Origin: Ignavibacteriota bacterium
Lineage (GTDB): Bacteria; Bacteroidota; Ignavibacteria; UBA10030; UBA6906
Length of the DNA stretch: 64,000 nt
NCBI GenBank assembly: GCA_963801355.1
Contig: CAWDEM010000008.1
Coordinates: 1,664,001-1,728,000 of the forward strand
Direction of reading: 5' to 3'
Positions 1-64,000 of the stretch are shown here, one piece after another. Made by a program: the position numbers and the translations under genes. Below the pieces are notes generated by a model. It saw nothing but the letters and a program-made list of their open reading frames with translations, was not told where the DNA came from and did not search any database. Each line of letters starts with the position of its first letter. Position 1 is the stretch's first letter.

Positions 1-167
1 GGAAGAGGGTACTTCTCAAGAAATTCCTGGAGGGCATCGACAGCCCCACCAAGAACGACCGGAACATCTTTCTCCCCGAAGCGCGACAGGGCCCTTTGAA
101 TCCTCTCATTCCTCGCGACACGAAGCATCAAATCGGCCAGAGCCGCGGCCCCCGATCTCTCTTTCAT
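1..167 (-). CDS. 5' part of a hypothetical protein running off the window edge (MKERSGAAALADLMLRVARNERIQRALSRF...)
   Basis: ATG at 167 with a GGAGGAGG Shine-Dalgarno just upstream (about 174-181); frame open to position 1; divergent from the ECF sigma gene; not in the ORF track. Confidence 0.55.
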   Translation of the reverse strand, partial: MKERSGAAALADLMLRVARNERIQRALSRFGEKDVPVVLGGAVDALQEFLEKYPL

Positions 168-301
168 TGGTTCCCTCCTCCGTTTCTGCGCATCTCAAGG
201 CTTCACAATAGGCGAAGATACGCATTGCCAGGAACAACATCAAACTTGCGGTTCGAGTCGACTTTTGGTAGGTTTAGGTGCTGATTTGACTCTTTCACAC
301 A

Positions 302-943
302 ATGTACGGCATCATACTTGTGAGCACCAGGCCGCCAAGAACCCTTCCTGACAGCGAACTTATACGTGTCGCCCGGGAGGGCGATAATACAGCCTTCACC
401 GAGCTTGTAAGGCGGTATGAAGACACCGTGTACCGTTTCTCATATAAGATCTGCCGGGATTCCGACAAAGCGGCTGAGACTCTTCAGGACACGTTTATCA
501 ACGTTTTCAGAAAACTTGGGAGCTTTGACGGGAAATCCAAGTTCACTACCTGGTTGTATGCTATCGTCACCAACAATTGCCTGATGAAGCACCGGAAACG
601 CAAAGGAGAATTGTTGGAAGAATCGCTCGAGGAGTATGATCATGCGGCCGCGCATTTCAAACACGGCCATTCAAAGGAGCTTGCCAGCGTCCAGCAGACG
701 CCGGCAGAGATCGTCATCAGCAAGGAGATGCGTGAGATACTAGACCAGGCCATACTGCGTTTGCCGAAAGACTACCGGGTGGTTTTTGTGATGCGGGATA
801 TTGAGGGGGAATCGAACGAAGACACGGCGCGCGCGCTGGGCCTGTCTGTGGAGGCAACGAAATCGCGTCTCCGCCGCGCTCGCGCGTTCCTTCGGGAACA
901 GCTTGCGCCGTATGTAGAGTCGCCGACGAGGATGGCATCATGA
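302..943 (+). CDS. ECF-family RNA polymerase sigma-70 factor
   Basis: Region 2 (AFTELVRRY...AAETLQDTF...FTTWLYAIVTN) and region 4 (LPKDYRVVFVMRD...TKSRLRRAR); true start may be GTG at 320. Confidence 0.93.
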   Translation: MYGIILVSTRPPRTLPDSELIRVAREGDNTAFTELVRRYEDTVYRFSYKICRDSDKAAETLQDTFINVFRKLGSFDGKSKFTTWLYAIVTNNCLMKHRKRKGELLEESLEEYDHAAAHFKHGHSKELASVQQTPAEIVISKEMREILDQAILRLPKDYRVVFVMRDIEGESNEDTARALGLSVEATKSRLRRARAFLREQLAPYVESPTRMAS

Positions 944-1212
944 AGTGCGATGAAGTGTACCTGCACATCTGTGACAGCCTGGATGAAGACCTGGCATCGC
1001 CACACTGCGTGGCGATAAAGAAGCACCTGGCGAAATGCCCGGATTGCCAGACCTATCTCAGCACATTGAAGTACACCATTGCGCTGTACCGGGCGGTGCC
1101 TGAGCCCCGCCTTCCTGCCAGAGCACACAAAGAGCTCTTCAAAACCATTTCCAGCCTGACGGTCGAAGCGGCAGAGGCCTGCCGCCCGCACAGGAAAGCT
1201 CGAAAAAGGTAG
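940..1212 (+). CDS. Zinc-finger (zf-HC2/ZAS) anti-sigma factor, soluble
   Basis: MKC...HLAKCPDC (HxxxCxxC); ATGA overlap with the sigma stop codon; no transmembrane helix. Confidence 0.88.
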   Translation: MKCDEVYLHICDSLDEDLASPHCVAIKKHLAKCPDCQTYLSTLKYTIALYRAVPEPRLPARAHKELFKTISSLTVEAAEACRPHRKARKR

Positions 1213-1218
1213 CCACGC

Positions 1219-1611
1219 ATGGTTTCGCTTCTTCTCTATCTGGTCGGAGGTATCGCGCTCCTCATTCTCATTGCACAGATCGCCTTCACGGTGGGTGCGC
1301 GCAAGCAGATCGGCCGGGAAGTGGGAAACCTACGGGGCGTTCTGGGAGAGGCGGTGCGGACCGGCGTCACGATCGTCGCCTATTTCTATTCGCCGACCTG
1401 CAAGATCTGCCGTACTCAAACGCCGATCATAGACAGACTGGCCGCCGAATACGACAACATCTTCAGTATCGATGTCACCGAAGAATTCGAAATGGCACGG
1501 GCGCTCGGGATTCACACGACGCCGACAATTGTCATATTCGAAGGGGGTGAAATCCGCGACCTCCTGGTGGGCCCCAGGAGCGAAGAAATGCTGCGCGAGG
1601 CGTTGTTTTAG
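1219..1611 (+). CDS. Membrane-anchored thioredoxin-family protein
   Basis: N-terminal hydrophobic helix, YFYSPTCKIC (CxxC), TTPT cis-proline loop. Confidence 0.85.
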   Translation: MVSLLLYLVGGIALLILIAQIAFTVGARKQIGREVGNLRGVLGEAVRTGVTIVAYFYSPTCKICRTQTPIIDRLAAEYDNIFSIDVTEEFEMARALGIHTTPTIVIFEGGEIRDLLVGPRSEEMLREALF

Positions 1612-1614
1612 GTT

Positions 1615-3129
1615 TCAGAGTTGCTTTGCCAATTTGCTTTTCCTCCAGCCGTACGCAAAATATACCCCCAATCCCAGCGCCAGCCAGATCCCGAACCGCA
1701 CCCAGGTTATCCACGGGAGCCCTGCCATCAGGTAAAGACAACTCGCTATGCCAAGAATGGGAACGACGGGCACCCAGGGAGTCCGGAAGGCACGCGCACG
1801 ATCGGGATCTTTGTACCGGAGCACAATGACTCCCACGCAGACCAGCACAAAGGCAAACAGAGTGCCGATATTCGTGAGTTCGACGATCTCGTTGATGTTG
1901 GCGACTGCCGAAACGCAGGCCACGGCAACACCGGTCCACAGAGTAGTCACATGCGGAGTCCGGTATTTGGGATGCACCTTCGCAAAGTACTCGGGAAGAA
2001 GTCCATCGCGCGACATCGAGAAAAATATCCTGGGCTGACCGTACTGGAACACCAGCAGCACGGCACTCATGGACACAACCGCTCCGACGGCAACAATGCC
2101 AGCGGAGACATCGGCGTGAACATACGCAAACGCTGCCGCCAGCGGATCCGCAACGCCCAGCTGATTCCAGGGGACCATGCCCGTCAGGACCATGGCCACC
2201 GCGATATAGATAACCGTGCAGATGACCAGGGAACCGATGATACCGATGGGGAGGTCACGCGAGGGCCGCTTGCATTCCTCCGCAGCCGTGGATATGGCAT
2301 CGAAGCCGATGTACGCGAAGAAGATCAGGCTTGCACCCACCCAGACACCGGAGAATCCGTTCGGCATGAACGGTGACCAGTTCTCGGGTTTGACGTACTG
2401 GGCACCCGCATAGACAAAGAAACCGAGAATGAGGAGTTTGATGCCGACCATCACATTGTTGACGCGCGCGGATTCTTTGACACCCACGATGAGCAGCCAC
2501 GTGATGACGGCAACGATCCCGACCGCCAGGAAATTGAAGATAATGGGAATTCCTGCTATTACGGGCCGGGTGACCCAGGCTTCGTGGGCAAGGAGAACAG
2601 CGGGGTCCACACTCTTCCCTGCCTGGGCGACCATATCAGCCGCTTGGGCGGCGGAGCGGAAGTCGACGGCAAGCCAGGCGGGAATGTGCCATCCCAGGCC
2701 GGCGCAGAGCTGGTGAAAATAGGCTGCCCACGCGATCGCCACCGCCACATTCCCCACGGCATACTCAATAATGAGATCCCAGCCGATGATCCACGCCACG
2801 ATCTCGCCGAGGGTGGCATAGGAGTAGGTGTACGCACTTCCGGAGATCGGAACAAGCGAGGCGAATTCTGCATAGCACAATCCGCAGAATGCACACGCCA
2901 CCGCCGTAAAAATAAACGAGACGACGATCGCCGGCCCGGCCCCCGGACGCATGAGGTCGCCGGCCACCGCCGTGCCGATCGTCGCAAAAATGCCGGCACC
3001 GATGATCGCCCCGATACCAAGCATGACAACATCGAATGCCCCGAGGACCCGTTTCAACTGGTGCTGTGCCCCGGCGGCATCTGCAAGAATGCGGTCCAGG
3101 CTTTTCGTCCGGAACAGTCGTTGTAGCAT
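1615..3129 (-). CDS. APC-family amino acid permease
   Basis: GIGAIIGAGIF, CYAEFASLVPISGSAYTY, FAYIGFDAISTAAEE; start moved to MLQRLF (ORF track begins at 3195). Confidence 0.93.
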   Translation of the reverse strand: MLQRLFRTKSLDRILADAAGAQHQLKRVLGAFDVVMLGIGAIIGAGIFATIGTAVAGDLMRPGAGPAIVVSFIFTAVACAFCGLCYAEFASLVPISGSAYTYSYATLGEIVAWIIGWDLIIEYAVGNVAVAIAWAAYFHQLCAGLGWHIPAWLAVDFRSAAQAADMVAQAGKSVDPAVLLAHEAWVTRPVIAGIPIIFNFLAVGIVAVITWLLIVGVKESARVNNVMVGIKLLILGFFVYAGAQYVKPENWSPFMPNGFSGVWVGASLIFFAYIGFDAISTAAEECKRPSRDLPIGIIGSLVICTVIYIAVAMVLTGMVPWNQLGVADPLAAAFAYVHADVSAGIVAVGAVVSMSAVLLVFQYGQPRIFFSMSRDGLLPEYFAKVHPKYRTPHVTTLWTGVAVACVSAVANINEIVELTNIGTLFAFVLVCVGVIVLRYKDPDRARAFRTPWVPVVPILGIASCLYLMAGLPWITWVRFGIWLALGLGVYFAYGWRKSKLAKQL

Positions 3130-3199
3130 CAGAACGTTTCCAGTGAATTGATGGACAACCGGGAAGTCGTGCTTGTTGCCAGGTCCTTGCCGCACCCGC

Positions 3200-4240
3200 T
3201 CAGGAAAACCGGTACTTGCGGTATGTGCTGATGCCTTCTTTGAGCACGACCTTGAAGAAGCCCGTCACCGGGACTGCAAGCAGCATCCCGAGTATCCCGA
3301 AGAGCCCGCCGCCGACCATGATAGCAATCAGCACAAGCACGGGATGCAGCTCGACAGATGTCGCCAGAACGAGCGGTTGGACGACAAAGTCGTCTATGAG
3401 CTTCAGGATGACGAATGCGATGACCACGGTGAGCGCGCTTCCCAGATTGCCACTGCCGAGAACCGCAACAATGGCAGCAGGGATCATGCCGGCAATCGGG
3501 CCGACGTAGGGAATCAGGTTCGCCAGGCCGGCGAATACACCGAGGAACACAAAGTAATTCACACCGAGGATCCAGAGGGCAATGATGGAGAGGATGCCGA
3601 ACGTGAGGGCATCCACAAACTGGCCGCGCAGGTAGTTTCCCAACTGGACGTCCATTTTGTACAGAAGGTCCAGCACGAATTCGAAGTAACGGTTCGGCAC
3701 CATGCTCACAATGTTCTTCTTCATATCACGTCCGTCCTTCAGGAAGAAGAACATCATAAAGGGGATGGTCACGACGGAGATGACGATACCAAGCGCATCG
3801 TTCACCACAAACTCAAACACGGCTTCGCCAAGCGTGCGCCTGAATTCATGGATTCTCGCACCCAGATCAAAATCATCCAGCCCCAGGAATGACAACCGTT
3901 CTCGTACAGCCTGCTGGATTGTTTCGATGGCGGACGCCGCAGCCTGGGTCGTTGGGCCCGATTGGAGGGCCCGGACCTGCTCGGCAAACACGGGAATGAA
4001 CAGGACTGCAGTAGCACCAATGATCACCCCGAGGCCCAGCATGACCAGCAGAGTGGCGGCCCAGCGTGGCGCACCGCGTGCCTCAACCGCCGTGACAATG
4101 GGATCCAGGATATAGGCCAGCAGGAGAGCGATGATGACCACCTGCGCGGCATGACCCACGAAGAGCAAAACAATTGCCGCGACCGCGGCGATCAGCAGCG
4201 GTGCCAGTTCCCAGAAAGGACGCGTTTTGGGGAAGGTCAT
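3200..4240 (-). CDS. AI-2E family transporter
   Basis: LAYILDP, FFLKDG, YLRGQ, NLIPYVGP, LHPV...GILGMLLAVP. Confidence 0.92.
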   Translation of the reverse strand: MTFPKTRPFWELAPLLIAAVAAIVLLFVGHAAQVVIIALLLAYILDPIVTAVEARGAPRWAATLLVMLGLGVIIGATAVLFIPVFAEQVRALQSGPTTQAAASAIETIQQAVRERLSFLGLDDFDLGARIHEFRRTLGEAVFEFVVNDALGIVISVVTIPFMMFFFLKDGRDMKKNIVSMVPNRYFEFVLDLLYKMDVQLGNYLRGQFVDALTFGILSIIALWILGVNYFVFLGVFAGLANLIPYVGPIAGMIPAAIVAVLGSGNLGSALTVVIAFVILKLIDDFVVQPLVLATSVELHPVLVLIAIMVGGGLFGILGMLLAVPVTGFFKVVLKEGISTYRKYRFS

Positions 4241-4776
4241 TGCCGGTCTGCTTTTTGTTCTGCGCTGCGCACGCGCCGAAGCTCTTCGCTCAGGGTCTGC
4301 ATCTGCTGGTTCGCTTTCCGCAACCGGTCACCGATGATCTTTGCCACGCGCACGACCAGCTTGACGCCGAACCGGGGATCACGCTCGATGAGCGAAAACA
4401 AATCGGATTGGAAGAAACCCAGGATCACGCAGTGGGTCCGCGCGATGACAGTCGCGGAACGGGGGGTCTCGTCAAGAAGCGATACTTCACCGAAAAAATC
4501 GCCGTCGACAAGCTCCGACAGATGGATATTGCCCGGTTCCGACATCACGGCAGCTCTCCCCTGTTGCATGATGTACATCCCGAGGCCGGGCTCGTCCTGG
4601 CGGATGATCACTTCATCGGGAACGTATTCCCGCCGGTGGAGGACGCGGGCAACCGCTGCAAACTCGCGTTTGGAGAGACCTTGGAAAATCGGAATCTTTT
4701 CAAGCACGGTCAGCAAGTCTTCGGCTTCCCCGGTCTTGCGGCGATAGCCGAAGACACGTGCACGGATGTCGGTCAT
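4237..4776 (-). CDS. Cyclic nucleotide-binding domain protein
   Basis: IPIFQGL...GDFFGEVSLLDETPRSATV; start at MTDIR after GGAG; stop codon overlaps the AI-2E start. Confidence 0.88.
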   Translation of the reverse strand: MTDIRARVFGYRRKTGEAEDLLTVLEKIPIFQGLSKREFAAVARVLHRREYVPDEVIIRQDEPGLGMYIMQQGRAAVMSEPGNIHLSELVDGDFFGEVSLLDETPRSATVIARTHCVILGFFQSDLFSLIERDPRFGVKLVVRVAKIIGDRLRKANQQMQTLSEELRRVRSAEQKADRQ

Positions 4777-4834
4777 GCGCACTCCACAGGTGGTAATTCC
4801 AGTGGGCGTAATATACTTGTTTCGAAGTGAAAAA

Positions 4835-7231
4835 TCACGCCACCGATCGTGCCGCCAATGCACTCGCGCCGTGACGCTCAACTATCCTGCGCAGCTCTTC
4901 GATGCGAATCGGCTTGCTGATGTAGTCATCCATTCCGGACTGGAGGCACCGCTCCCGATCTCCATACATCGCATTTGCGGTCATCGCAATTATTCGCGGC
5001 CGGGCATCGGGAAGCGCACCGCTGACAATCCTCCGGGTGGCCTCAAAACCGTCCATTACGGGCATCTGCACATCCATGAGGATCAGATCGTACGGCCGTT
5101 GTGCGAGGGCATCGAGGACCTCCTGGCCGTCCGCCACACAGTCGGCACGGTAACCCATCTTTCTGAGAATGGCAAGCGCCAGCGCCTGATTGACCGGGTT
5201 GTCTTCGGCGACAAGAATACGCAACGGTATACGGCTCGCCAATGACTTGTCCAGTACCGTGTCGTGGGAATTCCGCGGCGGGTGCATTACGCGCAAACCC
5301 AGGATTGCCCCCATAACCTTTTCGAGAGCCCCGCGTTTGATAGGTTTGTGCAGATGTCCATCAAAGAACGCCGAGACCTCATCCACGCGCGAGGTGAGCG
5401 ACGAGGGCGGCGCCAGCAACAGTTGAGGCAGCCTATCACAAGATGGGATCGCCTTGGCTTGCCGTGCGAATTCCACTCCGTCCATTTCCGGCATGAGAAG
5501 ATCCACGAGCACCAGATCGAACTTCTCTGTGCCCCGGAGGGCGTCCAGGGCCGTCCGCGCACTCGTCGTCACGCGTGGTATCATGCCGAGCTGCTCGCAC
5601 AGAGCGCCAAGAGCCCGGGACTGCGTGGCATTATCATCCACGATCAGAACTCTGGATCCCCGGCGCTTGTCCGGCCCGCCGGCGTGCGATGGCAACCGCA
5701 TGGTCTCGACACCTACACGCAACGAAATGGTGAATGTCGAACCCCTCTGGTCTTCGCTCTCAACTTCAATCGTCCCGCCCATCAACTCGACCAGCCGCTT
5801 CGAGATCGCCAGCCCCAGCCCTGTACCCCCGAACTTTCTCGTGATGGAGAGATCACCCTGGCTGAACGGTTGAAACAACCTCCCGAGACTCTCCTGGGAA
5901 ATGCCGATGCCGGTATCGCGCACGTGTATCTGTAGATCCACAAGCTCTCCGGACAGGGGCCGGGCGGATGCAGTGACACAGATCTCCCCGGTGTGAGTGA
6001 ACTTCACAGCATTGCCGATCACGTTGACGAGCACCTGACGCAACCGTGTGACGTCTCCGACAAGTATGTCCGGAACAGAGGGGTCGATCATTCCGATCAG
6101 TTCGACACTCTTCTCGGCCGCCCGGGAAGCAAACAATTCCAACGACTCCTCAACGCACGATGTCAATGAGAAGGGCTGCTGCTCCAGTTCAATGCGGCCG
6201 GATTCGATTTTTGAAAAGTCCAGGATGTCATTCAGGATTGCGAGAAGTGCTTCTCCGCTGCGGCGGACCGTCTCGGCAAATTCCCGCTGCTCGGGCGTCA
6301 GAGGAGTCTCCAGGAGAAGACTGGTCATCCCGATGACACCGTTCATGGGTGTCCTGATTTCGTGGCTCATGACGGCAAGAAAACTGGCTTTTGCGCGGCT
6401 CGCTTCTTCGGCAGCTTCCTTGGCAATGCGCAGCTGTTCCGCGTGCCGGCGAAGCTCTTCTTCAGCACGGTGTTTTTCTGAGAAGTCACGGAAAATGCCG
6501 AATGTGCCGGTCAGCTCACCCTTCCCGTCAAATTGAGGAGTTGCCGTGATCAGAATCATCCGCGTCTGACCGTCCGGACGGCAGATCTCGATCGGATAAC
6601 TCCCCTTGACCCCCTTCCGCCTCACCTCGGTTTGTGTCTTCACTTTCGCAAATGTCTCGGGAGTAGTGAAATCGCTGAGCGACCGACCGACAAGTTCGCC
6701 TGGGCCGACACCGAAGATCGATTCTGCAGTGGGATTGGCGAACGTAAAACGCTCTCCGAGGTCGGCAAACACAATCCCTTCCCCGGTATTTTCTATCAGC
6801 ATGCGATAAAGCTGTTCACTGTCCCTGAGCTTCCTGTCCATCTTGTGCCGGTAGATCGCCATCTCTACCGTGGCAACAAGTTCCCGTTCGTCAAACGGCT
6901 TGAGAACATATCCAAACGGGCCTATCTCTGTGGCCCTGCGGAGAGTTTCCTTGTCCGAATAGGACGTCACGAAGACCACCGGAATGTCGGCTTCGGCACG
7001 AATCTGCGCGGCCGAGGTAATGCCGTCGAATTCGCCGTCCATCCCGATGTCCATGAGTACAAGGTCGGGCTTCTGCTCCAGGGAAACACGCACCGCGTCC
7101 ACACCCCGGCCTACATTCCCCACGACCCGGTATCCGAGCGCCTGCATGCGCCGGGCAAGATCCGCGGCGACGATGCGCTCGTCATCGGCAATCACAATCC
7201 GCAACTCTTCTTTTGCAGTTTCTGTGCCCAT
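4835..7231 (-). CDS. Hybrid sensor histidine kinase (REC-PAS-HisKA-HATPase-REC-REC)
   Basis: ADDE/DLVLMD receiver, PAS, MSHEIRTPMNG H-box, GNAVKF, DTGIG, GGTGLGL, two C-terminal receivers; start is 7231 or 7258. Confidence 0.93.
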   Translation of the reverse strand: MGTETAKEELRIVIADDERIVAADLARRMQALGYRVVGNVGRGVDAVRVSLEQKPDLVLMDIGMDGEFDGITSAAQIRAEADIPVVFVTSYSDKETLRRATEIGPFGYVLKPFDERELVATVEMAIYRHKMDRKLRDSEQLYRMLIENTGEGIVFADLGERFTFANPTAESIFGVGPGELVGRSLSDFTTPETFAKVKTQTEVRRKGVKGSYPIEICRPDGQTRMILITATPQFDGKGELTGTFGIFRDFSEKHRAEEELRRHAEQLRIAKEAAEEASRAKASFLAVMSHEIRTPMNGVIGMTSLLLETPLTPEQREFAETVRRSGEALLAILNDILDFSKIESGRIELEQQPFSLTSCVEESLELFASRAAEKSVELIGMIDPSVPDILVGDVTRLRQVLVNVIGNAVKFTHTGEICVTASARPLSGELVDLQIHVRDTGIGISQESLGRLFQPFSQGDLSITRKFGGTGLGLAISKRLVELMGGTIEVESEDQRGSTFTISLRVGVETMRLPSHAGGPDKRRGSRVLIVDDNATQSRALGALCEQLGMIPRVTTSARTALDALRGTEKFDLVLVDLLMPEMDGVEFARQAKAIPSCDRLPQLLLAPPSSLTSRVDEVSAFFDGHLHKPIKRGALEKVMGAILGLRVMHPPRNSHDTVLDKSLASRIPLRILVAEDNPVNQALALAILRKMGYRADCVADGQEVLDALAQRPYDLILMDVQMPVMDGFEATRRIVSGALPDARPRIIAMTANAMYGDRERCLQSGMDDYISKPIRIEELRRIVERHGASALAARSVA

Positions 7232-7348
7232 ACATCGCACACGGGTTACAAGAGCCATACCAAGTCCTGAAATGGCCCGCAGAGATGAGAAAGCGCAAAA
7301 ACGTGCTCCAGGTGAGGAAAACGGGCCCGGGAAAGCGTTGAGAGAGGG

Positions 7349-8281
7349 TTAGCGGAGGGAAGATTGAAGAATTTTTACGAATTCCGAGCGCACTGCGGGA
7401 TCCCCGCAGTGAACCACTCCGGCAAGATACCTGCCGACACAGAGGAGGGCCATTTCGCCCTGATGTACGTCGCGAATCGTGCGGAGGCTGTCGACAGAAA
7501 CCGGACTATGATTTACTTCGGTAAGGGCGGCAAGCATCGCGCGAGCACCTGACTCAGAATCAGCCGGGATGACAAAGACCTCAAAGAGGCCCCCTTCGCG
7601 ATACTGAGCGACATATGCCCCTCTGAGGAACGAATACCCGAGGAAGCTCTCCGCAACGTATTGCTCCGAATTCGGCACGCGGTTTCTTGACGGCAGTAAC
7701 CCTAGCACGCCCGGCCAGGAGGTCGGCCCCCTTAGAGCACCCGCCACTGCGCGCGCCACTTTGAGCAACGACTGCTGAACCGTATCACCAACATCATTCG
7801 ATGATAGCTTCACATAATACTCTCCCGCAAGGAAATTGACGATCCCCTCTTCTGCATATCCCTGCGTCCCGATATCCAGAAAATGGTTTTCGGGCGACCG
7901 TTCCTGCGAATACATGCCGAAGGCATCCTCCGGAGTCTTGTGTCTATAGACCTCCGCCCGGATTTCAGCGCTGCCGGCACAGCGGTAGTACGCGATGTGG
8001 AGATCCATAAACCGGTAAATCACAAATACCTCGGCCGCCCCATCGATGAATTCCCAGAGATTGGAGGCATCATACACCATCGCCTCAGTCGTGAGCACGA
8101 ATCCTGGAATTTCCGGAAAGACAACCGGCACGCCTCCGGCGGCGGCACACGGTCGGCCGGCGGCGTGGGGGGCAAGACCCAGGAGTGCAATGAGCAAAGA
8201 TGCGGTGATCAACCTAAGCAAGGAATTCCTCCGGAATGGATCCCACCCGCTGGACATCGGCGATTCGTTCGGCAACATCAA
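7349..8281 (-). CDS. Exported hypothetical protein (DUF6599-like)
   Basis: Signal peptide; YDASNLWEFIDGAAEVF and AFGMYSQER motifs recalled from that family; start uncertain because it overlaps the upstream gene. Confidence 0.6.
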   Translation of the reverse strand: MMLPNESPMSSGWDPFRRNSLLRLITASLLIALLGLAPHAAGRPCAAAGGVPVVFPEIPGFVLTTEAMVYDASNLWEFIDGAAEVFVIYRFMDLHIAYYRCAGSAEIRAEVYRHKTPEDAFGMYSQERSPENHFLDIGTQGYAEEGIVNFLAGEYYVKLSSNDVGDTVQQSLLKVARAVAGALRGPTSWPGVLGLLPSRNRVPNSEQYVAESFLGYSFLRGAYVAQYREGGLFEVFVIPADSESGARAMLAALTEVNHSPVSVDSLRTIRDVHQGEMALLCVGRYLAGVVHCGDPAVRSEFVKILQSSLR

Positions 8282-9401
8282 AGCCCTTCACACAGGACGC
8301 CGTGCACGAACCGCAGGACCCGCATTGTGTTGCCGCTCGCGGAAGGGTGTTGAGCAGCTCCCGCGCCATGGCAAGATCCCGATACCCGTACGTGTACATG
8401 TAGGCGCGCATGAACCCCGGGATTGGAAGGCGGCGCGGGCACCCCTCAACGCACGTGCCGCAATTGTCGCAGTAGAGTCCGCCTTCTGACGGCCCGTACG
8501 CTATCGAGGCCCTCTCTGCTTCGGTGAGCACAAGATCCTGATTGACCCGCGCGTTCGCCTCAAGCATTTCGTACGAAGTGATGCCGGGAATTGCCGTTGT
8601 CACGTATGGATTCTGCAGCGCCCATTTCAGGGCGGCGACGCAGTTGATGGGTCGTTCCCGGGATTTGTCGTAGAAGGCCCCTGCCATGGTTTTCATTGCG
8701 ACAACGCCGATGCCGGCTTTGCCCGCCCGCTCAATGGCTTTCTGAACAGCGTCCCGATGACCCTGGCGGAAATTGATTGAGGTAAGCACAACATCGATTA
8801 CACCGCTCTCCACGGCGGCGTCAAGCACCTCGGGTTCGTTCTCGTGGGTCGACACACCGATGCATCGGGTCCGCCCCGAACTTTTGGCAGTCTGCAGTGC
8901 TTCAAGCATCGTTGGGTTCAGCACCTCTTCCCGCGACGAAACGCCGTGGAGGTACAGGATATCCACAGAGACGAGCTGCAGCCTGTGGAGGCTGAGATCC
9001 ACCTTCCAGAGCCAGCGCCCGACAGTGCCCTTGCCTTCTCCCCCCTCAGCCGGGACCTTCGTGGCGATGACGAACGCGTCACGACTGTATTCTTTCAGCA
9101 CGTTGCCGAGCATCTCTTCGTTGCGGCCTCTCATGTAGCCGTGGGCGGTATCCAGGTGCACCATGCCCGCGGCCAGGGCCGAACGGACGAGGCCCGGGCT
9201 ATCGGAGCGCATGACCCCCATGCTCACCACCGGCAGCTCAATTCCGGTGGCGCCAAGTTTTCTCTTGATGAGCGGCTTCGCCACCGCCTGAGTATCTTCT
9301 CTGCTCGGAGTAGCCCTGGCGGGCAACCCGGCTGATAGCAGCGCACCGGAAGCGCCGATGACGGATGACCTGAGAAACGCACGGCGGGAAGTCGTATTCA
9401 T
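8214..9401 (-). CDS. Tat-exported aldo/keto reductase with C-terminal Fe-S ferredoxin-like motifs
   Basis: SRRAFL twin-arginine signal; LDTAHGY, IATK, DILYLH, GVSTH, VAMK; CDNCGTC..CP and CGSCGSC...C. Confidence 0.88.
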   Translation of the reverse strand: MNTTSRRAFLRSSVIGASGALLSAGLPARATPSREDTQAVAKPLIKRKLGATGIELPVVSMGVMRSDSPGLVRSALAAGMVHLDTAHGYMRGRNEEMLGNVLKEYSRDAFVIATKVPAEGGEGKGTVGRWLWKVDLSLHRLQLVSVDILYLHGVSSREEVLNPTMLEALQTAKSSGRTRCIGVSTHENEPEVLDAAVESGVIDVVLTSINFRQGHRDAVQKAIERAGKAGIGVVAMKTMAGAFYDKSRERPINCVAALKWALQNPYVTTAIPGITSYEMLEANARVNQDLVLTEAERASIAYGPSEGGLYCDNCGTCVEGCPRRLPIPGFMRAYMYTYGYRDLAMARELLNTLPRAATQCGSCGSCTASCVKGFDVAERIADVQRVGSIPEEFLA

Positions 9402-9445
9402 GGGACAATCTCACAAGGTGAAGGGTGATGAACACATCGTTGGTT

Positions 9446-10606
9446 TCAGACAAGCGGGGGAGACATTTTCACGTCGGGACCGAGACGCCGGCGGAACATC
9501 TCGATGATGCCTCCAAGGCCCAGGAGCAGCCCGGCAATAATCACAAGGACGCCAAGATAGGGCACGAAGGTGAGCACCTGCACGAGGATGATGCCCGCCA
9601 CGGCAGCGAGCATGAGGCGCCCTGTGCTTGCAGGCATGAATACTCTCTGGCCCACCACGACGCCGAGAACCATTTGCGAAAGGTAGAGACACCAAAGGTA
9701 CAATGTCAGGAGGAACAACCCGAGCGGCAGGCCGACAATCGTCGCGCACACCGCCAACACGATCAGGGGGGTGACCAGGAGCCCTACGACTCCCCAGAGG
9801 AGGCACCACCATGGATGCTGCCACACAGCCCGTCCCACATCCCCCACAGCAACAGGAGTCACCAGAATCAGAACGATGGCAGAGATGATCAGACTGAGCG
9901 CCCAGATAATCTTGAGCCAGAAGCGGAACGGAGAGAGACCCAGGATAAAGCCGCGGGTGTCGGGTTTCCTGGTGGTAATCTCCACGGTGCCGTCAACCGT
10001 GCCGGGGTCGATCTGCGTGCGCTCGGGATTCCCGACGGCCGCCTGCAAGTCTCCCTGGATTCGTGCACCCTGAATCGCCATGATGCCGCCGCCGGCAAAT
10101 TTCACGTCCCCGCCGACAAAGCCGCTCACTTGCGCATCCCCTCCGGTCAGCATGACATCACGCTGCACCGATCCCTCCAGATGGATTTCCCCCCCTGCAG
10201 CAAGAAGGCCGCCGCCGACTTCGGCGTCCTTCGTGAGATGGAGGTTTCCGCCGGCGATAGTGATGTTCTTGCCGACGGAACCGCTGCACTCGATGTTCCC
10301 ACCCGCTGCACGCACATCATCGGTCACGGTGCCGCTGATGCGTACCGTCCCCCCCGCGGCAAGTACGTCGCCATTGATGGTGCCTTCAATGCGTACCGTG
10401 CCGCCCGCCGCATAGACGTCACCATTGACCGTCCCGAGAATAAGCACCTCATCGCCGGAGGCAAAATACCACCCCTCGTGCACTTCTCCGGCTGACAGGA
10501 CAACGCGGCGTCCCGCACCGTCGTTGCCACTGCCGGAGTCGTTGCACCCGCCGGCAATGATCAGCATGAGTGCCATCGGGAGAAGCCTCTGCAGAACAGC
10601 GTTCAT
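9446..10606 (-). CDS. Lipoprotein with bactofilin-like (polymer-forming) beta-helix repeats and a C-terminal multi-TM domain
   Basis: Lipobox IAGGC; repeated GTVxGDVxAAGGxVxI units; several hydrophobic helices at the C-terminus; start at 10606 or 10615. Confidence 0.78.
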   Translation of the reverse strand: MNAVLQRLLPMALMLIIAGGCNDSGSGNDGAGRRVVLSAGEVHEGWYFASGDEVLILGTVNGDVYAAGGTVRIEGTINGDVLAAGGTVRISGTVTDDVRAAGGNIECSGSVGKNITIAGGNLHLTKDAEVGGGLLAAGGEIHLEGSVQRDVMLTGGDAQVSGFVGGDVKFAGGGIMAIQGARIQGDLQAAVGNPERTQIDPGTVDGTVEITTRKPDTRGFILGLSPFRFWLKIIWALSLIISAIVLILVTPVAVGDVGRAVWQHPWWCLLWGVVGLLVTPLIVLAVCATIVGLPLGLFLLTLYLWCLYLSQMVLGVVVGQRVFMPASTGRLMLAAVAGIILVQVLTFVPYLGVLVIIAGLLLGLGGIIEMFRRRLGPDVKMSPPLV

Positions 10607-10619
10607 CGATCGCATACGA

Positions 10620-12314
10620 TTATCGGGGGATGTACAAATGGCGCTTGATCTTTTGCGTCGGGGTCTTCTGGAACGGTTCCGACTGTTCGATGATCTTGTG
10701 GATGCGCGAATACAGCGGGACACGCTCGTTGATTTGCCGTTGAAGTTCGGTCAGCTTGTCATTGATCATCTTGCGGAAGTCCGTCTCGCTCAGGGAGTGC
10801 AGGACTTTCTGGAGTTTCTCATAGTCGAGGTGAACGAGAGCGACCAGACGGTTCTGGTGTTCGTACACAACAGATTCACGCACCGTATCGAATTCGTTGA
10901 TGATCGATTCCAGCTCTTCAGGATAGATGTTCTTCCCGCTCGGTCCGAGAATCATGTTCTTGGAACGGCCCTTGATGAATAGGTACCCATCGGCCTGCAT
11001 CGTGCCGAGGTCGCCGGTCCTCAGCCACCCGTCATCCGTAAACACTTCACGCGTTCGTTCCGGGTCTTTGTAGTACCCGCGCATGACCGTGGGCCCCTTC
11101 ACCTGGATTTCCCCTTCGCCCGTTTCCGGTTTGGGATCAGCAATGCGAATCTGCGTCCCCGGAAGCGCCGGGCCTGTGGAACGATACCGTGTGTGCGAGG
11201 GATGCGTACCCGCGATGAGCGGCGCCGTTTCGGTCAGTCCATAACCAATGGCATAGGGAAATCTGGCTTCCCGCAGGAAGAGCTCGACATCCGGTGCCAG
11301 CGGCGCACCGCCGATGGCGAAGATGCGGAGCCTGCCCCCGAACGTCTGCAGGAGCTTCTTGCCGGCAATGCGGTGGAGCGCCTTGCGGCCCAGCACTGTA
11401 CCGTGCACCTTCCGCAGAAGGGGCGTCTTGGTGAGCTCCTGATAGATCTTGCCCTTGTAGATCTTTTCAATAATGAGCGGAACCGACAGCATGACGGTCG
11501 GCCGCACTTTTTCGAGCGCCGGCAGGAGGACGGCCGCGGTGGGCGGCTTCTGCATGTAATAGACGGAGGCACCAACCATCAACGGCGTCGCCAGACCGAG
11601 CGTGCACTCGTACGTGTGTGACAGGGGCAGGACCGACAGAAGTCTGTCTTCCGCCACAAGAGGCACGATCTTCAACAACGCAATGGCATCAGAAACGATG
11701 TTCCCGTGCGTGAGCATCACACCCTTTGAATGCCCCGTTGTGCCCGATGTGTAGACGATCACTGCCAGGTCGTCCGCAGCAGGGACACACGCCGGCGGGA
11801 TGGATCCGGCCTCATCGAGGAGAACGGTCGGCCGGCCTCCCGGCGAGGACGCAAGCGCGGTGGCTGGTGTTCCGGGAGCAACACTCGTGAAATCATCCAG
11901 CAGAACTACCGGGCCCGTTTCCCGGGGGGCGATCTCCAGCAGCTTCTCATACAATCGGGATGACACAAAGACCGCGCGCACCTCCGCATGACAGATGATA
12001 CGCCCGACATCGGCTGCCGGGAAGTCCGGGAGTACCGGTACCGCCACCGCTCCCATCTGGGTGATCCCGAAATACGTGATCCCCCACTGAGGGGAATTCT
12101 CGCCCAGGATGGCAACGCGGTCTCCCTGCCGAACCCCGAGAGAGGTGAGATACGCAGAGATCTTGCGTGACTGGCGGAGAATGAAGTCGTAGGAATAGCT
12201 CTCGCCCTCGATTGTGGCCAGGGCAGGCCGGGCCGGAAACTTCTGCGCTGTCTGCTCAATCAACGTGCGCAGAGTGCCGGACATGTTGTTGGAAAGGGAA
12301 GTAGGCATGTTCAT
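10620..12314 (-). CDS. Long-chain fatty acid-CoA ligase (AMP-binding)
   Basis: YTSGTTGHSKG, GYGLTET, LRTGDLG, GRSKNMI, KTPTQKIKR. Confidence 0.9.
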   Translation of the reverse strand: MNMPTSLSNNMSGTLRTLIEQTAQKFPARPALATIEGESYSYDFILRQSRKISAYLTSLGVRQGDRVAILGENSPQWGITYFGITQMGAVAVPVLPDFPAADVGRIICHAEVRAVFVSSRLYEKLLEIAPRETGPVVLLDDFTSVAPGTPATALASSPGGRPTVLLDEAGSIPPACVPAADDLAVIVYTSGTTGHSKGVMLTHGNIVSDAIALLKIVPLVAEDRLLSVLPLSHTYECTLGLATPLMVGASVYYMQKPPTAAVLLPALEKVRPTVMLSVPLIIEKIYKGKIYQELTKTPLLRKVHGTVLGRKALHRIAGKKLLQTFGGRLRIFAIGGAPLAPDVELFLREARFPYAIGYGLTETAPLIAGTHPSHTRYRSTGPALPGTQIRIADPKPETGEGEIQVKGPTVMRGYYKDPERTREVFTDDGWLRTGDLGTMQADGYLFIKGRSKNMILGPSGKNIYPEELESIINEFDTVRESVVYEHQNRLVALVHLDYEKLQKVLHSLSETDFRKMINDKLTELQRQINERVPLYSRIHKIIEQSEPFQKTPTQKIKRHLYIPR

Positions 12315-12460
12315 AAGATACCAAGATATCGAAAAATGGTCAAGCGGCTTGCGACGGAAAGGTACGATTTCCCGGTCAAAAAAACCTACGAAAATGGGCC
12401 GGGCAAGCCGGGCGCACCGGGCCTATGCAGTCACTTGTGGTGTATTCGGATTGGCGAACG

Positions 12461-13237
12461 CTACCCGAACCTCCCCGTCACGTAGTCCTCAGTCTGTTTT
12501 TTCGCCGGTGAAGTGAAGATTTTCCGGGTCTCGTCGAATTCTATGAGTGCACCCATGTAGAAGAATGCGGTGAAGTCGCTCACCCGAGCCGCCTGTTGCA
12601 TGTTGTGGGTGACGATGACAATCGTGTAGTTCTTCTTCAGTTCATAGATCAGCTCTTCGATCTTTGCCGTGGCAATCGGGTCGAGGGCGCTTGCCGGTTC
12701 ATCCATCAACAGCACTTCCGGATCAACCGCAAGGGCTCGAGCGATGCAGAGACGCTGCTGTTGCCCTCCGGACAGCGCAAACGCGCTCATCGTGAGATCG
12801 TCCTTCACTTCTTCCCAAAGCGCCGCCCTCTTCAATGTCCCCTCGACGATCTCCTCCAGCCGGCGTCGGTCCCGAATGCCGTTGATTCTGGGACCGTATG
12901 CCACGTTGTCGAAAATCGACTTCGGGAAAGGATTGGACTTCTGGAATATCATGCCGACGTGCTTCCGGAGTTCCACCACGTCAACACTCCGGTCATACAC
13001 GTTGATATCATCCACCATGACACGGCCTTCAATGCTCACATCGCTGATGAGGTCGTTCATGCGATTCAAGGTCCGGAGGAATGTCGACTTTCCACATCCT
13101 GACGGTCCGATGAGCGCCGTCACTCTGTGTGCGGGCATGTCAAATGTGATGTCGTGCAGCGCCTGTTTGGGACCATAGGAGAGGTTCAGATTGCGAACGG
13201 AGATCTTGTGTGACTCCCGGTCGGCGGGAATGTGCAT
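12461..13237 (-). CDS. pstB: Phosphate ABC transporter ATP-binding protein
   Basis: [53 protein letters not shown]. Confidence 0.97.
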
Positions 13238-13246
13238 GGCGGCTCC

Positions 13247-14158
13247 CTACCCTATCTTCCGGGTTCGTATGCGGGCCCGGAGGAATATTGCTGAGAAGTT
13301 GAGAAGAAATGTCAGGAGAAGCAGAACCAGTGTTGTCGCGTACTGAATTCCCTGCGTGGCATCGACATTCGTGGATTGGGTTGACATGATATACACATGG
13401 TAGCCCAACTCCATGAACTGATCCGATAACGCGCCGGGAAGTCGGGGGAGAAAATAGGCAGCTCCGGTGAAGAGAATCGGGGCTACTTCCCCCGCTCCCC
13501 TGCTCACTGCAAGTACACCTCCCGTCAGGATGCCGGTGATGGAGTTCGGCAGGACGACGTGCCAGATGGTTTGCCACTTGGTGGCACCCAGAGCCAGACT
13601 TGCCGCCCGCAACTCCTGCGGCACCGTGCGGATTGCCTCCTCCACTGACACGATGACCACGGGTAACGTCAGCAGGGCCATGGTCATGCTTGCCCAGAGC
13701 AATCCGGGTTGGGCCCACTTCATTACCGTGCCGCCGCTGACAATGTTGTCTATCCCCCCGCCCACAAACTGCACGAAGAACCCGAGACCGAAGAGCCCGA
13801 ATACGATTGACGGAACCCCGGCAAGGGTGTTCACGGCAAACCTGATGAGCCGGGCAAGGCGCGAGCGCGGGCTCGCATACTCGCTCAAGTAGACCGCCGT
13901 GATTGTCCCCACCGGTACCCCAGCAATCGACATGATGAGCACCAGGAGGGCGGTCCCGGCAATGGCCGGGAATATTCCCCCCGCCGTCATCCCCTCCGTC
14001 GGTGAACCGGTGATGAACTCCCACGACATGACGTCCCATCCCCCGATGACGATCGTCGCCATGATGTACAGAACGACAACGACAATACCCAGCGCGGCAA
14101 AACCGGTCCCCCCGACGACAGAAGCTCCGATGATTCTGTTCTTGAGTGTCATGATCAC
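13247..14158 (-). CDS. pstA: Phosphate ABC transporter permease PstA
   Basis: GGIFPAI, LAGVPSIVFGLFG, ASLALGATKWQTI, GEVAP. Confidence 0.95.
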   Translation of the reverse strand: MIMTLKNRIIGASVVGGTGFAALGIVVVVLYIMATIVIGGWDVMSWEFITGSPTEGMTAGGIFPAIAGTALLVLIMSIAGVPVGTITAVYLSEYASPRSRLARLIRFAVNTLAGVPSIVFGLFGLGFFVQFVGGGIDNIVSGGTVMKWAQPGLLWASMTMALLTLPVVIVSVEEAIRTVPQELRAASLALGATKWQTIWHVVLPNSITGILTGGVLAVSRGAGEVAPILFTGAAYFLPRLPGALSDQFMELGYHVYIMSTQSTNVDATQGIQYATTLVLLLLTFLLNFSAIFLRARIRTRKIG

Positions 14159-15324
14159 CCGCCTCGGAAGCGCTTGAGTAATCGCTGGCGGATGAAGAGC
14201 TCCGCTCCGGCATTCAGCACGAAGGTGAACACGAACAAGAGTGCCCCGAGGAAGAAGAGCACCGTGTAATGCGTATCCCCAAACACCACTTCAGCCATTT
14301 CGGCACCAATCGTCGCCGACATCGTGCGCACCGGCTCCGTTGGGCTGAGCGAGAGCAGGGCCGCATTCCCGGTTGCCATCAAGACAATCATCGTCTCCCC
14401 GAAGGCCCTCCCAAACCCGAGCACAACAGCGGCGAAGACGCCGGGGGTCGCTGCCGGGAGTGTGATAAAAAATGCAGTCTGCCATCGGGTAGCTCCCAGG
14501 GCCAGACTGGCCTCCTTCATGTACGAGGGAACGGCCGTCAAAGCGTCTTCAGCAACGGTGTAGATGATCGGGATGACCGCGAGCGACATGGCGACCCCCC
14601 CCACAAACGCATTCAAGCGGTACTGGTACCCGAAAAGATCCTGGAACATTGTGGCCAAAACCATGAGTGCGAAGAATCCGATGACGACGGAGGGAAAACC
14701 GGCGAGAATCTCAATGGCAGGTTTCAACGTCTCTTTCGCCCACTTCGGCGCGAACGAGGATGTAAAGAGCGCCGCAAGGATGGCCACTGGAGCCGCAATC
14801 AGAATGGCAATGAGCGTCGTCTTCAGCGACCCTGCAACCAGCGGCAACAAGCCATACTGCGGTCGCGCGGAGACGGGTTGCCATGACGGCGAGAGCAAGT
14901 TCTGAGCGGTCACCTGACCCTCCGCGCCGGCTGTTTCCGAACGCATGGATCGTTCCTTCCCCTGCGCCATGCTCAATGCCTGCTCCCCCACCTGCTCCTC
15001 ACCATAGGTCTCAATCGGTTCGACATCCATCGCTACTGACTGACCCTTCTGGGGAAAAAAGATCGGAGAGGCTTCGCGAAACACAAAGACAAAAATCAGG
15101 GCAATGGTCGCAAGGGAGACTACAGCTACTGCGGTGATGATCTTCTCCGCGAAGAACTCATCAGGCCTGAAGCGCTTCCGGAGATCCCCCGGGGTCAACC
15201 GCTGCCGTCCGGACTGCTCGCTTCTGGCTGATGCCTGGGGAATCGCCGCAGGTTCGACGGCGGCCTGTTGAAAAACGGTCACGTTGCGGTCAAGCCGCAA
15301 CGCGACGTCGGATGCAGTGCTCAT
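14155..15324 (-). CDS. pstC: Phosphate ABC transporter permease PstC
   Basis: EILAGFPSVVIGF, EASLALGATRWQT, GRAFGETMIVLM. Confidence 0.95.
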   Translation of the reverse strand: MSTASDVALRLDRNVTVFQQAAVEPAAIPQASARSEQSGRQRLTPGDLRKRFRPDEFFAEKIITAVAVVSLATIALIFVFVFREASPIFFPQKGQSVAMDVEPIETYGEEQVGEQALSMAQGKERSMRSETAGAEGQVTAQNLLSPSWQPVSARPQYGLLPLVAGSLKTTLIAILIAAPVAILAALFTSSFAPKWAKETLKPAIEILAGFPSVVIGFFALMVLATMFQDLFGYQYRLNAFVGGVAMSLAVIPIIYTVAEDALTAVPSYMKEASLALGATRWQTAFFITLPAATPGVFAAVVLGFGRAFGETMIVLMATGNAALLSLSPTEPVRTMSATIGAEMAEVVFGDTHYTVLFFLGALLFVFTFVLNAGAELFIRQRLLKRFRGG

Positions 15325-15352
15325 ATGTGATCTTCTTTTCTTCCGCTGGATC

Positions 15353-16180
15353 CTAGCGAATCGGGAAATAGCCCACTTCGGTCACGATCTTCTGCCCCTC
15401 CTCGCTGAGTATCCAATCGATATATTCCTTAAGTGCACCGGTGGGACGATTGCGAACATACATGTAGAGATACCGGCTGATCGGGTAGTTGCCCGACTTG
15501 ATGTTTTCCAGCGTGGGTGCGTACCCGGGGGCGGACGCGTCTTTCTTCACTTTCAGCTCCCGGATCCCCTTGCCATACGCCGCCCCGCCGTATCCAATGC
15601 CCGCCTTGTCCTTCCCCACGGCATTTACAACCGCCGCGGTTCCTGGCATGGTCTGCATCGTTGCCGTGTAATCCTCGCCCATGAGCACGTTATCCTTGAA
15701 GTATACGTAGGTCCCCGAGCTGTTCTCACGGCCGTACACGATGATTTTTGCATTGGGCCCGCCAACTTCCCTCCAGTTGGTGATCTTCCCCGTATAGATG
15801 TCCTTCAGCTGCCCGAGGCTGAGATCCTGGATCTGACTTTCCACATTGACATAGACGGAGAGCCCATCGAGGGCACTCTTGATCTCAACTCCCCGCGTGC
15901 CGTAGCGCTGTTTCAGTTTGTCTATCTCACTGCGTTTCATCGGACGGGAGGCATTGCATATATCCGTCGCCCCATTGATAAGTGCGGAGATTCCCGTGCC
16001 CGATCCGCCGCCGGTGACCTGAATGACCACGTCCTGATGCTTACCCATGTACTTCTCGGCCCAGCGCTGGGCAAGTATGACCATCGTGTCGGAGCCCTTC
16101 ACCGTGATCTTTTCCTCCCCGCGGGCCGCAGGCTGGATAAGCATAGCGAGTGCAAGCATACTCAAAGCCAGTGTTTTCAT
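15353..16180 (-). CDS. pstS: Phosphate ABC transporter substrate-binding protein
   Basis: KGSDTM, GGGSGTG, NASR, GRENSSGT, YPISR. Confidence 0.95.
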   Translation of the reverse strand: MKTLALSMLALAMLIQPAARGEEKITVKGSDTMVILAQRWAEKYMGKHQDVVIQVTGGGSGTGISALINGATDICNASRPMKRSEIDKLKQRYGTRGVEIKSALDGLSVYVNVESQIQDLSLGQLKDIYTGKITNWREVGGPNAKIIVYGRENSSGTYVYFKDNVLMGEDYTATMQTMPGTAAVVNAVGKDKAGIGYGGAAYGKGIRELKVKKDASAPGYAPTLENIKSGNYPISRYLYMYVRNRPTGALKEYIDWILSEEGQKIVTEVGYFPIR

Positions 16181-16218
16181 AGAGCTGTTCCCATGTATGA
16201 AGTGAGCAAATCCTCTTC

Positions 16219-17574
16219 CTAGAACCTGTATTGCGTGCGAAACGTCAATACGTTGTCGCGCACGTTGTCGACGTACGGGGAGAGCGATGAGGACGCACTT
16301 GTGATCCCCGTGAGCTTTTCGTTGCTGACCATTTCATAGTACAGCATGAATTTCACGTTGTCGTCCCAGTAGTGCACAAGACCCAGCCCCAGCGTGGAAA
16401 ACTTGACATCTGCCGCCGTCAAACCGGCTGCCCCGGAGGTGTTGCCGGACCGGAAATCGGCCGCCGCCACTTTGGTGTTGGGATCGTACTCATCGTACTT
16501 CACGACGAGCTGATTCCGGTCGCCCAGATTCTGGATGTAGTACACATAGAACCCGGAGAATTCTCTTTGATAGATGCCCGTCGTCGGCTGCATCGAAGGA
16601 CTGGTGGTGGTGGCGGAAGTGCCCGGCTGCTTCCCTGTGACGTACTCGCCGCGCACTATGGCACCACCGATCGAAGGCACATCCAGATAGAATTGCGCGT
16701 CAACACCGACATACGTGCGCCCCACCGGTGCGCTGACATTTGTTCCCGCCGAATCTACGGCGAAGCCGGGGTCGCCGTTCGCGAGCGATCCCATCGTGTA
16801 GAGATACCTGGTGTTGTTGCGCACACTTCCGACATACCCCGAAATGCCGACATCAAGCGCGGCATCGATGTCCCCGAGCGGTATCTGGGCGGCGATGTGG
16901 CCTATGAGGTCCTTGGAGTTGTCGTAATCGTTGGCCGACGGACCGGATCCGTTGAACACTCCGACGTCCGCCCGCAGGAAACCCAGGGGACCCGATTGCG
17001 GCGCGAAAAACACCTTGGCACCGAGTTCACGCTCGCCCGGAAAAAGGGTCTGGTACAGCCGGGAGCGCTCCGGTGTTTCGCGGCTGCTCGAGGAATATGA
17101 AATTTCGTAGCCGAAAGGACGGTCGAAGACTCCCGCCTGCAGTCCGAACGAATTCGTCCAGGGCTCGGTGACAGAAAGATAAGCGTCCTTCAAGCTCACA
17201 CCGGTCTGAATTGCGTCGATTTGCACCACGAACTGTGTGATGACGTTGTCATAGGTCACCTTCACCCTCCCGCGGCGCACCTGGAACAGGTTCTTGACGT
17301 TTGCTGCAAACTGTCCGCCGGAGAAATTGCCGATGGGGTAGGCGGTGTTCATCAGGTCGGTGGAGCGCCATTGCGCCTGCACATACCCGGAAACCTTGAT
17401 CTTCCGCAATGCATCTACAAAGCCACGGTACTCCATCGCGGATTCGCTCAATCCCTGCACTGCCCCCTTCACCTCCTCAAGCCCTTCCTTGGTCGCAGCC
17501 TGTTCCTGGGAAATCGCGAGAGTGTGGAATGCGATTGCGTATGCGGCAATCAGCGAGAGTAAGCTTGCTTTCAT
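16219..17574 (-). CDS. Outer-membrane porin, probably phosphate-selective (OprO/OprP-like)
   Basis: Signal peptide, SGYVQ, FQVRRGRVK, PFGYE, ERS, C-terminal QYRF; first gene of the pst operon. Confidence 0.78.
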   Translation of the reverse strand: MKASLLSLIAAYAIAFHTLAISQEQAATKEGLEEVKGAVQGLSESAMEYRGFVDALRKIKVSGYVQAQWRSTDLMNTAYPIGNFSGGQFAANVKNLFQVRRGRVKVTYDNVITQFVVQIDAIQTGVSLKDAYLSVTEPWTNSFGLQAGVFDRPFGYEISYSSSSRETPERSRLYQTLFPGERELGAKVFFAPQSGPLGFLRADVGVFNGSGPSANDYDNSKDLIGHIAAQIPLGDIDAALDVGISGYVGSVRNNTRYLYTMGSLANGDPGFAVDSAGTNVSAPVGRTYVGVDAQFYLDVPSIGGAIVRGEYVTGKQPGTSATTTSPSMQPTTGIYQREFSGFYVYYIQNLGDRNQLVVKYDEYDPNTKVAAADFRSGNTSGAAGLTAADVKFSTLGLGLVHYWDDNVKFMLYYEMVSNEKLTGITSASSSLSPYVDNVRDNVLTFRTQYRF

Positions 17575-17653
17575 TAGTGCCCTTCATAGTTGTTGACAGC
17601 ACTACACACACTATGTTTCACGGCACCAATATAGAACTGCAGCATTACTCCAT

Positions 17654-17681
17654 TGTGAAGGAGGTGTTAAGAAATTGTTAA
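17654..17681 (-). promoter_or_regulatory. Pho-box-like triple direct repeat TTAACA-N5-TTAACA-N5-TTCACA
   Basis: Three hexamers at an exact 11-bp period about 80 bp upstream of the porin-pstSCAB start; matches the TT(A/C/T)ACA PhoP-type consensus. Confidence 0.7.
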
Positions 17682-17752
17682 GCCGCGGGTTGTGCCAACC
17701 TCGACACTTGAAGGGATGATGGGGATGATTGGTTGGAAATATCAGAGGACGC

Positions 17753-20700
17753 CTATCCCCTGGCCATGACCTGCCCCAGCATGGCCAGTTCTTCTTTCAG
17801 AGCGTGGAGGTGGGGTGAACCTTCTCCGCTCCGGTTTTCCTTCCCGAGCAACTCCAGTTTTTCCGACTCGTTGACCATGCGCTGTGCACGCATACTCCCC
17901 GAGACACCTTTGAGGGCATGTGCCGATCGGCGCAGCGCCGCACTATCGGAGCGCATCACCGCCTGTTCAATCTCCTGCAGCAACGCCGGGACCGTCTCAA
18001 GAAACCTCGCCGACAGCAGTTGCACAAGATCCTCGTCGCCCATGCACTGTTCCAGCAATGCACTCCGGTCGAAGACCTGTGTCTCGATCCGGGTCATTGC
18101 GAGGCGCCCGATGACGGCAATCAGCTCCTTTGCATCGATCGGTTTTGTCACATAGGCGTCCATACCGGCGGCCAGACACTCTTTCCGGCAGTCCTGTGTC
18201 GCATGCGCGGTCATGGCGACGATCGGTGTACGGACACTTCGTTCCTGTTCGAGAGCACGAATAGCCGCCGTCGCCTCAAATCCATCCATCAGCGGCATCT
18301 GGATATCCATTAGCACGATGTCGAACGACTCGGCCATGTACGCATCCACCGCCTCCCGGCCATTGCGCGCGAGCATGACGGTATGCCCCATGCGTTCGAG
18401 GATTCCCTCTGCCACGAGCTGGTTCACCCGTTGATCTTCAGCAAGCAGAATATGCAACGGGTGTGACCCGCGCGGTATCAGACCGTCAGCCGTGACGCCG
18501 GTCTCGCTGAGCGACGGCTGAAGCCTTTCCCCCCCGCGGCGCAGGGCCGACAACAAGTCCGTTGAGAGTATGGGCTTTGTCAGAAACGATGTGACGCCGG
18601 CCTCGCGCAGCTTGTCGTCCACTCCATCCCGTGTAACTGCTGTCATCGCGACGACGGTAATATCGCGCAGTGAGGGAGTTGCACGCATGGCACCAACGCA
18701 CCCTGCCGCCCCGGGAAGTGAGGCATCAATCAGCAGGAGCGAGTAGGGCGAGCCTGATTCCGCCGCGCGACGCAACTCGGCCGGAACCGAATCCGCGTCC
18801 ATCGCTGCCTGCGTCTCCATTCGCCACGATATGAGCATACTGAGCACACTTCCGAGCGTCGTCGTGTTGGCACAGGCCACAAGTGCATGCCGTCCGTCAA
18901 GTGCGCCGCGCTCTGCCTCAAAGTCGTCTTCTTCCAACTGTGCGGGCACTTCGCACCGCACGGAGAAATGAAATGTACTCCCGACCCCCGGCGTGCTCGT
19001 CACCTCCAGCGCCCCTCCCATCAATCCCACAAGCTTCGAGGAAAGCGTCAGGCCCAGTCCGGTTCCGCCCAGCAGACGCGTGGCCGCAGTATCGGCCTGG
19101 GAAAAGGCCTGGAACAACGCGTGTTGCTGTTCCCGCGGGATCCCGATCCCGGTGTCACGGACTGCGCAATACAGCGTGACGCTGTCCGGAGCCCTGTTGA
19201 TGAGATCAACGGTGACCGCCACTTCACCGGTATTCGTGAATTTGATGGCGTTGTCGATGAGATTCGAGATAACCTGCATGAGGCGGCCGGGGTCACTCAC
19301 GACCATCGCGGGAATATCCTGGTCGATGTGACAGGTGAGTTCCAGACCCTTCTGCATGGCCGGAAGCGCGAACATGCGCACCGTCGCGCCGAGGGCGTCA
19401 CGCAATCGGAATGGGGCGCGATCAAGCTCCAGCCTGCCGGCCTCGATTCTCGAGAAGTCGAGAATGTCATTGAGAATGCGCAGGAGACTCTCGGCCGAAG
19501 TCCGGGCGGTCTGGAGATAGTTGTGTTGCTCGTTGGTCAACGATGTTCCAAGGACAAGATCCGTCATGCCGATGATGCCGTTCATCGGTGTGCGGATTTC
19601 GTAGCTCATGTTCGCCAGGAGCTTGCTCTTTGCTTTCGAGGCCGCTTCGGCCCGCAGCTTCGCCGCAGCCAGTTCCTCAGTCGTCCGTTTCAGATGCTCT
19701 TCCGCCCGCGCCCGGACTATCACCGCACTGATGCTCGCCGCCGCCGCGACAAGAATGGAAATCTCACTCTCCGTCCAGACCCGCTCCCGGGTGTATTCAT
19801 CCAGCTCGGCAAAACCCCAGAATGTGTCGTTCAGAAAAATGGGGACAACAAGGATGGAGGCTATCCCGCGCGGACGGAGAAAGGCCTGTTCGTTGTCGGG
19901 AAACGACTGCAGATTGCCCTGGATGGTTTCACCCCTGCGCAACACGTCGTGCCAGCGGACCAATAACGGCGCATAGGGAACATTTTGACGCGACGGATCG
20001 TCAGTCCGCGCCACCGCATCGCCGCTGAACCACTCGAAGCACTCGCTGAGAGCCGGCTCGCCTGTATCGTAGTGGGGATGGTTTTCGTAGACATGCACTC
20101 CGTCCACACCCGTCGCGCGCCCGATCAACCCCAACGCAGTGCCTATGCTCTCCCGGTAGTCCGGGCTTCGCAACAAAACGCTCATGGCCTCACCGACGGC
20201 GTCAAGAATGCAGTCCCGCTTCTCCAGTTCAAACTGGGCAACCTTTCGCTCGGTGATGTCATATCCCGTCCCGAGAACCGCCGGCGCGCCCTCGTGCTCA
20301 AACGCTCCGATGCTGAAATCCAGCCACCGGATATCTCCCGTTTTCGTGAGGATTCTGAACTCACAACGATCCCCCGCCGGGCTCCCTCCCAACCAGCCGT
20401 TGACTGCATCCCTCGCACACTTCCGGTCTTCCGGATGCACAATGTCTTCGATCGACATTGTGCAGAGTTCTTCGGATGAATACCCGGTAAGCTCAGCAGC
20501 CCGGCTATTCACAAAAAGAAATCTCCTCTGATCCAATACTGTGATCGATGCCGGTGTCGTGTTAATCAACGAACGCAGGTTGGTTTCACTTCGGTGCAGT
20601 GCCTGGGAGGCGGTTTGCAGAAGCCTGGCCTCACGTCTCCTTGTCCGGGCATTCTTCCAGAGCACGAAGGCCAGCGAGGCAAACAACATGACAATGACGA

Positions 20701-20800
20701 GCGCCATGACAGGCGCGACGCTCCAGAGAGCAATCAGGCCAAATGCTATAGACACAGACTGGAATTTGGAGAACATGCTCGACCGGATAGCTATTGACAA
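17753..20800 (-). CDS. Hybrid sensor kinase (TM-PAS-GAF-HisKA-HATPase-REC-REC-HPt) with H-box His replaced by Tyr
   Basis: PAS (VHPED), GAF, NMSYEIRTPMNG, NAIKF, DTGIG, GGTGLGL, DIVLMDIQMP, SAHALKG. Confidence 0.9.
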   Translation of the reverse strand: MSIAIRSSMFSKFQSVSIAFGLIALWSVAPVMALVIVMLFASLAFVLWKNARTRRREARLLQTASQALHRSETNLRSLINTTPASITVLDQRRFLFVNSRAAELTGYSSEELCTMSIEDIVHPEDRKCARDAVNGWLGGSPAGDRCEFRILTKTGDIRWLDFSIGAFEHEGAPAVLGTGYDITERKVAQFELEKRDCILDAVGEAMSVLLRSPDYRESIGTALGLIGRATGVDGVHVYENHPHYDTGEPALSECFEWFSGDAVARTDDPSRQNVPYAPLLVRWHDVLRRGETIQGNLQSFPDNEQAFLRPRGIASILVVPIFLNDTFWGFAELDEYTRERVWTESEISILVAAAASISAVIVRARAEEHLKRTTEELAAAKLRAEAASKAKSKLLANMSYEIRTPMNGIIGMTDLVLGTSLTNEQHNYLQTARTSAESLLRILNDILDFSRIEAGRLELDRAPFRLRDALGATVRMFALPAMQKGLELTCHIDQDIPAMVVSDPGRLMQVISNLIDNAIKFTNTGEVAVTVDLINRAPDSVTLYCAVRDTGIGIPREQQHALFQAFSQADTAATRLLGGTGLGLTLSSKLVGLMGGALEVTSTPGVGSTFHFSVRCEVPAQLEEDDFEAERGALDGRHALVACANTTTLGSVLSMLISWRMETQAAMDADSVPAELRRAAESGSPYSLLLIDASLPGAAGCVGAMRATPSLRDITVVAMTAVTRDGVDDKLREAGVTSFLTKPILSTDLLSALRRGGERLQPSLSETGVTADGLIPRGSHPLHILLAEDQRVNQLVAEGILERMGHTVMLARNGREAVDAYMAESFDIVLMDIQMPLMDGFEATAAIRALEQERSVRTPIVAMTAHATQDCRKECLAAGMDAYVTKPIDAKELIAVIGRLAMTRIETQVFDRSALLEQCMGDEDLVQLLSARFLETVPALLQEIEQAVMRSDSAALRRSAHALKGVSGSMRAQRMVNESEKLELLGKENRSGEGSPHLHALKEELAMLGQVMARG

Positions 20801-21103
20801 AAAAAGCCTCGAAATCCATGCCAGTTTAATACCTATAGAAAATATGGCTTATCCGTGCCGAATTTCATATGTCATGGTTGGATTGCGCCATGTGGCGAAT
20901 AATAGCCACAACCGTTTTCCCTCTCAAAAACGCGACCAACATGACAACCGTCTCGCCGGCACGCATCCTGAAGGAACCACTCCCGCGTTGGACGAAATCC
21001 ATTCGCCATAAAGCAGCCTTTTCGATACCCTCGTGGACGAGCTAATCATCACACTCGTGGATGAGCTCGTCACCGTTGTGTCACCCATCCTCAAGGAGGT
21101 ACC

Positions 21104-22570
21104 ATGCAAAATTGTACAAAGTCACCCGGGTTCTTTTTGTTGCTCGTTGCAGCCCTCCTTCTCATGCCGGAATTCACGCCTGCCAATGAGACGAAAATCC
21201 CCGTCTCAACATCTTCTCCCGAAGCACGCGAACTGTTTTTGAAAGGGAGGGAACTCGTTGACAACCTGCGCCTCACCGATGCGAATCCGTTCTTTCGGAA
21301 AGCGCTGGCACTTGACTCCGGATTTGCTCTCGGGTACCTCTATCTTGCCCAGACCGCGGGCACAGCGAAGGAGTTCTTTGCCGACCTGGAGAAAGCTGCA
21401 AGCCACGCTGATAAAGTCACTGAAGCGGAGAAGCTCTGGATACTCGGCGTCCGCGCCGGGGCGTATGGCGATGTCAGGACACAGCGGACGAATTTTTCAC
21501 GACTCCTCGAGCTGTTCCCCGGTGATGAGCGCGCCCATATGCTCCTGGGTGTCTCTCACTTCGGGGTCCAGGAGTATGACGAGGCTGCACAACTGCTGCA
21601 GCGCGCGACGGAGATCTCCCCGACGTTTGCCCCCGCATACAACCAGCTCGGTTATGCCTATCGATTTCTCGGCTGGATGGAAAAGGCAGAAACCGTATTC
21701 AAGAAATACACCGAACTCATTCCTGACGACCCCAACCCCTACGATTCGTACGCCGAACTTCTGCTCAAGATAGGCCGGTTCAAGGATGCCATTGCACAGT
21801 ACGAAAAGGCGCTTGCTATCAACAATCATTTTGCCAATTCATACGCCGGCATTGCCTCAGCGCTAACCTACCAGGGGAAACATGCCGACGCCCTGGTGAC
21901 GCTGGGCAAAGCCTTATCTCTTGCCCGCAACGACGGCGAAAGACGAGCCGCGCTCTTTGCCCGGACAGTAGTCTATGCCGACAGGGGTGATCTCGTGCTC
22001 GCACTGAAGGAGATGGAGAAGCAGTATGCTCTCGGAAAAGTGACGGGCGATGTTGCTGCAATGGCGGCGGACCTGGTGTTTATGGGGAACATCCTCCTCG
22101 AGAAAGGAGACGCCGACGCCGCTCTTGAGAATTTCGAAAAGGCCAACGCAATGGTCCAGGCATCGGCGCTCGCAACGGCCATAAAGAACAACAACTCACT
22201 CTTCCATGCCTACAACGCTGCACGGACCGCCATTGCAAAGCACGATCTCACGACGGCCCGGACCCAGACTGACCGATTGCGCGAAGCAGTGAGTCTGAAC
22301 AAGAATCAGAATCAAATCCGTCTCGTTCACGAACTCGCCGGTATGATCGCTTTTGAGGAAAAGAGGTATGACGACGCAGTGACAGAATTACGGCAGGCCA
22401 ACCTGCAGAATCCCTACAATCTGTACCGCCTTGCCCTGGCCTGCGAATCCCGGGGAGACGTGGAAGCTGGCGCAACCACATTGCGACAGGCGGCCCGGTT
22501 CAACAGCCTTCCGGCGCTGAACTACGCTTTCATCCGCGCAAAAGCGGAGCAGAAGCTTGCAAAGATGTGA
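21104..22570 (+). CDS. Exported tetratricopeptide-repeat protein
   Basis: AAGGAGG Shine-Dalgarno, signal peptide, many TPR helices (AYNQLGYAY, NPYDSYAELL). Confidence 0.85.
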   Translation: MQNCTKSPGFFLLLVAALLLMPEFTPANETKIPVSTSSPEARELFLKGRELVDNLRLTDANPFFRKALALDSGFALGYLYLAQTAGTAKEFFADLEKAASHADKVTEAEKLWILGVRAGAYGDVRTQRTNFSRLLELFPGDERAHMLLGVSHFGVQEYDEAAQLLQRATEISPTFAPAYNQLGYAYRFLGWMEKAETVFKKYTELIPDDPNPYDSYAELLLKIGRFKDAIAQYEKALAINNHFANSYAGIASALTYQGKHADALVTLGKALSLARNDGERRAALFARTVVYADRGDLVLALKEMEKQYALGKVTGDVAAMAADLVFMGNILLEKGDADAALENFEKANAMVQASALATAIKNNNSLFHAYNAARTAIAKHDLTTARTQTDRLREAVSLNKNQNQIRLVHELAGMIAFEEKRYDDAVTELRQANLQNPYNLYRLALACESRGDVEAGATTLRQAARFNSLPALNYAFIRAKAEQKLAKM

Positions 22571-22596
22571 CGTCGCGGGATAAGAGCTTCAGGGAG

Positions 22597-22634
22597 AAAA
22601 AAAGCACGGGCCGGCTTGAATATCCGGCTCGTGC
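22597..22634 (-). terminator. Rho-independent terminator downstream of fba
   Basis: Minus strand GCACGAGCCGG-N9-CCGGCCCGTGC followed by T7, between convergent genes. Confidence 0.75.
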
Positions 22635-22653
22635 CGTTGGTATACGGAACCGA

Positions 22654-23604
22654 TTACGAGAGGGCTGTACGCACAGCCGGGAGACGCCCGGCAGACCCAA
22701 GCTTCTGGGATTTGTGCACTATGAAAGCGGCGTATTCCTTAACAAAGACCTCACCCGGTTTGCGGAAGTCAAAGTTCTCGGGTGTATCGCGGAAATTTTC
22801 GCGATGCACGCGGGTCCAGACCAGCCGTCCATCCGTGTCGATGTTCACCTTTGTCACGCCAAGGGATGCCGCGCGAACAAACTCATTTTCATCAACGCCG
22901 CACGCCGATGGATCGAGTTTCCCTCCCGCCGCATTGATGCGACGCACTTCCTCCGCAGGAACCGAACTCGAGCCGTGCATGACCAACGGCACACCGGGCA
23001 GGAGCTTTTGTATTCCCTCGATGACATCAAAATGCAGTGACTGGTGCCCCTTGAACTTGTAGGCTCCGTGGCTTGTGCCGATCGCAACGGCGAGGCTGTC
23101 GCAACCCGATTTCTTCACAAACTCCGTCGCCTCATTGGGATTTGTGAGTCGGGCATTCTTTTCATCGACCTTAATATCTTCCTCTACGCCGCCCAACTGA
23201 CCGAGCTCGGCTTCCACCGAGATGCCGCGGGCATGCGCGCGGTCGACAACTCGCCGGGTTGTCGCGATATTCCCCTCGAAGGGTTCGTGAGATGCATCGA
23301 TCATGACGGAGGAATAGAAACCCGATTCGATGCAGTCATAACAGGTCTTTTCGTCACCATGATCGAGGTGCACGGCAAAAATAGCGTCCGGAAACATCTT
23401 CTCGGCAGCCCGTATGATTGCCTCGATCATCGGGATGCCGGCGTACTTCCGTGACCCTTTCGAAATCTGGACAATGAATGGCGCCTGGGCATCCAGGTGT
23501 CCCTGGAAAAGGCCAAGCGACTGCTCCATATTATTGATATTGTATGCACCGACAGCGTATTTGCCGTAGGCGAGTTTGAACAAGGCGGATGTGGTGACAA
23601 TCAT
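22654..23604 (-). CDS. fba: Class II fructose-bisphosphate aldolase
   Basis: AVGAYNINNME, HLDHG, SSVMIDAS, VEAELG, AIGTSHGAYKF, HGSS, KVNIDTD. Confidence 0.95.
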   Translation of the reverse strand: MIVTTSALFKLAYGKYAVGAYNINNMEQSLGLFQGHLDAQAPFIVQISKGSRKYAGIPMIEAIIRAAEKMFPDAIFAVHLDHGDEKTCYDCIESGFYSSVMIDASHEPFEGNIATTRRVVDRAHARGISVEAELGQLGGVEEDIKVDEKNARLTNPNEATEFVKKSGCDSLAVAIGTSHGAYKFKGHQSLHFDVIEGIQKLLPGVPLVMHGSSSVPAEEVRRINAAGGKLDPSACGVDENEFVRAASLGVTKVNIDTDGRLVWTRVHRENFRDTPENFDFRKPGEVFVKEYAAFIVHKSQKLGSAGRLPAVRTALS

Positions 23605-23696
23605 GTGCTATAGCTCCCGTGAAAAATGTGCGCGATGTGATCTGATTGGGGGAATACTCTATAGCAAAATGTACCATGATTGTGCCCCATTGTCAA

Positions 23697-25955
23697 TCAT
23701 GGGCGTGTAACCTCAAATCTTCCCTCCAGCCCTTCAGCGGCATTGGGCCCGACGTAGACCGTGAACATGCCGGGTTCCACACGACGCTTGCTGTCAGTTC
23801 CGGTGAAGGCAAGGTCTGCTACCGGCAAAGCCAATGACACCCTCGCCAGCTGACCGGACTCAAGATGAATGCGTTTGTATGCCTTGAGCTCCCGCACCGG
23901 CCTCGTGACACTCCCGACTTCATCGCGCACATACAGTTGGACAACTTCATCCGATGCCCTCGTCCCGGTGTTCTTGAGCGAGACCTGCACTGCAACTGTA
24001 TCCGTGGCTTTGACTCTCGGCGTGACGACGGTGAGGTCGGAATAGGCAAACGAAGTATACGTCAAACCGAAACCAAACGGGTAGAGCGGCGAGGATGGCA
24101 CATCAAGGTAACGAGAAGTGAAGTGGACACTATCGTTTGCCGGCCGACCCGTGTTCTTGTGATTGTAGTAGATGGGAACCTGTCCGGTTACACGCGGGAA
24201 ACTCGCCGGAAGCCTGCCCGAGGGAGCGTAAGAACCAAAGAGGACGTCGGCTATCGCGTGGCCGGTCTCATGACCCAGGAACCAGGCTTCGAGGATTGCC
24301 GGCACATGGCCCGCCTCCCAACTGATCGCAAGTGGACGGCCATTCATTAGCACGAGGACCACGGGCTTGCCTGCTGCAACGATAGCGCGGATGAGATCAC
24401 CTTGTCGACCCGGGAGTTCAAGAGATGACCGGCAAGAGGCTTCGCCGCTCATGCCCCTCGACTCCCCTGCGGCAAGGAGAACAATCTCTGCCTGCCGGGC
24501 AACTGCAACGGCTTCCGCAATGCCGGTCGTGTCTGATCCATCGATCTCACATCCCCGGGCGAAGAGTATCCTGGCGGCGGGAACAGCTTCACGAACCCCC
24601 TCGAGCAGTGTGACAACGTTGTTCGTGTCTGTAGGACCGGCCCACGGACCCACCGGATCAGCGCGATTGTGAGCGAGCGGACCGATAACAGCAAGCGTCT
24701 TGATCGTGCGTTCGAGCGGAAGCATGCCTCCTTCATTCTTGAGAAGGACAATGGCTTTCCGTGCAACGGATCGTGCGGCCTCTACGTTCCCGGCACTTCT
24801 CAGCGCCGCTGTTTCACGTTCCGGAGTGGAGGCGCGATAGGGATCGGTGAACAGGCCAAGCCGGTATTTCATGCGGAGCACCCGCCGCACTGACGCGTCC
24901 AGGGTTGCCAGGCTGACCCTCCCCTGTTCCACAAGAGACTGGAGGTGATTGCGGTAGCAACGTGACTCCATGTCCATGTCGACGCCGGCATTGATTGCCT
25001 GTTCGGCCGCTTCCGCCGGTGTCGCGGCGGTACCATGCTGCACCAACTCCCCGATGGAATTCCAATCGCTCACGACGAAGCCATCGAACTTCCACTCGTC
25101 GCGCAGTATCGTGGTCAGGAGAAGACGGTTTGCGGAACTCGGCACCCCGGCGATTTCGTTGAATGACGCCATGAACGTCCCCACGCCGGCGTCCAGTGCT
25201 GCTTTAAAGGGCGGGAGGTAGACATCCCTGAGCGTCATCGCCGAAATATCCACGGTGTTGTAGTCCCTTCCCCCCTCCGCTCCGCCATAGGCCGCATAGT
25301 GTTTGGCGCAGGCCAGGACGGTGGCGGGGTCGGTAAGGTCCCGTCCTTGAAAACCGCGCACCCGTGCAGCAGCCATCACCGATCCGAGATACGGATCCTC
25401 ACCCGATCCTTCGGCAATGCGTCCCCAGCGGGGATCACGGGCAATATCCACCATGGGCGCAAACGTCCAATGTATACCGGAGGAGGACGCCTCGGCAGCA
25501 CTGACCCGCGCGGAGAGTTCCGCTGCACCGGCATCCCAGGTAGCTGCCTCCGCAAGGGGGATCGGAAACGTTGTCTTGAAACCGTGAATCACATCAAGAC
25601 CGAAGATCAGGGGAATCCGCGCCCGGGATTCCTCCACAGCAATTCGCTGCAGATCGCGGGTCACCGTGCTGCCATACACGTTGAGCAGTGACCCGACCAT
25701 CCCCGCCTTGATAAATGTTCTTTGCTCCTGGTTGATGCTCCTGCCCGTGGGCCCAGTGCTCCCCCCTCCCGTGTACTGCACGAGTTGCCCTATCTTTTCC
25801 TGCAACGTCAGACCGGCAAGGATGGAGTCAACCGCACGCCCCATGCCCGCCGCAAGTGCGGACTGATTGCTCTCCGGTCTCTGTGCAGATGTGCAGTTGG
25901 TGGAAAGGATTACGCAGGCAGCGCACATCACAACACACAGGGATTGTCTCATCAT
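23697..25955 (-). CDS. bglX: GH3 beta-glucosidase (BglX-like), exported
   Basis: DVIHG, RDPRWGR, KHYAAYG, VVSDW nucleophile motif, C-terminal Fn3-like domain; start at MMRQS. Confidence 0.9.
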   Translation of the reverse strand: MMRQSLCVVMCAACVILSTNCTSAQRPESNQSALAAGMGRAVDSILAGLTLQEKIGQLVQYTGGGSTGPTGRSINQEQRTFIKAGMVGSLLNVYGSTVTRDLQRIAVEESRARIPLIFGLDVIHGFKTTFPIPLAEAATWDAGAAELSARVSAAEASSSGIHWTFAPMVDIARDPRWGRIAEGSGEDPYLGSVMAAARVRGFQGRDLTDPATVLACAKHYAAYGGAEGGRDYNTVDISAMTLRDVYLPPFKAALDAGVGTFMASFNEIAGVPSSANRLLLTTILRDEWKFDGFVVSDWNSIGELVQHGTAATPAEAAEQAINAGVDMDMESRCYRNHLQSLVEQGRVSLATLDASVRRVLRMKYRLGLFTDPYRASTPERETAALRSAGNVEAARSVARKAIVLLKNEGGMLPLERTIKTLAVIGPLAHNRADPVGPWAGPTDTNNVVTLLEGVREAVPAARILFARGCEIDGSDTTGIAEAVAVARQAEIVLLAAGESRGMSGEASCRSSLELPGRQGDLIRAIVAAGKPVVLVLMNGRPLAISWEAGHVPAILEAWFLGHETGHAIADVLFGSYAPSGRLPASFPRVTGQVPIYYNHKNTGRPANDSVHFTSRYLDVPSSPLYPFGFGLTYTSFAYSDLTVVTPRVKATDTVAVQVSLKNTGTRASDEVVQLYVRDEVGSVTRPVRELKAYKRIHLESGQLARVSLALPVADLAFTGTDSKRRVEPGMFTVYVGPNAAEGLEGRFEVTRP

Positions 25956-25974
25956 GTTCACCTTTCGAATGTAC

Positions 25975-26047
25975 AGGGTCAGACCCGACCCACCTGTCAA
26001 TAGTCAATGGACGAATGACAATCATCAATCGGTTGGGGTCTGACCCT
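25975..26047. repeat. REP-like inverted pair AGGGTCAGACCC ... GGGTCTGACCCT
   Basis: Two copies of an imperfect palindrome (25975-25986 and 26036-26047) in inverted orientation in the GH78-GH3 spacer. Confidence 0.55.
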
Positions 26048-28433
26048 ATTGCGTCACAACATTCTCCCCCGACGGCAGCGCCCTCCGCTCGCCATTCGGC
26101 AGAATCGCTTCCGCAACGACACCCTCCGGGATCGTGACTTTCATCGAGAATGATCCGGCTTTGTTCCTCCAATCGACGGCAATCAGGCCGGCAGGACTCT
26201 TGAACGATGCCGCGGCCGACTCGAGAGTACCGGGATTGGGAGCGATCAGTATGCGACGCCATCCAGTGCTTCCCGGCTGCTGGCGAATCCCGGCAACGTA
26301 GGCATACTGCCACTCCATCAAATGACCGAGCATGTAGTGATTCATGCTGTTCGCAGTGCCCGGACGGGCATCCCAGCTCTCCGGAAGTGTGGTCAAGCCC
26401 TGAAGTACCATGAAGCCGTAGCTCCCCCTGTTCTCGCGCGAGTAGACCCGGTGAAGCACATCGTTCCGGTCTCCCTCTGCGAGCGCCCTCAGGAAGAGCA
26501 CCTGCATGACTTCCCCGACAGTCTGCTGCCAATCCCGCGATTCCAAATCATCGACAATTGCCTGAAGCACGGCAGGCCTGTCGGCGTCAGGGACAAGCCC
26601 CGCCATGAGTGCGAGGCTGTGCGCAGCCTGACAGGAGCCGTTGTTGCGCACGGTTTTTGTCCGGGGATCGTAAAAGTGCCTCTGGAAATCCAGTCGGATC
26701 CGGTCAAAGAGCGCCGCGTACTTCTCCGACTCGGCGGTCTTACCCAGAACGGCGGCCGCTCGCGATACCGTCTTCGCCCCCAGAGCCCAGATCCCCGTCG
26801 CACTCACCTCGTTCGGGGTCCATTGCGACGGACCGTCCCCTTTGCCGTGTCCGTAGTCGTACCAGTCTCCCAGATTGCTGGTGATGGTGCCATCCTTCGC
26901 CTGAGATGAGAGATAGTCAACGTAACGGCACATGCTTTCAAAGCTGGCGGAAAGTACGTCCGTATTTCCGTACCACTCAAACAAATGCCAGGGAACGAGA
27001 ACCCCGGAGATTCCCCACTCGGGGGCTTCATTCCAATAGCCGTGCGGCGCAACGCCGACAAGGTAATTCGGACAGTTTGTCGGGATATGGCCGTCAGGGA
27101 GCTGGGTATCCCGTAGATCCCGCGCGATCTTGGCATACCACGAGTTCACGTCAAAGGCGTAGCTCACCGCCCGCGCCATATGCCAGTTCTCTTCCTGCCA
27201 CCCGTTCTTTTCCCGGTGAGGGCAGTCAGTCGCCACGTAGCTCATGTTGGACCGGATCGACCAGTCGATCAAACGGTAGGCGCCGTTCTGCAATGCGTTG
27301 GAACAGGTGAACTGTCCGGCGTGCGGATTCGCCGCACGCACATGTACCAGCTCGAGACCCTTGACCACAGGGAGATTCCGGGGGTTGGGGTATCCGGCCG
27401 GCACCGCGCCCGTCACACCGACATACTGCGCACCGACGTAACAAAAAAGAATCTGGTGCGTTTCATCGCCGCTCCCTTTGAGCGTATAGTCGTGCCAGAT
27501 GTCTTTCTTTGTCCCCCAGGTATAGGTGAACCGTACATGCCCGGTCGAATCCACGTACTCGCAGGGTTTGAAGCGGATCGTCGAACCTGCGGTCCCCGAG
27601 ACGGTGAAACGGAGGAGCGCCGAGCAGTTCTGTGAAAACAGGTAGGTGTACTCGCCGGTCTGGGGGGAGACTATCTTTTCGGGTTTGAAGATTTCAAACG
27701 CCTTGATGGGCGGTCCCGTGTACGGGGCAAGAGCCGCCGCCGGCGCCGGCACAATTGCGACGGTCCGCCAGCCCCGCGCATCGTAGCCCGGAGCGTTCCA
27801 CCCCGGCACGACCCGCCGGGCATCATAATCTTCACCGCCATAGATATGGGAAAACGTGAGCGGCCCCGGCATCCATTTCCAGCTTCCGTCGCTCGCGATG
27901 AGCAGCTCCGCCCCGTTCTTCATTTTGATCCGCACTTCCAGCCACAAGATGTACGGATGACCGGCTGAGAAGTCGGGCATCGCATCGGTCTTGACAAACC
28001 GGCCGGTGTCGTTCGCGGCACCCACAGCCCAGAATGAATTTCCCAGCTGGATTCCAAGGACGTTTTCGCCCTGACGCAGCAGAGGAGTGATGTTGAACTC
28101 CTGCCAGTACAAGGTCCGGTTGTACTGCGACCAGGGCTGATTGATGAGCGACTCGTCGGCACGTTTGCCGTTGACCGAAAACTCGAAATGACCCAGGCCG
28201 ATGACGCGCGCTCTGGCCGTGCCCGGCACATCCTCAACCACAAACTGCTTCCGCAGGATCGGGCACGGACCCAGAGTAGTGACGCCAGTGTCGTCAGGTA
28301 CGATCCAGAATGGAGGCACGCCGGATGAGGAGGTCCGGGCCAACGAGGAGCTGCAGGCCAGAAGAAACGGAAGAGCGACGATAAAAGAGAACGTACCGGA
28401 TTTCAACCTTGGTGAGAGGGTATACTTTTGCAT
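26046..28433 (-). CDS. GH78 alpha-L-rhamnosidase-family protein
   Basis: IYGGEDYDAR, TDCPHREKNGW, LGDW, TTLPESW, SMNHYMLG; start at MQKYT (ORF track begins at 28526). Confidence 0.88.
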   Translation of the reverse strand: MQKYTLSPRLKSGTFSFIVALPFLLACSSSLARTSSSGVPPFWIVPDDTGVTTLGPCPILRKQFVVEDVPGTARARVIGLGHFEFSVNGKRADESLINQPWSQYNRTLYWQEFNITPLLRQGENVLGIQLGNSFWAVGAANDTGRFVKTDAMPDFSAGHPYILWLEVRIKMKNGAELLIASDGSWKWMPGPLTFSHIYGGEDYDARRVVPGWNAPGYDARGWRTVAIVPAPAAALAPYTGPPIKAFEIFKPEKIVSPQTGEYTYLFSQNCSALLRFTVSGTAGSTIRFKPCEYVDSTGHVRFTYTWGTKKDIWHDYTLKGSGDETHQILFCYVGAQYVGVTGAVPAGYPNPRNLPVVKGLELVHVRAANPHAGQFTCSNALQNGAYRLIDWSIRSNMSYVATDCPHREKNGWQEENWHMARAVSYAFDVNSWYAKIARDLRDTQLPDGHIPTNCPNYLVGVAPHGYWNEAPEWGISGVLVPWHLFEWYGNTDVLSASFESMCRYVDYLSSQAKDGTITSNLGDWYDYGHGKGDGPSQWTPNEVSATGIWALGAKTVSRAAAVLGKTAESEKYAALFDRIRLDFQRHFYDPRTKTVRNNGSCQAAHSLALMAGLVPDADRPAVLQAIVDDLESRDWQQTVGEVMQVLFLRALAEGDRNDVLHRVYSRENRGSYGFMVLQGLTTLPESWDARPGTANSMNHYMLGHLMEWQYAYVAGIRQQPGSTGWRRILIAPNPGTLESAAASFKSPAGLIAVDWRNKAGSFSMKVTIPEGVVAEAILPNGERRALPSGENVVTQ

Positions 28434-28522
28434 GATGTGCGGTCCCGGAGAGTGTATGAAGGGTCGCACATAGTGTAACGAAGTCCTTTGAAAAATGAAA
28501 GGACCGGGAGACCCGGCGACCT

Positions 28523-31192
28523 TCACATCCCCAACCAGTAGGACAACTTGAGCATGAAGATATTGTCCGGCTTCACTTCAAACAGATGGCTCATGGAACG
28601 GCTGAATTCGAACCCCCCCACCGGCTCGAGGTCGGCTCTGCGTTGTCCCCAGACGAAGTAGGCGACTGAACCGGGAAGATATTCCCACCGCAGCACAGCA
28701 TTTCCCCGCAGCGACACGATATTGAAGTCTGGGTTGTTGATTATTCCCGCGGCGGCGGCACCCGGTCCGTCCGAATCGAGATTGTACCCCAGGATATCCC
28801 CCGCGGTGGAGACGATTGACGCAACAGTCGAACCATTCTCTCCATATTTGAGAAACTCGTACGACTTCGGCCGGGCGAGCGATTTGAATTCGCCGTACTT
28901 CCCCGACGAAATCAACGGCTGCAGGTAAATCTGAAAACTCAGCTTGGGTGTGATGATCCAATCGACGCGGACATCAGCCGCGAGTGTCGTCTGGTTCAGG
29001 AGGGCAAAGACATACCGCTTCCCATAGGTGTGTGTTGCCGACGGGTCCGGGAAAACGCCAACCCACTGGGCACCATAGATATCTTTTTGCAGCTGAGGAC
29101 CGATGGAGAAGGTCAGGGTAGGTGTCAGCTTCAGCTCGAGATTCGCATAGATGGCTCTAGTCTCGAGGTCGTCACCGGATCGCAGGGTCCCTTGGCAAGT
29201 GATCACGTACCTCAGGCGGTTGTCCGTGTAGACCGTGAGATCATAGAAACGGCTGACGGGGTTGAGTGTCAAGGGCCCACCGCGTGTTTTCCGGGCATTG
29301 TACGATTCCGGGGAGTACGTAGCCCGGAGATTCGCTCCATACAGGGTCTGCAACACGATGTAGCTGCCCAGCCAGTACCCCTGCGAAGTGTTATTCCCTC
29401 CGAAGTCCCAGGCCGCAAACGCAGCTGCGTTGACACCGGCGTGGTGGTAGTAGTCCGTGGGTGTATTCCAACGGTAGCCCGCGTAGATGTGCGCATTCAC
29501 GAGGTCACTAAATGATTGATACCCCATGTCGTTCACCTCGAATTCCGGACTTATCACGCCCACTGCGCTGTTGAAGACCCACCTGCCTCGATTCTTGTTC
29601 AGCATCAATCGGCCTGCGTAGCCCATGAGGGACGTCGCAGAGCTGTCGATACCGAGATGGCGTGCGTCGGGACGCTGGAAGTAATGTCCGGAACTGCGCT
29701 GCAAGCTTATCATCTGGTTCCTGTTGCCGCTGACATTTGACATCCCTCCCCACCCGCTCAGCACGTACGCCCGGTCCTCATCAAGAAAAGTCCATCCGTC
29801 TGCTGCCGCGACAATGGCGGATTTGTCAATGACATCCGCAAGTGTCGGGTCACGGAAGAACCGGTTGGTGAATGTCATGAGTACGCCGATGCCGTGGCGG
29901 CCGGCGTCATAGTCACGCTGCGTCCGAAGCACACCGTAATACGTAAGCGGCTCCACCTCGACCCGCGTTTGCATCCCCCGCAGATCAACGCTGGCGAACT
30001 CACGTTGGGTCAGGGCATGGATCATGCCGATCCGCCACTCGTCGAACACACGGCCGGAAATCTTGCCCGCACCGAGGATGTGGGCCCCGTTCGGGAGGTC
30101 GACGAAATCATGCGCAGGCAGAGCGCCCTGCGGGGCCCGTCCGATCCTCCGGCTATAGAAAATCTGCGGTGCCTGCCAGTTGAACGACACATTGTTGTTG
30201 CTCCCGCCCCTTCCGAAATTGTAGATCGTAACGCCTTCAGTGAAGAATGGTCTCTTCTCTTCGAAGGAATATTCAACATCGGTCAGATTGACAATCGCCG
30301 GATCGACCTCAACCTGTCCAAAATCCGGGTTGACCGTCCCGTTCAATGTGAGACTGCTGCCAAGACCGGCGCGAATGTCGAGCCCGCCGCCCAGGAGAAA
30401 CCTCTTCCCCGGATTGAAGGGATCGGCCGGATCGGTCCCGACGTATTCCGCCTTGCTGGTGACATACGGCATCACCTCGAACCGCGCCGGTGGGCTGATG
30501 CCTTCGATCCCCACAAGATCCGCAAACCGAGATGCGAACCCGCTCTCATCCCTGGGAGTATAGGCGATCATATCCGTCTCCACCTTCCTGCTGATGAATC
30601 GTTCTACGTTGACTCCCCACACCTGGCTCTCGTCTTTTTTGAAACGGAGCTGTGAATACGGAATTTTCATTTCAACGCTGTACCCTTCGCTGCCGATTCG
30701 TGATACCCCTTCCCACACGGCATCCCATGAGAGGTCATTGGGTTGTTTGACATCGTTTTCGATCAACCCGTCAGCCAGAGCGCCGGCTGCTGACACATAG
30801 AAGAAATAGCCGTTTCGTTTGTCCCGGTAAGAGTCGAGATAGAGAACACACCCGTCTGACGGATCTCCCCAGATGAAATCGCGACGCACGAGGCGCGCCA
30901 TGATGGATTCGGGATGTGCGTCATAGTACTGTGCGGCAAAGTAGAGTGCGTCATCGTCATAAGCCAGCCATACCTCGCTGCGTTCCGACGGCATGGCACC
31001 CTCGCTCGGCTCTTGTTGTATCAGACCGGAAAACCCGGGGCGCTTCCAGACTCTCTCGTCGAGGACCCCGTCAACCCTCATGGCCTCGTCCGTCCGAATC
31101 GCAGCGATCTTTTTCGAGGGAGCATTATCTTGGGCCGAAGCCGGGGCGGCGGATAGGCATAGGATCAGCCCAAAGGACGCGACTTTTCGCAT
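28523..31192 (-). CDS. Outer-membrane protein with CBM9-like N-terminal domain (DUF5916-like)
   Basis: VDGVLDE..W, YDDDALY, EMKIPYSQLRF, TVNPDFGQVE, EKRPFF, FYSRRIG, C-terminal KLSYW. Confidence 0.8.
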   Translation of the reverse strand: MRKVASFGLILCLSAAPASAQDNAPSKKIAAIRTDEAMRVDGVLDERVWKRPGFSGLIQQEPSEGAMPSERSEVWLAYDDDALYFAAQYYDAHPESIMARLVRRDFIWGDPSDGCVLYLDSYRDKRNGYFFYVSAAGALADGLIENDVKQPNDLSWDAVWEGVSRIGSEGYSVEMKIPYSQLRFKKDESQVWGVNVERFISRKVETDMIAYTPRDESGFASRFADLVGIEGISPPARFEVMPYVTSKAEYVGTDPADPFNPGKRFLLGGGLDIRAGLGSSLTLNGTVNPDFGQVEVDPAIVNLTDVEYSFEEKRPFFTEGVTIYNFGRGGSNNNVSFNWQAPQIFYSRRIGRAPQGALPAHDFVDLPNGAHILGAGKISGRVFDEWRIGMIHALTQREFASVDLRGMQTRVEVEPLTYYGVLRTQRDYDAGRHGIGVLMTFTNRFFRDPTLADVIDKSAIVAAADGWTFLDEDRAYVLSGWGGMSNVSGNRNQMISLQRSSGHYFQRPDARHLGIDSSATSLMGYAGRLMLNKNRGRWVFNSAVGVISPEFEVNDMGYQSFSDLVNAHIYAGYRWNTPTDYYHHAGVNAAAFAAWDFGGNNTSQGYWLGSYIVLQTLYGANLRATYSPESYNARKTRGGPLTLNPVSRFYDLTVYTDNRLRYVITCQGTLRSGDDLETRAIYANLELKLTPTLTFSIGPQLQKDIYGAQWVGVFPDPSATHTYGKRYVFALLNQTTLAADVRVDWIITPKLSFQIYLQPLISSGKYGEFKSLARPKSYEFLKYGENGSTVASIVSTAGDILGYNLDSDGPGAAAAGIINNPDFNIVSLRGNAVLRWEYLPGSVAYFVWGQRRADLEPVGGFEFSRSMSHLFEVKPDNIFMLKLSYWLGM

Positions 31193-31409
31193 GTTTCTGC
31201 CTTCAAAGTGGGCGGCGATAAGGAATTACCTCTGTCAGGTAAGTCCTACGAACCTTTCCGTTGAAAAAGTCCCGGTTTGATGCAAAACGCGTGTCGGTGA
31301 GATGAAATGCCCGAATTCTGAGACGGATGGAGGCGAGGAACAAAAAGACTGAGGGCAGGGTTTTCTTCTGGTAAAGGCAATCTTCAAAACAGAACCGGAA
31401 GCGAGTACA

Positions 31410-31538
31410 ATGGACCTGCTGCTCGTACGATCGAAGTGGGATATGCCCGATGTTCCGCTCCCCCTTTTTCTCAACAAGCTAAAAGACGCCGGGTTCGACG
31501 GGGCCGAAATCCACTTCGAAGAGGCACCACGCAACCCT
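31410..31538 (+). pseudogene. Truncated N-terminus of a sugar phosphate isomerase/epimerase (TIM barrel)-like gene
   Basis: MDLLLVRSKWDM...LKDAGFDGAE resembles the start of xylose-isomerase-like barrels; it meets the stop of the convergent gene after about 43 codons. Confidence 0.45.
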
Positions 31539-33051
31539 ATTTCGCAAGTACCATCGGTCTTGTTGACACAAAACCGCCGGTCTCAAGCCGGTAATAGTAT
31601 ACACCGCTGCCAAGACCCCGTCCGTCGAAGGAGACACGGTGCTCTCCCGGTTCCATCCGCTCATTCACCAGAACCGCCACTTCTCGTCCGAGAACGTCAT
31701 AGACGGCGAGCTTGACCAAACCAGACTCCGACCCCCATCCGCGGGACCCTTCATTGTCAGCCGGGACCCTGAACCCGATCGTCGTGCCCGGATTGAACGG
31801 ATTGGGAAAATTCTGTTCCAGTCGGAAGCCCCCAGGTCTGCCATCGCCCGCGTCTACTCCCGTGGAGATGGATGTGTTGAAGCGGAAGATATGCGTCGCC
31901 GTGCTGTACGAGTGAGTCACCACGTACAATTCACCCGCTTCATCCTCGCCGAACGAAGAGACGGATTGAGGCGCTTCAAGAAGCAGCGAGTCGGGTTGAA
32001 CCTGACTCCCCTGCACACGCAGAGCCCAGACCTTCCGCGAACCATAGTCGCCATAGATGTATGCACCGCTGAGTTCGGGACGCCTGGATCCACGGTACAC
32101 ATAACCACCGGTGATGGAGTTGCCAACGGTATGTGAATAGTCGACAAGCGGCAGCGTCAGGCCGTTCTGATTGCAGTCCGTTGCCGGATTGTAGCAGGAG
32201 AATCCCTCCATGATGCGCCATCCGTAGTTCTTTCCCTTTTCAATGAGGTCAACCTCTTCTCTTGATCCCTGCCCCACATCGGCGGCCCAGAGTTGACCTG
32301 TGCCACGGTCGAAGCTGAACCGCCACGGATTGCGCAGCCCGTATGCCCAGATCTCCTCCCGGTAGCCCTGCACATTTCCCGCGAAGGGGTTGGAGGCCGG
32401 AATGAGGTACGCCGCATTCGGCGTCCTGCCGGAGACATCGATGCGGAGGATTTTCCCGAGAAGTGTTGCCAGTGACTGTCCGTTGTTCAGCGGGTCGCCT
32501 CCGCTGCCGCCATCTCCCATCCCGATATACAGGAACCCGTCGGGTCCGAATGCAATCATCCCGCCGTTGTGGTTGGAGTAGGGTTGATCGATCTCAAGGA
32601 TTTTTTCCTCGAGCGGGTCTGCCACCAAAGGATCCGCGGCGGAAACGCGAAACCTTGAGACCACCGTACGCAGCGGATTCGGGGCTGTGTAGTTGACGAA
32701 GAAAGAGCCGTTGGACGCGTAGGCGGGATGAAAAGCCAGACCGAGGAGACCTTGCTCCCCTCCGGGAGAGCTGATCTTCCCGGAGAGATCGAGAAAGGTT
32801 CCGGCGGCTGTGGCCGTGGAATCGTTCGGGAAGACTTTGATGATGCCATTTTGTTGAACGACGAACAGCCTGTTTGACCCATCTCCGGAATGGGTCAGGA
32901 ATATCGGCTGTGTGAACGAGAGATTGGGGAACGCGTCGGCCAGCTGATACGGTTGAGCCGGGAGCTCAGCGGGAAAGGCGCCGAGAAACAGCAGGGCCAG
33001 GGCAGGGCCTATGTGCCATGGCCGCATGGAGTTACGCAGGTGTCGTTTCAT
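31537..33051 (-). CDS. PQQ-dependent glucose/sorbosone dehydrogenase-family beta-propeller with T9SS-type C-terminal domain
   Basis: EQGLLGLAFHP, NHNGG, FGPDGFLYIGMGDGG, YGLRNPWRFSFD, SSFGED; QNFPNPFNP CTD. Confidence 0.9.
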   Translation of the reverse strand: MKRHLRNSMRPWHIGPALALLFLGAFPAELPAQPYQLADAFPNLSFTQPIFLTHSGDGSNRLFVVQQNGIIKVFPNDSTATAAGTFLDLSGKISSPGGEQGLLGLAFHPAYASNGSFFVNYTAPNPLRTVVSRFRVSAADPLVADPLEEKILEIDQPYSNHNGGMIAFGPDGFLYIGMGDGGSGGDPLNNGQSLATLLGKILRIDVSGRTPNAAYLIPASNPFAGNVQGYREEIWAYGLRNPWRFSFDRGTGQLWAADVGQGSREEVDLIEKGKNYGWRIMEGFSCYNPATDCNQNGLTLPLVDYSHTVGNSITGGYVYRGSRRPELSGAYIYGDYGSRKVWALRVQGSQVQPDSLLLEAPQSVSSFGEDEAGELYVVTHSYSTATHIFRFNTSISTGVDAGDGRPGGFRLEQNFPNPFNPGTTIGFRVPADNEGSRGWGSESGLVKLAVYDVLGREVAVLVNERMEPGEHRVSFDGRGLGSGVYYYRLETGGFVSTRPMVLAK

Positions 33052-33148
33052 GCAAACTTCAACGCGGCATGGAGCGGCTTGGTTCCCGGAACAGATCTGC
33101 CTGTCACTCTGTTATAGAAGAACCATACTATCAACACGGAGGTAGGAT

Positions 33149-33811
33149 ATGCGAATCCGCTGGATGATTCTTTTTCTGGCTGTGGCAGCGATTTCAGTGG
33201 TCTTCATCAGACAACTTTCAACACAGCCGTCGTTCAACGGGGCAACCCCGGGGTGCGAGGGCAGCGGGTGCCACACGCTCTCAGGGAATGCGGTCACAGC
33301 GACAACAAGCAACCTCTCCGTCAGCATTACCGTCTCCGGAACAACTTCCAACGTCGCCGGAGAACTCGTGGACAGCACTGGTACCGTGGTTGCCGTGAAT
33401 AACGGCACATCGTCCAATCCGTTCACGCTCACCGCTCCCGGGCCCGGACGGTACCGTGTCAACGCCGGGTTCAAATCGCCGCAGCGCTCGTGGGACTCAA
33501 CGAACGTGCGAATCGGTCCCCTGGCAAGCGTGGCTGGCGAAGTGCCTCATGGGTTTGCGCTCGAGCAAAACTACCCGAACCCGTTCAATCCGTCCACGAC
33601 AATTCCGTTTTCACTCCCCGGCGCAACGGATGTCAGCCTGACGGCTTACGATCTGGCCGGTCACGAATTGGCCACGCTGGTAAACGGGAGGATGGAAGAG
33701 GGAAGGCACGCGGTACGGTTTGATGGAACGGGTCTTTCCAGCGGCGTCTACTTTGCACGCCTCAGCGCGGGTGGGCAAACTTCGGTTCTGAAGATGATTC
33801 TCGCGAAGTAA
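33149..33811 (+). CDS. Small secreted protein with a CX4CH motif and T9SS-type C-terminal domain
   Basis: GGAGG Shine-Dalgarno, signal peptide, GCEGSGCH, QNYPNPFNP...SGVYFARL...KMILAK. Confidence 0.82.
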   Translation: MRIRWMILFLAVAAISVVFIRQLSTQPSFNGATPGCEGSGCHTLSGNAVTATTSNLSVSITVSGTTSNVAGELVDSTGTVVAVNNGTSSNPFTLTAPGPGRYRVNAGFKSPQRSWDSTNVRIGPLASVAGEVPHGFALEQNYPNPFNPSTTIPFSLPGATDVSLTAYDLAGHELATLVNGRMEEGRHAVRFDGTGLSSGVYFARLSAGGQTSVLKMILAK

Positions 33812-33814
33812 CGG

Positions 33815-35731
33815 TCAGTTTCGGTCCCTGTCCTCTGCAATCAGTAACGGCAACAACGTATCCATCTGCGAGAAATCAGGGATAATCAGATCGGCACCGG
33901 CCTCAATCAGCCTCTTGCGTTTTGATGTGCTCAGGCCGTAGCGCCGCACTTCGTCGCTCGCTATGCCGATGGCATACCCGCCCTTCTTGTGGGTCTCCCG
34001 GATTTCCACGGGGCCATCGCCGAATGTGAAGATCCGTTCGGGTGCGGCGTTGCCGATATCCTCAAGAATTCTTTCCAGCACCATCCGCTTTGCCTCTTTG
34101 GTGACGTCACCCACCGCACCATATACACGGGGGCCGAACAACCCGCGATAACCAAGACTGACAGCCTCACGCTCTACATCTTCCTGGTCGGTTCCGCTCG
34201 CAAGGTAGAGGACGATCCCACGCGCGTGCAGGGCCTGAAGAAAACCAACCGCATTCTTCATCGTGACGTCGGTAACATCGAGCTGGCCCAGCCGCAGCTT
34301 CTCCATTCTCACCCCCACCATCCGCAGGAGCTCCTGGTTGTACATCTTCTTGTAGCCGTGTTCATCGAGGATGTCACATTCTCCGACACATTTGAAGCGA
34401 CGCACGAGATTGACGAGCATTTTCATCTGCACGAGCGTTTGCATGCCGGTGGTGTTATCAATGGTGGAGCGAACGCTGGCAACGACATGATCGTAGAGAG
34501 CTTCATCGACATCCCGTTCCTTCGGGCCGAGGATAGCCTTCACCATCATCGGTTCCATAATCCCTTCCCATCCCTGACGGAGGGTCGAGATCGTGCCGTC
34601 GTGATCGAAGATGGCATGGGTGAACGTTCTGCTCCGCGGGAGAGTGCTGACGACTTCGATTTCGCTGCCCGAATGATAGACCGCCTTGCGGGGTTGCCGG
34701 GCAAGGTCCGGCCTGTAGCGACGGTCCGGATCAGATCCGATGCTCATGATTTCTTCCGGCGATGCCGTCCCGGTTTGCATCAGTTTTTGGACGGTGACGC
34801 CCGCAACAAGGTTGCCGAATTCCGCTGCCGCGACGTTTTCGGTGCCGACGGCCAGGGCAGCCGCAATACCGGCCAGGGTGCTGTCGCCCGCACCCACCGG
34901 ATCCACGGGAGACAAAATGAGGAGCCCCGGGATCTCCGTGAACCCCCGTTGATCGAACACCGCGGCACCCCGCTCGCCGCCGGTCATAAACACGCTGTTG
35001 CCCCAGCGCTGGAAAAGCTCGCGCGCGAAGCTTTCGATCTCCCCGGAGTCGATGGACTCCCAGTTGATTCCGCCTTTACCGCACAGTCGTGCAGCCTCGC
35101 GCAGATTCAATTTGCGGACGGCGTTCCCGTAGTCATTTGCATGGTGCCGCGAATCAACCAGGAACAGCGTGTCCGGGTGTTCTCGAATGAACTTCCCGAG
35201 AGTCTCCCTGAACCACTCGACATGGATGCCCCGGATCACCTGCTGGTTGATGATGACGACGTCGAGGTCCGGGAGTTGTTTCGAGAGGCTCTCCAGAAGT
35301 TGCGCTCCGGTTCTGGGGTGAATCTCGTTGAAGTTGCCGAAGTCCAGACGGGGCTGTTCCTGTTCTCTTTCGTACGGCTTCAGGTACACGTGCGTGTCCC
35401 ACTGTTCGCGCTGTACAACGAGACCCTCGACGGTCATTCCGCCAGACACGAGGATATCCCGCATTTCCTTGCCGTACGGGTCCTGGCCGACAACACCAAT
35501 TGCCGATACATGCCCCACTCCCATAGCCCGGAGGTTGTTTGCCACGTTACCAGCCCCACCCAGCGCGTAGCGTTGTGAGCGCACCGGGTGGGTTGCAAGT
35601 CCGGTTTCAACCGAAAGCTCTGAAGCTGATGGATCGAGCAGGAGATAGACGTCAAGACAAAAATCGCCGAGAATGCCGATCCGTGCCCGCTGGATGTTTG
35701 TGAGAAGTTCCTGAAGTTCGAGCCGATTCAT
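33815..35731 (-). CDS. PfkB/RfaE(HldE)-like sugar kinase fused to a HAD hydrolase
   Basis: GDFCLD, GGAGNVA, DPVGAGD in the N-terminal half; FDHDGT, LASGT, FGDGPVE in the C-terminal half. Confidence 0.85.
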   Translation of the reverse strand: MNRLELQELLTNIQRARIGILGDFCLDVYLLLDPSASELSVETGLATHPVRSQRYALGGAGNVANNLRAMGVGHVSAIGVVGQDPYGKEMRDILVSGGMTVEGLVVQREQWDTHVYLKPYEREQEQPRLDFGNFNEIHPRTGAQLLESLSKQLPDLDVVIINQQVIRGIHVEWFRETLGKFIREHPDTLFLVDSRHHANDYGNAVRKLNLREAARLCGKGGINWESIDSGEIESFARELFQRWGNSVFMTGGERGAAVFDQRGFTEIPGLLILSPVDPVGAGDSTLAGIAAALAVGTENVAAAEFGNLVAGVTVQKLMQTGTASPEEIMSIGSDPDRRYRPDLARQPRKAVYHSGSEIEVVSTLPRSRTFTHAIFDHDGTISTLRQGWEGIMEPMMVKAILGPKERDVDEALYDHVVASVRSTIDNTTGMQTLVQMKMLVNLVRRFKCVGECDILDEHGYKKMYNQELLRMVGVRMEKLRLGQLDVTDVTMKNAVGFLQALHARGIVLYLASGTDQEDVEREAVSLGYRGLFGPRVYGAVGDVTKEAKRMVLERILEDIGNAAPERIFTFGDGPVEIRETHKKGGYAIGIASDEVRRYGLSTSKRKRLIEAGADLIIPDFSQMDTLLPLLIAEDRDRN

Positions 35732-35786
35732 ATGTTTGTACCCGTACGGGTGGACTGCCTGATGAAGGGGTTATGGTGCGCGGGTG

Positions 35787-37682
35787 CTATCCGGGATAGA
35801 CGATGGTGAATCGTGTCCCGGCAGACCCATCCAGCTTGATAGTCCCGGAGATCTGTTCCGTCAGAGTCCGGATGATACTCATACCCATCGACGTCATGGT
35901 TCGATAATCGCTTCCGCGTGGGAACCCGGTTCCGTCGTCATAGACGTCCAGTTGGAGAGTACTTGCATTCAGACGCTTGAATGAAACAACGACGTTTCCG
36001 TTTTTCTGCTTCGTGAAGGCATGCTTGAGTGCGTTCGAGACGAGCTCATGGACAATCAGACCGCAGGGGACGGCCAGGTCAATCCCGAGCATGATCTTTT
36101 CCGCTTCGACACGCAGGTTTACACCTTCCCTGTACAGGGATCTGCTCAGCTCCCGGGCGACTGAATTCAGGTACTCATGGAAGTCGATCTGTGACAGATC
36201 CTCGGATCGATAGAGTTTCTCATGCACGAGTGCCATGGAGCGCACACGCCGTATGCTATCCGCATAGGCTTCCCGCGCCTGCCCGTCCGTCACGAGCTGT
36301 GACTGCATTCCCAGCAGACTGGAAATCACCTGGAGGTTGTTCTTGACCCGGTGATGAATCTCTTTGAGCAACAGCTCCTTTTCCTTCAAGGAATCGTTCA
36401 AGCGCCTCTCGGCACGTTTCCGTTCGGTGACATCCGACATGAATGCGACCAGGGCTTCGCCGTCGCTGAGTCCGACCCTGGCAGTGGTCATCAGGACATT
36501 GATGTGCGCATCATCTGATCTCGCAAACATCAGTTCCGCTTCGTGAGGAACCGGCGACGCGTCAATGGAGTCGTTGAATCGCACGTTGCCCTCCGAGAGG
36601 CTTTCCGGGGCCAGAAAATCTACTATGGGCCGGTCCTGGAGTGCGACACCCTCCGGCACCGACAGCATCGCATGGAGTGCGGGATTCGCATAGAGGATCT
36701 TTCCGTCGCGCAACATCGTAATTGCCACAGGGGCCGCTTCGATGAGGGTCTTGAATCGATTCTCGCTCTGCAGGAGTTCGGCCGCCCGCTTTTCCACCAG
36801 TACTTTCAGCAGTCGCGGCTGGCGTGCCATGTACCACACAAAAGCACCACCCAGCAGTGAGAGCAATACGCTGAGGAGGATCGTCGGGATGGTCTTTGCT
36901 TTGGCTTCCCACCCCCCACTGGGCGAGACCTCAATGGTCCACTCACCGTTGGGCACCTCAACTTTCGCGGCAACAGGGTCATCCAGCGCGATCTCCCCGT
37001 TGTAGAAAACGTGCTTCTTCCCCGACTGGGGGTCTTTACGAGACAACTGGTAACCATAGCCCTTTGCGGCCAACTCCTGAAGATTGGCATACTTCACGAG
37101 CGTAGGGACCCGGATGATGACAAGTGTGAAACCCCAGAAATATTCTTCCCCGTTACGCGTGAGAAATACCGGCCCCCTCCCGACAACCCCCACTCCCCCC
37201 TGAACAAGATTCAACGGACCGGCAAAGATCAGCGTGCGGTTCTGAATGGCGAGGAACGCTTCGTGCTTCTGAATGGAATCGGTCAGGATGTTGAACCCGA
37301 GCGCCCTCTTGTTCGCCTCGTAAGGAAAAACATGTTGCACCACTCCCCCGGGTGCAAGTTCGATTGCATCGATGGAACTGTAGGCGCGGGCGATACGGGG
37401 AGCAACGGAGTCAAACTTTGCAGGGAGGATGCCGTGTTCGACGCAGAGGGCCACGGTTTGCGTGGCGGAGAGTCCATGGATGAGAGCGGTACCGAGCTTA
37501 TCGCTCGCATCATTTGCCGCATTGGTCGCTTGCTGTATTTCATCATGCAGCTGCACCCTGTAGACCCAGTAGGAAACCAACCCAGTGCAGAGAAGCAATA
37601 CGATGGTGGCAATGATGCCGGCGAACGCGGGCGTTGTGAAGAGTCTGGCCAGACGCGCGCCAAAATTCGATGACGGGGGCAT
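35787..37682 (-). CDS. CHASE-PAS sensor histidine kinase (HisKA_2 type)
   Basis: Two TM helices flanking AGPLNLVQGG...FWGF; PAS; EIHHRVKNNLQ; ELVSNALKHAF; DDGTG. Confidence 0.9.
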   Translation of the reverse strand: MPPSSNFGARLARLFTTPAFAGIIATIVLLLCTGLVSYWVYRVQLHDEIQQATNAANDASDKLGTALIHGLSATQTVALCVEHGILPAKFDSVAPRIARAYSSIDAIELAPGGVVQHVFPYEANKRALGFNILTDSIQKHEAFLAIQNRTLIFAGPLNLVQGGVGVVGRGPVFLTRNGEEYFWGFTLVIIRVPTLVKYANLQELAAKGYGYQLSRKDPQSGKKHVFYNGEIALDDPVAAKVEVPNGEWTIEVSPSGGWEAKAKTIPTILLSVLLSLLGGAFVWYMARQPRLLKVLVEKRAAELLQSENRFKTLIEAAPVAITMLRDGKILYANPALHAMLSVPEGVALQDRPIVDFLAPESLSEGNVRFNDSIDASPVPHEAELMFARSDDAHINVLMTTARVGLSDGEALVAFMSDVTERKRAERRLNDSLKEKELLLKEIHHRVKNNLQVISSLLGMQSQLVTDGQAREAYADSIRRVRSMALVHEKLYRSEDLSQIDFHEYLNSVARELSRSLYREGVNLRVEAEKIMLGIDLAVPCGLIVHELVSNALKHAFTKQKNGNVVVSFKRLNASTLQLDVYDDGTGFPRGSDYRTMTSMGMSIIRTLTEQISGTIKLDGSAGTRFTIVYPG

Positions 37683-37804
37683 GAGTGCACCTCGAAGTTA
37701 GCTTCAGTCGAACAGGAGAAAAGTAAGGATGATGGCATCCAAAAGCAAAGAGTTGGGGAGGGGGGAGTCTTCAGACGTGTTGCAGAGTTGGGCAATCCAT
37801 CATT

Positions 37805-38881
37805 TCACGAAACCCCCATTTTCGAAGGGTAATATTCCTCGAGCTCCGTCCCTAAAATCTTCCCGGCAAGCACAACACTGTCAGCACCCGCGTAGGGGAA
37901 ATAGAGGTCCCCTTCGTAGAAGTATGCGCCGCAGACGAATACTACATTGTTCACCCCCAGGTCGGCGTCACCAGTCGTCTCTGCGGGCGTTGATGGTCGA
38001 AGAAGTGGTTCATCCCGCCTGACGATGAACTCCGGTGCACTGGGATCGGCAACGGCAATGCCCAGATCGTACTCACGATCACCGCTTGAACGTCTGTTCC
38101 CGATGTGATATAACACCAGGAAGCGTCCGTCAGGAAGCGAAATCGGAGGGGCTCCCCCGCCGATCCAGACATCCTTGAATTCAGGATTTGGCAAAGGTTT
38201 CATCACCACTCCCCGGCTTCCCCATTCCCCCGCGATGTCATCCGCCTCAGCACAATGAATTGCCATTGCATCCGGGCCTTCCATCGGTCGATGAAACAGC
38301 AGGAACTTACCGCCCACCTTTCGTGGAAACAACATGGCATTCTTGTTATCGATCACGTTGAACGCACCCCGGACCAACCCGTACTTTCGCCAGTGGACGA
38401 GATCTTCGCTGCCGGCCATGGCAATGCGTATGCTGTTTCTGTCGGCCCCCGATCCGTAGCCACAATAGCACATGTAAAATCTGTCGCCTATCCGCGTCAC
38501 GCGGGGGTCTTCCACGCCAAGGTTGTCATAAGCGCTGTCCGCAAGGAGTATCGGTTCGGAGTGCCTCGCTAATAGCTCAAGCCTGGGCGTGAGCACAGCC
38601 AGCCCTATTGCGGAACGCCGGTGATCATAGCTGGTTGTCGGCTCCCCTTGCGCTCGATAGAACAGAAATGTCAGAGACCGGTGCGCCGCAAGTTCCCTAC
38701 GGACTCCATCAGCAAACGGGAGAGCCGCAATGATCCTGTCCAGTGTCGCCCGATCCTCAACCAGCACAGACGCTGGGTTGAATACCACTTTGTTCTCCCA
38801 CGGATGGCTTTCTTCTCTCCGCAGGATGGGCCGGCCATTGTGAAGACGTTGCACTACCGGCAGCTTTCGAGAACCGTTCAT
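37805..38881 (-). CDS. GH130-family beta-mannoside phosphorylase/glycosidase
   Basis: VFNP, YRA, GVEDPRVT, NKNAMLFP, HRP, GGGAPP, NVVF, YAGAD. Confidence 0.85.
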   Translation of the reverse strand: MNGSRKLPVVQRLHNGRPILRREESHPWENKVVFNPASVLVEDRATLDRIIAALPFADGVRRELAAHRSLTFLFYRAQGEPTTSYDHRRSAIGLAVLTPRLELLARHSEPILLADSAYDNLGVEDPRVTRIGDRFYMCYCGYGSGADRNSIRIAMAGSEDLVHWRKYGLVRGAFNVIDNKNAMLFPRKVGGKFLLFHRPMEGPDAMAIHCAEADDIAGEWGSRGVVMKPLPNPEFKDVWIGGGAPPISLPDGRFLVLYHIGNRRSSGDREYDLGIAVADPSAPEFIVRRDEPLLRPSTPAETTGDADLGVNNVVFVCGAYFYEGDLYFPYAGADSVVLAGKILGTELEEYYPSKMGVS

Positions 38882-38927
38882 TGCGTACCCTGATTTCTGT
38901 TGTCTTTCACATTCTGCCCGAGGGTGT

Positions 38928-39986
38928 TCATTGGATATAATCTTTCAACTCCGCCCCACCGATTCGCCCCGCAAGCACAACGCTGTCGGCTCCTGCATAC
39001 GGGAAATAGAGATCTCCTTCGTAGAAGTACGCAGCGCAAATGAACACGACGTTGTGGACTCCCAGATCAGCATCACCCTTGATTTCGGCAGGTGTCAGAG
39101 GCCGAAGAAGCGGTTCATCTCTTTTCACAAAGAATTCCGGCTTGGACAGATCGGCAACGGCAATCCCCAGGTGGTATTCCACCTCGCCGTTCATGCGGCT
39201 GTTACCAATGTGATAGATGACCAAAAAGCGACCGTCGGGAAGAAGGATCGGAGGAGCGCCTCCGCCAACACGAGTTTCTTTGAATTCCGGATTCGGCAAA
39301 GGCTTCATCACCACACCGCGGCTTGTCCATTCCCCCAACACATCATCCGCTTCTGCAATGTGGATTGAAAACGCGTCTTTCCCCTCCATCGGTCGATGGA
39401 ACAGTAGGTATTTCCCTCCCACTGTGTGCGGGAACAGCATCCCATCCTTGTTGTCAATCAGGTTGAACGCGCCACGGAGCAAACCGTGCTTTTCCCAATG
39501 GACAAGATCAACGCTGCTGGCCAGCGCAATGCGCATCCTCTTCTTGTCCGTACCTGAATGATAGCCGCAGTAGCACATGTAAAATTTCTGGCCGATCCGC
39601 GTGACCCGTGGATCTTCCACACCGAGGTCGTCATACGAACTGTTCGGCAAGAGAATCGGTTCGGAGTGTCTGGCCAGCAGTTCAAGCCTGGGAGTGAGCA
39701 CAGCCAGCCCCAATGCAGAACGCCTGTGGTCGTAACCGGTCGTCGGCATTCCCTGCGCCCGATACAAAAGGAATGTGAGAGACTGTTGTGCCGCCAATTG
39801 CTTCCGGACGGCATCATCGAAGGGAAGCGCCGCAATGATTCTGTCAAGTGCCTCCCGATCCTCAACCAACACGGCCCCGGGGTTAAACACTACTCTGTTC
39901 TCCCACGGATGGTGTTCTTCTCTCCGCAACAGAGGCTGGTTGTTACGAAGACGATGTACAACCGGCAATTTCCGGAAACCTGTCAT
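38928..39986 (-). CDS. GH130-family beta-mannoside phosphorylase/glycosidase (tandem paralog)
   Basis: VFNPGA, GVEDPRVT, NKDGMLFP, HRP, RVGGGAPP, NVVF, YAGAD. Confidence 0.85.
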   Translation of the reverse strand: MTGFRKLPVVHRLRNNQPLLRREEHHPWENRVVFNPGAVLVEDREALDRIIAALPFDDAVRKQLAAQQSLTFLLYRAQGMPTTGYDHRRSALGLAVLTPRLELLARHSEPILLPNSSYDDLGVEDPRVTRIGQKFYMCYCGYHSGTDKKRMRIALASSVDLVHWEKHGLLRGAFNLIDNKDGMLFPHTVGGKYLLFHRPMEGKDAFSIHIAEADDVLGEWTSRGVVMKPLPNPEFKETRVGGGAPPILLPDGRFLVIYHIGNSRMNGEVEYHLGIAVADLSKPEFFVKRDEPLLRPLTPAEIKGDADLGVHNVVFICAAYFYEGDLYFPYAGADSVVLAGRIGGAELKDYIQ

Positions 39987-40041
39987 TGTTCACCTTGGTA
40001 TGTGATGTCTGTTGATCCGAATGTCGTGGTTTCTTTTCAGT

Positions 40042-43000
40042 CTATCGTAACACCAACATCTTGCGGGTCTGCAAGAAATCCCCCGCATGCATTCTACAGA
40101 AATACAACCCGCTTGCCATGCCTTTCGCGTTCCATGTCACCTCATAGCTTCCCGCCTCTTTTCTTTCATCCACCAGCACTGCCACCTCGCACCCCAGAAG
40201 GTTGTAGACGCTGAGTTTCACTGTACGGGTTCCGTGTCCCGGGTTCTGTAGCCCGAAACCCGCAACCCGAAACCCGATAGTGGTGACCGGATTGAACGGA
40301 TTCGGATAGTTCTGCCCTAGCGCACACGCCGCAGGAACTCCTGCCGGATCTCCTGCCTTCACCGAAGTTACGACAAGCGATGCGATCTCCTGTAACGAAA
40401 GAGCGTAATCATAGATTCGTATCTCGTCGAGCACGCCGTTGAAATTGTAGTTGTTGTCTCCAGGCACGCTCTGCCCGATGGTCAATGCAGATGTCGTCGT
40501 GTTGACCGGACCGGAAAAAGGCGCAAATGCATCAAGCTGTCCGTTGAGATAGAGCTCGAGGTCCGACCCGTTATACCAACCCGTCACGCTGTACGTGCTA
40601 TCCAGTGCGAGTGAGGTCTCTCCATCCAGGTCTTTAATCTGGCCCAGCGAATTTTTCAACGTAAACCGGAGTCTGTTGGTGCCCGGTGAAATGGAAAGTT
40701 TCCAACGGTTTTGCCAGTTCCCATGCGAAATCGGATATTGTTCGCGATTCGTGTAGAACATACCAACGTGCATCCAGATATTCACGGTCATCGCATTCTG
40801 AAAATTTAGACCCGGGTCGTTCGGCACGACAATAGTCCCTGTCGTCCCATCGAATGCATAGGCGCTATTGATATGCCCGGAATGGTCGCTTGTCAGCTGT
40901 GCATTATTGACAGTTCCGTCGTGTCCGTGACCCGTCGCATCATTTGCATTGCCGCTGAATGGGTAGTATGCCACGAGCGACCCCGTCTGGATGACCGACA
41001 GATCCCGCACTTCAAGCCCAACGCTGTCGAGGTCCCAGCCACCAAACCCGTCATCAACGCGGCAACGCACGTAGTAGTTGCCAACCGCGGAAGGCGCCGT
41101 CCATGTCACCGCGCTCCCTGTGCCGCTCAGCGCGCCCGATGCCGAGGACCAGGAGTACCATGCTGTATCGCCGTTCGCATCGCTCGCCAGACACGTGATG
41201 GTTGACACTCCGCCCGGGTTGAGCTTGCGCGGAACCGCGCTGAAACGCTGTATGACGGGCTGAATGTTGACACGCTCAACGACGGTGAGCGTGTCAGTCG
41301 CTGCTGCCTCCCCGCCACGCCCGTCGATGACAGTGCACGTGACCGTACACCGTCCGGGTACTGATGGCGCAGTCCATTCGATCCATGATCCGCTCCCGGC
41401 CAGCGTGCCACCGGATGTGCTCCATCCATAGCTGAGCGTATCTGTGTCTCTGTCCGTTGCCGTGCAGAATATTCTGACCGACTTGGCCACTCCAATGTTT
41501 GTTGAATCCGGTGCAAGGCTCTTGATCCGCGGAGGATGGTTTCCTGTTGTCCCCCCGGATCGATAATCGACAACGACACCGTTAATGAGCGTCTTGTCAA
41601 GATCGTGCGTCATCGATCCTCCCGAAGGTGCTATCACGACCACGACGGCCGCATTGGCCGGAATCCTTACCGTCGCCATGCCGCTCACTCCTTGCCGCAC
41701 GATGGTCTTGGTCACCGTATTGTAGAGGTCGTGTGTCCCTTCTCCAACATCAAGCACAACGGAGGTATCGGAGCCATACGGATTGAAATAGAGGTACGTC
41801 GGATACGCCGCGCCGTGAAAATAGTCCGTCGCGAGCAGATCGAGACGAAGTATCATCGACACGTCTGTCGTGTCGATGAGTCCGGCGAGAATTCCCACAT
41901 GAGATGCGCCATACAGGGCGTAGTTCGTCGGTGCCCAGCCGTTCCGGAGGGCGTCGCCGGTAGCAAACGGACTGATCGTGCCACTCGTCGGGTTAAATTG
42001 ATGCATCGCTTCATAGGCGATAGTCGAATGCGGATCGTACTGATGTCCCCACCCTTCACTGTCCTGATGGTCATCGGGCAAGAAGTCCGTGTAGAATAGT
42101 CGTGCGGCATTTGCTGCATTCAGCATCCACTTCCCAATTGCCCTGGCATACCGGTCATCGTAACGGACGAGCGGAACGAGTGCCCCTGCCTGCTCTACGG
42201 TGTTCATGAAAAATGGATAGTCGTTGCTATGATTGACCTCACCGATCAGCCCGGAACAGTCGTAGCCACCCCATTTCCCTACGGTCACTCCCCATTGCCG
42301 CAATGTCCCGTCACCGTCGGCGAAGCACCAATGAAGCATCTTTGTGAGATCGTACGTGGTTCCGATTTCACCGTTCATACGGGCGGCGATGTACGCACCA
42401 TAGGGAAGCTGGAGCTCATACGACGGGTTGGTCGCATATACGAGAAGTGACTCCAGCGCGATTTCTGCGCCGATCCTATACCGCGCATTGCCGGTCTTCA
42501 CATATGCCTGATACAGTATCCACGCGATGGCTCCCGCCGCCTCCGGTTCCACGACCCCGTTGTTGTTAGGAGTCATCGTTGAGAGATCAAAAGCTCGGTG
42601 ATGCACGTTGGCCAAACTCCAGGGAGCCGTGGTGCCACCCATCGCATTGATCGCTGCCAACCAGCGATCTGCAACCGCGACGAACTGATCCGGGAAATCG
42701 GCGGTTGACGGGTACAGGGAGTGGAGCTGGTAGAAGAAGACGTTTGGCATCGTTTCGTACCACCAATCATCTCCCGTCGAGGCACTTGCAGAATTCAGAT
42801 AGACGTTCTGTCCGTTCGCTTTGTTGAACCATTCGCGGCACATGAGGACCCAGTTGACGCCGTTCTGATTGCTTTTGTCGATACCGGCGAGGCTCGCTCC
42901 CACGACCGCAGGGATGCAGTTGATCCCCTCACCGCGTCCCAGTGTGCCACCAACATACGATTGGAGCCCGAAGCTTGTCTGTCCGGGATAGTTCACCGTC

Positions 43001-43236
43001 GCGGTATAGGTCTTCGAGAGAGGCAGATATTGCCCCATCGCCGTGACATCGAACACCAGCGAATCATATCCCCGGGCCGCGCCCTTCCAATCCCTCATGA
43101 TATACGGAGAGGGGATATTCGGCATGAGCTCAATTCTCCCGATGGCAATCTGCTGGGCTGACACTGTTGCGGCGGCAAGGCACACCGCCGCTACTGAAGC
43201 AACAATGCAGCCCCCTGAAAGATGACGGTTCTTCAT
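40042..43236 (-). CDS. Secreted multidomain protein: unassigned helical glycosidase-like domain, two Ig/PKD-like domains, LamG jelly roll, T9SS-type CTD
   Basis: Signal peptide; two 'C.A.D...D...Y.WS...G.L.G.GS...WTAPS..G' repeats; LVAYYPFSGNAND...FNGVLDEIRIY; QNYPNPFNP. The catalytic role is inferred only. Confidence 0.72.
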   Translation of the reverse strand: MKNRHLSGGCIVASVAAVCLAAATVSAQQIAIGRIELMPNIPSPYIMRDWKGAARGYDSLVFDVTAMGQYLPLSKTYTATVNYPGQTSFGLQSYVGGTLGRGEGINCIPAVVGASLAGIDKSNQNGVNWVLMCREWFNKANGQNVYLNSASASTGDDWWYETMPNVFFYQLHSLYPSTADFPDQFVAVADRWLAAINAMGGTTAPWSLANVHHRAFDLSTMTPNNNGVVEPEAAGAIAWILYQAYVKTGNARYRIGAEIALESLLVYATNPSYELQLPYGAYIAARMNGEIGTTYDLTKMLHWCFADGDGTLRQWGVTVGKWGGYDCSGLIGEVNHSNDYPFFMNTVEQAGALVPLVRYDDRYARAIGKWMLNAANAARLFYTDFLPDDHQDSEGWGHQYDPHSTIAYEAMHQFNPTSGTISPFATGDALRNGWAPTNYALYGASHVGILAGLIDTTDVSMILRLDLLATDYFHGAAYPTYLYFNPYGSDTSVVLDVGEGTHDLYNTVTKTIVRQGVSGMATVRIPANAAVVVVIAPSGGSMTHDLDKTLINGVVVDYRSGGTTGNHPPRIKSLAPDSTNIGVAKSVRIFCTATDRDTDTLSYGWSTSGGTLAGSGSWIEWTAPSVPGRCTVTCTVIDGRGGEAAATDTLTVVERVNIQPVIQRFSAVPRKLNPGGVSTITCLASDANGDTAWYSWSSASGALSGTGSAVTWTAPSAVGNYYVRCRVDDGFGGWDLDSVGLEVRDLSVIQTGSLVAYYPFSGNANDATGHGHDGTVNNAQLTSDHSGHINSAYAFDGTTGTIVVPNDPGLNFQNAMTVNIWMHVGMFYTNREQYPISHGNWQNRWKLSISPGTNRLRFTLKNSLGQIKDLDGETSLALDSTYSVTGWYNGSDLELYLNGQLDAFAPFSGPVNTTTSALTIGQSVPGDNNYNFNGVLDEIRIYDYALSLQEIASLVVTSVKAGDPAGVPAACALGQNYPNPFNPVTTIGFRVAGFGLQNPGHGTRTVKLSVYNLLGCEVAVLVDERKEAGSYEVTWNAKGMASGLYFCRMHAGDFLQTRKMLVLR

Positions 43237-44714
43237 TTGAATCGACCCTGATAGCTCTTGCTCGCTTCGCCTTCAAACACATGCAGTGTACCATCCTGCA
43301 CACCGATCGCAACGGTGACTTCATCACCTTTGCCGTTCCGGAAGAGGGCCGAGTGTTCACGACCGTCTCTCCGAGAGGAAATCTTTTTATAATGGAGGAA
43401 CGCCCGTGCGGACGGGTAATGTTCGATTTCCATCACCGTGTAGAGCGCTTCTACGGTCGACTCGGCTCCGGAATTCTTGTTAATGGAGAGAGAATCGCGA
43501 ATGCCGTCGAAACATCGCCCGGTTGTCGGATCGTACAGTGCCTGATCCAGAACATTGTTGCCAAACAACCAGGAAGCGGCAAGTCCGGCCATGACCAGGA
43601 AGTCACTCCTCCCGGTCGCCTCGTGCAGGCGCAAGAGTCCGACCGCCATCGGCCTGACCGCATAGGCAATCTGTTCGTACCGCAGCGGGGGGTCTGCTGA
43701 AGCAAGATCCCTCTCTTTCATAAACCCGTCGACGAGCAGGCGCGCATAGAAACCGGTCGCTTCCCGTTCGGCCGAACCGATGAACTCATTATTGCCAAGG
43801 ATCTTCCCTGCGGCGGCAAGCGCTTGTGTCTGTGCGTTGCCCCACATGTGCCACCGGGTTTCCCACGATCGATGGAGTCCGTACGGAGACTGTTGGGGAG
43901 TCCCGCTTTGCATCCGCATGATGCCGTCTGCAAGTTTGTCGATCATGGACTTGAGTCCGGTGTCCGGCAGAGCCGCATAGAGGTCGACGAGACCGAGCAG
44001 CAACTCCGAAGTTACATCCGCTCCTGAGTCATAGGGGAGCCACCTCGGCACCAGGAATCCGGAGACTGTGTCACATTCCCCGTACCGCACGAGGAGATCC
44101 CGCACCCGGGGGAGCGACCTGTCCACCGCGCGTTTGACCGATCCGGCAAACTCCGGATCAGCTTCTGCAAAGACGCGGTATCCTGTCCCGAGCGACCAGA
44201 CACCCCGTGATCCCCACCAGCCGAATGATTTCAGACTCGTCCGGCCCGTTGTGTTGATCGAATGATCCTTGTAAATGAAATTGTAGAATTCTCCGTCATC
44301 CGTTTGCATCATCATCACGAATCGCAGCAACGCCTTCGCCCGGTCAAGACTTCTCAGGTCTCCTGCAAGTTCATAGTGACGCATGTAGACAACGGCAGCC
44401 CTCGCTGCATCGTCGACGCACGCAACCCCCTCTGTGCCGGCGTCGGCAGCCTCCAGCCAGCGATAGTCCGGATAGTTTGCGTACACATGGACAATGTCAA
44501 CACGTTGCCCGTTCAGAGAAATCGTTTCCGTCAAATGCTGAAGATGGCTGAAGTTGACAAGCGACGGCTGTGCACAGGCTAGATTGAGAAGGGCGAGTGC
44601 TGACAGAAGCATCCACCCCAGCGGAATGGCAGTCTGGTGTGCGGGATCACTATTCCCGGGTTGGTCCTCCAAGCACATGGTCCCATCGTCTGGCTTCATC
44701 AATACATTCCCCAC
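43233..44714 (-). CDS. Lipoprotein with a putative (alpha/alpha)6 glycosidase-like domain
   Basis: Lipobox NLAC; VACVDDAARA, SFGWWGSRGVWSLG, YEQIAY, WLFGNN, CFDG, NSGAEST; start may lie further downstream. Confidence 0.7.
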   Translation of the reverse strand: MGNVLMKPDDGTMCLEDQPGNSDPAHQTAIPLGWMLLSALALLNLACAQPSLVNFSHLQHLTETISLNGQRVDIVHVYANYPDYRWLEAADAGTEGVACVDDAARAAVVYMRHYELAGDLRSLDRAKALLRFVMMMQTDDGEFYNFIYKDHSINTTGRTSLKSFGWWGSRGVWSLGTGYRVFAEADPEFAGSVKRAVDRSLPRVRDLLVRYGECDTVSGFLVPRWLPYDSGADVTSELLLGLVDLYAALPDTGLKSMIDKLADGIMRMQSGTPQQSPYGLHRSWETRWHMWGNAQTQALAAAGKILGNNEFIGSAEREATGFYARLLVDGFMKERDLASADPPLRYEQIAYAVRPMAVGLLRLHEATGRSDFLVMAGLAASWLFGNNVLDQALYDPTTGRCFDGIRDSLSINKNSGAESTVEALYTVMEIEHYPSARAFLHYKKISSRRDGREHSALFRNGKGDEVTVAIGVQDGTLHVFEGEASKSYQGRFK

Positions 44715-44752
44715 TTGGGGGTGACCCCTTCTTCAGGTTTTGAATTCTGAAC

Positions 44753-45772
44753 TCAGAATTCTGCGTTCGGTTTTATGATGCTCTTGAGCGTCCTCCCCTC
44801 CCTCAACGCGGCAAATGCTTCATCTACCCCGTCAAGGGGAAATTCCTGAATCATGAGCTCATTGGTGCGTACGGTGCCCGCATGGAGGAGCGCCGCCGCC
44901 CGGGTAAAAGTATACGGGTTCACGTAGGAACCGACGATGGTGAGCTCATTGAAGTAGATCTGATGAGGCTCTACGGGAATCGAGACGCCGATCGGACAAA
45001 CACCAAAGAACTCCACAACCCCGCCACGCCTTGCCAGATGAAGGCTCGACTGCATCGTGGCCGGCTTCCCGACGCATTCTATCACTACATCCGCACCGAC
45101 TGCAGTGTGTTCATAGACCACCGCGGCGACATCCGCCGAGGATGGATCAACCACCAGATCCGCCCCGAGCTTCCGGGCAATTGCGCGCTTGTGCTCCAGC
45201 GGTTCAACCAATATCGTGACCGCTGCACCAGCGTTCTTCACCAGCTGGAGCATGATGAGCCCGACTGTACCTCCGCCCACAATGACGACGGAATCGCCGG
45301 CTTTGATGCCGGCCTTATCAAGACCATGTACCGCACACGACAGCGGCTCAATGAAGGCCCCATTCTCGGGTGCCATCCCGGACGGGAGGAAATGCAATTG
45401 CTCCCGCGGAACGATACAGAATTCAGCCATACCGCCGTCAATATCAACCCCGAGTGCCCGCAGACCGGCACAGAGATGAACAAGGCCGCGCCTGCAGTAG
45501 AAGCACGTGCCACAAGCAATATTGGGGTCGACTGCCACCCGGGATCCCCCGGGGATCCCCACCACGCTCCCCGGGTCCTCGACAACTCCGGAAAACTCAT
45601 GCCCGAGAACCACCGGCGGCGCTGAGCGGGAAGTCCCATCGACAATATGCAGATCGGTCCCGCATATGCCGCACGCCGCGACACGGACAAGGACTTCGTT
45701 TTCTTTCAACCGGCGCAGCTCTTTCTGGACAACTGACAATACGCCCGGTTTCTCAAACAATGCCGCTTTCAT
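44753..45772 (-). CDS. Zinc-dependent alcohol/polyol dehydrogenase (MDR family)
   Basis: CGICGTD, GHEFSG, CGTCFYC...C, GGGTVG, DVVIECVG. Confidence 0.92.
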   Translation of the reverse strand: MKAALFEKPGVLSVVQKELRRLKENEVLVRVAACGICGTDLHIVDGTSRSAPPVVLGHEFSGVVEDPGSVVGIPGGSRVAVDPNIACGTCFYCRRGLVHLCAGLRALGVDIDGGMAEFCIVPREQLHFLPSGMAPENGAFIEPLSCAVHGLDKAGIKAGDSVVIVGGGTVGLIMLQLVKNAGAAVTILVEPLEHKRAIARKLGADLVVDPSSADVAAVVYEHTAVGADVVIECVGKPATMQSSLHLARRGGVVEFFGVCPIGVSIPVEPHQIYFNELTIVGSYVNPYTFTRAAALLHAGTVRTNELMIQEFPLDGVDEAFAALREGRTLKSIIKPNAEF

Positions 45773-45778
45773 GATCTC

Positions 45779-48278
45779 TCAGAGTGTTATGGTGATTTTC
45801 TGCGCGCCCTCGGTACCGGTGAACCTGAGCATCAGCGAGAGCCCTCCCTCCGGGTCTTGTCCGATTGTGAAGCTCTTCACCTCCTTGCCATCCACGCTCA
45901 CCTTCCGAATCCGCGCCGGCACTCTGACGGTCGCATTTCCATGGTGCCCTTGGTAGGACAGCACAATGAGCCGCAATGTGCGCTTCCCCGCATCGTAGTT
46001 CGCGGAACGGAGTTGGGCATTGATCTCGGCAAGATACGGTTGTTGAGGATTTCCCAGTGTCACAGTCCAGTTCCTGGTATCCTGCGCATCAAGCGGAATA
46101 ACCAGCGATGGAATTTCCTTTCCGTCTGCGGTGAAGCTGCGCAGCCCATTGCCTTTCCCCAAGATGCGTATGTGCTTGCGGCCCCAGAACTCAAGCGTGC
46201 ACCTGGTGGTGTCGACAGCGGCGGGAAGCGCCCCGGAGAAAGCGATGTTCCACTCATTCTCCTGTATCCCCAGCACTCGATACCCGGCAAGAAGGCTGAA
46301 CCCGGCAGCCCAGAGGAATGATGGTTTGTCGATCTCCCCATAGCGAGGCGAAGCAGGATTGCTATACCTGTACTCGTAAAACGCCGGTTGGCCCATCGGA
46401 CTGTGCGCTATGCCGTCAAGTGTCATTGTCGACCGGTAGAAGGCGTACGCATCGTCAATGCGTCCGGTAGCGCTCAATGCCATGGCATACCATGCGTTAT
46501 TGTGAGGCCACACGCCGCCATTGATGTACCGGTAGGGATCTCCTGCTTCATTCCCGGCAAAGTGAAAGTAGGCCTTCAGGGAGTCGGTATGAAAGTCCGG
46601 CGGCATGACGGCACGGATTCCCAATCCTTCCGCGAAGAGCTGTTTCGCGGCGGTCCGGACGAGCCGGCCGGCCCGGGCGGTGTCCAGCGATCCAAAGACC
46701 GCTGCCAGCAACGACCCCATATACATGTGCGGATCCAGTTTCGTTCCGTTGAAATTCATGAGATACCCCGCCTGCTCATCCCAGAGTCGCCTTCGCAGGC
46801 TTCCGCTCATTCTCAACGCTATGTCATCACAGTGCTTGAATTCGGACCGAGGTTTGTGCAGGAAGGCGCTGATGAATGTGAATTCGCGGAGTGCCCTGAT
46901 CACCAGAATCGTCATATATGCCCGCGGCCCCTCGTTATTCCCGATGTCCCACCAATCGGGGGCGCGGGCATACATCAACCCGTCGTCCTTGAGCCTGCGG
47001 AGTGACTCGCTCACGCTCTTGAAAAGAAGAGGATAGATCCGCTGGCCCAATGCGGTGTCGCCCGTGTGGCGCATGTAGCTTCCCGCAGCCAGAATGAACC
47101 AGAGATGATTCCAGTTGTCAGGTCCGCAGTACTCCGTCTTGAAGCCATCATCTCTCCAGTAGTAGGCGTGGGGGATGACGCTGTCCTTTGCCAGCCCCGT
47201 GATATACGACAGATCCCGGTGAACGCGGACGGGGTCAAATGCGGATGCTGCGAGATCCGTCAGCAGCATATCGTGAGTAAAGAAGAAATTGTACTCGGCC
47301 GGACATGGCATGGGAACAACCCGTCCGTCCAGATAATGGGCGTTCGCCGAAAGAATTGCGTTTGCCCAGGAGACCGTCCTGTCCACCCATGGATCCCCCG
47401 TCTGCAACACTGCACCGTTCGCGGCCCGGTCTCTGATGAAGCGATCGTAGGCTGCAACATCGCCGGCCCACGTGGCCTGCAACCGCCGGATTACTGCCCC
47501 GGCCTCACTGTTCTTGCAGGTACCAATGAGAAGCACGATAGACATGGAGTCGCGGCTGCTCAAGCTCCCTTCGATATTTGAAACCACACAATTTCGTCGT
47601 CGCCGCGCTGCTGTCATCCATCACAGGACTGCCGGATTCTTCTCCGACATTACAGACAAACAGGCTTGTGCCCGCAGTCTGCGGCTCGGAAAAACGAGCG
47701 ATGGTTGCCGCGCCGGCAGTATCACAGATCATTACCGGGTTGTCGAATCGCGCATAGGTCTGGCAGGAACGCAGCACGGCACTCAGATGGATGGATGGAG
47801 CTATCAATTTCCGCACGGGCATGCGGTTCATCACGGTGAGGCGAAAAATCATCACGGGTTCACGCAGTCCAAATTCATAGTAAATCGTGCATGCAAGACT
47901 GTCGTCCTCCCGGCGGAACGTCACCTTGTGCGGGCTTAACGAATATTCCCACGGTTCTTCGCCGATCGCCCGTGCACCTTGCTTATCGATCTCAATATCG
48001 ATCCCGAGCGGGTGTGAATCCGCCCGTTTCCAGTAGTCGGTGCTGAGATCGATGCTGTTGGCAACAGGGTAGAAGAAACTGATGCGAGAAGGGAGCGGCA
48101 GGCTGTTGTGGAACTCGGCACCGGCGTATGGCCCACCCACTTCTACTTGTCCATACCGGCCTGCGAACCGGTATGCGAGCGGATCCGCACTCCAACCATC
48201 CTGCGCGCTCGAAGTGGCCGCAAGTACGATACAGGAACATAAGAGGAGGATTTGTCGATTCACAACCACCATTCCCAT
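45779..48278 (-). CDS. Exported six-hairpin glycosidase-like protein (amylo-alpha-1,6-glucosidase/debranching-like), split by an apparent +1 frameshift near 47570
   Basis: ORF 47505..48278 (signal peptide) and ORF 45779..47617 (FFTHD, PDWWD, YINGGVWPH, FYEY, FLWAAG) join on removal of one base. Confidence 0.7.
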
Positions 48279-48306
48279 AATGTGAGGGCATTCATCGTGC
48301 GACAGT

Positions 48307-49116
48307 CTATCCCTTCATTCCCGTTGACGCCATGCTTTCGATGAAATATCGTTGGAAAAACGTATACGCAATGATCACCGGCAGCGCAAGAAGCGTCGCC
48401 GCCGCAAGCAGATACCCGAGCTGCGACTCGGCTTCGCCGCCGGTGGAAAAGAGTGCGACGATCTGGGGCATCGTCATCAACGACCGTTCGCGTACCACCA
48501 TCATGGGCCATAGCACTTCGTTCCAGTTCGTCATGAACGTCAGCAGCGCCACGGTGATGATCACGGGACGCGACAGCGGGTAAATGATGCGGAACAGAAT
48601 GGTGAGCTCGGAACAACCGTCGATGCGCGCGGCATCGATCAGTGCCTGCGGAATCGACAGGAAGAACTGGCGGAAGAGCACGATCCCGAAGGCACTAATC
48701 ATCGTCGGCGCTATCAACGAGAGGTACGTATCGGTCCACCCGAGCTTCACCATGAGGATATACTGAGGTATCAACACGATCTGGAACGGTATCATCATTG
48801 TGAAGAGGATCAGCACGTACAAACCCCGACTCCCCGCAAACCGGAGCCGCGAGAGCGCGTAGCCGACCATGGAGCCGAGAATGACCACGGTCGCTGTACA
48901 GGATGCAGAGACGATCAGACTGTTCAGGAGAGCCCGCAGGATCGGGATCTTGACCAACACTTTCTCGTAATTGATCAAGGAAAATGCGTTCGACCAGAGA
49001 TCGAGCCTGCCTATCTCTGATTCGGGCTTGAGAGAACTCGTGAACATCCAGAGGAACGGATAGGCAAACAGGACCGCGCCGGCCGTGAGGGCGATGTACT
49101 TCAGCAGACTTTTCAT
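48307..49116 (-). CDS. Carbohydrate ABC transporter permease (MalG-like)
   Basis: PFLWM, LNS, GYALSR, LIDAARIDG, WNEVLWP, FQRYFI. Confidence 0.93.
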   Translation of the reverse strand: MKSLLKYIALTAGAVLFAYPFLWMFTSSLKPESEIGRLDLWSNAFSLINYEKVLVKIPILRALLNSLIVSASCTATVVILGSMVGYALSRLRFAGSRGLYVLILFTMMIPFQIVLIPQYILMVKLGWTDTYLSLIAPTMISAFGIVLFRQFFLSIPQALIDAARIDGCSELTILFRIIYPLSRPVIITVALLTFMTNWNEVLWPMMVVRERSLMTMPQIVALFSTGGEAESQLGYLLAAATLLALPVIIAYTFFQRYFIESMASTGMKG

Positions 49117-50007
49117 GCCGAGACGTCCCTTTCGATGACCTTTCGCTGGATCGACACGACCAGGAATATCGCTGCGGCATACACAAATCCAAGCGTCGCT
49201 GCATACCCCATGTGGCCGAAGTAGAACGCCTGATTGTAGATGTAGAGCATCCCCGACAGCGTGCTCTGCATCGGTCCGCCGCCGGTGAGCACATACGGCT
49301 CAATGAACAGCGAAAAGCCGCCGATCGTTGACAGCACCACGATGATGATGATCGTCGGATTGAGCATGGGAAGGGTGATGTGGAGAAACTGGCGATACGT
49401 CGTCGCGCCGTCGATCCGCGCCGCTTCGTACAGCTCTCTCGGTATGCCCTGCAGACCGGCCAGGAACAGTACGATGTAGATGCCGACGTTCTTCCAGGTC
49501 GCCATGACGGCAATCGACGGCATGGCGATCCTGGCGTCAATCAGCCACGGAACACGTCCCAGGCCGATCGATTGCAGGAGCGAATTCAGGACGCCGAAAT
49601 CAAACGAGAAGAGCTGTTGCCACAGAATCGTCACCGCCACGCCCGAGACGACCACAGGCAGGAAATAGATTCCCCGGAAAAATCCCCTCCCCCGCATCCG
49701 CGTGTTGAGGAGCAGGGCAAAACCCAGCGCGGCAACAATCTGGAGGGGAATGTGGATGACCAGGAATGTGAGCGTGTTGAGAAGAGACTTGAAAAACAGA
49801 GGATCCTGAATGAGCCGGGTAAAGTTCTTCGCTCCGACCCATTCCATGGGACTGACAAGATTCCAGCGATGGAACATCAGGATGAACGAGAAGACGAGCG
49901 GATATGCAACAAAGGCAAGAAAGAAAATAACGTACGGAAGCACAAAGATATACCCGTTGATATCGCTTCGCCGAATCGCCGCCAGTCAACGCAGTGCGTC
50001 GGTTCAT
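49113..50007 (-). CDS. Carbohydrate ABC transporter permease (MalF-like), with an apparent +1 frameshift near 49986
   Basis: WVGAKNF, YFLPVV, ELYEAARIDGA, ITLPML; the in-frame NGYIFVLP lies upstream of the called GTG (49943), and the ATG at 50007 overlaps the upstream stop. Confidence 0.88.
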
Positions 50008-51331
50008 TTGTTCCACTCCAAAATCATGCGGGCGCGTGTGACGGCATCACGCACGGCCTGCGCCGGAGGTTTTGTCGCCGTACACCGCACACATCTCGTA
50101 TTCCTGGGATATGCCGTCGAAAATCTCCTTCATGTCGGGAGCAGAGTCCATCCCTCTCGTGTACGGAACCTGTTCGGCAAATTTTACCATCATCGGATTC
50201 TGTTCTGAAATACTCCGCGAAGAGGGGCTCTGTGAGTAGATCGCCACGCACCGGAATCTGATCGCAGAGGCGCAGGAGGAGACAGTCGTACCTCGCGCTG
50301 AGCAGAAATCGCACAAATTCCCATGCTTCGCGCGGATGTTTTGTTGTCGTGAATATCGCGATGTTCTTGAAATCGCCGAACGTGTAGACAGGACCTTCCC
50401 GCATGTCCGGCACGGGCACCGGAATCACGGTGTATTCCAGTGCCGGGGCGAATTTCCGGATCGCGGCCACCTGCCACGGCCCTGCAATGTGCGTGACCTT
50501 TCGTTCCAGCATGAACGGGTCAACGCTCTGAAAGAACGAGGTCCGGGGAAAGTACCCGCGCTCGTAACAGGTGCGGAAGAACGTGAACACGTGCTCCGCC
50601 GAGGGATTGCCGAATGCGACCGAGTCGTTTCTGAACAACGGTTGCCCACCAGAGGCCGCCAGATAAAAAGGATAGAAATCGAACATCCGCTGCCACCAGA
50701 TCGGGCGGATGTCGCGCTCACCAACCCAGATTGTTGGCTTTCCTGCTCCGTTGAGCTTCTGCAACACCTGATCGCCGAGGGCATAGTAGTCCGCATACGT
50801 TCGGGGCACCGCCGCCACCCCTGCCTCCTTGAGCAGCTGCAGATTCACGAACATCATGACGGGGTTGGTCTTCCACGGCACGTTGTAGAAATGTCCGTCG
50901 GGAGTCCTGAACAACGTCAGCAACTCACGCGGCACTCTAAGCGCAATCACCGAATCGAAATCAGGAAACTGATCGAGCGCCACCAGACCACCGGAGGCTA
51001 CGTAATCCCGGAGAGCGATCGGGTTGATGTTGGAGCAGACATCCGGCGTGGTCTTGCCGGCAATAGCAGCGAGGAGGACTTCCTCGGTCGATTGATTCAC
51101 CGGAATCGGTTGCATCACCACATGAACGTCGGGGTGCCGGGCGTTCCACTCCTTCACCAGACTGTCAGCCAGCTCAACCTCCTGGGCATTCGGAGCGGGC
51201 CAGTAGGTCAGCCGGACAGGCCCGCCGGGCAGGTTTCCGGGTGTGTTCCTCCCGCCGCAACCGGAGATCAGCACGACCGCGAAAATGCCGGCAACACCTA
51301 TCCAGCGCCCTTGAGCGCATAACTGTTTCAT
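50004..51331 (-). CDS. Sugar ABC transporter substrate-binding lipoprotein, with apparent +1 frameshifts near 50204 and 50072
   Basis: Lipobox ISGC, AAIAGKTTPDV, YNVPW, AGPW, EAWEFVRFL; corrected tail ...NPMMVKFAEQ...PAQAVRDAVTRARMILEWNK*. Confidence 0.85.
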
Positions 51332-51332
51332 G

Positions 51333-52913
51333 CTATTGCCAGCCCTGCCAATCCTGGTCAATTGTGGGGAATGCCGGATGTGGAAAGGTACCACCTTTCT
51401 TTGCGAAGTACATGTCGATCGCTCTGGGGTCATCTTCATCCGCCACCGGCAGCCTGCGCAGAACATCATCGAAAATGATCACCGGGTATTTCCGCTTCAG
51501 GGCCACCAGTCGGTGAAGAAGGCGCCGCGAAAATTCCGCCGTAAAGCAGTCGCTGCGCACCTGATCCTTTGCCTGAGCAAAAGAGAGCATCTCTCCATCC
51601 GCCCCGCGGTAATTTCTTCGGTGTTGATCGTAATAGCGCAGGAGCGCGGCATCATCCAATGCAATGGAATCAGCAAGTCTTTTTTTCTCCAGGGAATACA
51701 GGGTCTTGTCTTCCCACCAGGCCTTCTGTGCCAGAACGCTCTCCCTCTTCTCCAGGCCCCGTTGCATCGCCCGCTCAATAAGCAGTCCATCCCGCACCAT
51801 CCGCCAGACCATCTGCTGCAACGACGCTTGATACGCCCGGACGGACGTTGCCCGGAGACGGAGGACATGTTCTCTGGCCCGGTACCATGCAAGGAATCGT
51901 GCGAGAGGCACGGACCGGCCCTTCATTTTCACCAATGGTTCCGAACCGAATTTCCCGATATCTGCGATCGCCGACAGTATCGTCTCCCGGTCAATCGACA
52001 ACTCGTTGAGCATTGCCCCGCGCATCTCGTCCGGAAGCCAGAACTGTGCAAGATATGCGCCCAGCAGATCGAATGTCCGTCGTTCAATCTCGGGAGTGTG
52101 CGAAAGCATCAGCCGGTTGATGTAGCTGTCGGAGAGACTGTCCGCCTTCTGCTGCGTGAGCGCACGGCGCGCGTTTTCCCGCTGCTGGAGTTCTTCCGGC
52201 CCGGTGGTGATGAGATCCATTTCGGTGTTACGAAGGAAGACAATGTACCACCCATCGGGTCCTTCAATCGGTGCCGAAGCAACCTGGAGCTGCAGGGTGT
52301 CGATGACACGGGCGATCGACGGGCGGAGGGTTTTCAACTTGAACCGGGTGGCATCCCACGACCGGAGGTCCGCCGTCACCGAATCTCCCAGCTGCAGGGC
52401 GAACACGCTGTCGAATCCGAGTCCGCGCGCAAGGAGACCACGGTAGTACTCAACCCCCTCCCGGGAAGGGGCATACAGCCATTGAATGGAGTGGTGAATG
52501 CGCTGTGCGGCAGTCGCGTCACGAATCTCCTCCTCGCCGAAGCGCACCTTGCTCAGCACATCGTCGCGGTAGAGCTCCTCCGTCACCAAATCGCCCTCGA
52601 TCTCGCTCACCGAGCGCCTGACCTCGGGGGCCGATCGTCCTCCCCGTCCGGCGGCATCGAGTGCGAGCAATTGCTCGTTGACCATGAAGTCGAGATGTCG
52701 CCGCTTCGAGTCTTTGTGTCGTTTTACAAAGGCGGGACCGAATTCGTAGGAGAGGAGGAACTCCCTGGCGGATATCGTCGCCGGGCCGATACGTGCGACA
52801 ACGATCGTAGCAAGCGCCGGATCGACAACCGGCGGAGCAAGTGAATCCTCGCCCGGCGGCTGTGCCCCGGCCAATGGGGGCGCACATACAAGGAGCAAAA
52901 TCAGCCAGACCAT
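51333..52913 (-). CDS. Exported SurA/PpiC-like peptidyl-prolyl isomerase or chaperone-domain protein
   Basis: Signal peptide at MVWLILLL; VVARIG..TISAREF, LDFMVNEQLLA, SAPIEGPDGWYIV, duplicated SurA-N-like region; catalytic residues look degenerate. Confidence 0.68.
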   Translation of the reverse strand: MVWLILLLVCAPPLAGAQPPGEDSLAPPVVDPALATIVVARIGPATISAREFLLSYEFGPAFVKRHKDSKRRHLDFMVNEQLLALDAAGRGGRSAPEVRRSVSEIEGDLVTEELYRDDVLSKVRFGEEEIRDATAAQRIHHSIQWLYAPSREGVEYYRGLLARGLGFDSVFALQLGDSVTADLRSWDATRFKLKTLRPSIARVIDTLQLQVASAPIEGPDGWYIVFLRNTEMDLITTGPEELQQRENARRALTQQKADSLSDSYINRLMLSHTPEIERRTFDLLGAYLAQFWLPDEMRGAMLNELSIDRETILSAIADIGKFGSEPLVKMKGRSVPLARFLAWYRAREHVLRLRATSVRAYQASLQQMVWRMVRDGLLIERAMQRGLEKRESVLAQKAWWEDKTLYSLEKKRLADSIALDDAALLRYYDQHRRNYRGADGEMLSFAQAKDQVRSDCFTAEFSRRLLHRLVALKRKYPVIIFDDVLRRLPVADEDDPRAIDMYFAKKGGTFPHPAFPTIDQDWQGWQ

Positions 52914-52950
52914 TGAATGCGGGCGGTCACCGGATCGTTGCGCCGGCGGA

Positions 52951-53979
52951 TTAGAATTGCACGCCAACAGTGACCACATGAATGTTTTCCAGCAATCCCA
53001 TGTTCCGGTAGGCGTAGTCAAATTTCACCCGGATACTTTCCGCGGATAACAGGTCGGAAGTCACTCCCATGCCGAGAGACAGTCCTCCCTCGGCACCTTT
53101 AAGCAGCAGGGAAGAGAACCCCCCGCGAACGAAGAGGAAATTCTGGTAGGCGACTTCAGTGCCGATGTTGAGGCTTTCATAGTCGTCGTTTGGATGGAGC
53201 GCATCGACCGCGACGGTCCAACTGATGTCGTCCGTCTTCCATGGCATCGTCGAAATCCCGAACTGGAATACCAGGGGGAGCCCCCACGAATCGAATTCCA
53301 CGTTTGCGGGGATCTGGCTGTTCGATCCCAGCTTTGTGGCATCCATACTGATAAACTTCCGTGCATCGCGCCCCGAGAGTTCCATGGACGTTCCAAAATT
53401 CGACAGCGTGGCACCGATGGTCAGGCCACCGAACAGGTCCGTGCGGAATAACGTGCCGACATCGACGGCCATGGCCGTGGCTGTTTCGTGCCAGATGGTC
53501 TCTTGAATGTACTTTGCAGTAATGCCGATGGAGAACCGGTCGCTGAGCTGCCGGGCATAGGAGATCCCGATGGCCATGTTCCCGGCGCTGAAGTACTCCC
53601 CGGTTCCTTCGGGTTGCTCGACCGTGCGCACTATCATGTCGTCCATTGCCAGCTGCGTATAGCTCACGCCGATGGTCCCGAATGACCCCAGAGGTAGAAC
53701 AAGCCCTGCAAAACTGAATTTGGTGCCCGCGATCCAGGACGTGTGCGACGCGGCTGCCTCGTTCATGTCCAGCAGTGCCGCACCGGCGGCATTCCAGTAG
53801 AGTGAGGTCACGTCGTTGGAGAGACTCACGACCGCACATCCCATGGCGATGCCGCGCGCACCAACGGGAATTTCCAGGAAGGTCGCCGCGGATGTCCCAG
53901 TTTTGGAGTTATTGCCCTGGGCGGATACCACGGCGGACAACAGACACCCGGCGACGAGTACTGCAATGATCCGTTTCAT
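52951..53979 (-). CDS. PorV/PorQ-family outer-membrane beta-barrel
   Basis: Start at MKRII after GAGGG; FLEIPVGARGIAMG, SLYWNAAG, DVG, NFG, C-terminal GVQF. Confidence 0.85.
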   Translation of the reverse strand: MKRIIAVLVAGCLLSAVVSAQGNNSKTGTSAATFLEIPVGARGIAMGCAVVSLSNDVTSLYWNAAGAALLDMNEAAASHTSWIAGTKFSFAGLVLPLGSFGTIGVSYTQLAMDDMIVRTVEQPEGTGEYFSAGNMAIGISYARQLSDRFSIGITAKYIQETIWHETATAMAVDVGTLFRTDLFGGLTIGATLSNFGTSMELSGRDARKFISMDATKLGSNSQIPANVEFDSWGLPLVFQFGISTMPWKTDDISWTVAVDALHPNDDYESLNIGTEVAYQNFLFVRGGFSSLLLKGAEGGLSLGMGVTSDLLSAESIRVKFDYAYRNMGLLENIHVVTVGVQF

Positions 53980-54008
53980 GGCAACAGTGGTTCCCTCGTT
54001 TGTCCGTG

Positions 54009-57000
54009 CTACTTCATGATGGCAAACCGGTCGATTTTCGTCCCGATCCCCGGGGCATCGACGTGGTAGACGTACACCCCGAACGCGATGTCCATACCGT
54101 CGCGGGATGTCAGATTCCAGGCTTCCTGTCCGTCGGCGAATGTGCCGTGGTGTTCCAATATCTGCACCAGATGCCCGCTGATCGTGTAGATGCGGATCGT
54201 GCACGCCCGCGGGAGGTGGATGAAGAAGACCTTGCGCTCCCCGCGTCCGACACTTGTGGTTGCCGGCTCCCATGAGGCAGCTCCTACGTAGGGGTTTGGC
54301 ACGACGGCGATTTTGTCAAGGTCCTGCTTCGCTTGCGCAGGGTCAAAACGGGGCGCCACTGTGGTGAACGAAAAATACTCACCCGACCGAAACGGCTTCG
54401 TGGTGACCACGCGGAACACATCGCCCGGCTGCGGAGGCCGCTGCAGCGACTCAGCGATTGTGGTGTCTTTGACGAGAGTGACCGACCAGCTGAACTTCGC
54501 GCTGCCGAAGTCCGCCGCAGGCTTTCCCGCCGAATCCCCCACCACAATGTAGAGTGCGTCGCCGTCATTGAACGTGGTATCCTCTTTGACATCCCTGAAC
54601 ACAAACTGGATGTGATCCCTGTCCTCGGTCAGATTCTTAATCACGATGTTCGACGGCGCCGGTGACGAAAACCCCGTGCTCGGGAATGAGAGGTCACCCT
54701 GCGCCCCGGGCTTCAGCGTAATTTCAAAATCCGCCGGATAATTGACCCGCCGTGTCTGGTACGCTGGTGCATATCGTGAATCGAACCCCACCTGCACAAT
54801 GTAGTTGCTATTTCCCTGCACCCAGCCTGTCTTCTCCGCGTTGACCGTGACGTACTGGTGGTTGCTGACCACGGTGTTGAACCCATGGAGAACAGATGAC
54901 ACTTCCTGCTGTCCCTTAAGCCGGCTCAGCCGGAGAAGCGTATCCCGGGTCGTCACATTGATCAGCCGGTAGTACGGATTGGGGTTGTCATGAAACGCCG
55001 CGGAATCGACGAACTCCGCACGATAGTTGTGTCCGTCACGCAGCGAGTCGAGATCAATGATCCTTGCCGTCAGGCTCCCCGTTCCCGGACCGGATTGCGA
55101 CACCACAATCGTCTTCGGAATGATATATCCTGCGGCCGCAGCACGCGGAGTGACGACAGCCGTGTTGACATCCACCTTTGACACGCGGCCGTTGATGTCC
55201 AGTTTGATCATACTGGTCGTTTCCGAGGGAGGAATGCCCAGAAATGTGCCGGTGATATTTGTCGTGTAAAACCCCTGATCGTACGCCGTGACCGCGTAAT
55301 AATACGTCTGCCCGTTCTGTACCGTCGAGTCGACATAGGAATGAGAAAGACCCCCGTCGTCACCGAGATTGAACAGCGCACCATTGACGTCTATAGGGTG
55401 CAATCCCTTCACACCATCCACAACATCGAACTGCGCGAGCGGTTTCCGATAGGTCGGCTTGCCATACGCATCGGTGATGAGCTGGTTCTCCAGGAAATTG
55501 GCCTCGGTGCTTCTGTAAATCTTGTATCCTTCGAAATTGTATTTCTGATAGAAAGCATCGAAGGTCTTTTCCGCCCGTTCATCCCAGTACAGCGTGACCC
55601 TACCGTCCCCTGCAATGGTCTTCACAATGGGTTTCTCCGGCGGTTTGGCAAAGCGATAGCTCGCGTTGTAGATTTGCTGGACCGTTTTTTTCCGCCTGAA
55701 GAGGTCACCGGGATCCAACCCGTATATCAGCGCCATGGAAAAGCGCTCGGTCTCGCCGGTTTCCTGAATCTTCCCGGTGCGCGTGCTGTACGTGTTCCGG
55801 CCGAACAGATGGAACATGTAACTTGAAAAGTGATTGGCGAGATTCACACCGATCAACGCCGGTTGCTGATCCGGAGGCGCCGGTGCGGATGACAGGCCAG
55901 TCCAGTTCCTCTCGTCATTGTTCAGATCATAGGTGTGCACGGGCGAAAGGATGAACCCGGTGAGACCCAGCTGGTCCGATTCATCTTTGTCGAGAATGCC
56001 GAAATTCGGCTCGCCCTGCTCGGGCCTCCCGTCTCCTTCTGAACCATCCGGATCGGCCCCGGGATACCCATCATCAAAAGGACCGATGCCGTCGGCGCCG
56101 ACGTCATCGTTCAACGGTTCCCCCGCAGCCCAGGCGCCGTCGCCGTTCAGGTCAGTGTAGGCGCGCCAGTTGCAGTTCTCATCGGCATCCCAGTGAGGTT
56201 TCCAGGATTGGCCGTAAAACTTGTTGAACCGGATGGTATCGGAGAGTGCGTCACGCAGAAAAGGATCGGTGAGTGGATTGGTGATGAACTGCACGGCATC
56301 GTTGTCGCGCCGCTCATCGGTCAACCCATCTTGATCGTTGTCGGAGTGGTCATCCGAGATTCCCGGACTCTCGAGAAAAGCATATCCGACGTATCCGACA
56401 GGGCTCCACTGCCCCGGGCTCCCGAAGCTGACGGTGGACCATGAATACGAGATGTTCAGCAGTTTGTCATAGCTGCCAGCATTGTTCGATGAGTTGTCGT
56501 GCCCGCCGATCCCCCAGTCAACGTACTGCGCAAAGAGGGTCCGGGCGTAATCGGTGGTCCCCATATTGGTGATTTCGTAGTACCAGAAAATCACATCCTC
56601 GGCCAGGACTTGCGACCACTGGAATCCGCGGCCGCGGACCTGCATACCCAGGCCGCCCCGCGTGGAATCATCGGCGTCGGGATGGAATTTGTTCTTCAGG
56701 AGATATTCGCGGTCTTCGTTGTCATCAAACACAAAATAGGACTCGAGATCCGCATTATACACGCCCCTCCCGAAGAAGCCGTTCCAGTAGCCGTCCCAAT
56801 CGCTGCCCCGGTCCGGCCAGTGGTTCGGCCAGGTGTTCGGATCGCTGCTTTCGGCAGGGCTGGACTGATACCGCGCCGCATAGTTGGGCAACGGCCACCA
56901 GCCGTATGTGACGGTGCTGCCCGATGGTGCCCGCGTGTATTCGTAGTAGTTCGTCTCGAGCGGATGAATCGTGTTTCCCTGCGGATCCTGTGTCTCCGCC

Positions 57001-57269
57001 TGCACGATGACGGCGACACCGTCAACATACGTATGATTGGTTCCTTTCGGCCATACGCCGCTCCTGCTCGGCTCGTTCTGCCAGTCGGCAATCTCGCCGA
57101 AGTTGTAGTAGACCGTCCCGACAAGGTTGCCATCCATGAATCCTTTCTTGGTCTCGAAGTGGCTTCCCTTGTTCTTGTCCACCAAGCGCTGTGCCGTGAC
57201 GCCCGATGCGACAAGAACGACGAGCGAGGCGATAAGAGCGCTTCTGCCTGGTAAAAGTCTCCAAAGCAT
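54009..57269 (-). CDS. Large exported protein with Ca-binding DxDxDG repeats, an Fn3-like domain and a divergent T9SS-like C-terminal domain
   Basis: GGAGG Shine-Dalgarno, signal peptide; DNDQDGLTDE, DLNGDG; AGDGRVTLYWD...FEGYKIYRS...YYYAVTAYD; IAVVPNPY...IRIYTISGHLV...WNL...GVYVYHV. Confidence 0.8.
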   Translation of the reverse strand: MLWRLLPGRSALIASLVVLVASGVTAQRLVDKNKGSHFETKKGFMDGNLVGTVYYNFGEIADWQNEPSRSGVWPKGTNHTYVDGVAVIVQAETQDPQGNTIHPLETNYYEYTRAPSGSTVTYGWWPLPNYAARYQSSPAESSDPNTWPNHWPDRGSDWDGYWNGFFGRGVYNADLESYFVFDDNEDREYLLKNKFHPDADDSTRGGLGMQVRGRGFQWSQVLAEDVIFWYYEITNMGTTDYARTLFAQYVDWGIGGHDNSSNNAGSYDKLLNISYSWSTVSFGSPGQWSPVGYVGYAFLESPGISDDHSDNDQDGLTDERRDNDAVQFITNPLTDPFLRDALSDTIRFNKFYGQSWKPHWDADENCNWRAYTDLNGDGAWAAGEPLNDDVGADGIGPFDDGYPGADPDGSEGDGRPEQGEPNFGILDKDESDQLGLTGFILSPVHTYDLNNDERNWTGLSSAPAPPDQQPALIGVNLANHFSSYMFHLFGRNTYSTRTGKIQETGETERFSMALIYGLDPGDLFRRKKTVQQIYNASYRFAKPPEKPIVKTIAGDGRVTLYWDERAEKTFDAFYQKYNFEGYKIYRSTEANFLENQLITDAYGKPTYRKPLAQFDVVDGVKGLHPIDVNGALFNLGDDGGLSHSYVDSTVQNGQTYYYAVTAYDQGFYTTNITGTFLGIPPSETTSMIKLDINGRVSKVDVNTAVVTPRAAAAGYIIPKTIVVSQSGPGTGSLTARIIDLDSLRDGHNYRAEFVDSAAFHDNPNPYYRLINVTTRDTLLRLSRLKGQQEVSSVLHGFNTVVSNHQYVTVNAEKTGWVQGNSNYIVQVGFDSRYAPAYQTRRVNYPADFEITLKPGAQGDLSFPSTGFSSPAPSNIVIKNLTEDRDHIQFVFRDVKEDTTFNDGDALYIVVGDSAGKPAADFGSAKFSWSVTLVKDTTIAESLQRPPQPGDVFRVVTTKPFRSGEYFSFTTVAPRFDPAQAKQDLDKIAVVPNPYVGAASWEPATTSVGRGERKVFFIHLPRACTIRIYTISGHLVQILEHHGTFADGQEAWNLTSRDGMDIAFGVYVYHVDAPGIGTKIDRFAIMK

Positions 57270-57293
57270 GCCGATCCTCCGTGGTATTCCAGA

Positions 57294-60078
57294 TCAGAAT
57301 CCCAGCGTCGCGCCCAGAACAACCTGGCGCGGCGCCGAGAAAATACTCCGGACGTGTGTAGTACTGCTGAATACTGTTGACGCCCAATGGTGCCTGCTTT
57401 GACCGGGTGAGCTCAAGAGTGTACTGCGCACGCCCTGTATCACCGAACACGTTCAGCTCATTCGCGGTATCGAACAAATTGTAGGCTTTGAGAAATACCG
57501 AAACGCGAAACGGGGTGAACGTGAACTCCTTCGTGGCATACAGATCCACCGTGAAGAACATGGGCTTGTTGTCGCTGTTTTCCAATCCGGTCCGCTGGTT
57601 TTGCAGCGACGGCGTGTACGGAAGCCCCGACCCGATCCGGCTGATCAGACTGGCGATGAAATCCCCCGGCGTCCCCACCGATAATGTCACGTTCAACGAG
57701 TGCCGGCGGTCCCACGACAGCGGGACCAGTTGTTTGTTCGCCTCGATCGGCGGACTCGATTGTGCTTTGTTGTAACTGTCATTGGGATCCGATGCGTTGC
57801 CCTGCGCCACCTGCAACGTATAATCGATGTTCGCCCCGAAGCCACCTACCAGCCTCTTTTCGAGCGCAACGGTGAATCCCTTCACCGAGCCGTAGTCCAG
57901 GTTGACGTATTCCCCGTACTTCTTCAGATTATTCTTGATGTGCACAACGATCCCCAGGAGGTTCCGGATGTCCTTGTAGTATCCGGTGACCGTGAATCCC
58001 AGTTCGGGAGTCAGTTCCTGCTGCAACCCGATTTCGTACATTGTCGTGCGCTGGGGCTGCAGGTCGGCATTCCCGATCGTGTTGCCGACGAACTCCGGCG
58101 AATCGCCCGTGAGCGGAATCCTGAGATTGGGGTTTCGGTAGAGATAGTCGAACGGCGGGATCTGGAAGAAGTGTCCGTACGAAATGTGCACGGCACCCCG
58201 GTCGGTGATGGGGTAGGAAAGCCCAACTCGCGGACTGAATTGCGACTTCGCACTGGCCTTCCCGAAGTATCGCTCCGGATACGGCGGCGCCAGAGAATCC
58301 AGATCGGCAACCTGATCCGGATAGAGCAATTTCTGCCCGTCGGGCTGGAAGTAGTCGTATCGGAGCCCGACGTTCACGACGAGATATGACAGCTCGATTT
58401 TATCCTGCAGGTAGACCGCAAACTGACGCGGGTGGTTGACATAGTAATTGAAGTCAAAATCTCCCGGCCGCGATATCGTGGGAACAAAGCCGCTTGCGGC
58501 ATCCACGTGTATCTGAAAGTCTTTGTATTCGAGCCGGTGCAGATTCACTTCACTGCCAAACTTCAGCTGATGCACCGGCGTCACTTGCGCTGTCACATCA
58601 ACCCTGCCCGTGATGGTCTGCGTGTTGTGATTGAAATGCCAATTCTGCGTGCCACCCGTCAGGTACGCATTCGCCCCGGCATCCCTCATCCGCTCGGGTT
58701 TCACATAACGGGGATCGACAAACACCGAGGCAAGCAAGACCGGATCAGTTGGCGGATCGAGCGGGTCTTCGTAGACATACTGCTTGAAGTCACTGGTGAA
58801 GACGGACCCGGTGACATCCATGAACATTGCGTCATTGAAAACATGTGTATAGCCTGCGCTCCCCATGAAACTCTTCTGGAACTTTGTGTAGTCGCCGTCG
58901 GGATTGAGCTGAAACCTGTAGTCATAGTCCCGATATTTCTGGCGCTGATACAGGCCCGTCAACACGATACCCTTGGCGCTTCCGACTTTCACCGCAAGCT
59001 TCCCCTGCAGACTGGTCCTGTCCTGATAGTTCATTGGCACCAGCGCGCCGTCCCCTGTCGCACCGATGTGCCAATTCCGTACATCCTCGCCGGCAAAACT
59101 TGAGGAATCAGAAGGATTGAAAATGCGCCTACCGTAAATATATCCGTCATCGTAGAACCTGCGGCCAGAGAGATAGAAGCTCATAAGCCCGTCGGACAGC
59201 GGAACAGGGCCGCTGAGACTTCCCTGGATGTTATACAGCTTAGACGGGGACCCGCTGTGGAAGAAAGCCGATGGTTCGGCCAGAACGGGAAAACCGCCAA
59301 CAGGGAGCTCGCGGGATATGGTCTTGAATTGGTCTCCACGCGTGCTTACGTAATCTCCGGTGTAGAACGTCACTTCACCTTCATACTTTTCGCCGGCAAT
59401 TTTCGTTATCTGGTTCACAACGCCCGAAAGCGCTTCACCATATTCCGCGTTGAACGTCCCGCTCAGAACTTGAATCTCCTGTATGCTGTTGACTTCGGCC
59501 TGCATGGTGAAGTTGCCGGAGAACACATCATTCACCGAAACGCCGTCGATCAGATACTTGACCTCATTTGCACGGCCTCCACGGAAATGCCCTTCAACGA
59601 CCCCGGCCTGAAGGTTCACCACGGAGCTCACGTCTTCCACGGGTATTTTGGAAAGTTGATCACTTCCGACCGAGGAGGTGGTGGAGGTCAGATCGCGCTG
59701 CACAATGGGGCGTGTAGCCGTAACGATCACATCGCCGATTTCCACCATCTGCGGTTGAAGCTGGAATTCGATTCTGGTTGTCTGATCAGCAGTGACGTTG
59801 ATACCGTTCACTGCGACGGATGTAAACCCCACGCTGGATGCCTTCAAGTCGTACCGTCCCGGCGGAACATTCAGGATGAAGTATTCGCCTTCGATATCGG
59901 TGGACGCACCCATGGTGGTGCCGGTAACAAGAACGTTTGCGCCGACCAGGGCTTCCTTGGTCTGTGCATCGATGACCTTCCCGGCGACCTTTCCGGTGGT
60001 GCCCGCCCGCAGAGAGGCGCAGAGACACACCGGCAGGATCACCACGAGACACAACTGCTGAACTATGCGGGTCCGCAT
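57294..60078 (-). CDS. TonB-dependent receptor with N-terminal carboxypeptidase-regulatory-like domain; apparent +1 frameshift at 57340-57343
   Basis: GTTGKVAGKVID...LVGANV, HFRGGR.NEV.YLIDG, GTFNAEYG, YLQDKIE, FSPRVG; removing one base gives ...YFSAPRQVVLGATLGF* (terminal Phe) and removes a 248-bp overlap with the next gene. Confidence 0.92.
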
Positions 60079-60116
60079 TTGTGGGCACTCTACGAAATGA
60101 AAGGAGGATAACAGTA

Positions 60117-60148
60117 CCGGGGGTGGCCGCTCGTGGCACCACCCCCGG
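60117..60148. other. Intergenic GC-rich hairpin without a U-tract
   Basis: CCGGGGGTGG-N12-CCACCCCCGG perfect 10-bp stem just after the stop codon of the repeat protein. Confidence 0.65.
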
Positions 60149-60157
60149 AATTGTGAG

Positions 60158-63100
60158 CTACTTCAACATCAACATTTTCTGCACAAGGGCAGATTGACCT
60201 GCTTCCAGTCGGTAGAAATAGAGACCGCTGCCGACCGCTCTTCCGAGGTCGTCCTTGCCGTCCCAGGTCACTTCGTACCGCCCGGCCGCACGTGCTTCAT
60301 TGACAAGCGTCCGCACCCTCTGACCGAGAACGCTGTAAATCATCAGAGTGATGTTCCCATCCCGCGGCATGGCATATTGGATCTTCGTCGAGGGATTGAA
60401 AGGATTCGGATAGTTCTGGCCCAGCTCGAACGTGCTTGGCACCGCGTCACCATGCGTGACACCGGTCGTCGCACCCACAACCTCAACGGTGAGGTCGTCA
60501 AAGTAGATCGTTCCGGTGAAGCGCGCATACACATGCAGACGCACTTCAAGGGCTGTTGCATTCACTCCTGTGGGTACTTCGATGTCCAGCGTGTATGGCG
60601 TCCAGTTGAATTGCGTCACACGCGGGAATGTGAAGGTATAGTCAATCCCAGGCCCGACATTGCTATAGCCAAGGTTATTCCCGTTGCCCGTGAAAAAGAG
60701 CGGTGTGAATCCGACCGACCACGTCCCGGGATACATCGCTGCAGAATCCGGTACCAGATTGCTCGCTTTGATCCAGACCGTCAGCCGGAGGATGTCGCCT
60801 GCACGTGCGCTGATCGTTGTGATGTCTTTCGTGGAGCTTGTCGCATTCAGGAGACCGTTGCCGGCCGAAGCATCAAGCATGAAGCGCTTCGTCCCGACGA
60901 ACCCATCATGGGGTACCCGGTCGAACGGCAGGTCGAACTTCAGCGAGTATACCCCGCTGTGCGCGGCTTCCGAGGTCACCATCGTGTTCTCGAAACCGTC
61001 GTTCAGCAACCCGTCGTTCCCGCCGTTCGGCGGCAGCCAGTAGTACCACCCTGTCGGCACACCCAGGTTTGTGTTCCAGTCCTGTCCGGCCCAGGCACCT
61101 GCACGACCGTAGAACATGAAGTCGTCCGCCCACACCGTCCCTGTTGCATTCTTCCCTGCCACGAACTTCACGATCGTCTTCCAGGCATCCTTCGGAAGAA
61201 TCACCGATCCCACCGCGTTCGTGTCTGCTATCCAGCCGCCGCTTGATGCCGCACTCTGGCTGACCGGCAGCTTCACCGATCCGATCAATGCACCCGCACT
61301 GTCCCAGAACGTGTACGATATATACCACTTCGCATCTTCCGTCGCCGGTGCCGTGTTCACACCCTGCGTCCGCACGTATGCACCCAGGAAGATGTCCACG
61401 TTTTTCGAATGCGTCGGTGACCAGATGTCGCACATGTTGTCCGATATCCACGCCGCTGAATCCGCCGTCGCCGACGGTTTCACGATCTTCAGCGAATGAC
61501 CCATCGTATGGGACTGATCCGTCGCCCAGCTCAATGTCGCACCTGCCGGCTCGTTCCCCTTCGTCCAGTACGACGGCAGTGTCTGCTCGAAGCTCCCGAT
61601 GCCGCTGATAGCAGGAACATCAAGCTTCTCTATCGTCAGATCGTCGAAATAGATGGTGCCTGTGAAGCGGGCATAGACATGGAGACGCGTCTCGAGGGCT
61701 TTGGCATTCACACCCGTCGGGACCTGAATATCCAGCGTGTACTTGGTCCAGTCAAACTGCGTGACCGCCGGGAAGGCCCACGTGTAGTCATTCCCCGGCC
61801 CGACATTGCTGTAGCCAAGGTTGTTTCCGTCGCCGGTGAAAAAGAGAGGTGTGAGTCCTACCGACCATGTGCCCGGATACATCGCTGCAGAATCAGGCAC
61901 GAGGTAGTTCGCCTTGATCCAGACGCTGATCCGCAGCATGTCGCCTTCCTTGATACCCTGCAAGCTGGTAAGGCTATTGACACTACTCATGCCAGCCGGC
62001 ATGGCGCTGGAGCCGTCAAGCATGTACCTCCTCGTCCCGACAAACCCATCATGGGGTACCCGGTCGAACGGAAGCTCGAACTTCAGCGAGTATGCCCCGC
62101 TGTGTGCAGCTTCCGAGGTCACCATCGTGTTCTCGAAACCGTCGTTCAACAACCCGTCGTTCCCGCCGTTCGGCGGCAGCCAGTAATACCACCCTGTCGG
62201 CACTCCCAGGTTCGTGTTCCAATCCTGACCGGCCCAGGCACCTGCACGACCGTAGAACATGAAGTCGTCTGCCCACACCGTCCCTGTTGCATTCTTCCCT
62301 GCCACGAACTTCACGATCGTCTTCCAGGCATCCTTCGGAAGAATTGTCGATCCCACCGCGTTCGTGTCTGCTATCCAACCGCCACTTGATGCCGCGCTCT
62401 GGTTGACCGGCAGCTTTGCCGTCCCGATCAGTGCGCCCGCACTGTCCCAGAACGTGTACGAAATATACCACTTCGCGTCTTCCGTCGCCGGCGAGGTGTT
62501 CACACCCTGCGTCCACACATATCCACCGAGGAAGATATCTACGTTCTTCGAATGTTGCGGTGACCAGATATCGCACATGTTGTCCGATATCCACGCCGCT
62601 GAATCCGCCGTCGCCGACGGTTTCACGATCTTCAGCGAATGACCCATCGAGCGGGACTGATCCGTCGCCCAGCTCAATGTTGCTCCTGCCGGTTCGTTCC
62701 CTTTCGTCCAGTAGGACGGCAGTGTGCCTTCGAACCCCCCGATCTTGGCAACTTGAGGTACATCCAGTTTTTCGATCATCAGGTCATCAAAATAGATGGT
62801 GCCCGTGAAGCGAGCATAGACATGGAGACGCGTCTCGAGGGCTTTGGCATTGACGCCCGCCGGGACCTGAATATCCAGCGTGTACTTAGTCCAGTCAAAC
62901 CCCGTGACCGCCGGGAAGGCCCACGTGTAGTCATTCCCCGGCCCGACATTGCTGTAGCCGAGATTGTTTCCGTTCCCGGTAAACCACAGCGGCGTGAGTC
63001 CGACCGACCACGTTCCGGGATACAACGCCGCAGAATCCGGCACGAGGTTGCTTGCCTTGATCCAGACGCTGATCCGCAGCATGTCGCCTTCCTGAATCGG

Positions 63101-63937
63101 CACCCCTGCGCCCAGATCTTTGAAGAGATAACGTTTCGTGCCAACGAATCCGTCATGCGGTACGCGTGTGAACGGCAGGTCGAACTTCAGCGAGTATGCC
63201 CCGCTGTGTGCGGCTTCCGAGGTCACCATCGTGTTCTCGAAACCGTCGTTCAACAACCCGTCGTTCCCGCCGTTCGGCGGCAGCCAGTAATACCACCCTG
63301 TCGGCACTCCCAGGTTCGTGTTCCAATCCTGACCGGCCCAGGCACCTGCACGACCGTAGAACATGAAGTCGTCTGCCCACACCGTCCCTGTTGCATTCTT
63401 CCCTGCCACGAACTTCACGATCGTCTTCCAGGCATCCTTCGGAAGAATTGTCGATCCCACTGCGTTCGTATCACCAGCCCAGCCGCTAATCGTGGCAACA
63501 TTCTGATTGATCGGCAGCTTTGCCGTCCCGATCAGTGCACCCGCACTGTCCCAGAACGTGTACGAGATGTACCACTTCGCGTCTTCCGTCGCCGGCGACG
63601 TGTTCACACCCTGCGTCCGCACATACGCACCGAGGAAAATGTCCACGTTCTTCGAATGCGTCGGTGACCAGATGTCGCACATGTTGTCCGATATCCACGC
63701 CGCCGAATCCGCCGTCGCAGACGGCTTAGCGATCTTCAGCGAGTGACCCATCGAGCGGGACTGATCCGTCGCCCAGCTCAACGTTGCCCCTGCCGGCTGG
63801 CTCCCGATCGTCCAGTACGACGGTAGTGTGCCTTCAAACCCCCCGATTGCGGTCAGGTTTGCGGGCTGTGCAAATCCCGACCAAGCCACGAGGGCAGTCA
63901 GGACCAACAACCATAAGATACTTGTACGCCACATCAT
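60158..63937 (-). CDS. Secreted protein with three tandem ~370-380 aa CBM-like units and a FlgD/T9SS-type C-terminal domain
   Basis: GGAGG Shine-Dalgarno, signal peptide; 3x (GxFE...AHS/SLKI...VWADDF + ...IYFDDL); QNYPNPFNP...WDGKDD.G..VGSGLYFYRL. Confidence 0.85.
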   Translation of the reverse strand: MMWRTSILWLLVLTALVAWSGFAQPANLTAIGGFEGTLPSYWTIGSQPAGATLSWATDQSRSMGHSLKIAKPSATADSAAWISDNMCDIWSPTHSKNVDIFLGAYVRTQGVNTSPATEDAKWYISYTFWDSAGALIGTAKLPINQNVATISGWAGDTNAVGSTILPKDAWKTIVKFVAGKNATGTVWADDFMFYGRAGAWAGQDWNTNLGVPTGWYYWLPPNGGNDGLLNDGFENTMVTSEAAHSGAYSLKFDLPFTRVPHDGFVGTKRYLFKDLGAGVPIQEGDMLRISVWIKASNLVPDSAALYPGTWSVGLTPLWFTGNGNNLGYSNVGPGNDYTWAFPAVTGFDWTKYTLDIQVPAGVNAKALETRLHVYARFTGTIYFDDLMIEKLDVPQVAKIGGFEGTLPSYWTKGNEPAGATLSWATDQSRSMGHSLKIVKPSATADSAAWISDNMCDIWSPQHSKNVDIFLGGYVWTQGVNTSPATEDAKWYISYTFWDSAGALIGTAKLPVNQSAASSGGWIADTNAVGSTILPKDAWKTIVKFVAGKNATGTVWADDFMFYGRAGAWAGQDWNTNLGVPTGWYYWLPPNGGNDGLLNDGFENTMVTSEAAHSGAYSLKFELPFDRVPHDGFVGTRRYMLDGSSAMPAGMSSVNSLTSLQGIKEGDMLRISVWIKANYLVPDSAAMYPGTWSVGLTPLFFTGDGNNLGYSNVGPGNDYTWAFPAVTQFDWTKYTLDIQVPTGVNAKALETRLHVYARFTGTIYFDDLTIEKLDVPAISGIGSFEQTLPSYWTKGNEPAGATLSWATDQSHTMGHSLKIVKPSATADSAAWISDNMCDIWSPTHSKNVDIFLGAYVRTQGVNTAPATEDAKWYISYTFWDSAGALIGSVKLPVSQSAASSGGWIADTNAVGSVILPKDAWKTIVKFVAGKNATGTVWADDFMFYGRAGAWAGQDWNTNLGVPTGWYYWLPPNGGNDGLLNDGFENTMVTSEAAHSGVYSLKFDLPFDRVPHDGFVGTKRFMLDASAGNGLLNATSSTKDITTISARAGDILRLTVWIKASNLVPDSAAMYPGTWSVGFTPLFFTGNGNNLGYSNVGPGIDYTFTFPRVTQFNWTPYTLDIEVPTGVNATALEVRLHVYARFTGTIYFDDLTVEVVGATTGVTHGDAVPSTFELGQNYPNPFNPSTKIQYAMPRDGNITLMIYSVLGQRVRTLVNEARAAGRYEVTWDGKDDLGRAVGSGLYFYRLEAGQSALVQKMLMLK
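60475..63847 (-). repeat. Three near-identical intragenic tandem repeats of about 1.1 kb
   Basis: Units begin at 63847, 62743 and 61600 (periods 1104 and 1143 bp) with long identical DNA stretches. Confidence 0.93.
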
Positions 63938-64000
63938 GGTTCACCTCCATACAGTTAATGAATTGTTGACTCGTGCCCCTCCAGCTTGTTGATTCACCAA

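Follow-up and report, generated by a model that had tools for sequence, protein, structure and literature searches.

A probable beta-mannoside uptake operon of Ignavibacteria carries a non-SusC TonB receptor gene with genes for a predicted tailed surface protein and a dedicated PorV-like barrel

A glycan locus of an Ignavibacteriota bacterium raises the question of how sugars may be captured at the cell surface where SusD, the protein that does oligosaccharide capture in Bacteroidia, is missing. The locus (33815..63937, minus strand) lies in a window of 64,000 nucleotides, the whole stretch of DNA that was analyzed. The sequence-only reading had described about 30 kb of genes in the order CBM-like repeat protein, TonB receptor, 1086-aa exported protein, PorV-like barrel, PPIase, ABC binding protein and two permeases, glycosidase-like protein, Zn dehydrogenase, helical lipoprotein, LamG protein, two GH130, CHASE kinase and PfkB-HAD. 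All listed ORFs were found on the minus strand in that order, with intergenic distances of -4 to 135 nt. Its family calls also held in profile searches, which recovered a TonB barrel with plug and CarboxypepD N-domain, PorV/PorQ, Rotamase_2, SBP_bac_1/8, two BPD_transp_1, Zn dehydrogenase, LamG with a type A tail, two GH130, the CHASE kinase and PfkB-HAD.

The gene neighborhoods of relatives were surveyed, and gene order was conserved. The conservation counts take in only relative loci whose DNA reaches the gene concerned. The order receptor, 1086-aa protein, PorV-like barrel, PPIase and ABC was kept in every relative locus long enough. The receptor gene lay immediately 5′ of the 1086-aa protein gene in 79/79 loci and the barrel gene 3′ of it in 76/76, and the PPIase gene position was kept in 75/75, the ABC binding protein gene in 70/70 and each permease gene in 68/68. 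The lacI gene and the CBM-repeat gene were kept in all 26 relatives with enough upstream DNA. The unit is headed by lacI (64073-65113, outside the window), whose promoter carries a perfect palindrome as operator; CG-centred palindromes also lie upstream of lacI in relatives. A promoter/terminator scan of 33000-45000 gave no usable result. The CHASE kinase and PfkB-HAD genes were present in 0/5 extended relative loci and were rejected as locus members; relatives that possess the locus either carry the PfkB-HAD gene at an unlinked site or gave no match to it. Thus, the extent of about 30 kb was overstated, and the conserved unit runs from lacI, just beyond the window, through the GH130 genes. 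Judged from its sequence, this unit is probably a conserved sugar-uptake operon for a beta-mannoside glycan.

The receptor gene (57294..60078, minus strand) encodes a TonB-dependent transporter of a non-SusC subfamily, with a CarboxypepD N-domain, plug and barrel. Its score against TIGR04056 (SusC) was 78 bits versus a cut-off of 368, with the N-terminus alone aligned, and no protein in the whole genome, which is 100% complete, exceeded this cut-off. The receptor barrel profile had no PDB match at E<=0.001. The SusD models PF07980 and PF14322 matched nothing in the locus or in the complete genome; B. thetaiotaomicron, the positive control for this search, gave matches. The claim that the locus has no SusD and that its receptor lacks SusC signatures was therefore borne out.

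In this assembly the receptor, binding protein and glycosidase genes are frameshifted near 57340, 50205 and 47600, and the binding protein gene has a further frameshift at 50077. All three genes are intact single ORFs in relatives. In short-read contigs of related organisms, one base was absent at 57340 in one of four runs, at 50205 in two of four and at 50077 in three of four. Because these contigs do not have the extra base, the frameshifts in the receptor (one base) and the binding protein are probably assembly errors. The 47600 site returned no entry in this comparison. A pseudogene reading was rejected, since the genes are intact in relatives and, for two of them, the extra bases are missing from the short-read contigs. 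The true receptor end is near 57294, with no overlap with the next gene.

That next gene (54009..57269, minus strand) encodes the 1086-aa exported protein, which has a signal peptide, a beta-supersandwich head (residues ~27-543) with an Asp-rich insert, an FN3/Ig-like stalk and a PorZ-like C-terminal tail (~976-1086). The signal peptide has no lipobox Cys, and the sole Cys residues are 366 and 1023, so the N-terminal lipidation of SusD is not seen. The protein had no Pfam/NCBIfam match, and the Atlas gave only unnamed clusters. Its structure model (pLDDT 88.7) was mostly beta and aligned with the dextran dextrinase N-domain (VIA Z 20.2, rmsd 3.2, 260 aa; Z 20.3 for the N-domain alone). In the model, the head has the fold of the N-domain of GH15/GH94/GH116 enzymes, without the catalytic helical barrel. 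SusD was absent among the matches listed in three fold searches with this model, a non-listing that is not by itself an exclusion. With no SusD HMM match and a mostly beta model, the protein is probably not a SusD; as modeled, it is a glycosidase-type supersandwich on a stalk with a divergent class of tail.

The tail aligned with the PorZ tail (5m11; Z 12.2, rmsd 2.2, 90 aa, 29% identity). The alignment to 5m11 spans residues 977-1086 only, and the protein was rejected as a PorZ orthologue because the tail alone aligns. A profile of the 17 triad tails described below gave E values of 1.6e-7 for PorZ, 8.6e-4 for PorU and 3.7 for the 75-aa chain 8glk_D. The type A tail models TIGR04183 and PF18962, which matched the CBM-repeat protein and the LamG protein, respectively, gave no match to the 1086-aa protein at E<=0.01. 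Thus, the description of T9SS-type cargo stands for this protein insofar as it has a secretion-type tail, but the tail is divergent from the standard T9SS tail models.

Domains of the supersandwich type often are catalytic or have no binding role, and therefore the fold is not proof of capture. Supersandwich relatives of the large protein include a GH174 fucanase (Z 14.7) and mutarotase-like proteins (Z 13), and its head conserves D174, E176, D183, R214, Q217 and W162. These features would fit a barrel-tethered surface enzyme or epimerase that makes oligomers near the receptor without contact, rather than a capture lid. We consider such an enzyme unlikely: the same head family spans starch, beta-glucan, xylan and mannoside loci, none of 16 large-protein paralogues matches a CAZyme Pfam family, and the best matches are non-catalytic enzyme N-domains.

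The dedicated PorV/PorQ-family barrel gene (52951..53979, minus strand) scored 200.7 bits against NF033709 (cut-off 90), in agreement with the call of a local PorV paralog; its start, given earlier as 54273, was corrected to 53979 (342 aa). It is followed by the gene for an exported SurA/PPIC-like chaperone (51333..52913, minus strand; Rotamase_2 E 1e-7). Rotamase genes also lie in two other triad loci, the starch locus of the same genome and a xylan locus of genome G032. In the complete genome, 17 triads of receptor, large protein and PorV-like barrel were found, which include 17 of its 21 PorV/PorQ-family genes. A tail profile built solely from homologues of the 1086-aa protein identified 18 proteins genome-wide; for 17 of them, a same-strand PorV paralogue and a receptor are encoded no more than 8 kb away, and for 15 no more than 500 bp away. 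For canonical type A proteins the corresponding counts were 20/204 (8 kb) and 4/204 (500 bp). Strong tail matches (E<1e-20) in three genomes from two further families had a PorV-family gene within 8 kb in 10/10, 7/7 and 11/11 cases. Two triads are reordered. Across the 17 triads the three genes co-diverged (Mantel rho 0.70-0.75), as is expected from co-duplication alone. For the large-protein family, 4130 clusters (50% identity) were matched at E<=0.001, and homologues were also labelled Calditrichota and Marinimicrobia.

The triads share the tail and FN3 region, and their heads vary widely in size (610-1229 aa) and sequence. In the ORFs scanned, 8 of the 16 other triad loci had glycan- or peptidoglycan-degrading neighbors, and half had no CAZyme. 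An ABC binding protein gene is found close to only a few of these 16 triads and sodium:solute symporters close to several, so that counting the ABC importer as part of the design went too far.

The arrangement resembles SusC/SusD (RagA/RagB) PULs in that a TonB transporter is followed by one partner gene, and many paralogous pairs lie beside different CAZymes in one genome with a local regulator. The clustered CAZymes and regulator of such PULs are present here as two GH130, a GH94/MGH1-like protein and LacI with its operator. However, the receptor is not SusC, the PorV-like barrel adds a third gene, the partner is a beta-rich protein of 1086 aa with a secretion tail and no lipobox, and the inner-membrane step is ABC. 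The absence of SusC/SusD, the gene order, the tail with a dedicated PorV paralogue, the ABC uptake genes and the apparently non-SusD fold all favor the earlier idea of an alternative PUL design. On the other hand, the triad is not a simple SusCD replacement, because both co-occur in other genomes. SusD is held by 35 of the 66 genomes with at least three such tails, so strict mutual exclusion was rejected, and one xylan locus of G032 combines a SusC-like/SusD pair with the triad. In a xylan locus of Rhodothermus marinus (PMC6987092 Table 1), a TonB receptor precedes two hypothetical proteins, the first of them with a putative Por tail; these genes sit upstream of a susC/susD pair and are uninterpreted in that paper. 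From the similar locus of G032, in which some genes are ordered differently, we infer that they may be the same triad. No description of the triad was found in the literature searched, mainly the main texts of open-access papers, or in the available portions of PMC5317091, PMC12204202 and PMC6539836. The triad, rather than the whole locus, is the new element, and it may represent a second means, so far undescribed, of capturing nutrients at the cell surface.

The 1086-aa protein would cross the inner membrane by Sec, and its C-terminal tail would route it through the SprA translocon. PorU would leave the tail uncut, and the tail would be held by the barrel of the neighboring gene, like PorZ on PorQ. 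From sequence and model, it is quite likely that the protein is surface-located, with its tail uncleaved and bound to the barrel. In the attachment complex of Porphyromonas gingivalis, PorZ and PorU retain their tails and remain on PorQ and PorV, according to the accessible part of PMC10202324. The tail studied here is closest to that of PorZ by profile and fold, and its partner is likewise a PorV/PorQ-family barrel. However, only the tail aligns with PorZ and the body differs, and here 17 copies per genome are each tied to a transporter gene, not to attachment machinery. Type B CTD cargo with PorP/SprF (SprB-SprF, PG1035-PorP) is similar in having a cargo gene beside a private barrel gene, and by analogy anchoring is probably non-covalent; the available text of PMC9143113 gives cognate PorP-like barrels as the anchors of type B cargo. 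The present tail, in contrast, does not score as type B (PF13585 reached E 8e-4, below cut-off, in 1 of 16 paralogues and gave no match to the window protein), and the barrel is of the PorV family (NF033709), not PorP/SprF, and is linked to a transporter.

We slightly favor the reading that the locus is a LacI-controlled beta-mannoside operon, most likely for beta-1,2-mannan or its oligomers, with the three-part outer-membrane core as a capture-import unit. The stalk would position the supersandwich head near the importer, and the head would capture an oligosaccharide and pass it on. The chances that the 1086-aa protein works with the receptor as its capture partner appear even. The large protein and barrel might instead be a structural or assembly unit, such as a cap or pedestal, comparable to BamG-BamH on BamA or PG1035 on PorP, and not a substrate binder. 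In the Bacteroidota BAM, a surface protein is held by a FadL/PorV-like barrel next to a larger one (accessible portion of PMC12578637), PG1035 has been proposed as a protective cap (PMC9143113, in the part available), the chaperone gene is tightly linked and several triads have no CAZyme neighbors. However, a variable head on a common tail and FN3 region is expected of a specificity module on a shared mount, and a low probability is given to the structural unit. A complex prediction for the receptor barrel (no plug) and PorV-like barrel of a relative (L001) scored 0.26, below the mark of 0.32.

SprA was present in all 41 genomes of the class, and the genome studied here has SprA, PorU and PorV, with a C25 peptidase adjoining a PorV-family gene. 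GldM was found in 0/41 genomes of the class with a model that was positive in 38/151 phylum genomes. GldK had no match at E<=1e-10, GldN only one of E 7e-4, below cut-off, and GldL none in a search without a positive control. Among the 66 genomes with at least three tails, one had a GldM match, below cut-off. Divergent ring or motor homologues may have escaped these searches. Therefore, export by a standard motor-driven T9SS is not to be assumed. This distribution of SprA and GldM would also fit a TonB-dependent barrel that exports the tailed protein, or energizes its extraction, in motor-less lineages, the triad then being a secretion or display module and not an importer. The TonB-dependent transporter Oar, with the same type of N-terminal domain, is required for PopC secretion (PMC6434023, in the part available). 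However, the genome encodes about 200 canonical type A proteins that have no partner receptor, so that export does not need a receptor each. Moreover, the Oar architecture covers SusC too, LacI, ABC and catabolic enzymes in the locus are typical of import, and the pattern represents few independent lineages. We regard such an exporter as very unlikely. A wider proposal, which seems unlikely, is that in non-Bacteroidia FCB a motor-less type IX system (SprA, PorU, PorV, no GldKLMN) fused a retained-tail module with TonB transport, giving each receptor its own barrel-mounted surface partner; TonB energy may then serve import and help to place the partner. If true, T9SS sorting would have a third class, and the assembly would represent an outer-membrane machine of a new kind.

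The prediction of PULs relies on susCD (PMC5753385, available part), and Ignavibacteria-type bacteria have many CAZyme clusters, few susCD genes and mostly clusters without a matched substrate (accessible part of PMC10576277). If the triad is a capture-import unit, it would provide a new marker for utilization loci in these lineages, its large proteins would make up a new family of binders at the surface, and type IX secretion would have a third sorting rule based on tail and barrel. The triad also makes SprA export in organisms without a recognizable motor a testable question.

Outside the cell, the capture-import unit would be served by type A cargo that binds or cuts the polymer. One such protein is a probable secreted CBM4/9-like repeat protein of 1259 aa (60158..63937, minus strand), with three ~370-aa repeats beginning at residues 37, 405 and 786 and a type A tail (TIGR04183 29.7 bits, cut-off 23). 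The repeats had no PDB sequence match; the Atlas look-alikes (CBM_4_9 at 0.93) are a lead only. The other is a secreted 1064-aa LamG protein (40042..43236, minus strand), with an N-domain, Ig/PKD, LamG and a type A T9SS tail (PF18962). Its N-domain had no significant PDB match, its gene was at the same position in 5/5 extended relative loci, and it is a candidate surface endo-enzyme.

Periplasmic exported glycosidases would trim the glycan, among them an exported six-hairpin glycosidase-like protein with a GH94/MGH1-like catalytic domain (45779..48278, minus strand). The ABC binding protein and permeases would import short oligomers. The binding lipoprotein (50005..51331, end approximate, minus strand; SBP_bac_8/1) had Lmo0859 as best PDB match (E 6.9e-36; next 2.7e-18), and the CUT1-type permeases (49113..49943 and 48307..49116, minus strand) are both BPD_transp_1. 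The earlier call of an ABC importer holds for these three genes, but the locus has no ABC ATPase gene. A MalK-type gene (C8:1981402-1982499), the single ATPase of the genome over the UgpC cut-off, is a candidate in trans, and a single MalK/MsmK-type ATPase would thus be supplied from elsewhere.

GH130 phosphorylases would then liberate mannose-1-phosphate. By profile and motif searches, the cytoplasmic GH130 (38928..39986, minus strand) is closest to beta-1,2-mannoside phosphorylases and is followed by a tandem duplicate (37805..38881, minus strand); there is just one copy in each of the five extended relatives. Best PDB matches were 9fj8 (E 4e-34) and 7fip (E 4e-33), the EDPR, NK and HR motifs are present, and the best family was NF052550 (164-166 bits, below the cut-off of 450). 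A GH2 beta-mannosidase gene lies between the LamG and GH130 genes in 5/5 extended relatives and is missing from the window. GT4 with GH130 occurs in loci of other relatives, a combination shared with the Thermoanaerobacter beta-1,2-oligomannan cluster (PMC4264767, available part). That cluster (X-514, Teth514_1785-1796) also has a CUT1-type ABC importer with GH130 phosphorylases, but it is from a monoderm, has no outer-membrane module and includes its ATPases. Because GH130 identity is low here, the likeness does not establish the linkage. From the gene content, the substrate is a probable beta-mannoside, and the likelihood of a beta-1,2 linkage is put a little short of even.

Between the glycosidase and LamG genes lie two further genes. 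One encodes an exported homologue (43233..44714, minus strand) of PDB 7tem (YPO2471; E 4.6e-74) and was found in 55/80 loci within a 10-kb flank; its description as a helical lipoprotein needs correction, as a lipobox-like motif was present in just 17 of 51 homologues. The other encodes a Zn-dependent sugar/polyol dehydrogenase (44753..45772, minus strand; ADH_N/ADH_zinc_N) and is conserved at the same place or beside lacI in relatives.

The locus is a real, highly conserved utilisation operon. The genes named in the sequence-only reading were all found, ordered as described there on the minus strand with intergenic gaps of -4 to 135 nt, and their family labels were borne out by domain and family profile searches. 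The genome carrying them is 4.8 Mb, 100% complete and 0.14% contaminated; its nearest named relatives bear the labels Ignavibacteria, Melioribacteraceae or Bacteroidota bacterium, so it probably belongs to an Ignavibacteria-type organism. A lacI gene lies just past the window end (64073-65113). Upstream of it, a perfect 22-bp palindrome overlaps a sigma-70-like -10 (core C8:1729223-1729240, in contig coordinates), and a CG-centred palindrome 5′ of lacI reached a best raw score of 6-9 of 9 pairs in 26/26 relatives examined. Gene order was counted in the best 80 of 198 GTDB matches, which are mutually kin, using only loci long enough. Every such locus kept the order (receptor 79/79, barrel 76/76, PPIase 75/75, binding protein 70/70, permeases 68/68, lacI and CBM gene 26/26). 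A longer fetch in five closer relatives showed the order intact as far as the LamG gene, beyond which stand a GH2 beta-mannosidase gene and a single GH130. In these loci both the CHASE kinase and PfkB-HAD, previously counted as members of the system, were absent (0/5). The unit is lacI to GH130. PfkB-HAD was located on another contig in G018, a genome having the locus, and its search in G011, G013, G017 and G022 gave no match. The PfkB-HAD product (33815-35731) joins an RfaE/HldE-like PfkB kinase to a HAD domain and is patchily found in 12/31 relatives without linkage to the locus; the CHASE-PAS-HisKA_2 kinase (35787-37682) has no adjoining response regulator and is not conserved at that place.

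Three locus genes (receptor, binding protein, glycosidase) are frameshifted in the window and whole in relatives. Since short-read contigs of related organisms have one base fewer at 57340, 50205 and 50077, assembly errors probably account for the breaks in the receptor and the binding protein; the one in the glycosidase, near 47600, had no matching row in this comparison. Other genes of the assembly are also split by frameshifts (e.g., C8:2713957-2717030, C4:1210541-1213724 and a GH2 at C8:2618506-2620936), so split ORFs anywhere in it should be treated with care.

An alternative, SusD-less design had been proposed for this locus. The SusD profiles PF07980 and PF14322 gave zero matches across the whole genome, and the SusC profile TIGR04056 gave nothing over cut-off, while a control genome was positive. 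A profile of 63 receptor barrels found no match in the PDB at E<=0.001. In every decidable membership test the outer-membrane core falls outside SusC/SusD, yet it is deployed like SusCD. This part of the proposal stood, whereas a simple SusD-substitute reading is opposed by co-occurrence. In a phylum sample of 150 genomes plus that of the window, the PorZ-like tail described below occurred in 35/36 class genomes and SusD in 9/36 (at least 1-2 matches each), and of the 66 genomes that have at least three tails, 35 carry SusD as well. Moreover, a single locus of G032 reads lacI, receptor, large protein, barrel, CBM9, GH10, rotamase, SusC-like, SusD, GH67 and two GH3-like genes, its large protein being 36% identical to the 1086-aa protein over full length. 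Sections of PMC10576277 describe susCD as scarce in Ignavibacteriales clusters and name no substitute there. No description of the triad (TonB receptor, large exported protein, PorV/PorQ-family barrel) was found in the literature covered, an incomplete set of main texts without supplements; for the R. marinus xylan locus, Table 1 of PMC6987092 gives a similar receptor with hypothetical proteins and without interpretation.

The triad is a genome-wide device. Among 21 PorV-family genes, 17 adjoin a receptor of the window's subfamily and a large unannotated protein; two triads are reordered. A tail profile built solely from homologues of the window's 1086-aa protein selected 18 genome proteins. 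For 17 of them a same-strand barrel and a receptor stand within 8 kb, and for 15 within 500 bp; the corresponding counts among 204 canonical type A proteins are 20 and 4. Across the 17 triads the similarities of receptor, tail and barrel are correlated (rho 0.70-0.75), which co-duplication alone could yield. Three genomes from two further families gave strong tail matches with a PorV-family gene within 8 kb in 10/10, 7/7 and 11/11 cases, directly adjacent in 9, 7 and 10. No Pfam match over cut-off was seen for the 16 paralogous middle proteins. Among 52 hand-chosen neighbour ORFs, glycan- or peptidoglycan-degrading families appeared at 8/16 paralogous loci (beta-glucan GH94 with Glycoamylase-family; heparinase; GH28/GH43; alginate lyase with chondroitinase; GH13/CBM20; GH38; GHL10 with NlpC/P60; amidase) and at the remaining 8/16 none did.

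Several paralogous loci showed further features. The pectin (L096:5740-7257) and alginate (L098:6851-8296) triads have a second FadL-like barrel gene 3′ of the PorV-like gene. At L091, L093 and L097 the middle-protein tails bear an extra C-terminal extension; Ser/Thr kinase genes lie on either side of L097 and a two-component pair flanks L093, with no CAZyme noted. The L100 and L103 triads adjoin amidase/SpoIID and NlpC/P60/epimerase/GHL10 genes, which suggests that they scavenge peptidoglycan. L104 (C8:2713957-2729439) holds two paralogous triads in tail-to-tail orientation. At L107:3418-6906, the gene for a BNR/propeller protein with a FlgD-like tail is followed by an unassigned gene and then by a member of the PorV family, a candidate PorZ-PorQ pair.

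The 1086-aa protein (54009..57269) carries a signal peptide and lacks a lipobox Cys. It matches 4130 clusters at 50% identity, with 68-88% identity over the best 120 homologues, and Calditrichota and Marinimicrobia labels are among the members. Its structure model (pLDDT 88.7, pTM 0.78) is mostly beta. Dextran dextrinase, glucoamylase and GH94/GH116/GH149 enzymes have an N-terminal beta-supersandwich that the head matches (Z 20.2, rmsd 3.2, 260 aa; Z 20.3 when the head is searched alone), but no catalytic helical barrel follows it. The remaining Foldseek matches were FN3/Ig arrays. An Asp-rich insert at 305-435 may resemble calcium sites. A profile of 17 tails matched PorZ (E 1.6e-7) and PorU (8.6e-4), with nothing else under 3.7, and the modelled tail (~976-1086) superposed on that of PorZ (Z 12.2, rmsd 2.2, 90 aa). 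According to the review PMC10202324, PorZ and PorU retain their tails, which stay attached to PorQ and PorV respectively, and cognate barrels are suggested to shield tails from cleavage; in PMC9143113, cognate PorP-like barrels are shown to anchor type B cargo. Given these precedents, a PorZ-like tail and an adjoining PorV-like gene, the tail of the 1086-aa protein would naturally stay on the neighbouring barrel.

SprA was over cut-off in 41/41 class genomes and GldM in 0/41, a pattern from few independent lineages. The GldM model was positive in 38/151 phylum genomes, and 1/66 triad-rich genomes had a match, below cut-off. In the window's genome, GldK, GldL and GldN gave none over cut-off and about 200 type A tail proteins were found. 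The class apparently runs a motor-less type IX system, as judged from gene content. This gene content leaves room for a less likely alternative in which the TonB receptor drives the tailed protein out, as Oar is needed in PopC secretion (a comparison from PMC6434023). The operon mechanism we propose, with the physical link to the receptor assumed, is slightly favoured.

The operon substrate is probably a beta-mannoside. The best solved relative of the ABC binding protein is Lmo0859, whose gene, we presume, adjoins the Listeria beta-1,2-mannobiose phosphorylase gene. Both GH130s are closest to beta-1,2-mannoside phosphorylases, yet far under the equivalog cut-off. Relatives' loci carry a GH2 beta-mannosidase, which matches 5n6u at E 2.6e-198, or else GT4 and GH130, which also stand together in a Thermoanaerobacter cluster in the part of PMC4264767 describing it; the GH2 homologue of the window's genome is the split gene at C8:2618506-2620936, away from the locus. 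An ABC ATPase gene is absent from the locus. One MalK-type ATPase gene was over the UgpC cut-off in the genome (MalK/MsmK-type, C8:1981402-1982499, L099), divergent from the lacI of the starch triad locus. A related palindrome (C8:1981213-1981230) separates these two genes, and the ATPase is probably shared by all of the roughly six sets of sugar ABC permeases.

Elsewhere in the window, 12461-17574 holds a phosphate uptake cluster (porin O/P, PstS-like, two permeases, ATPase), and 23697-33811 encodes a GH3, a GH78-like rhamnosidase, a DUF5916 protein, a T9SS-tailed glucose/sorbosone dehydrogenase and, on the plus strand, a small T9SS-tailed protein (220 aa) that contains a CxxxxCH motif.
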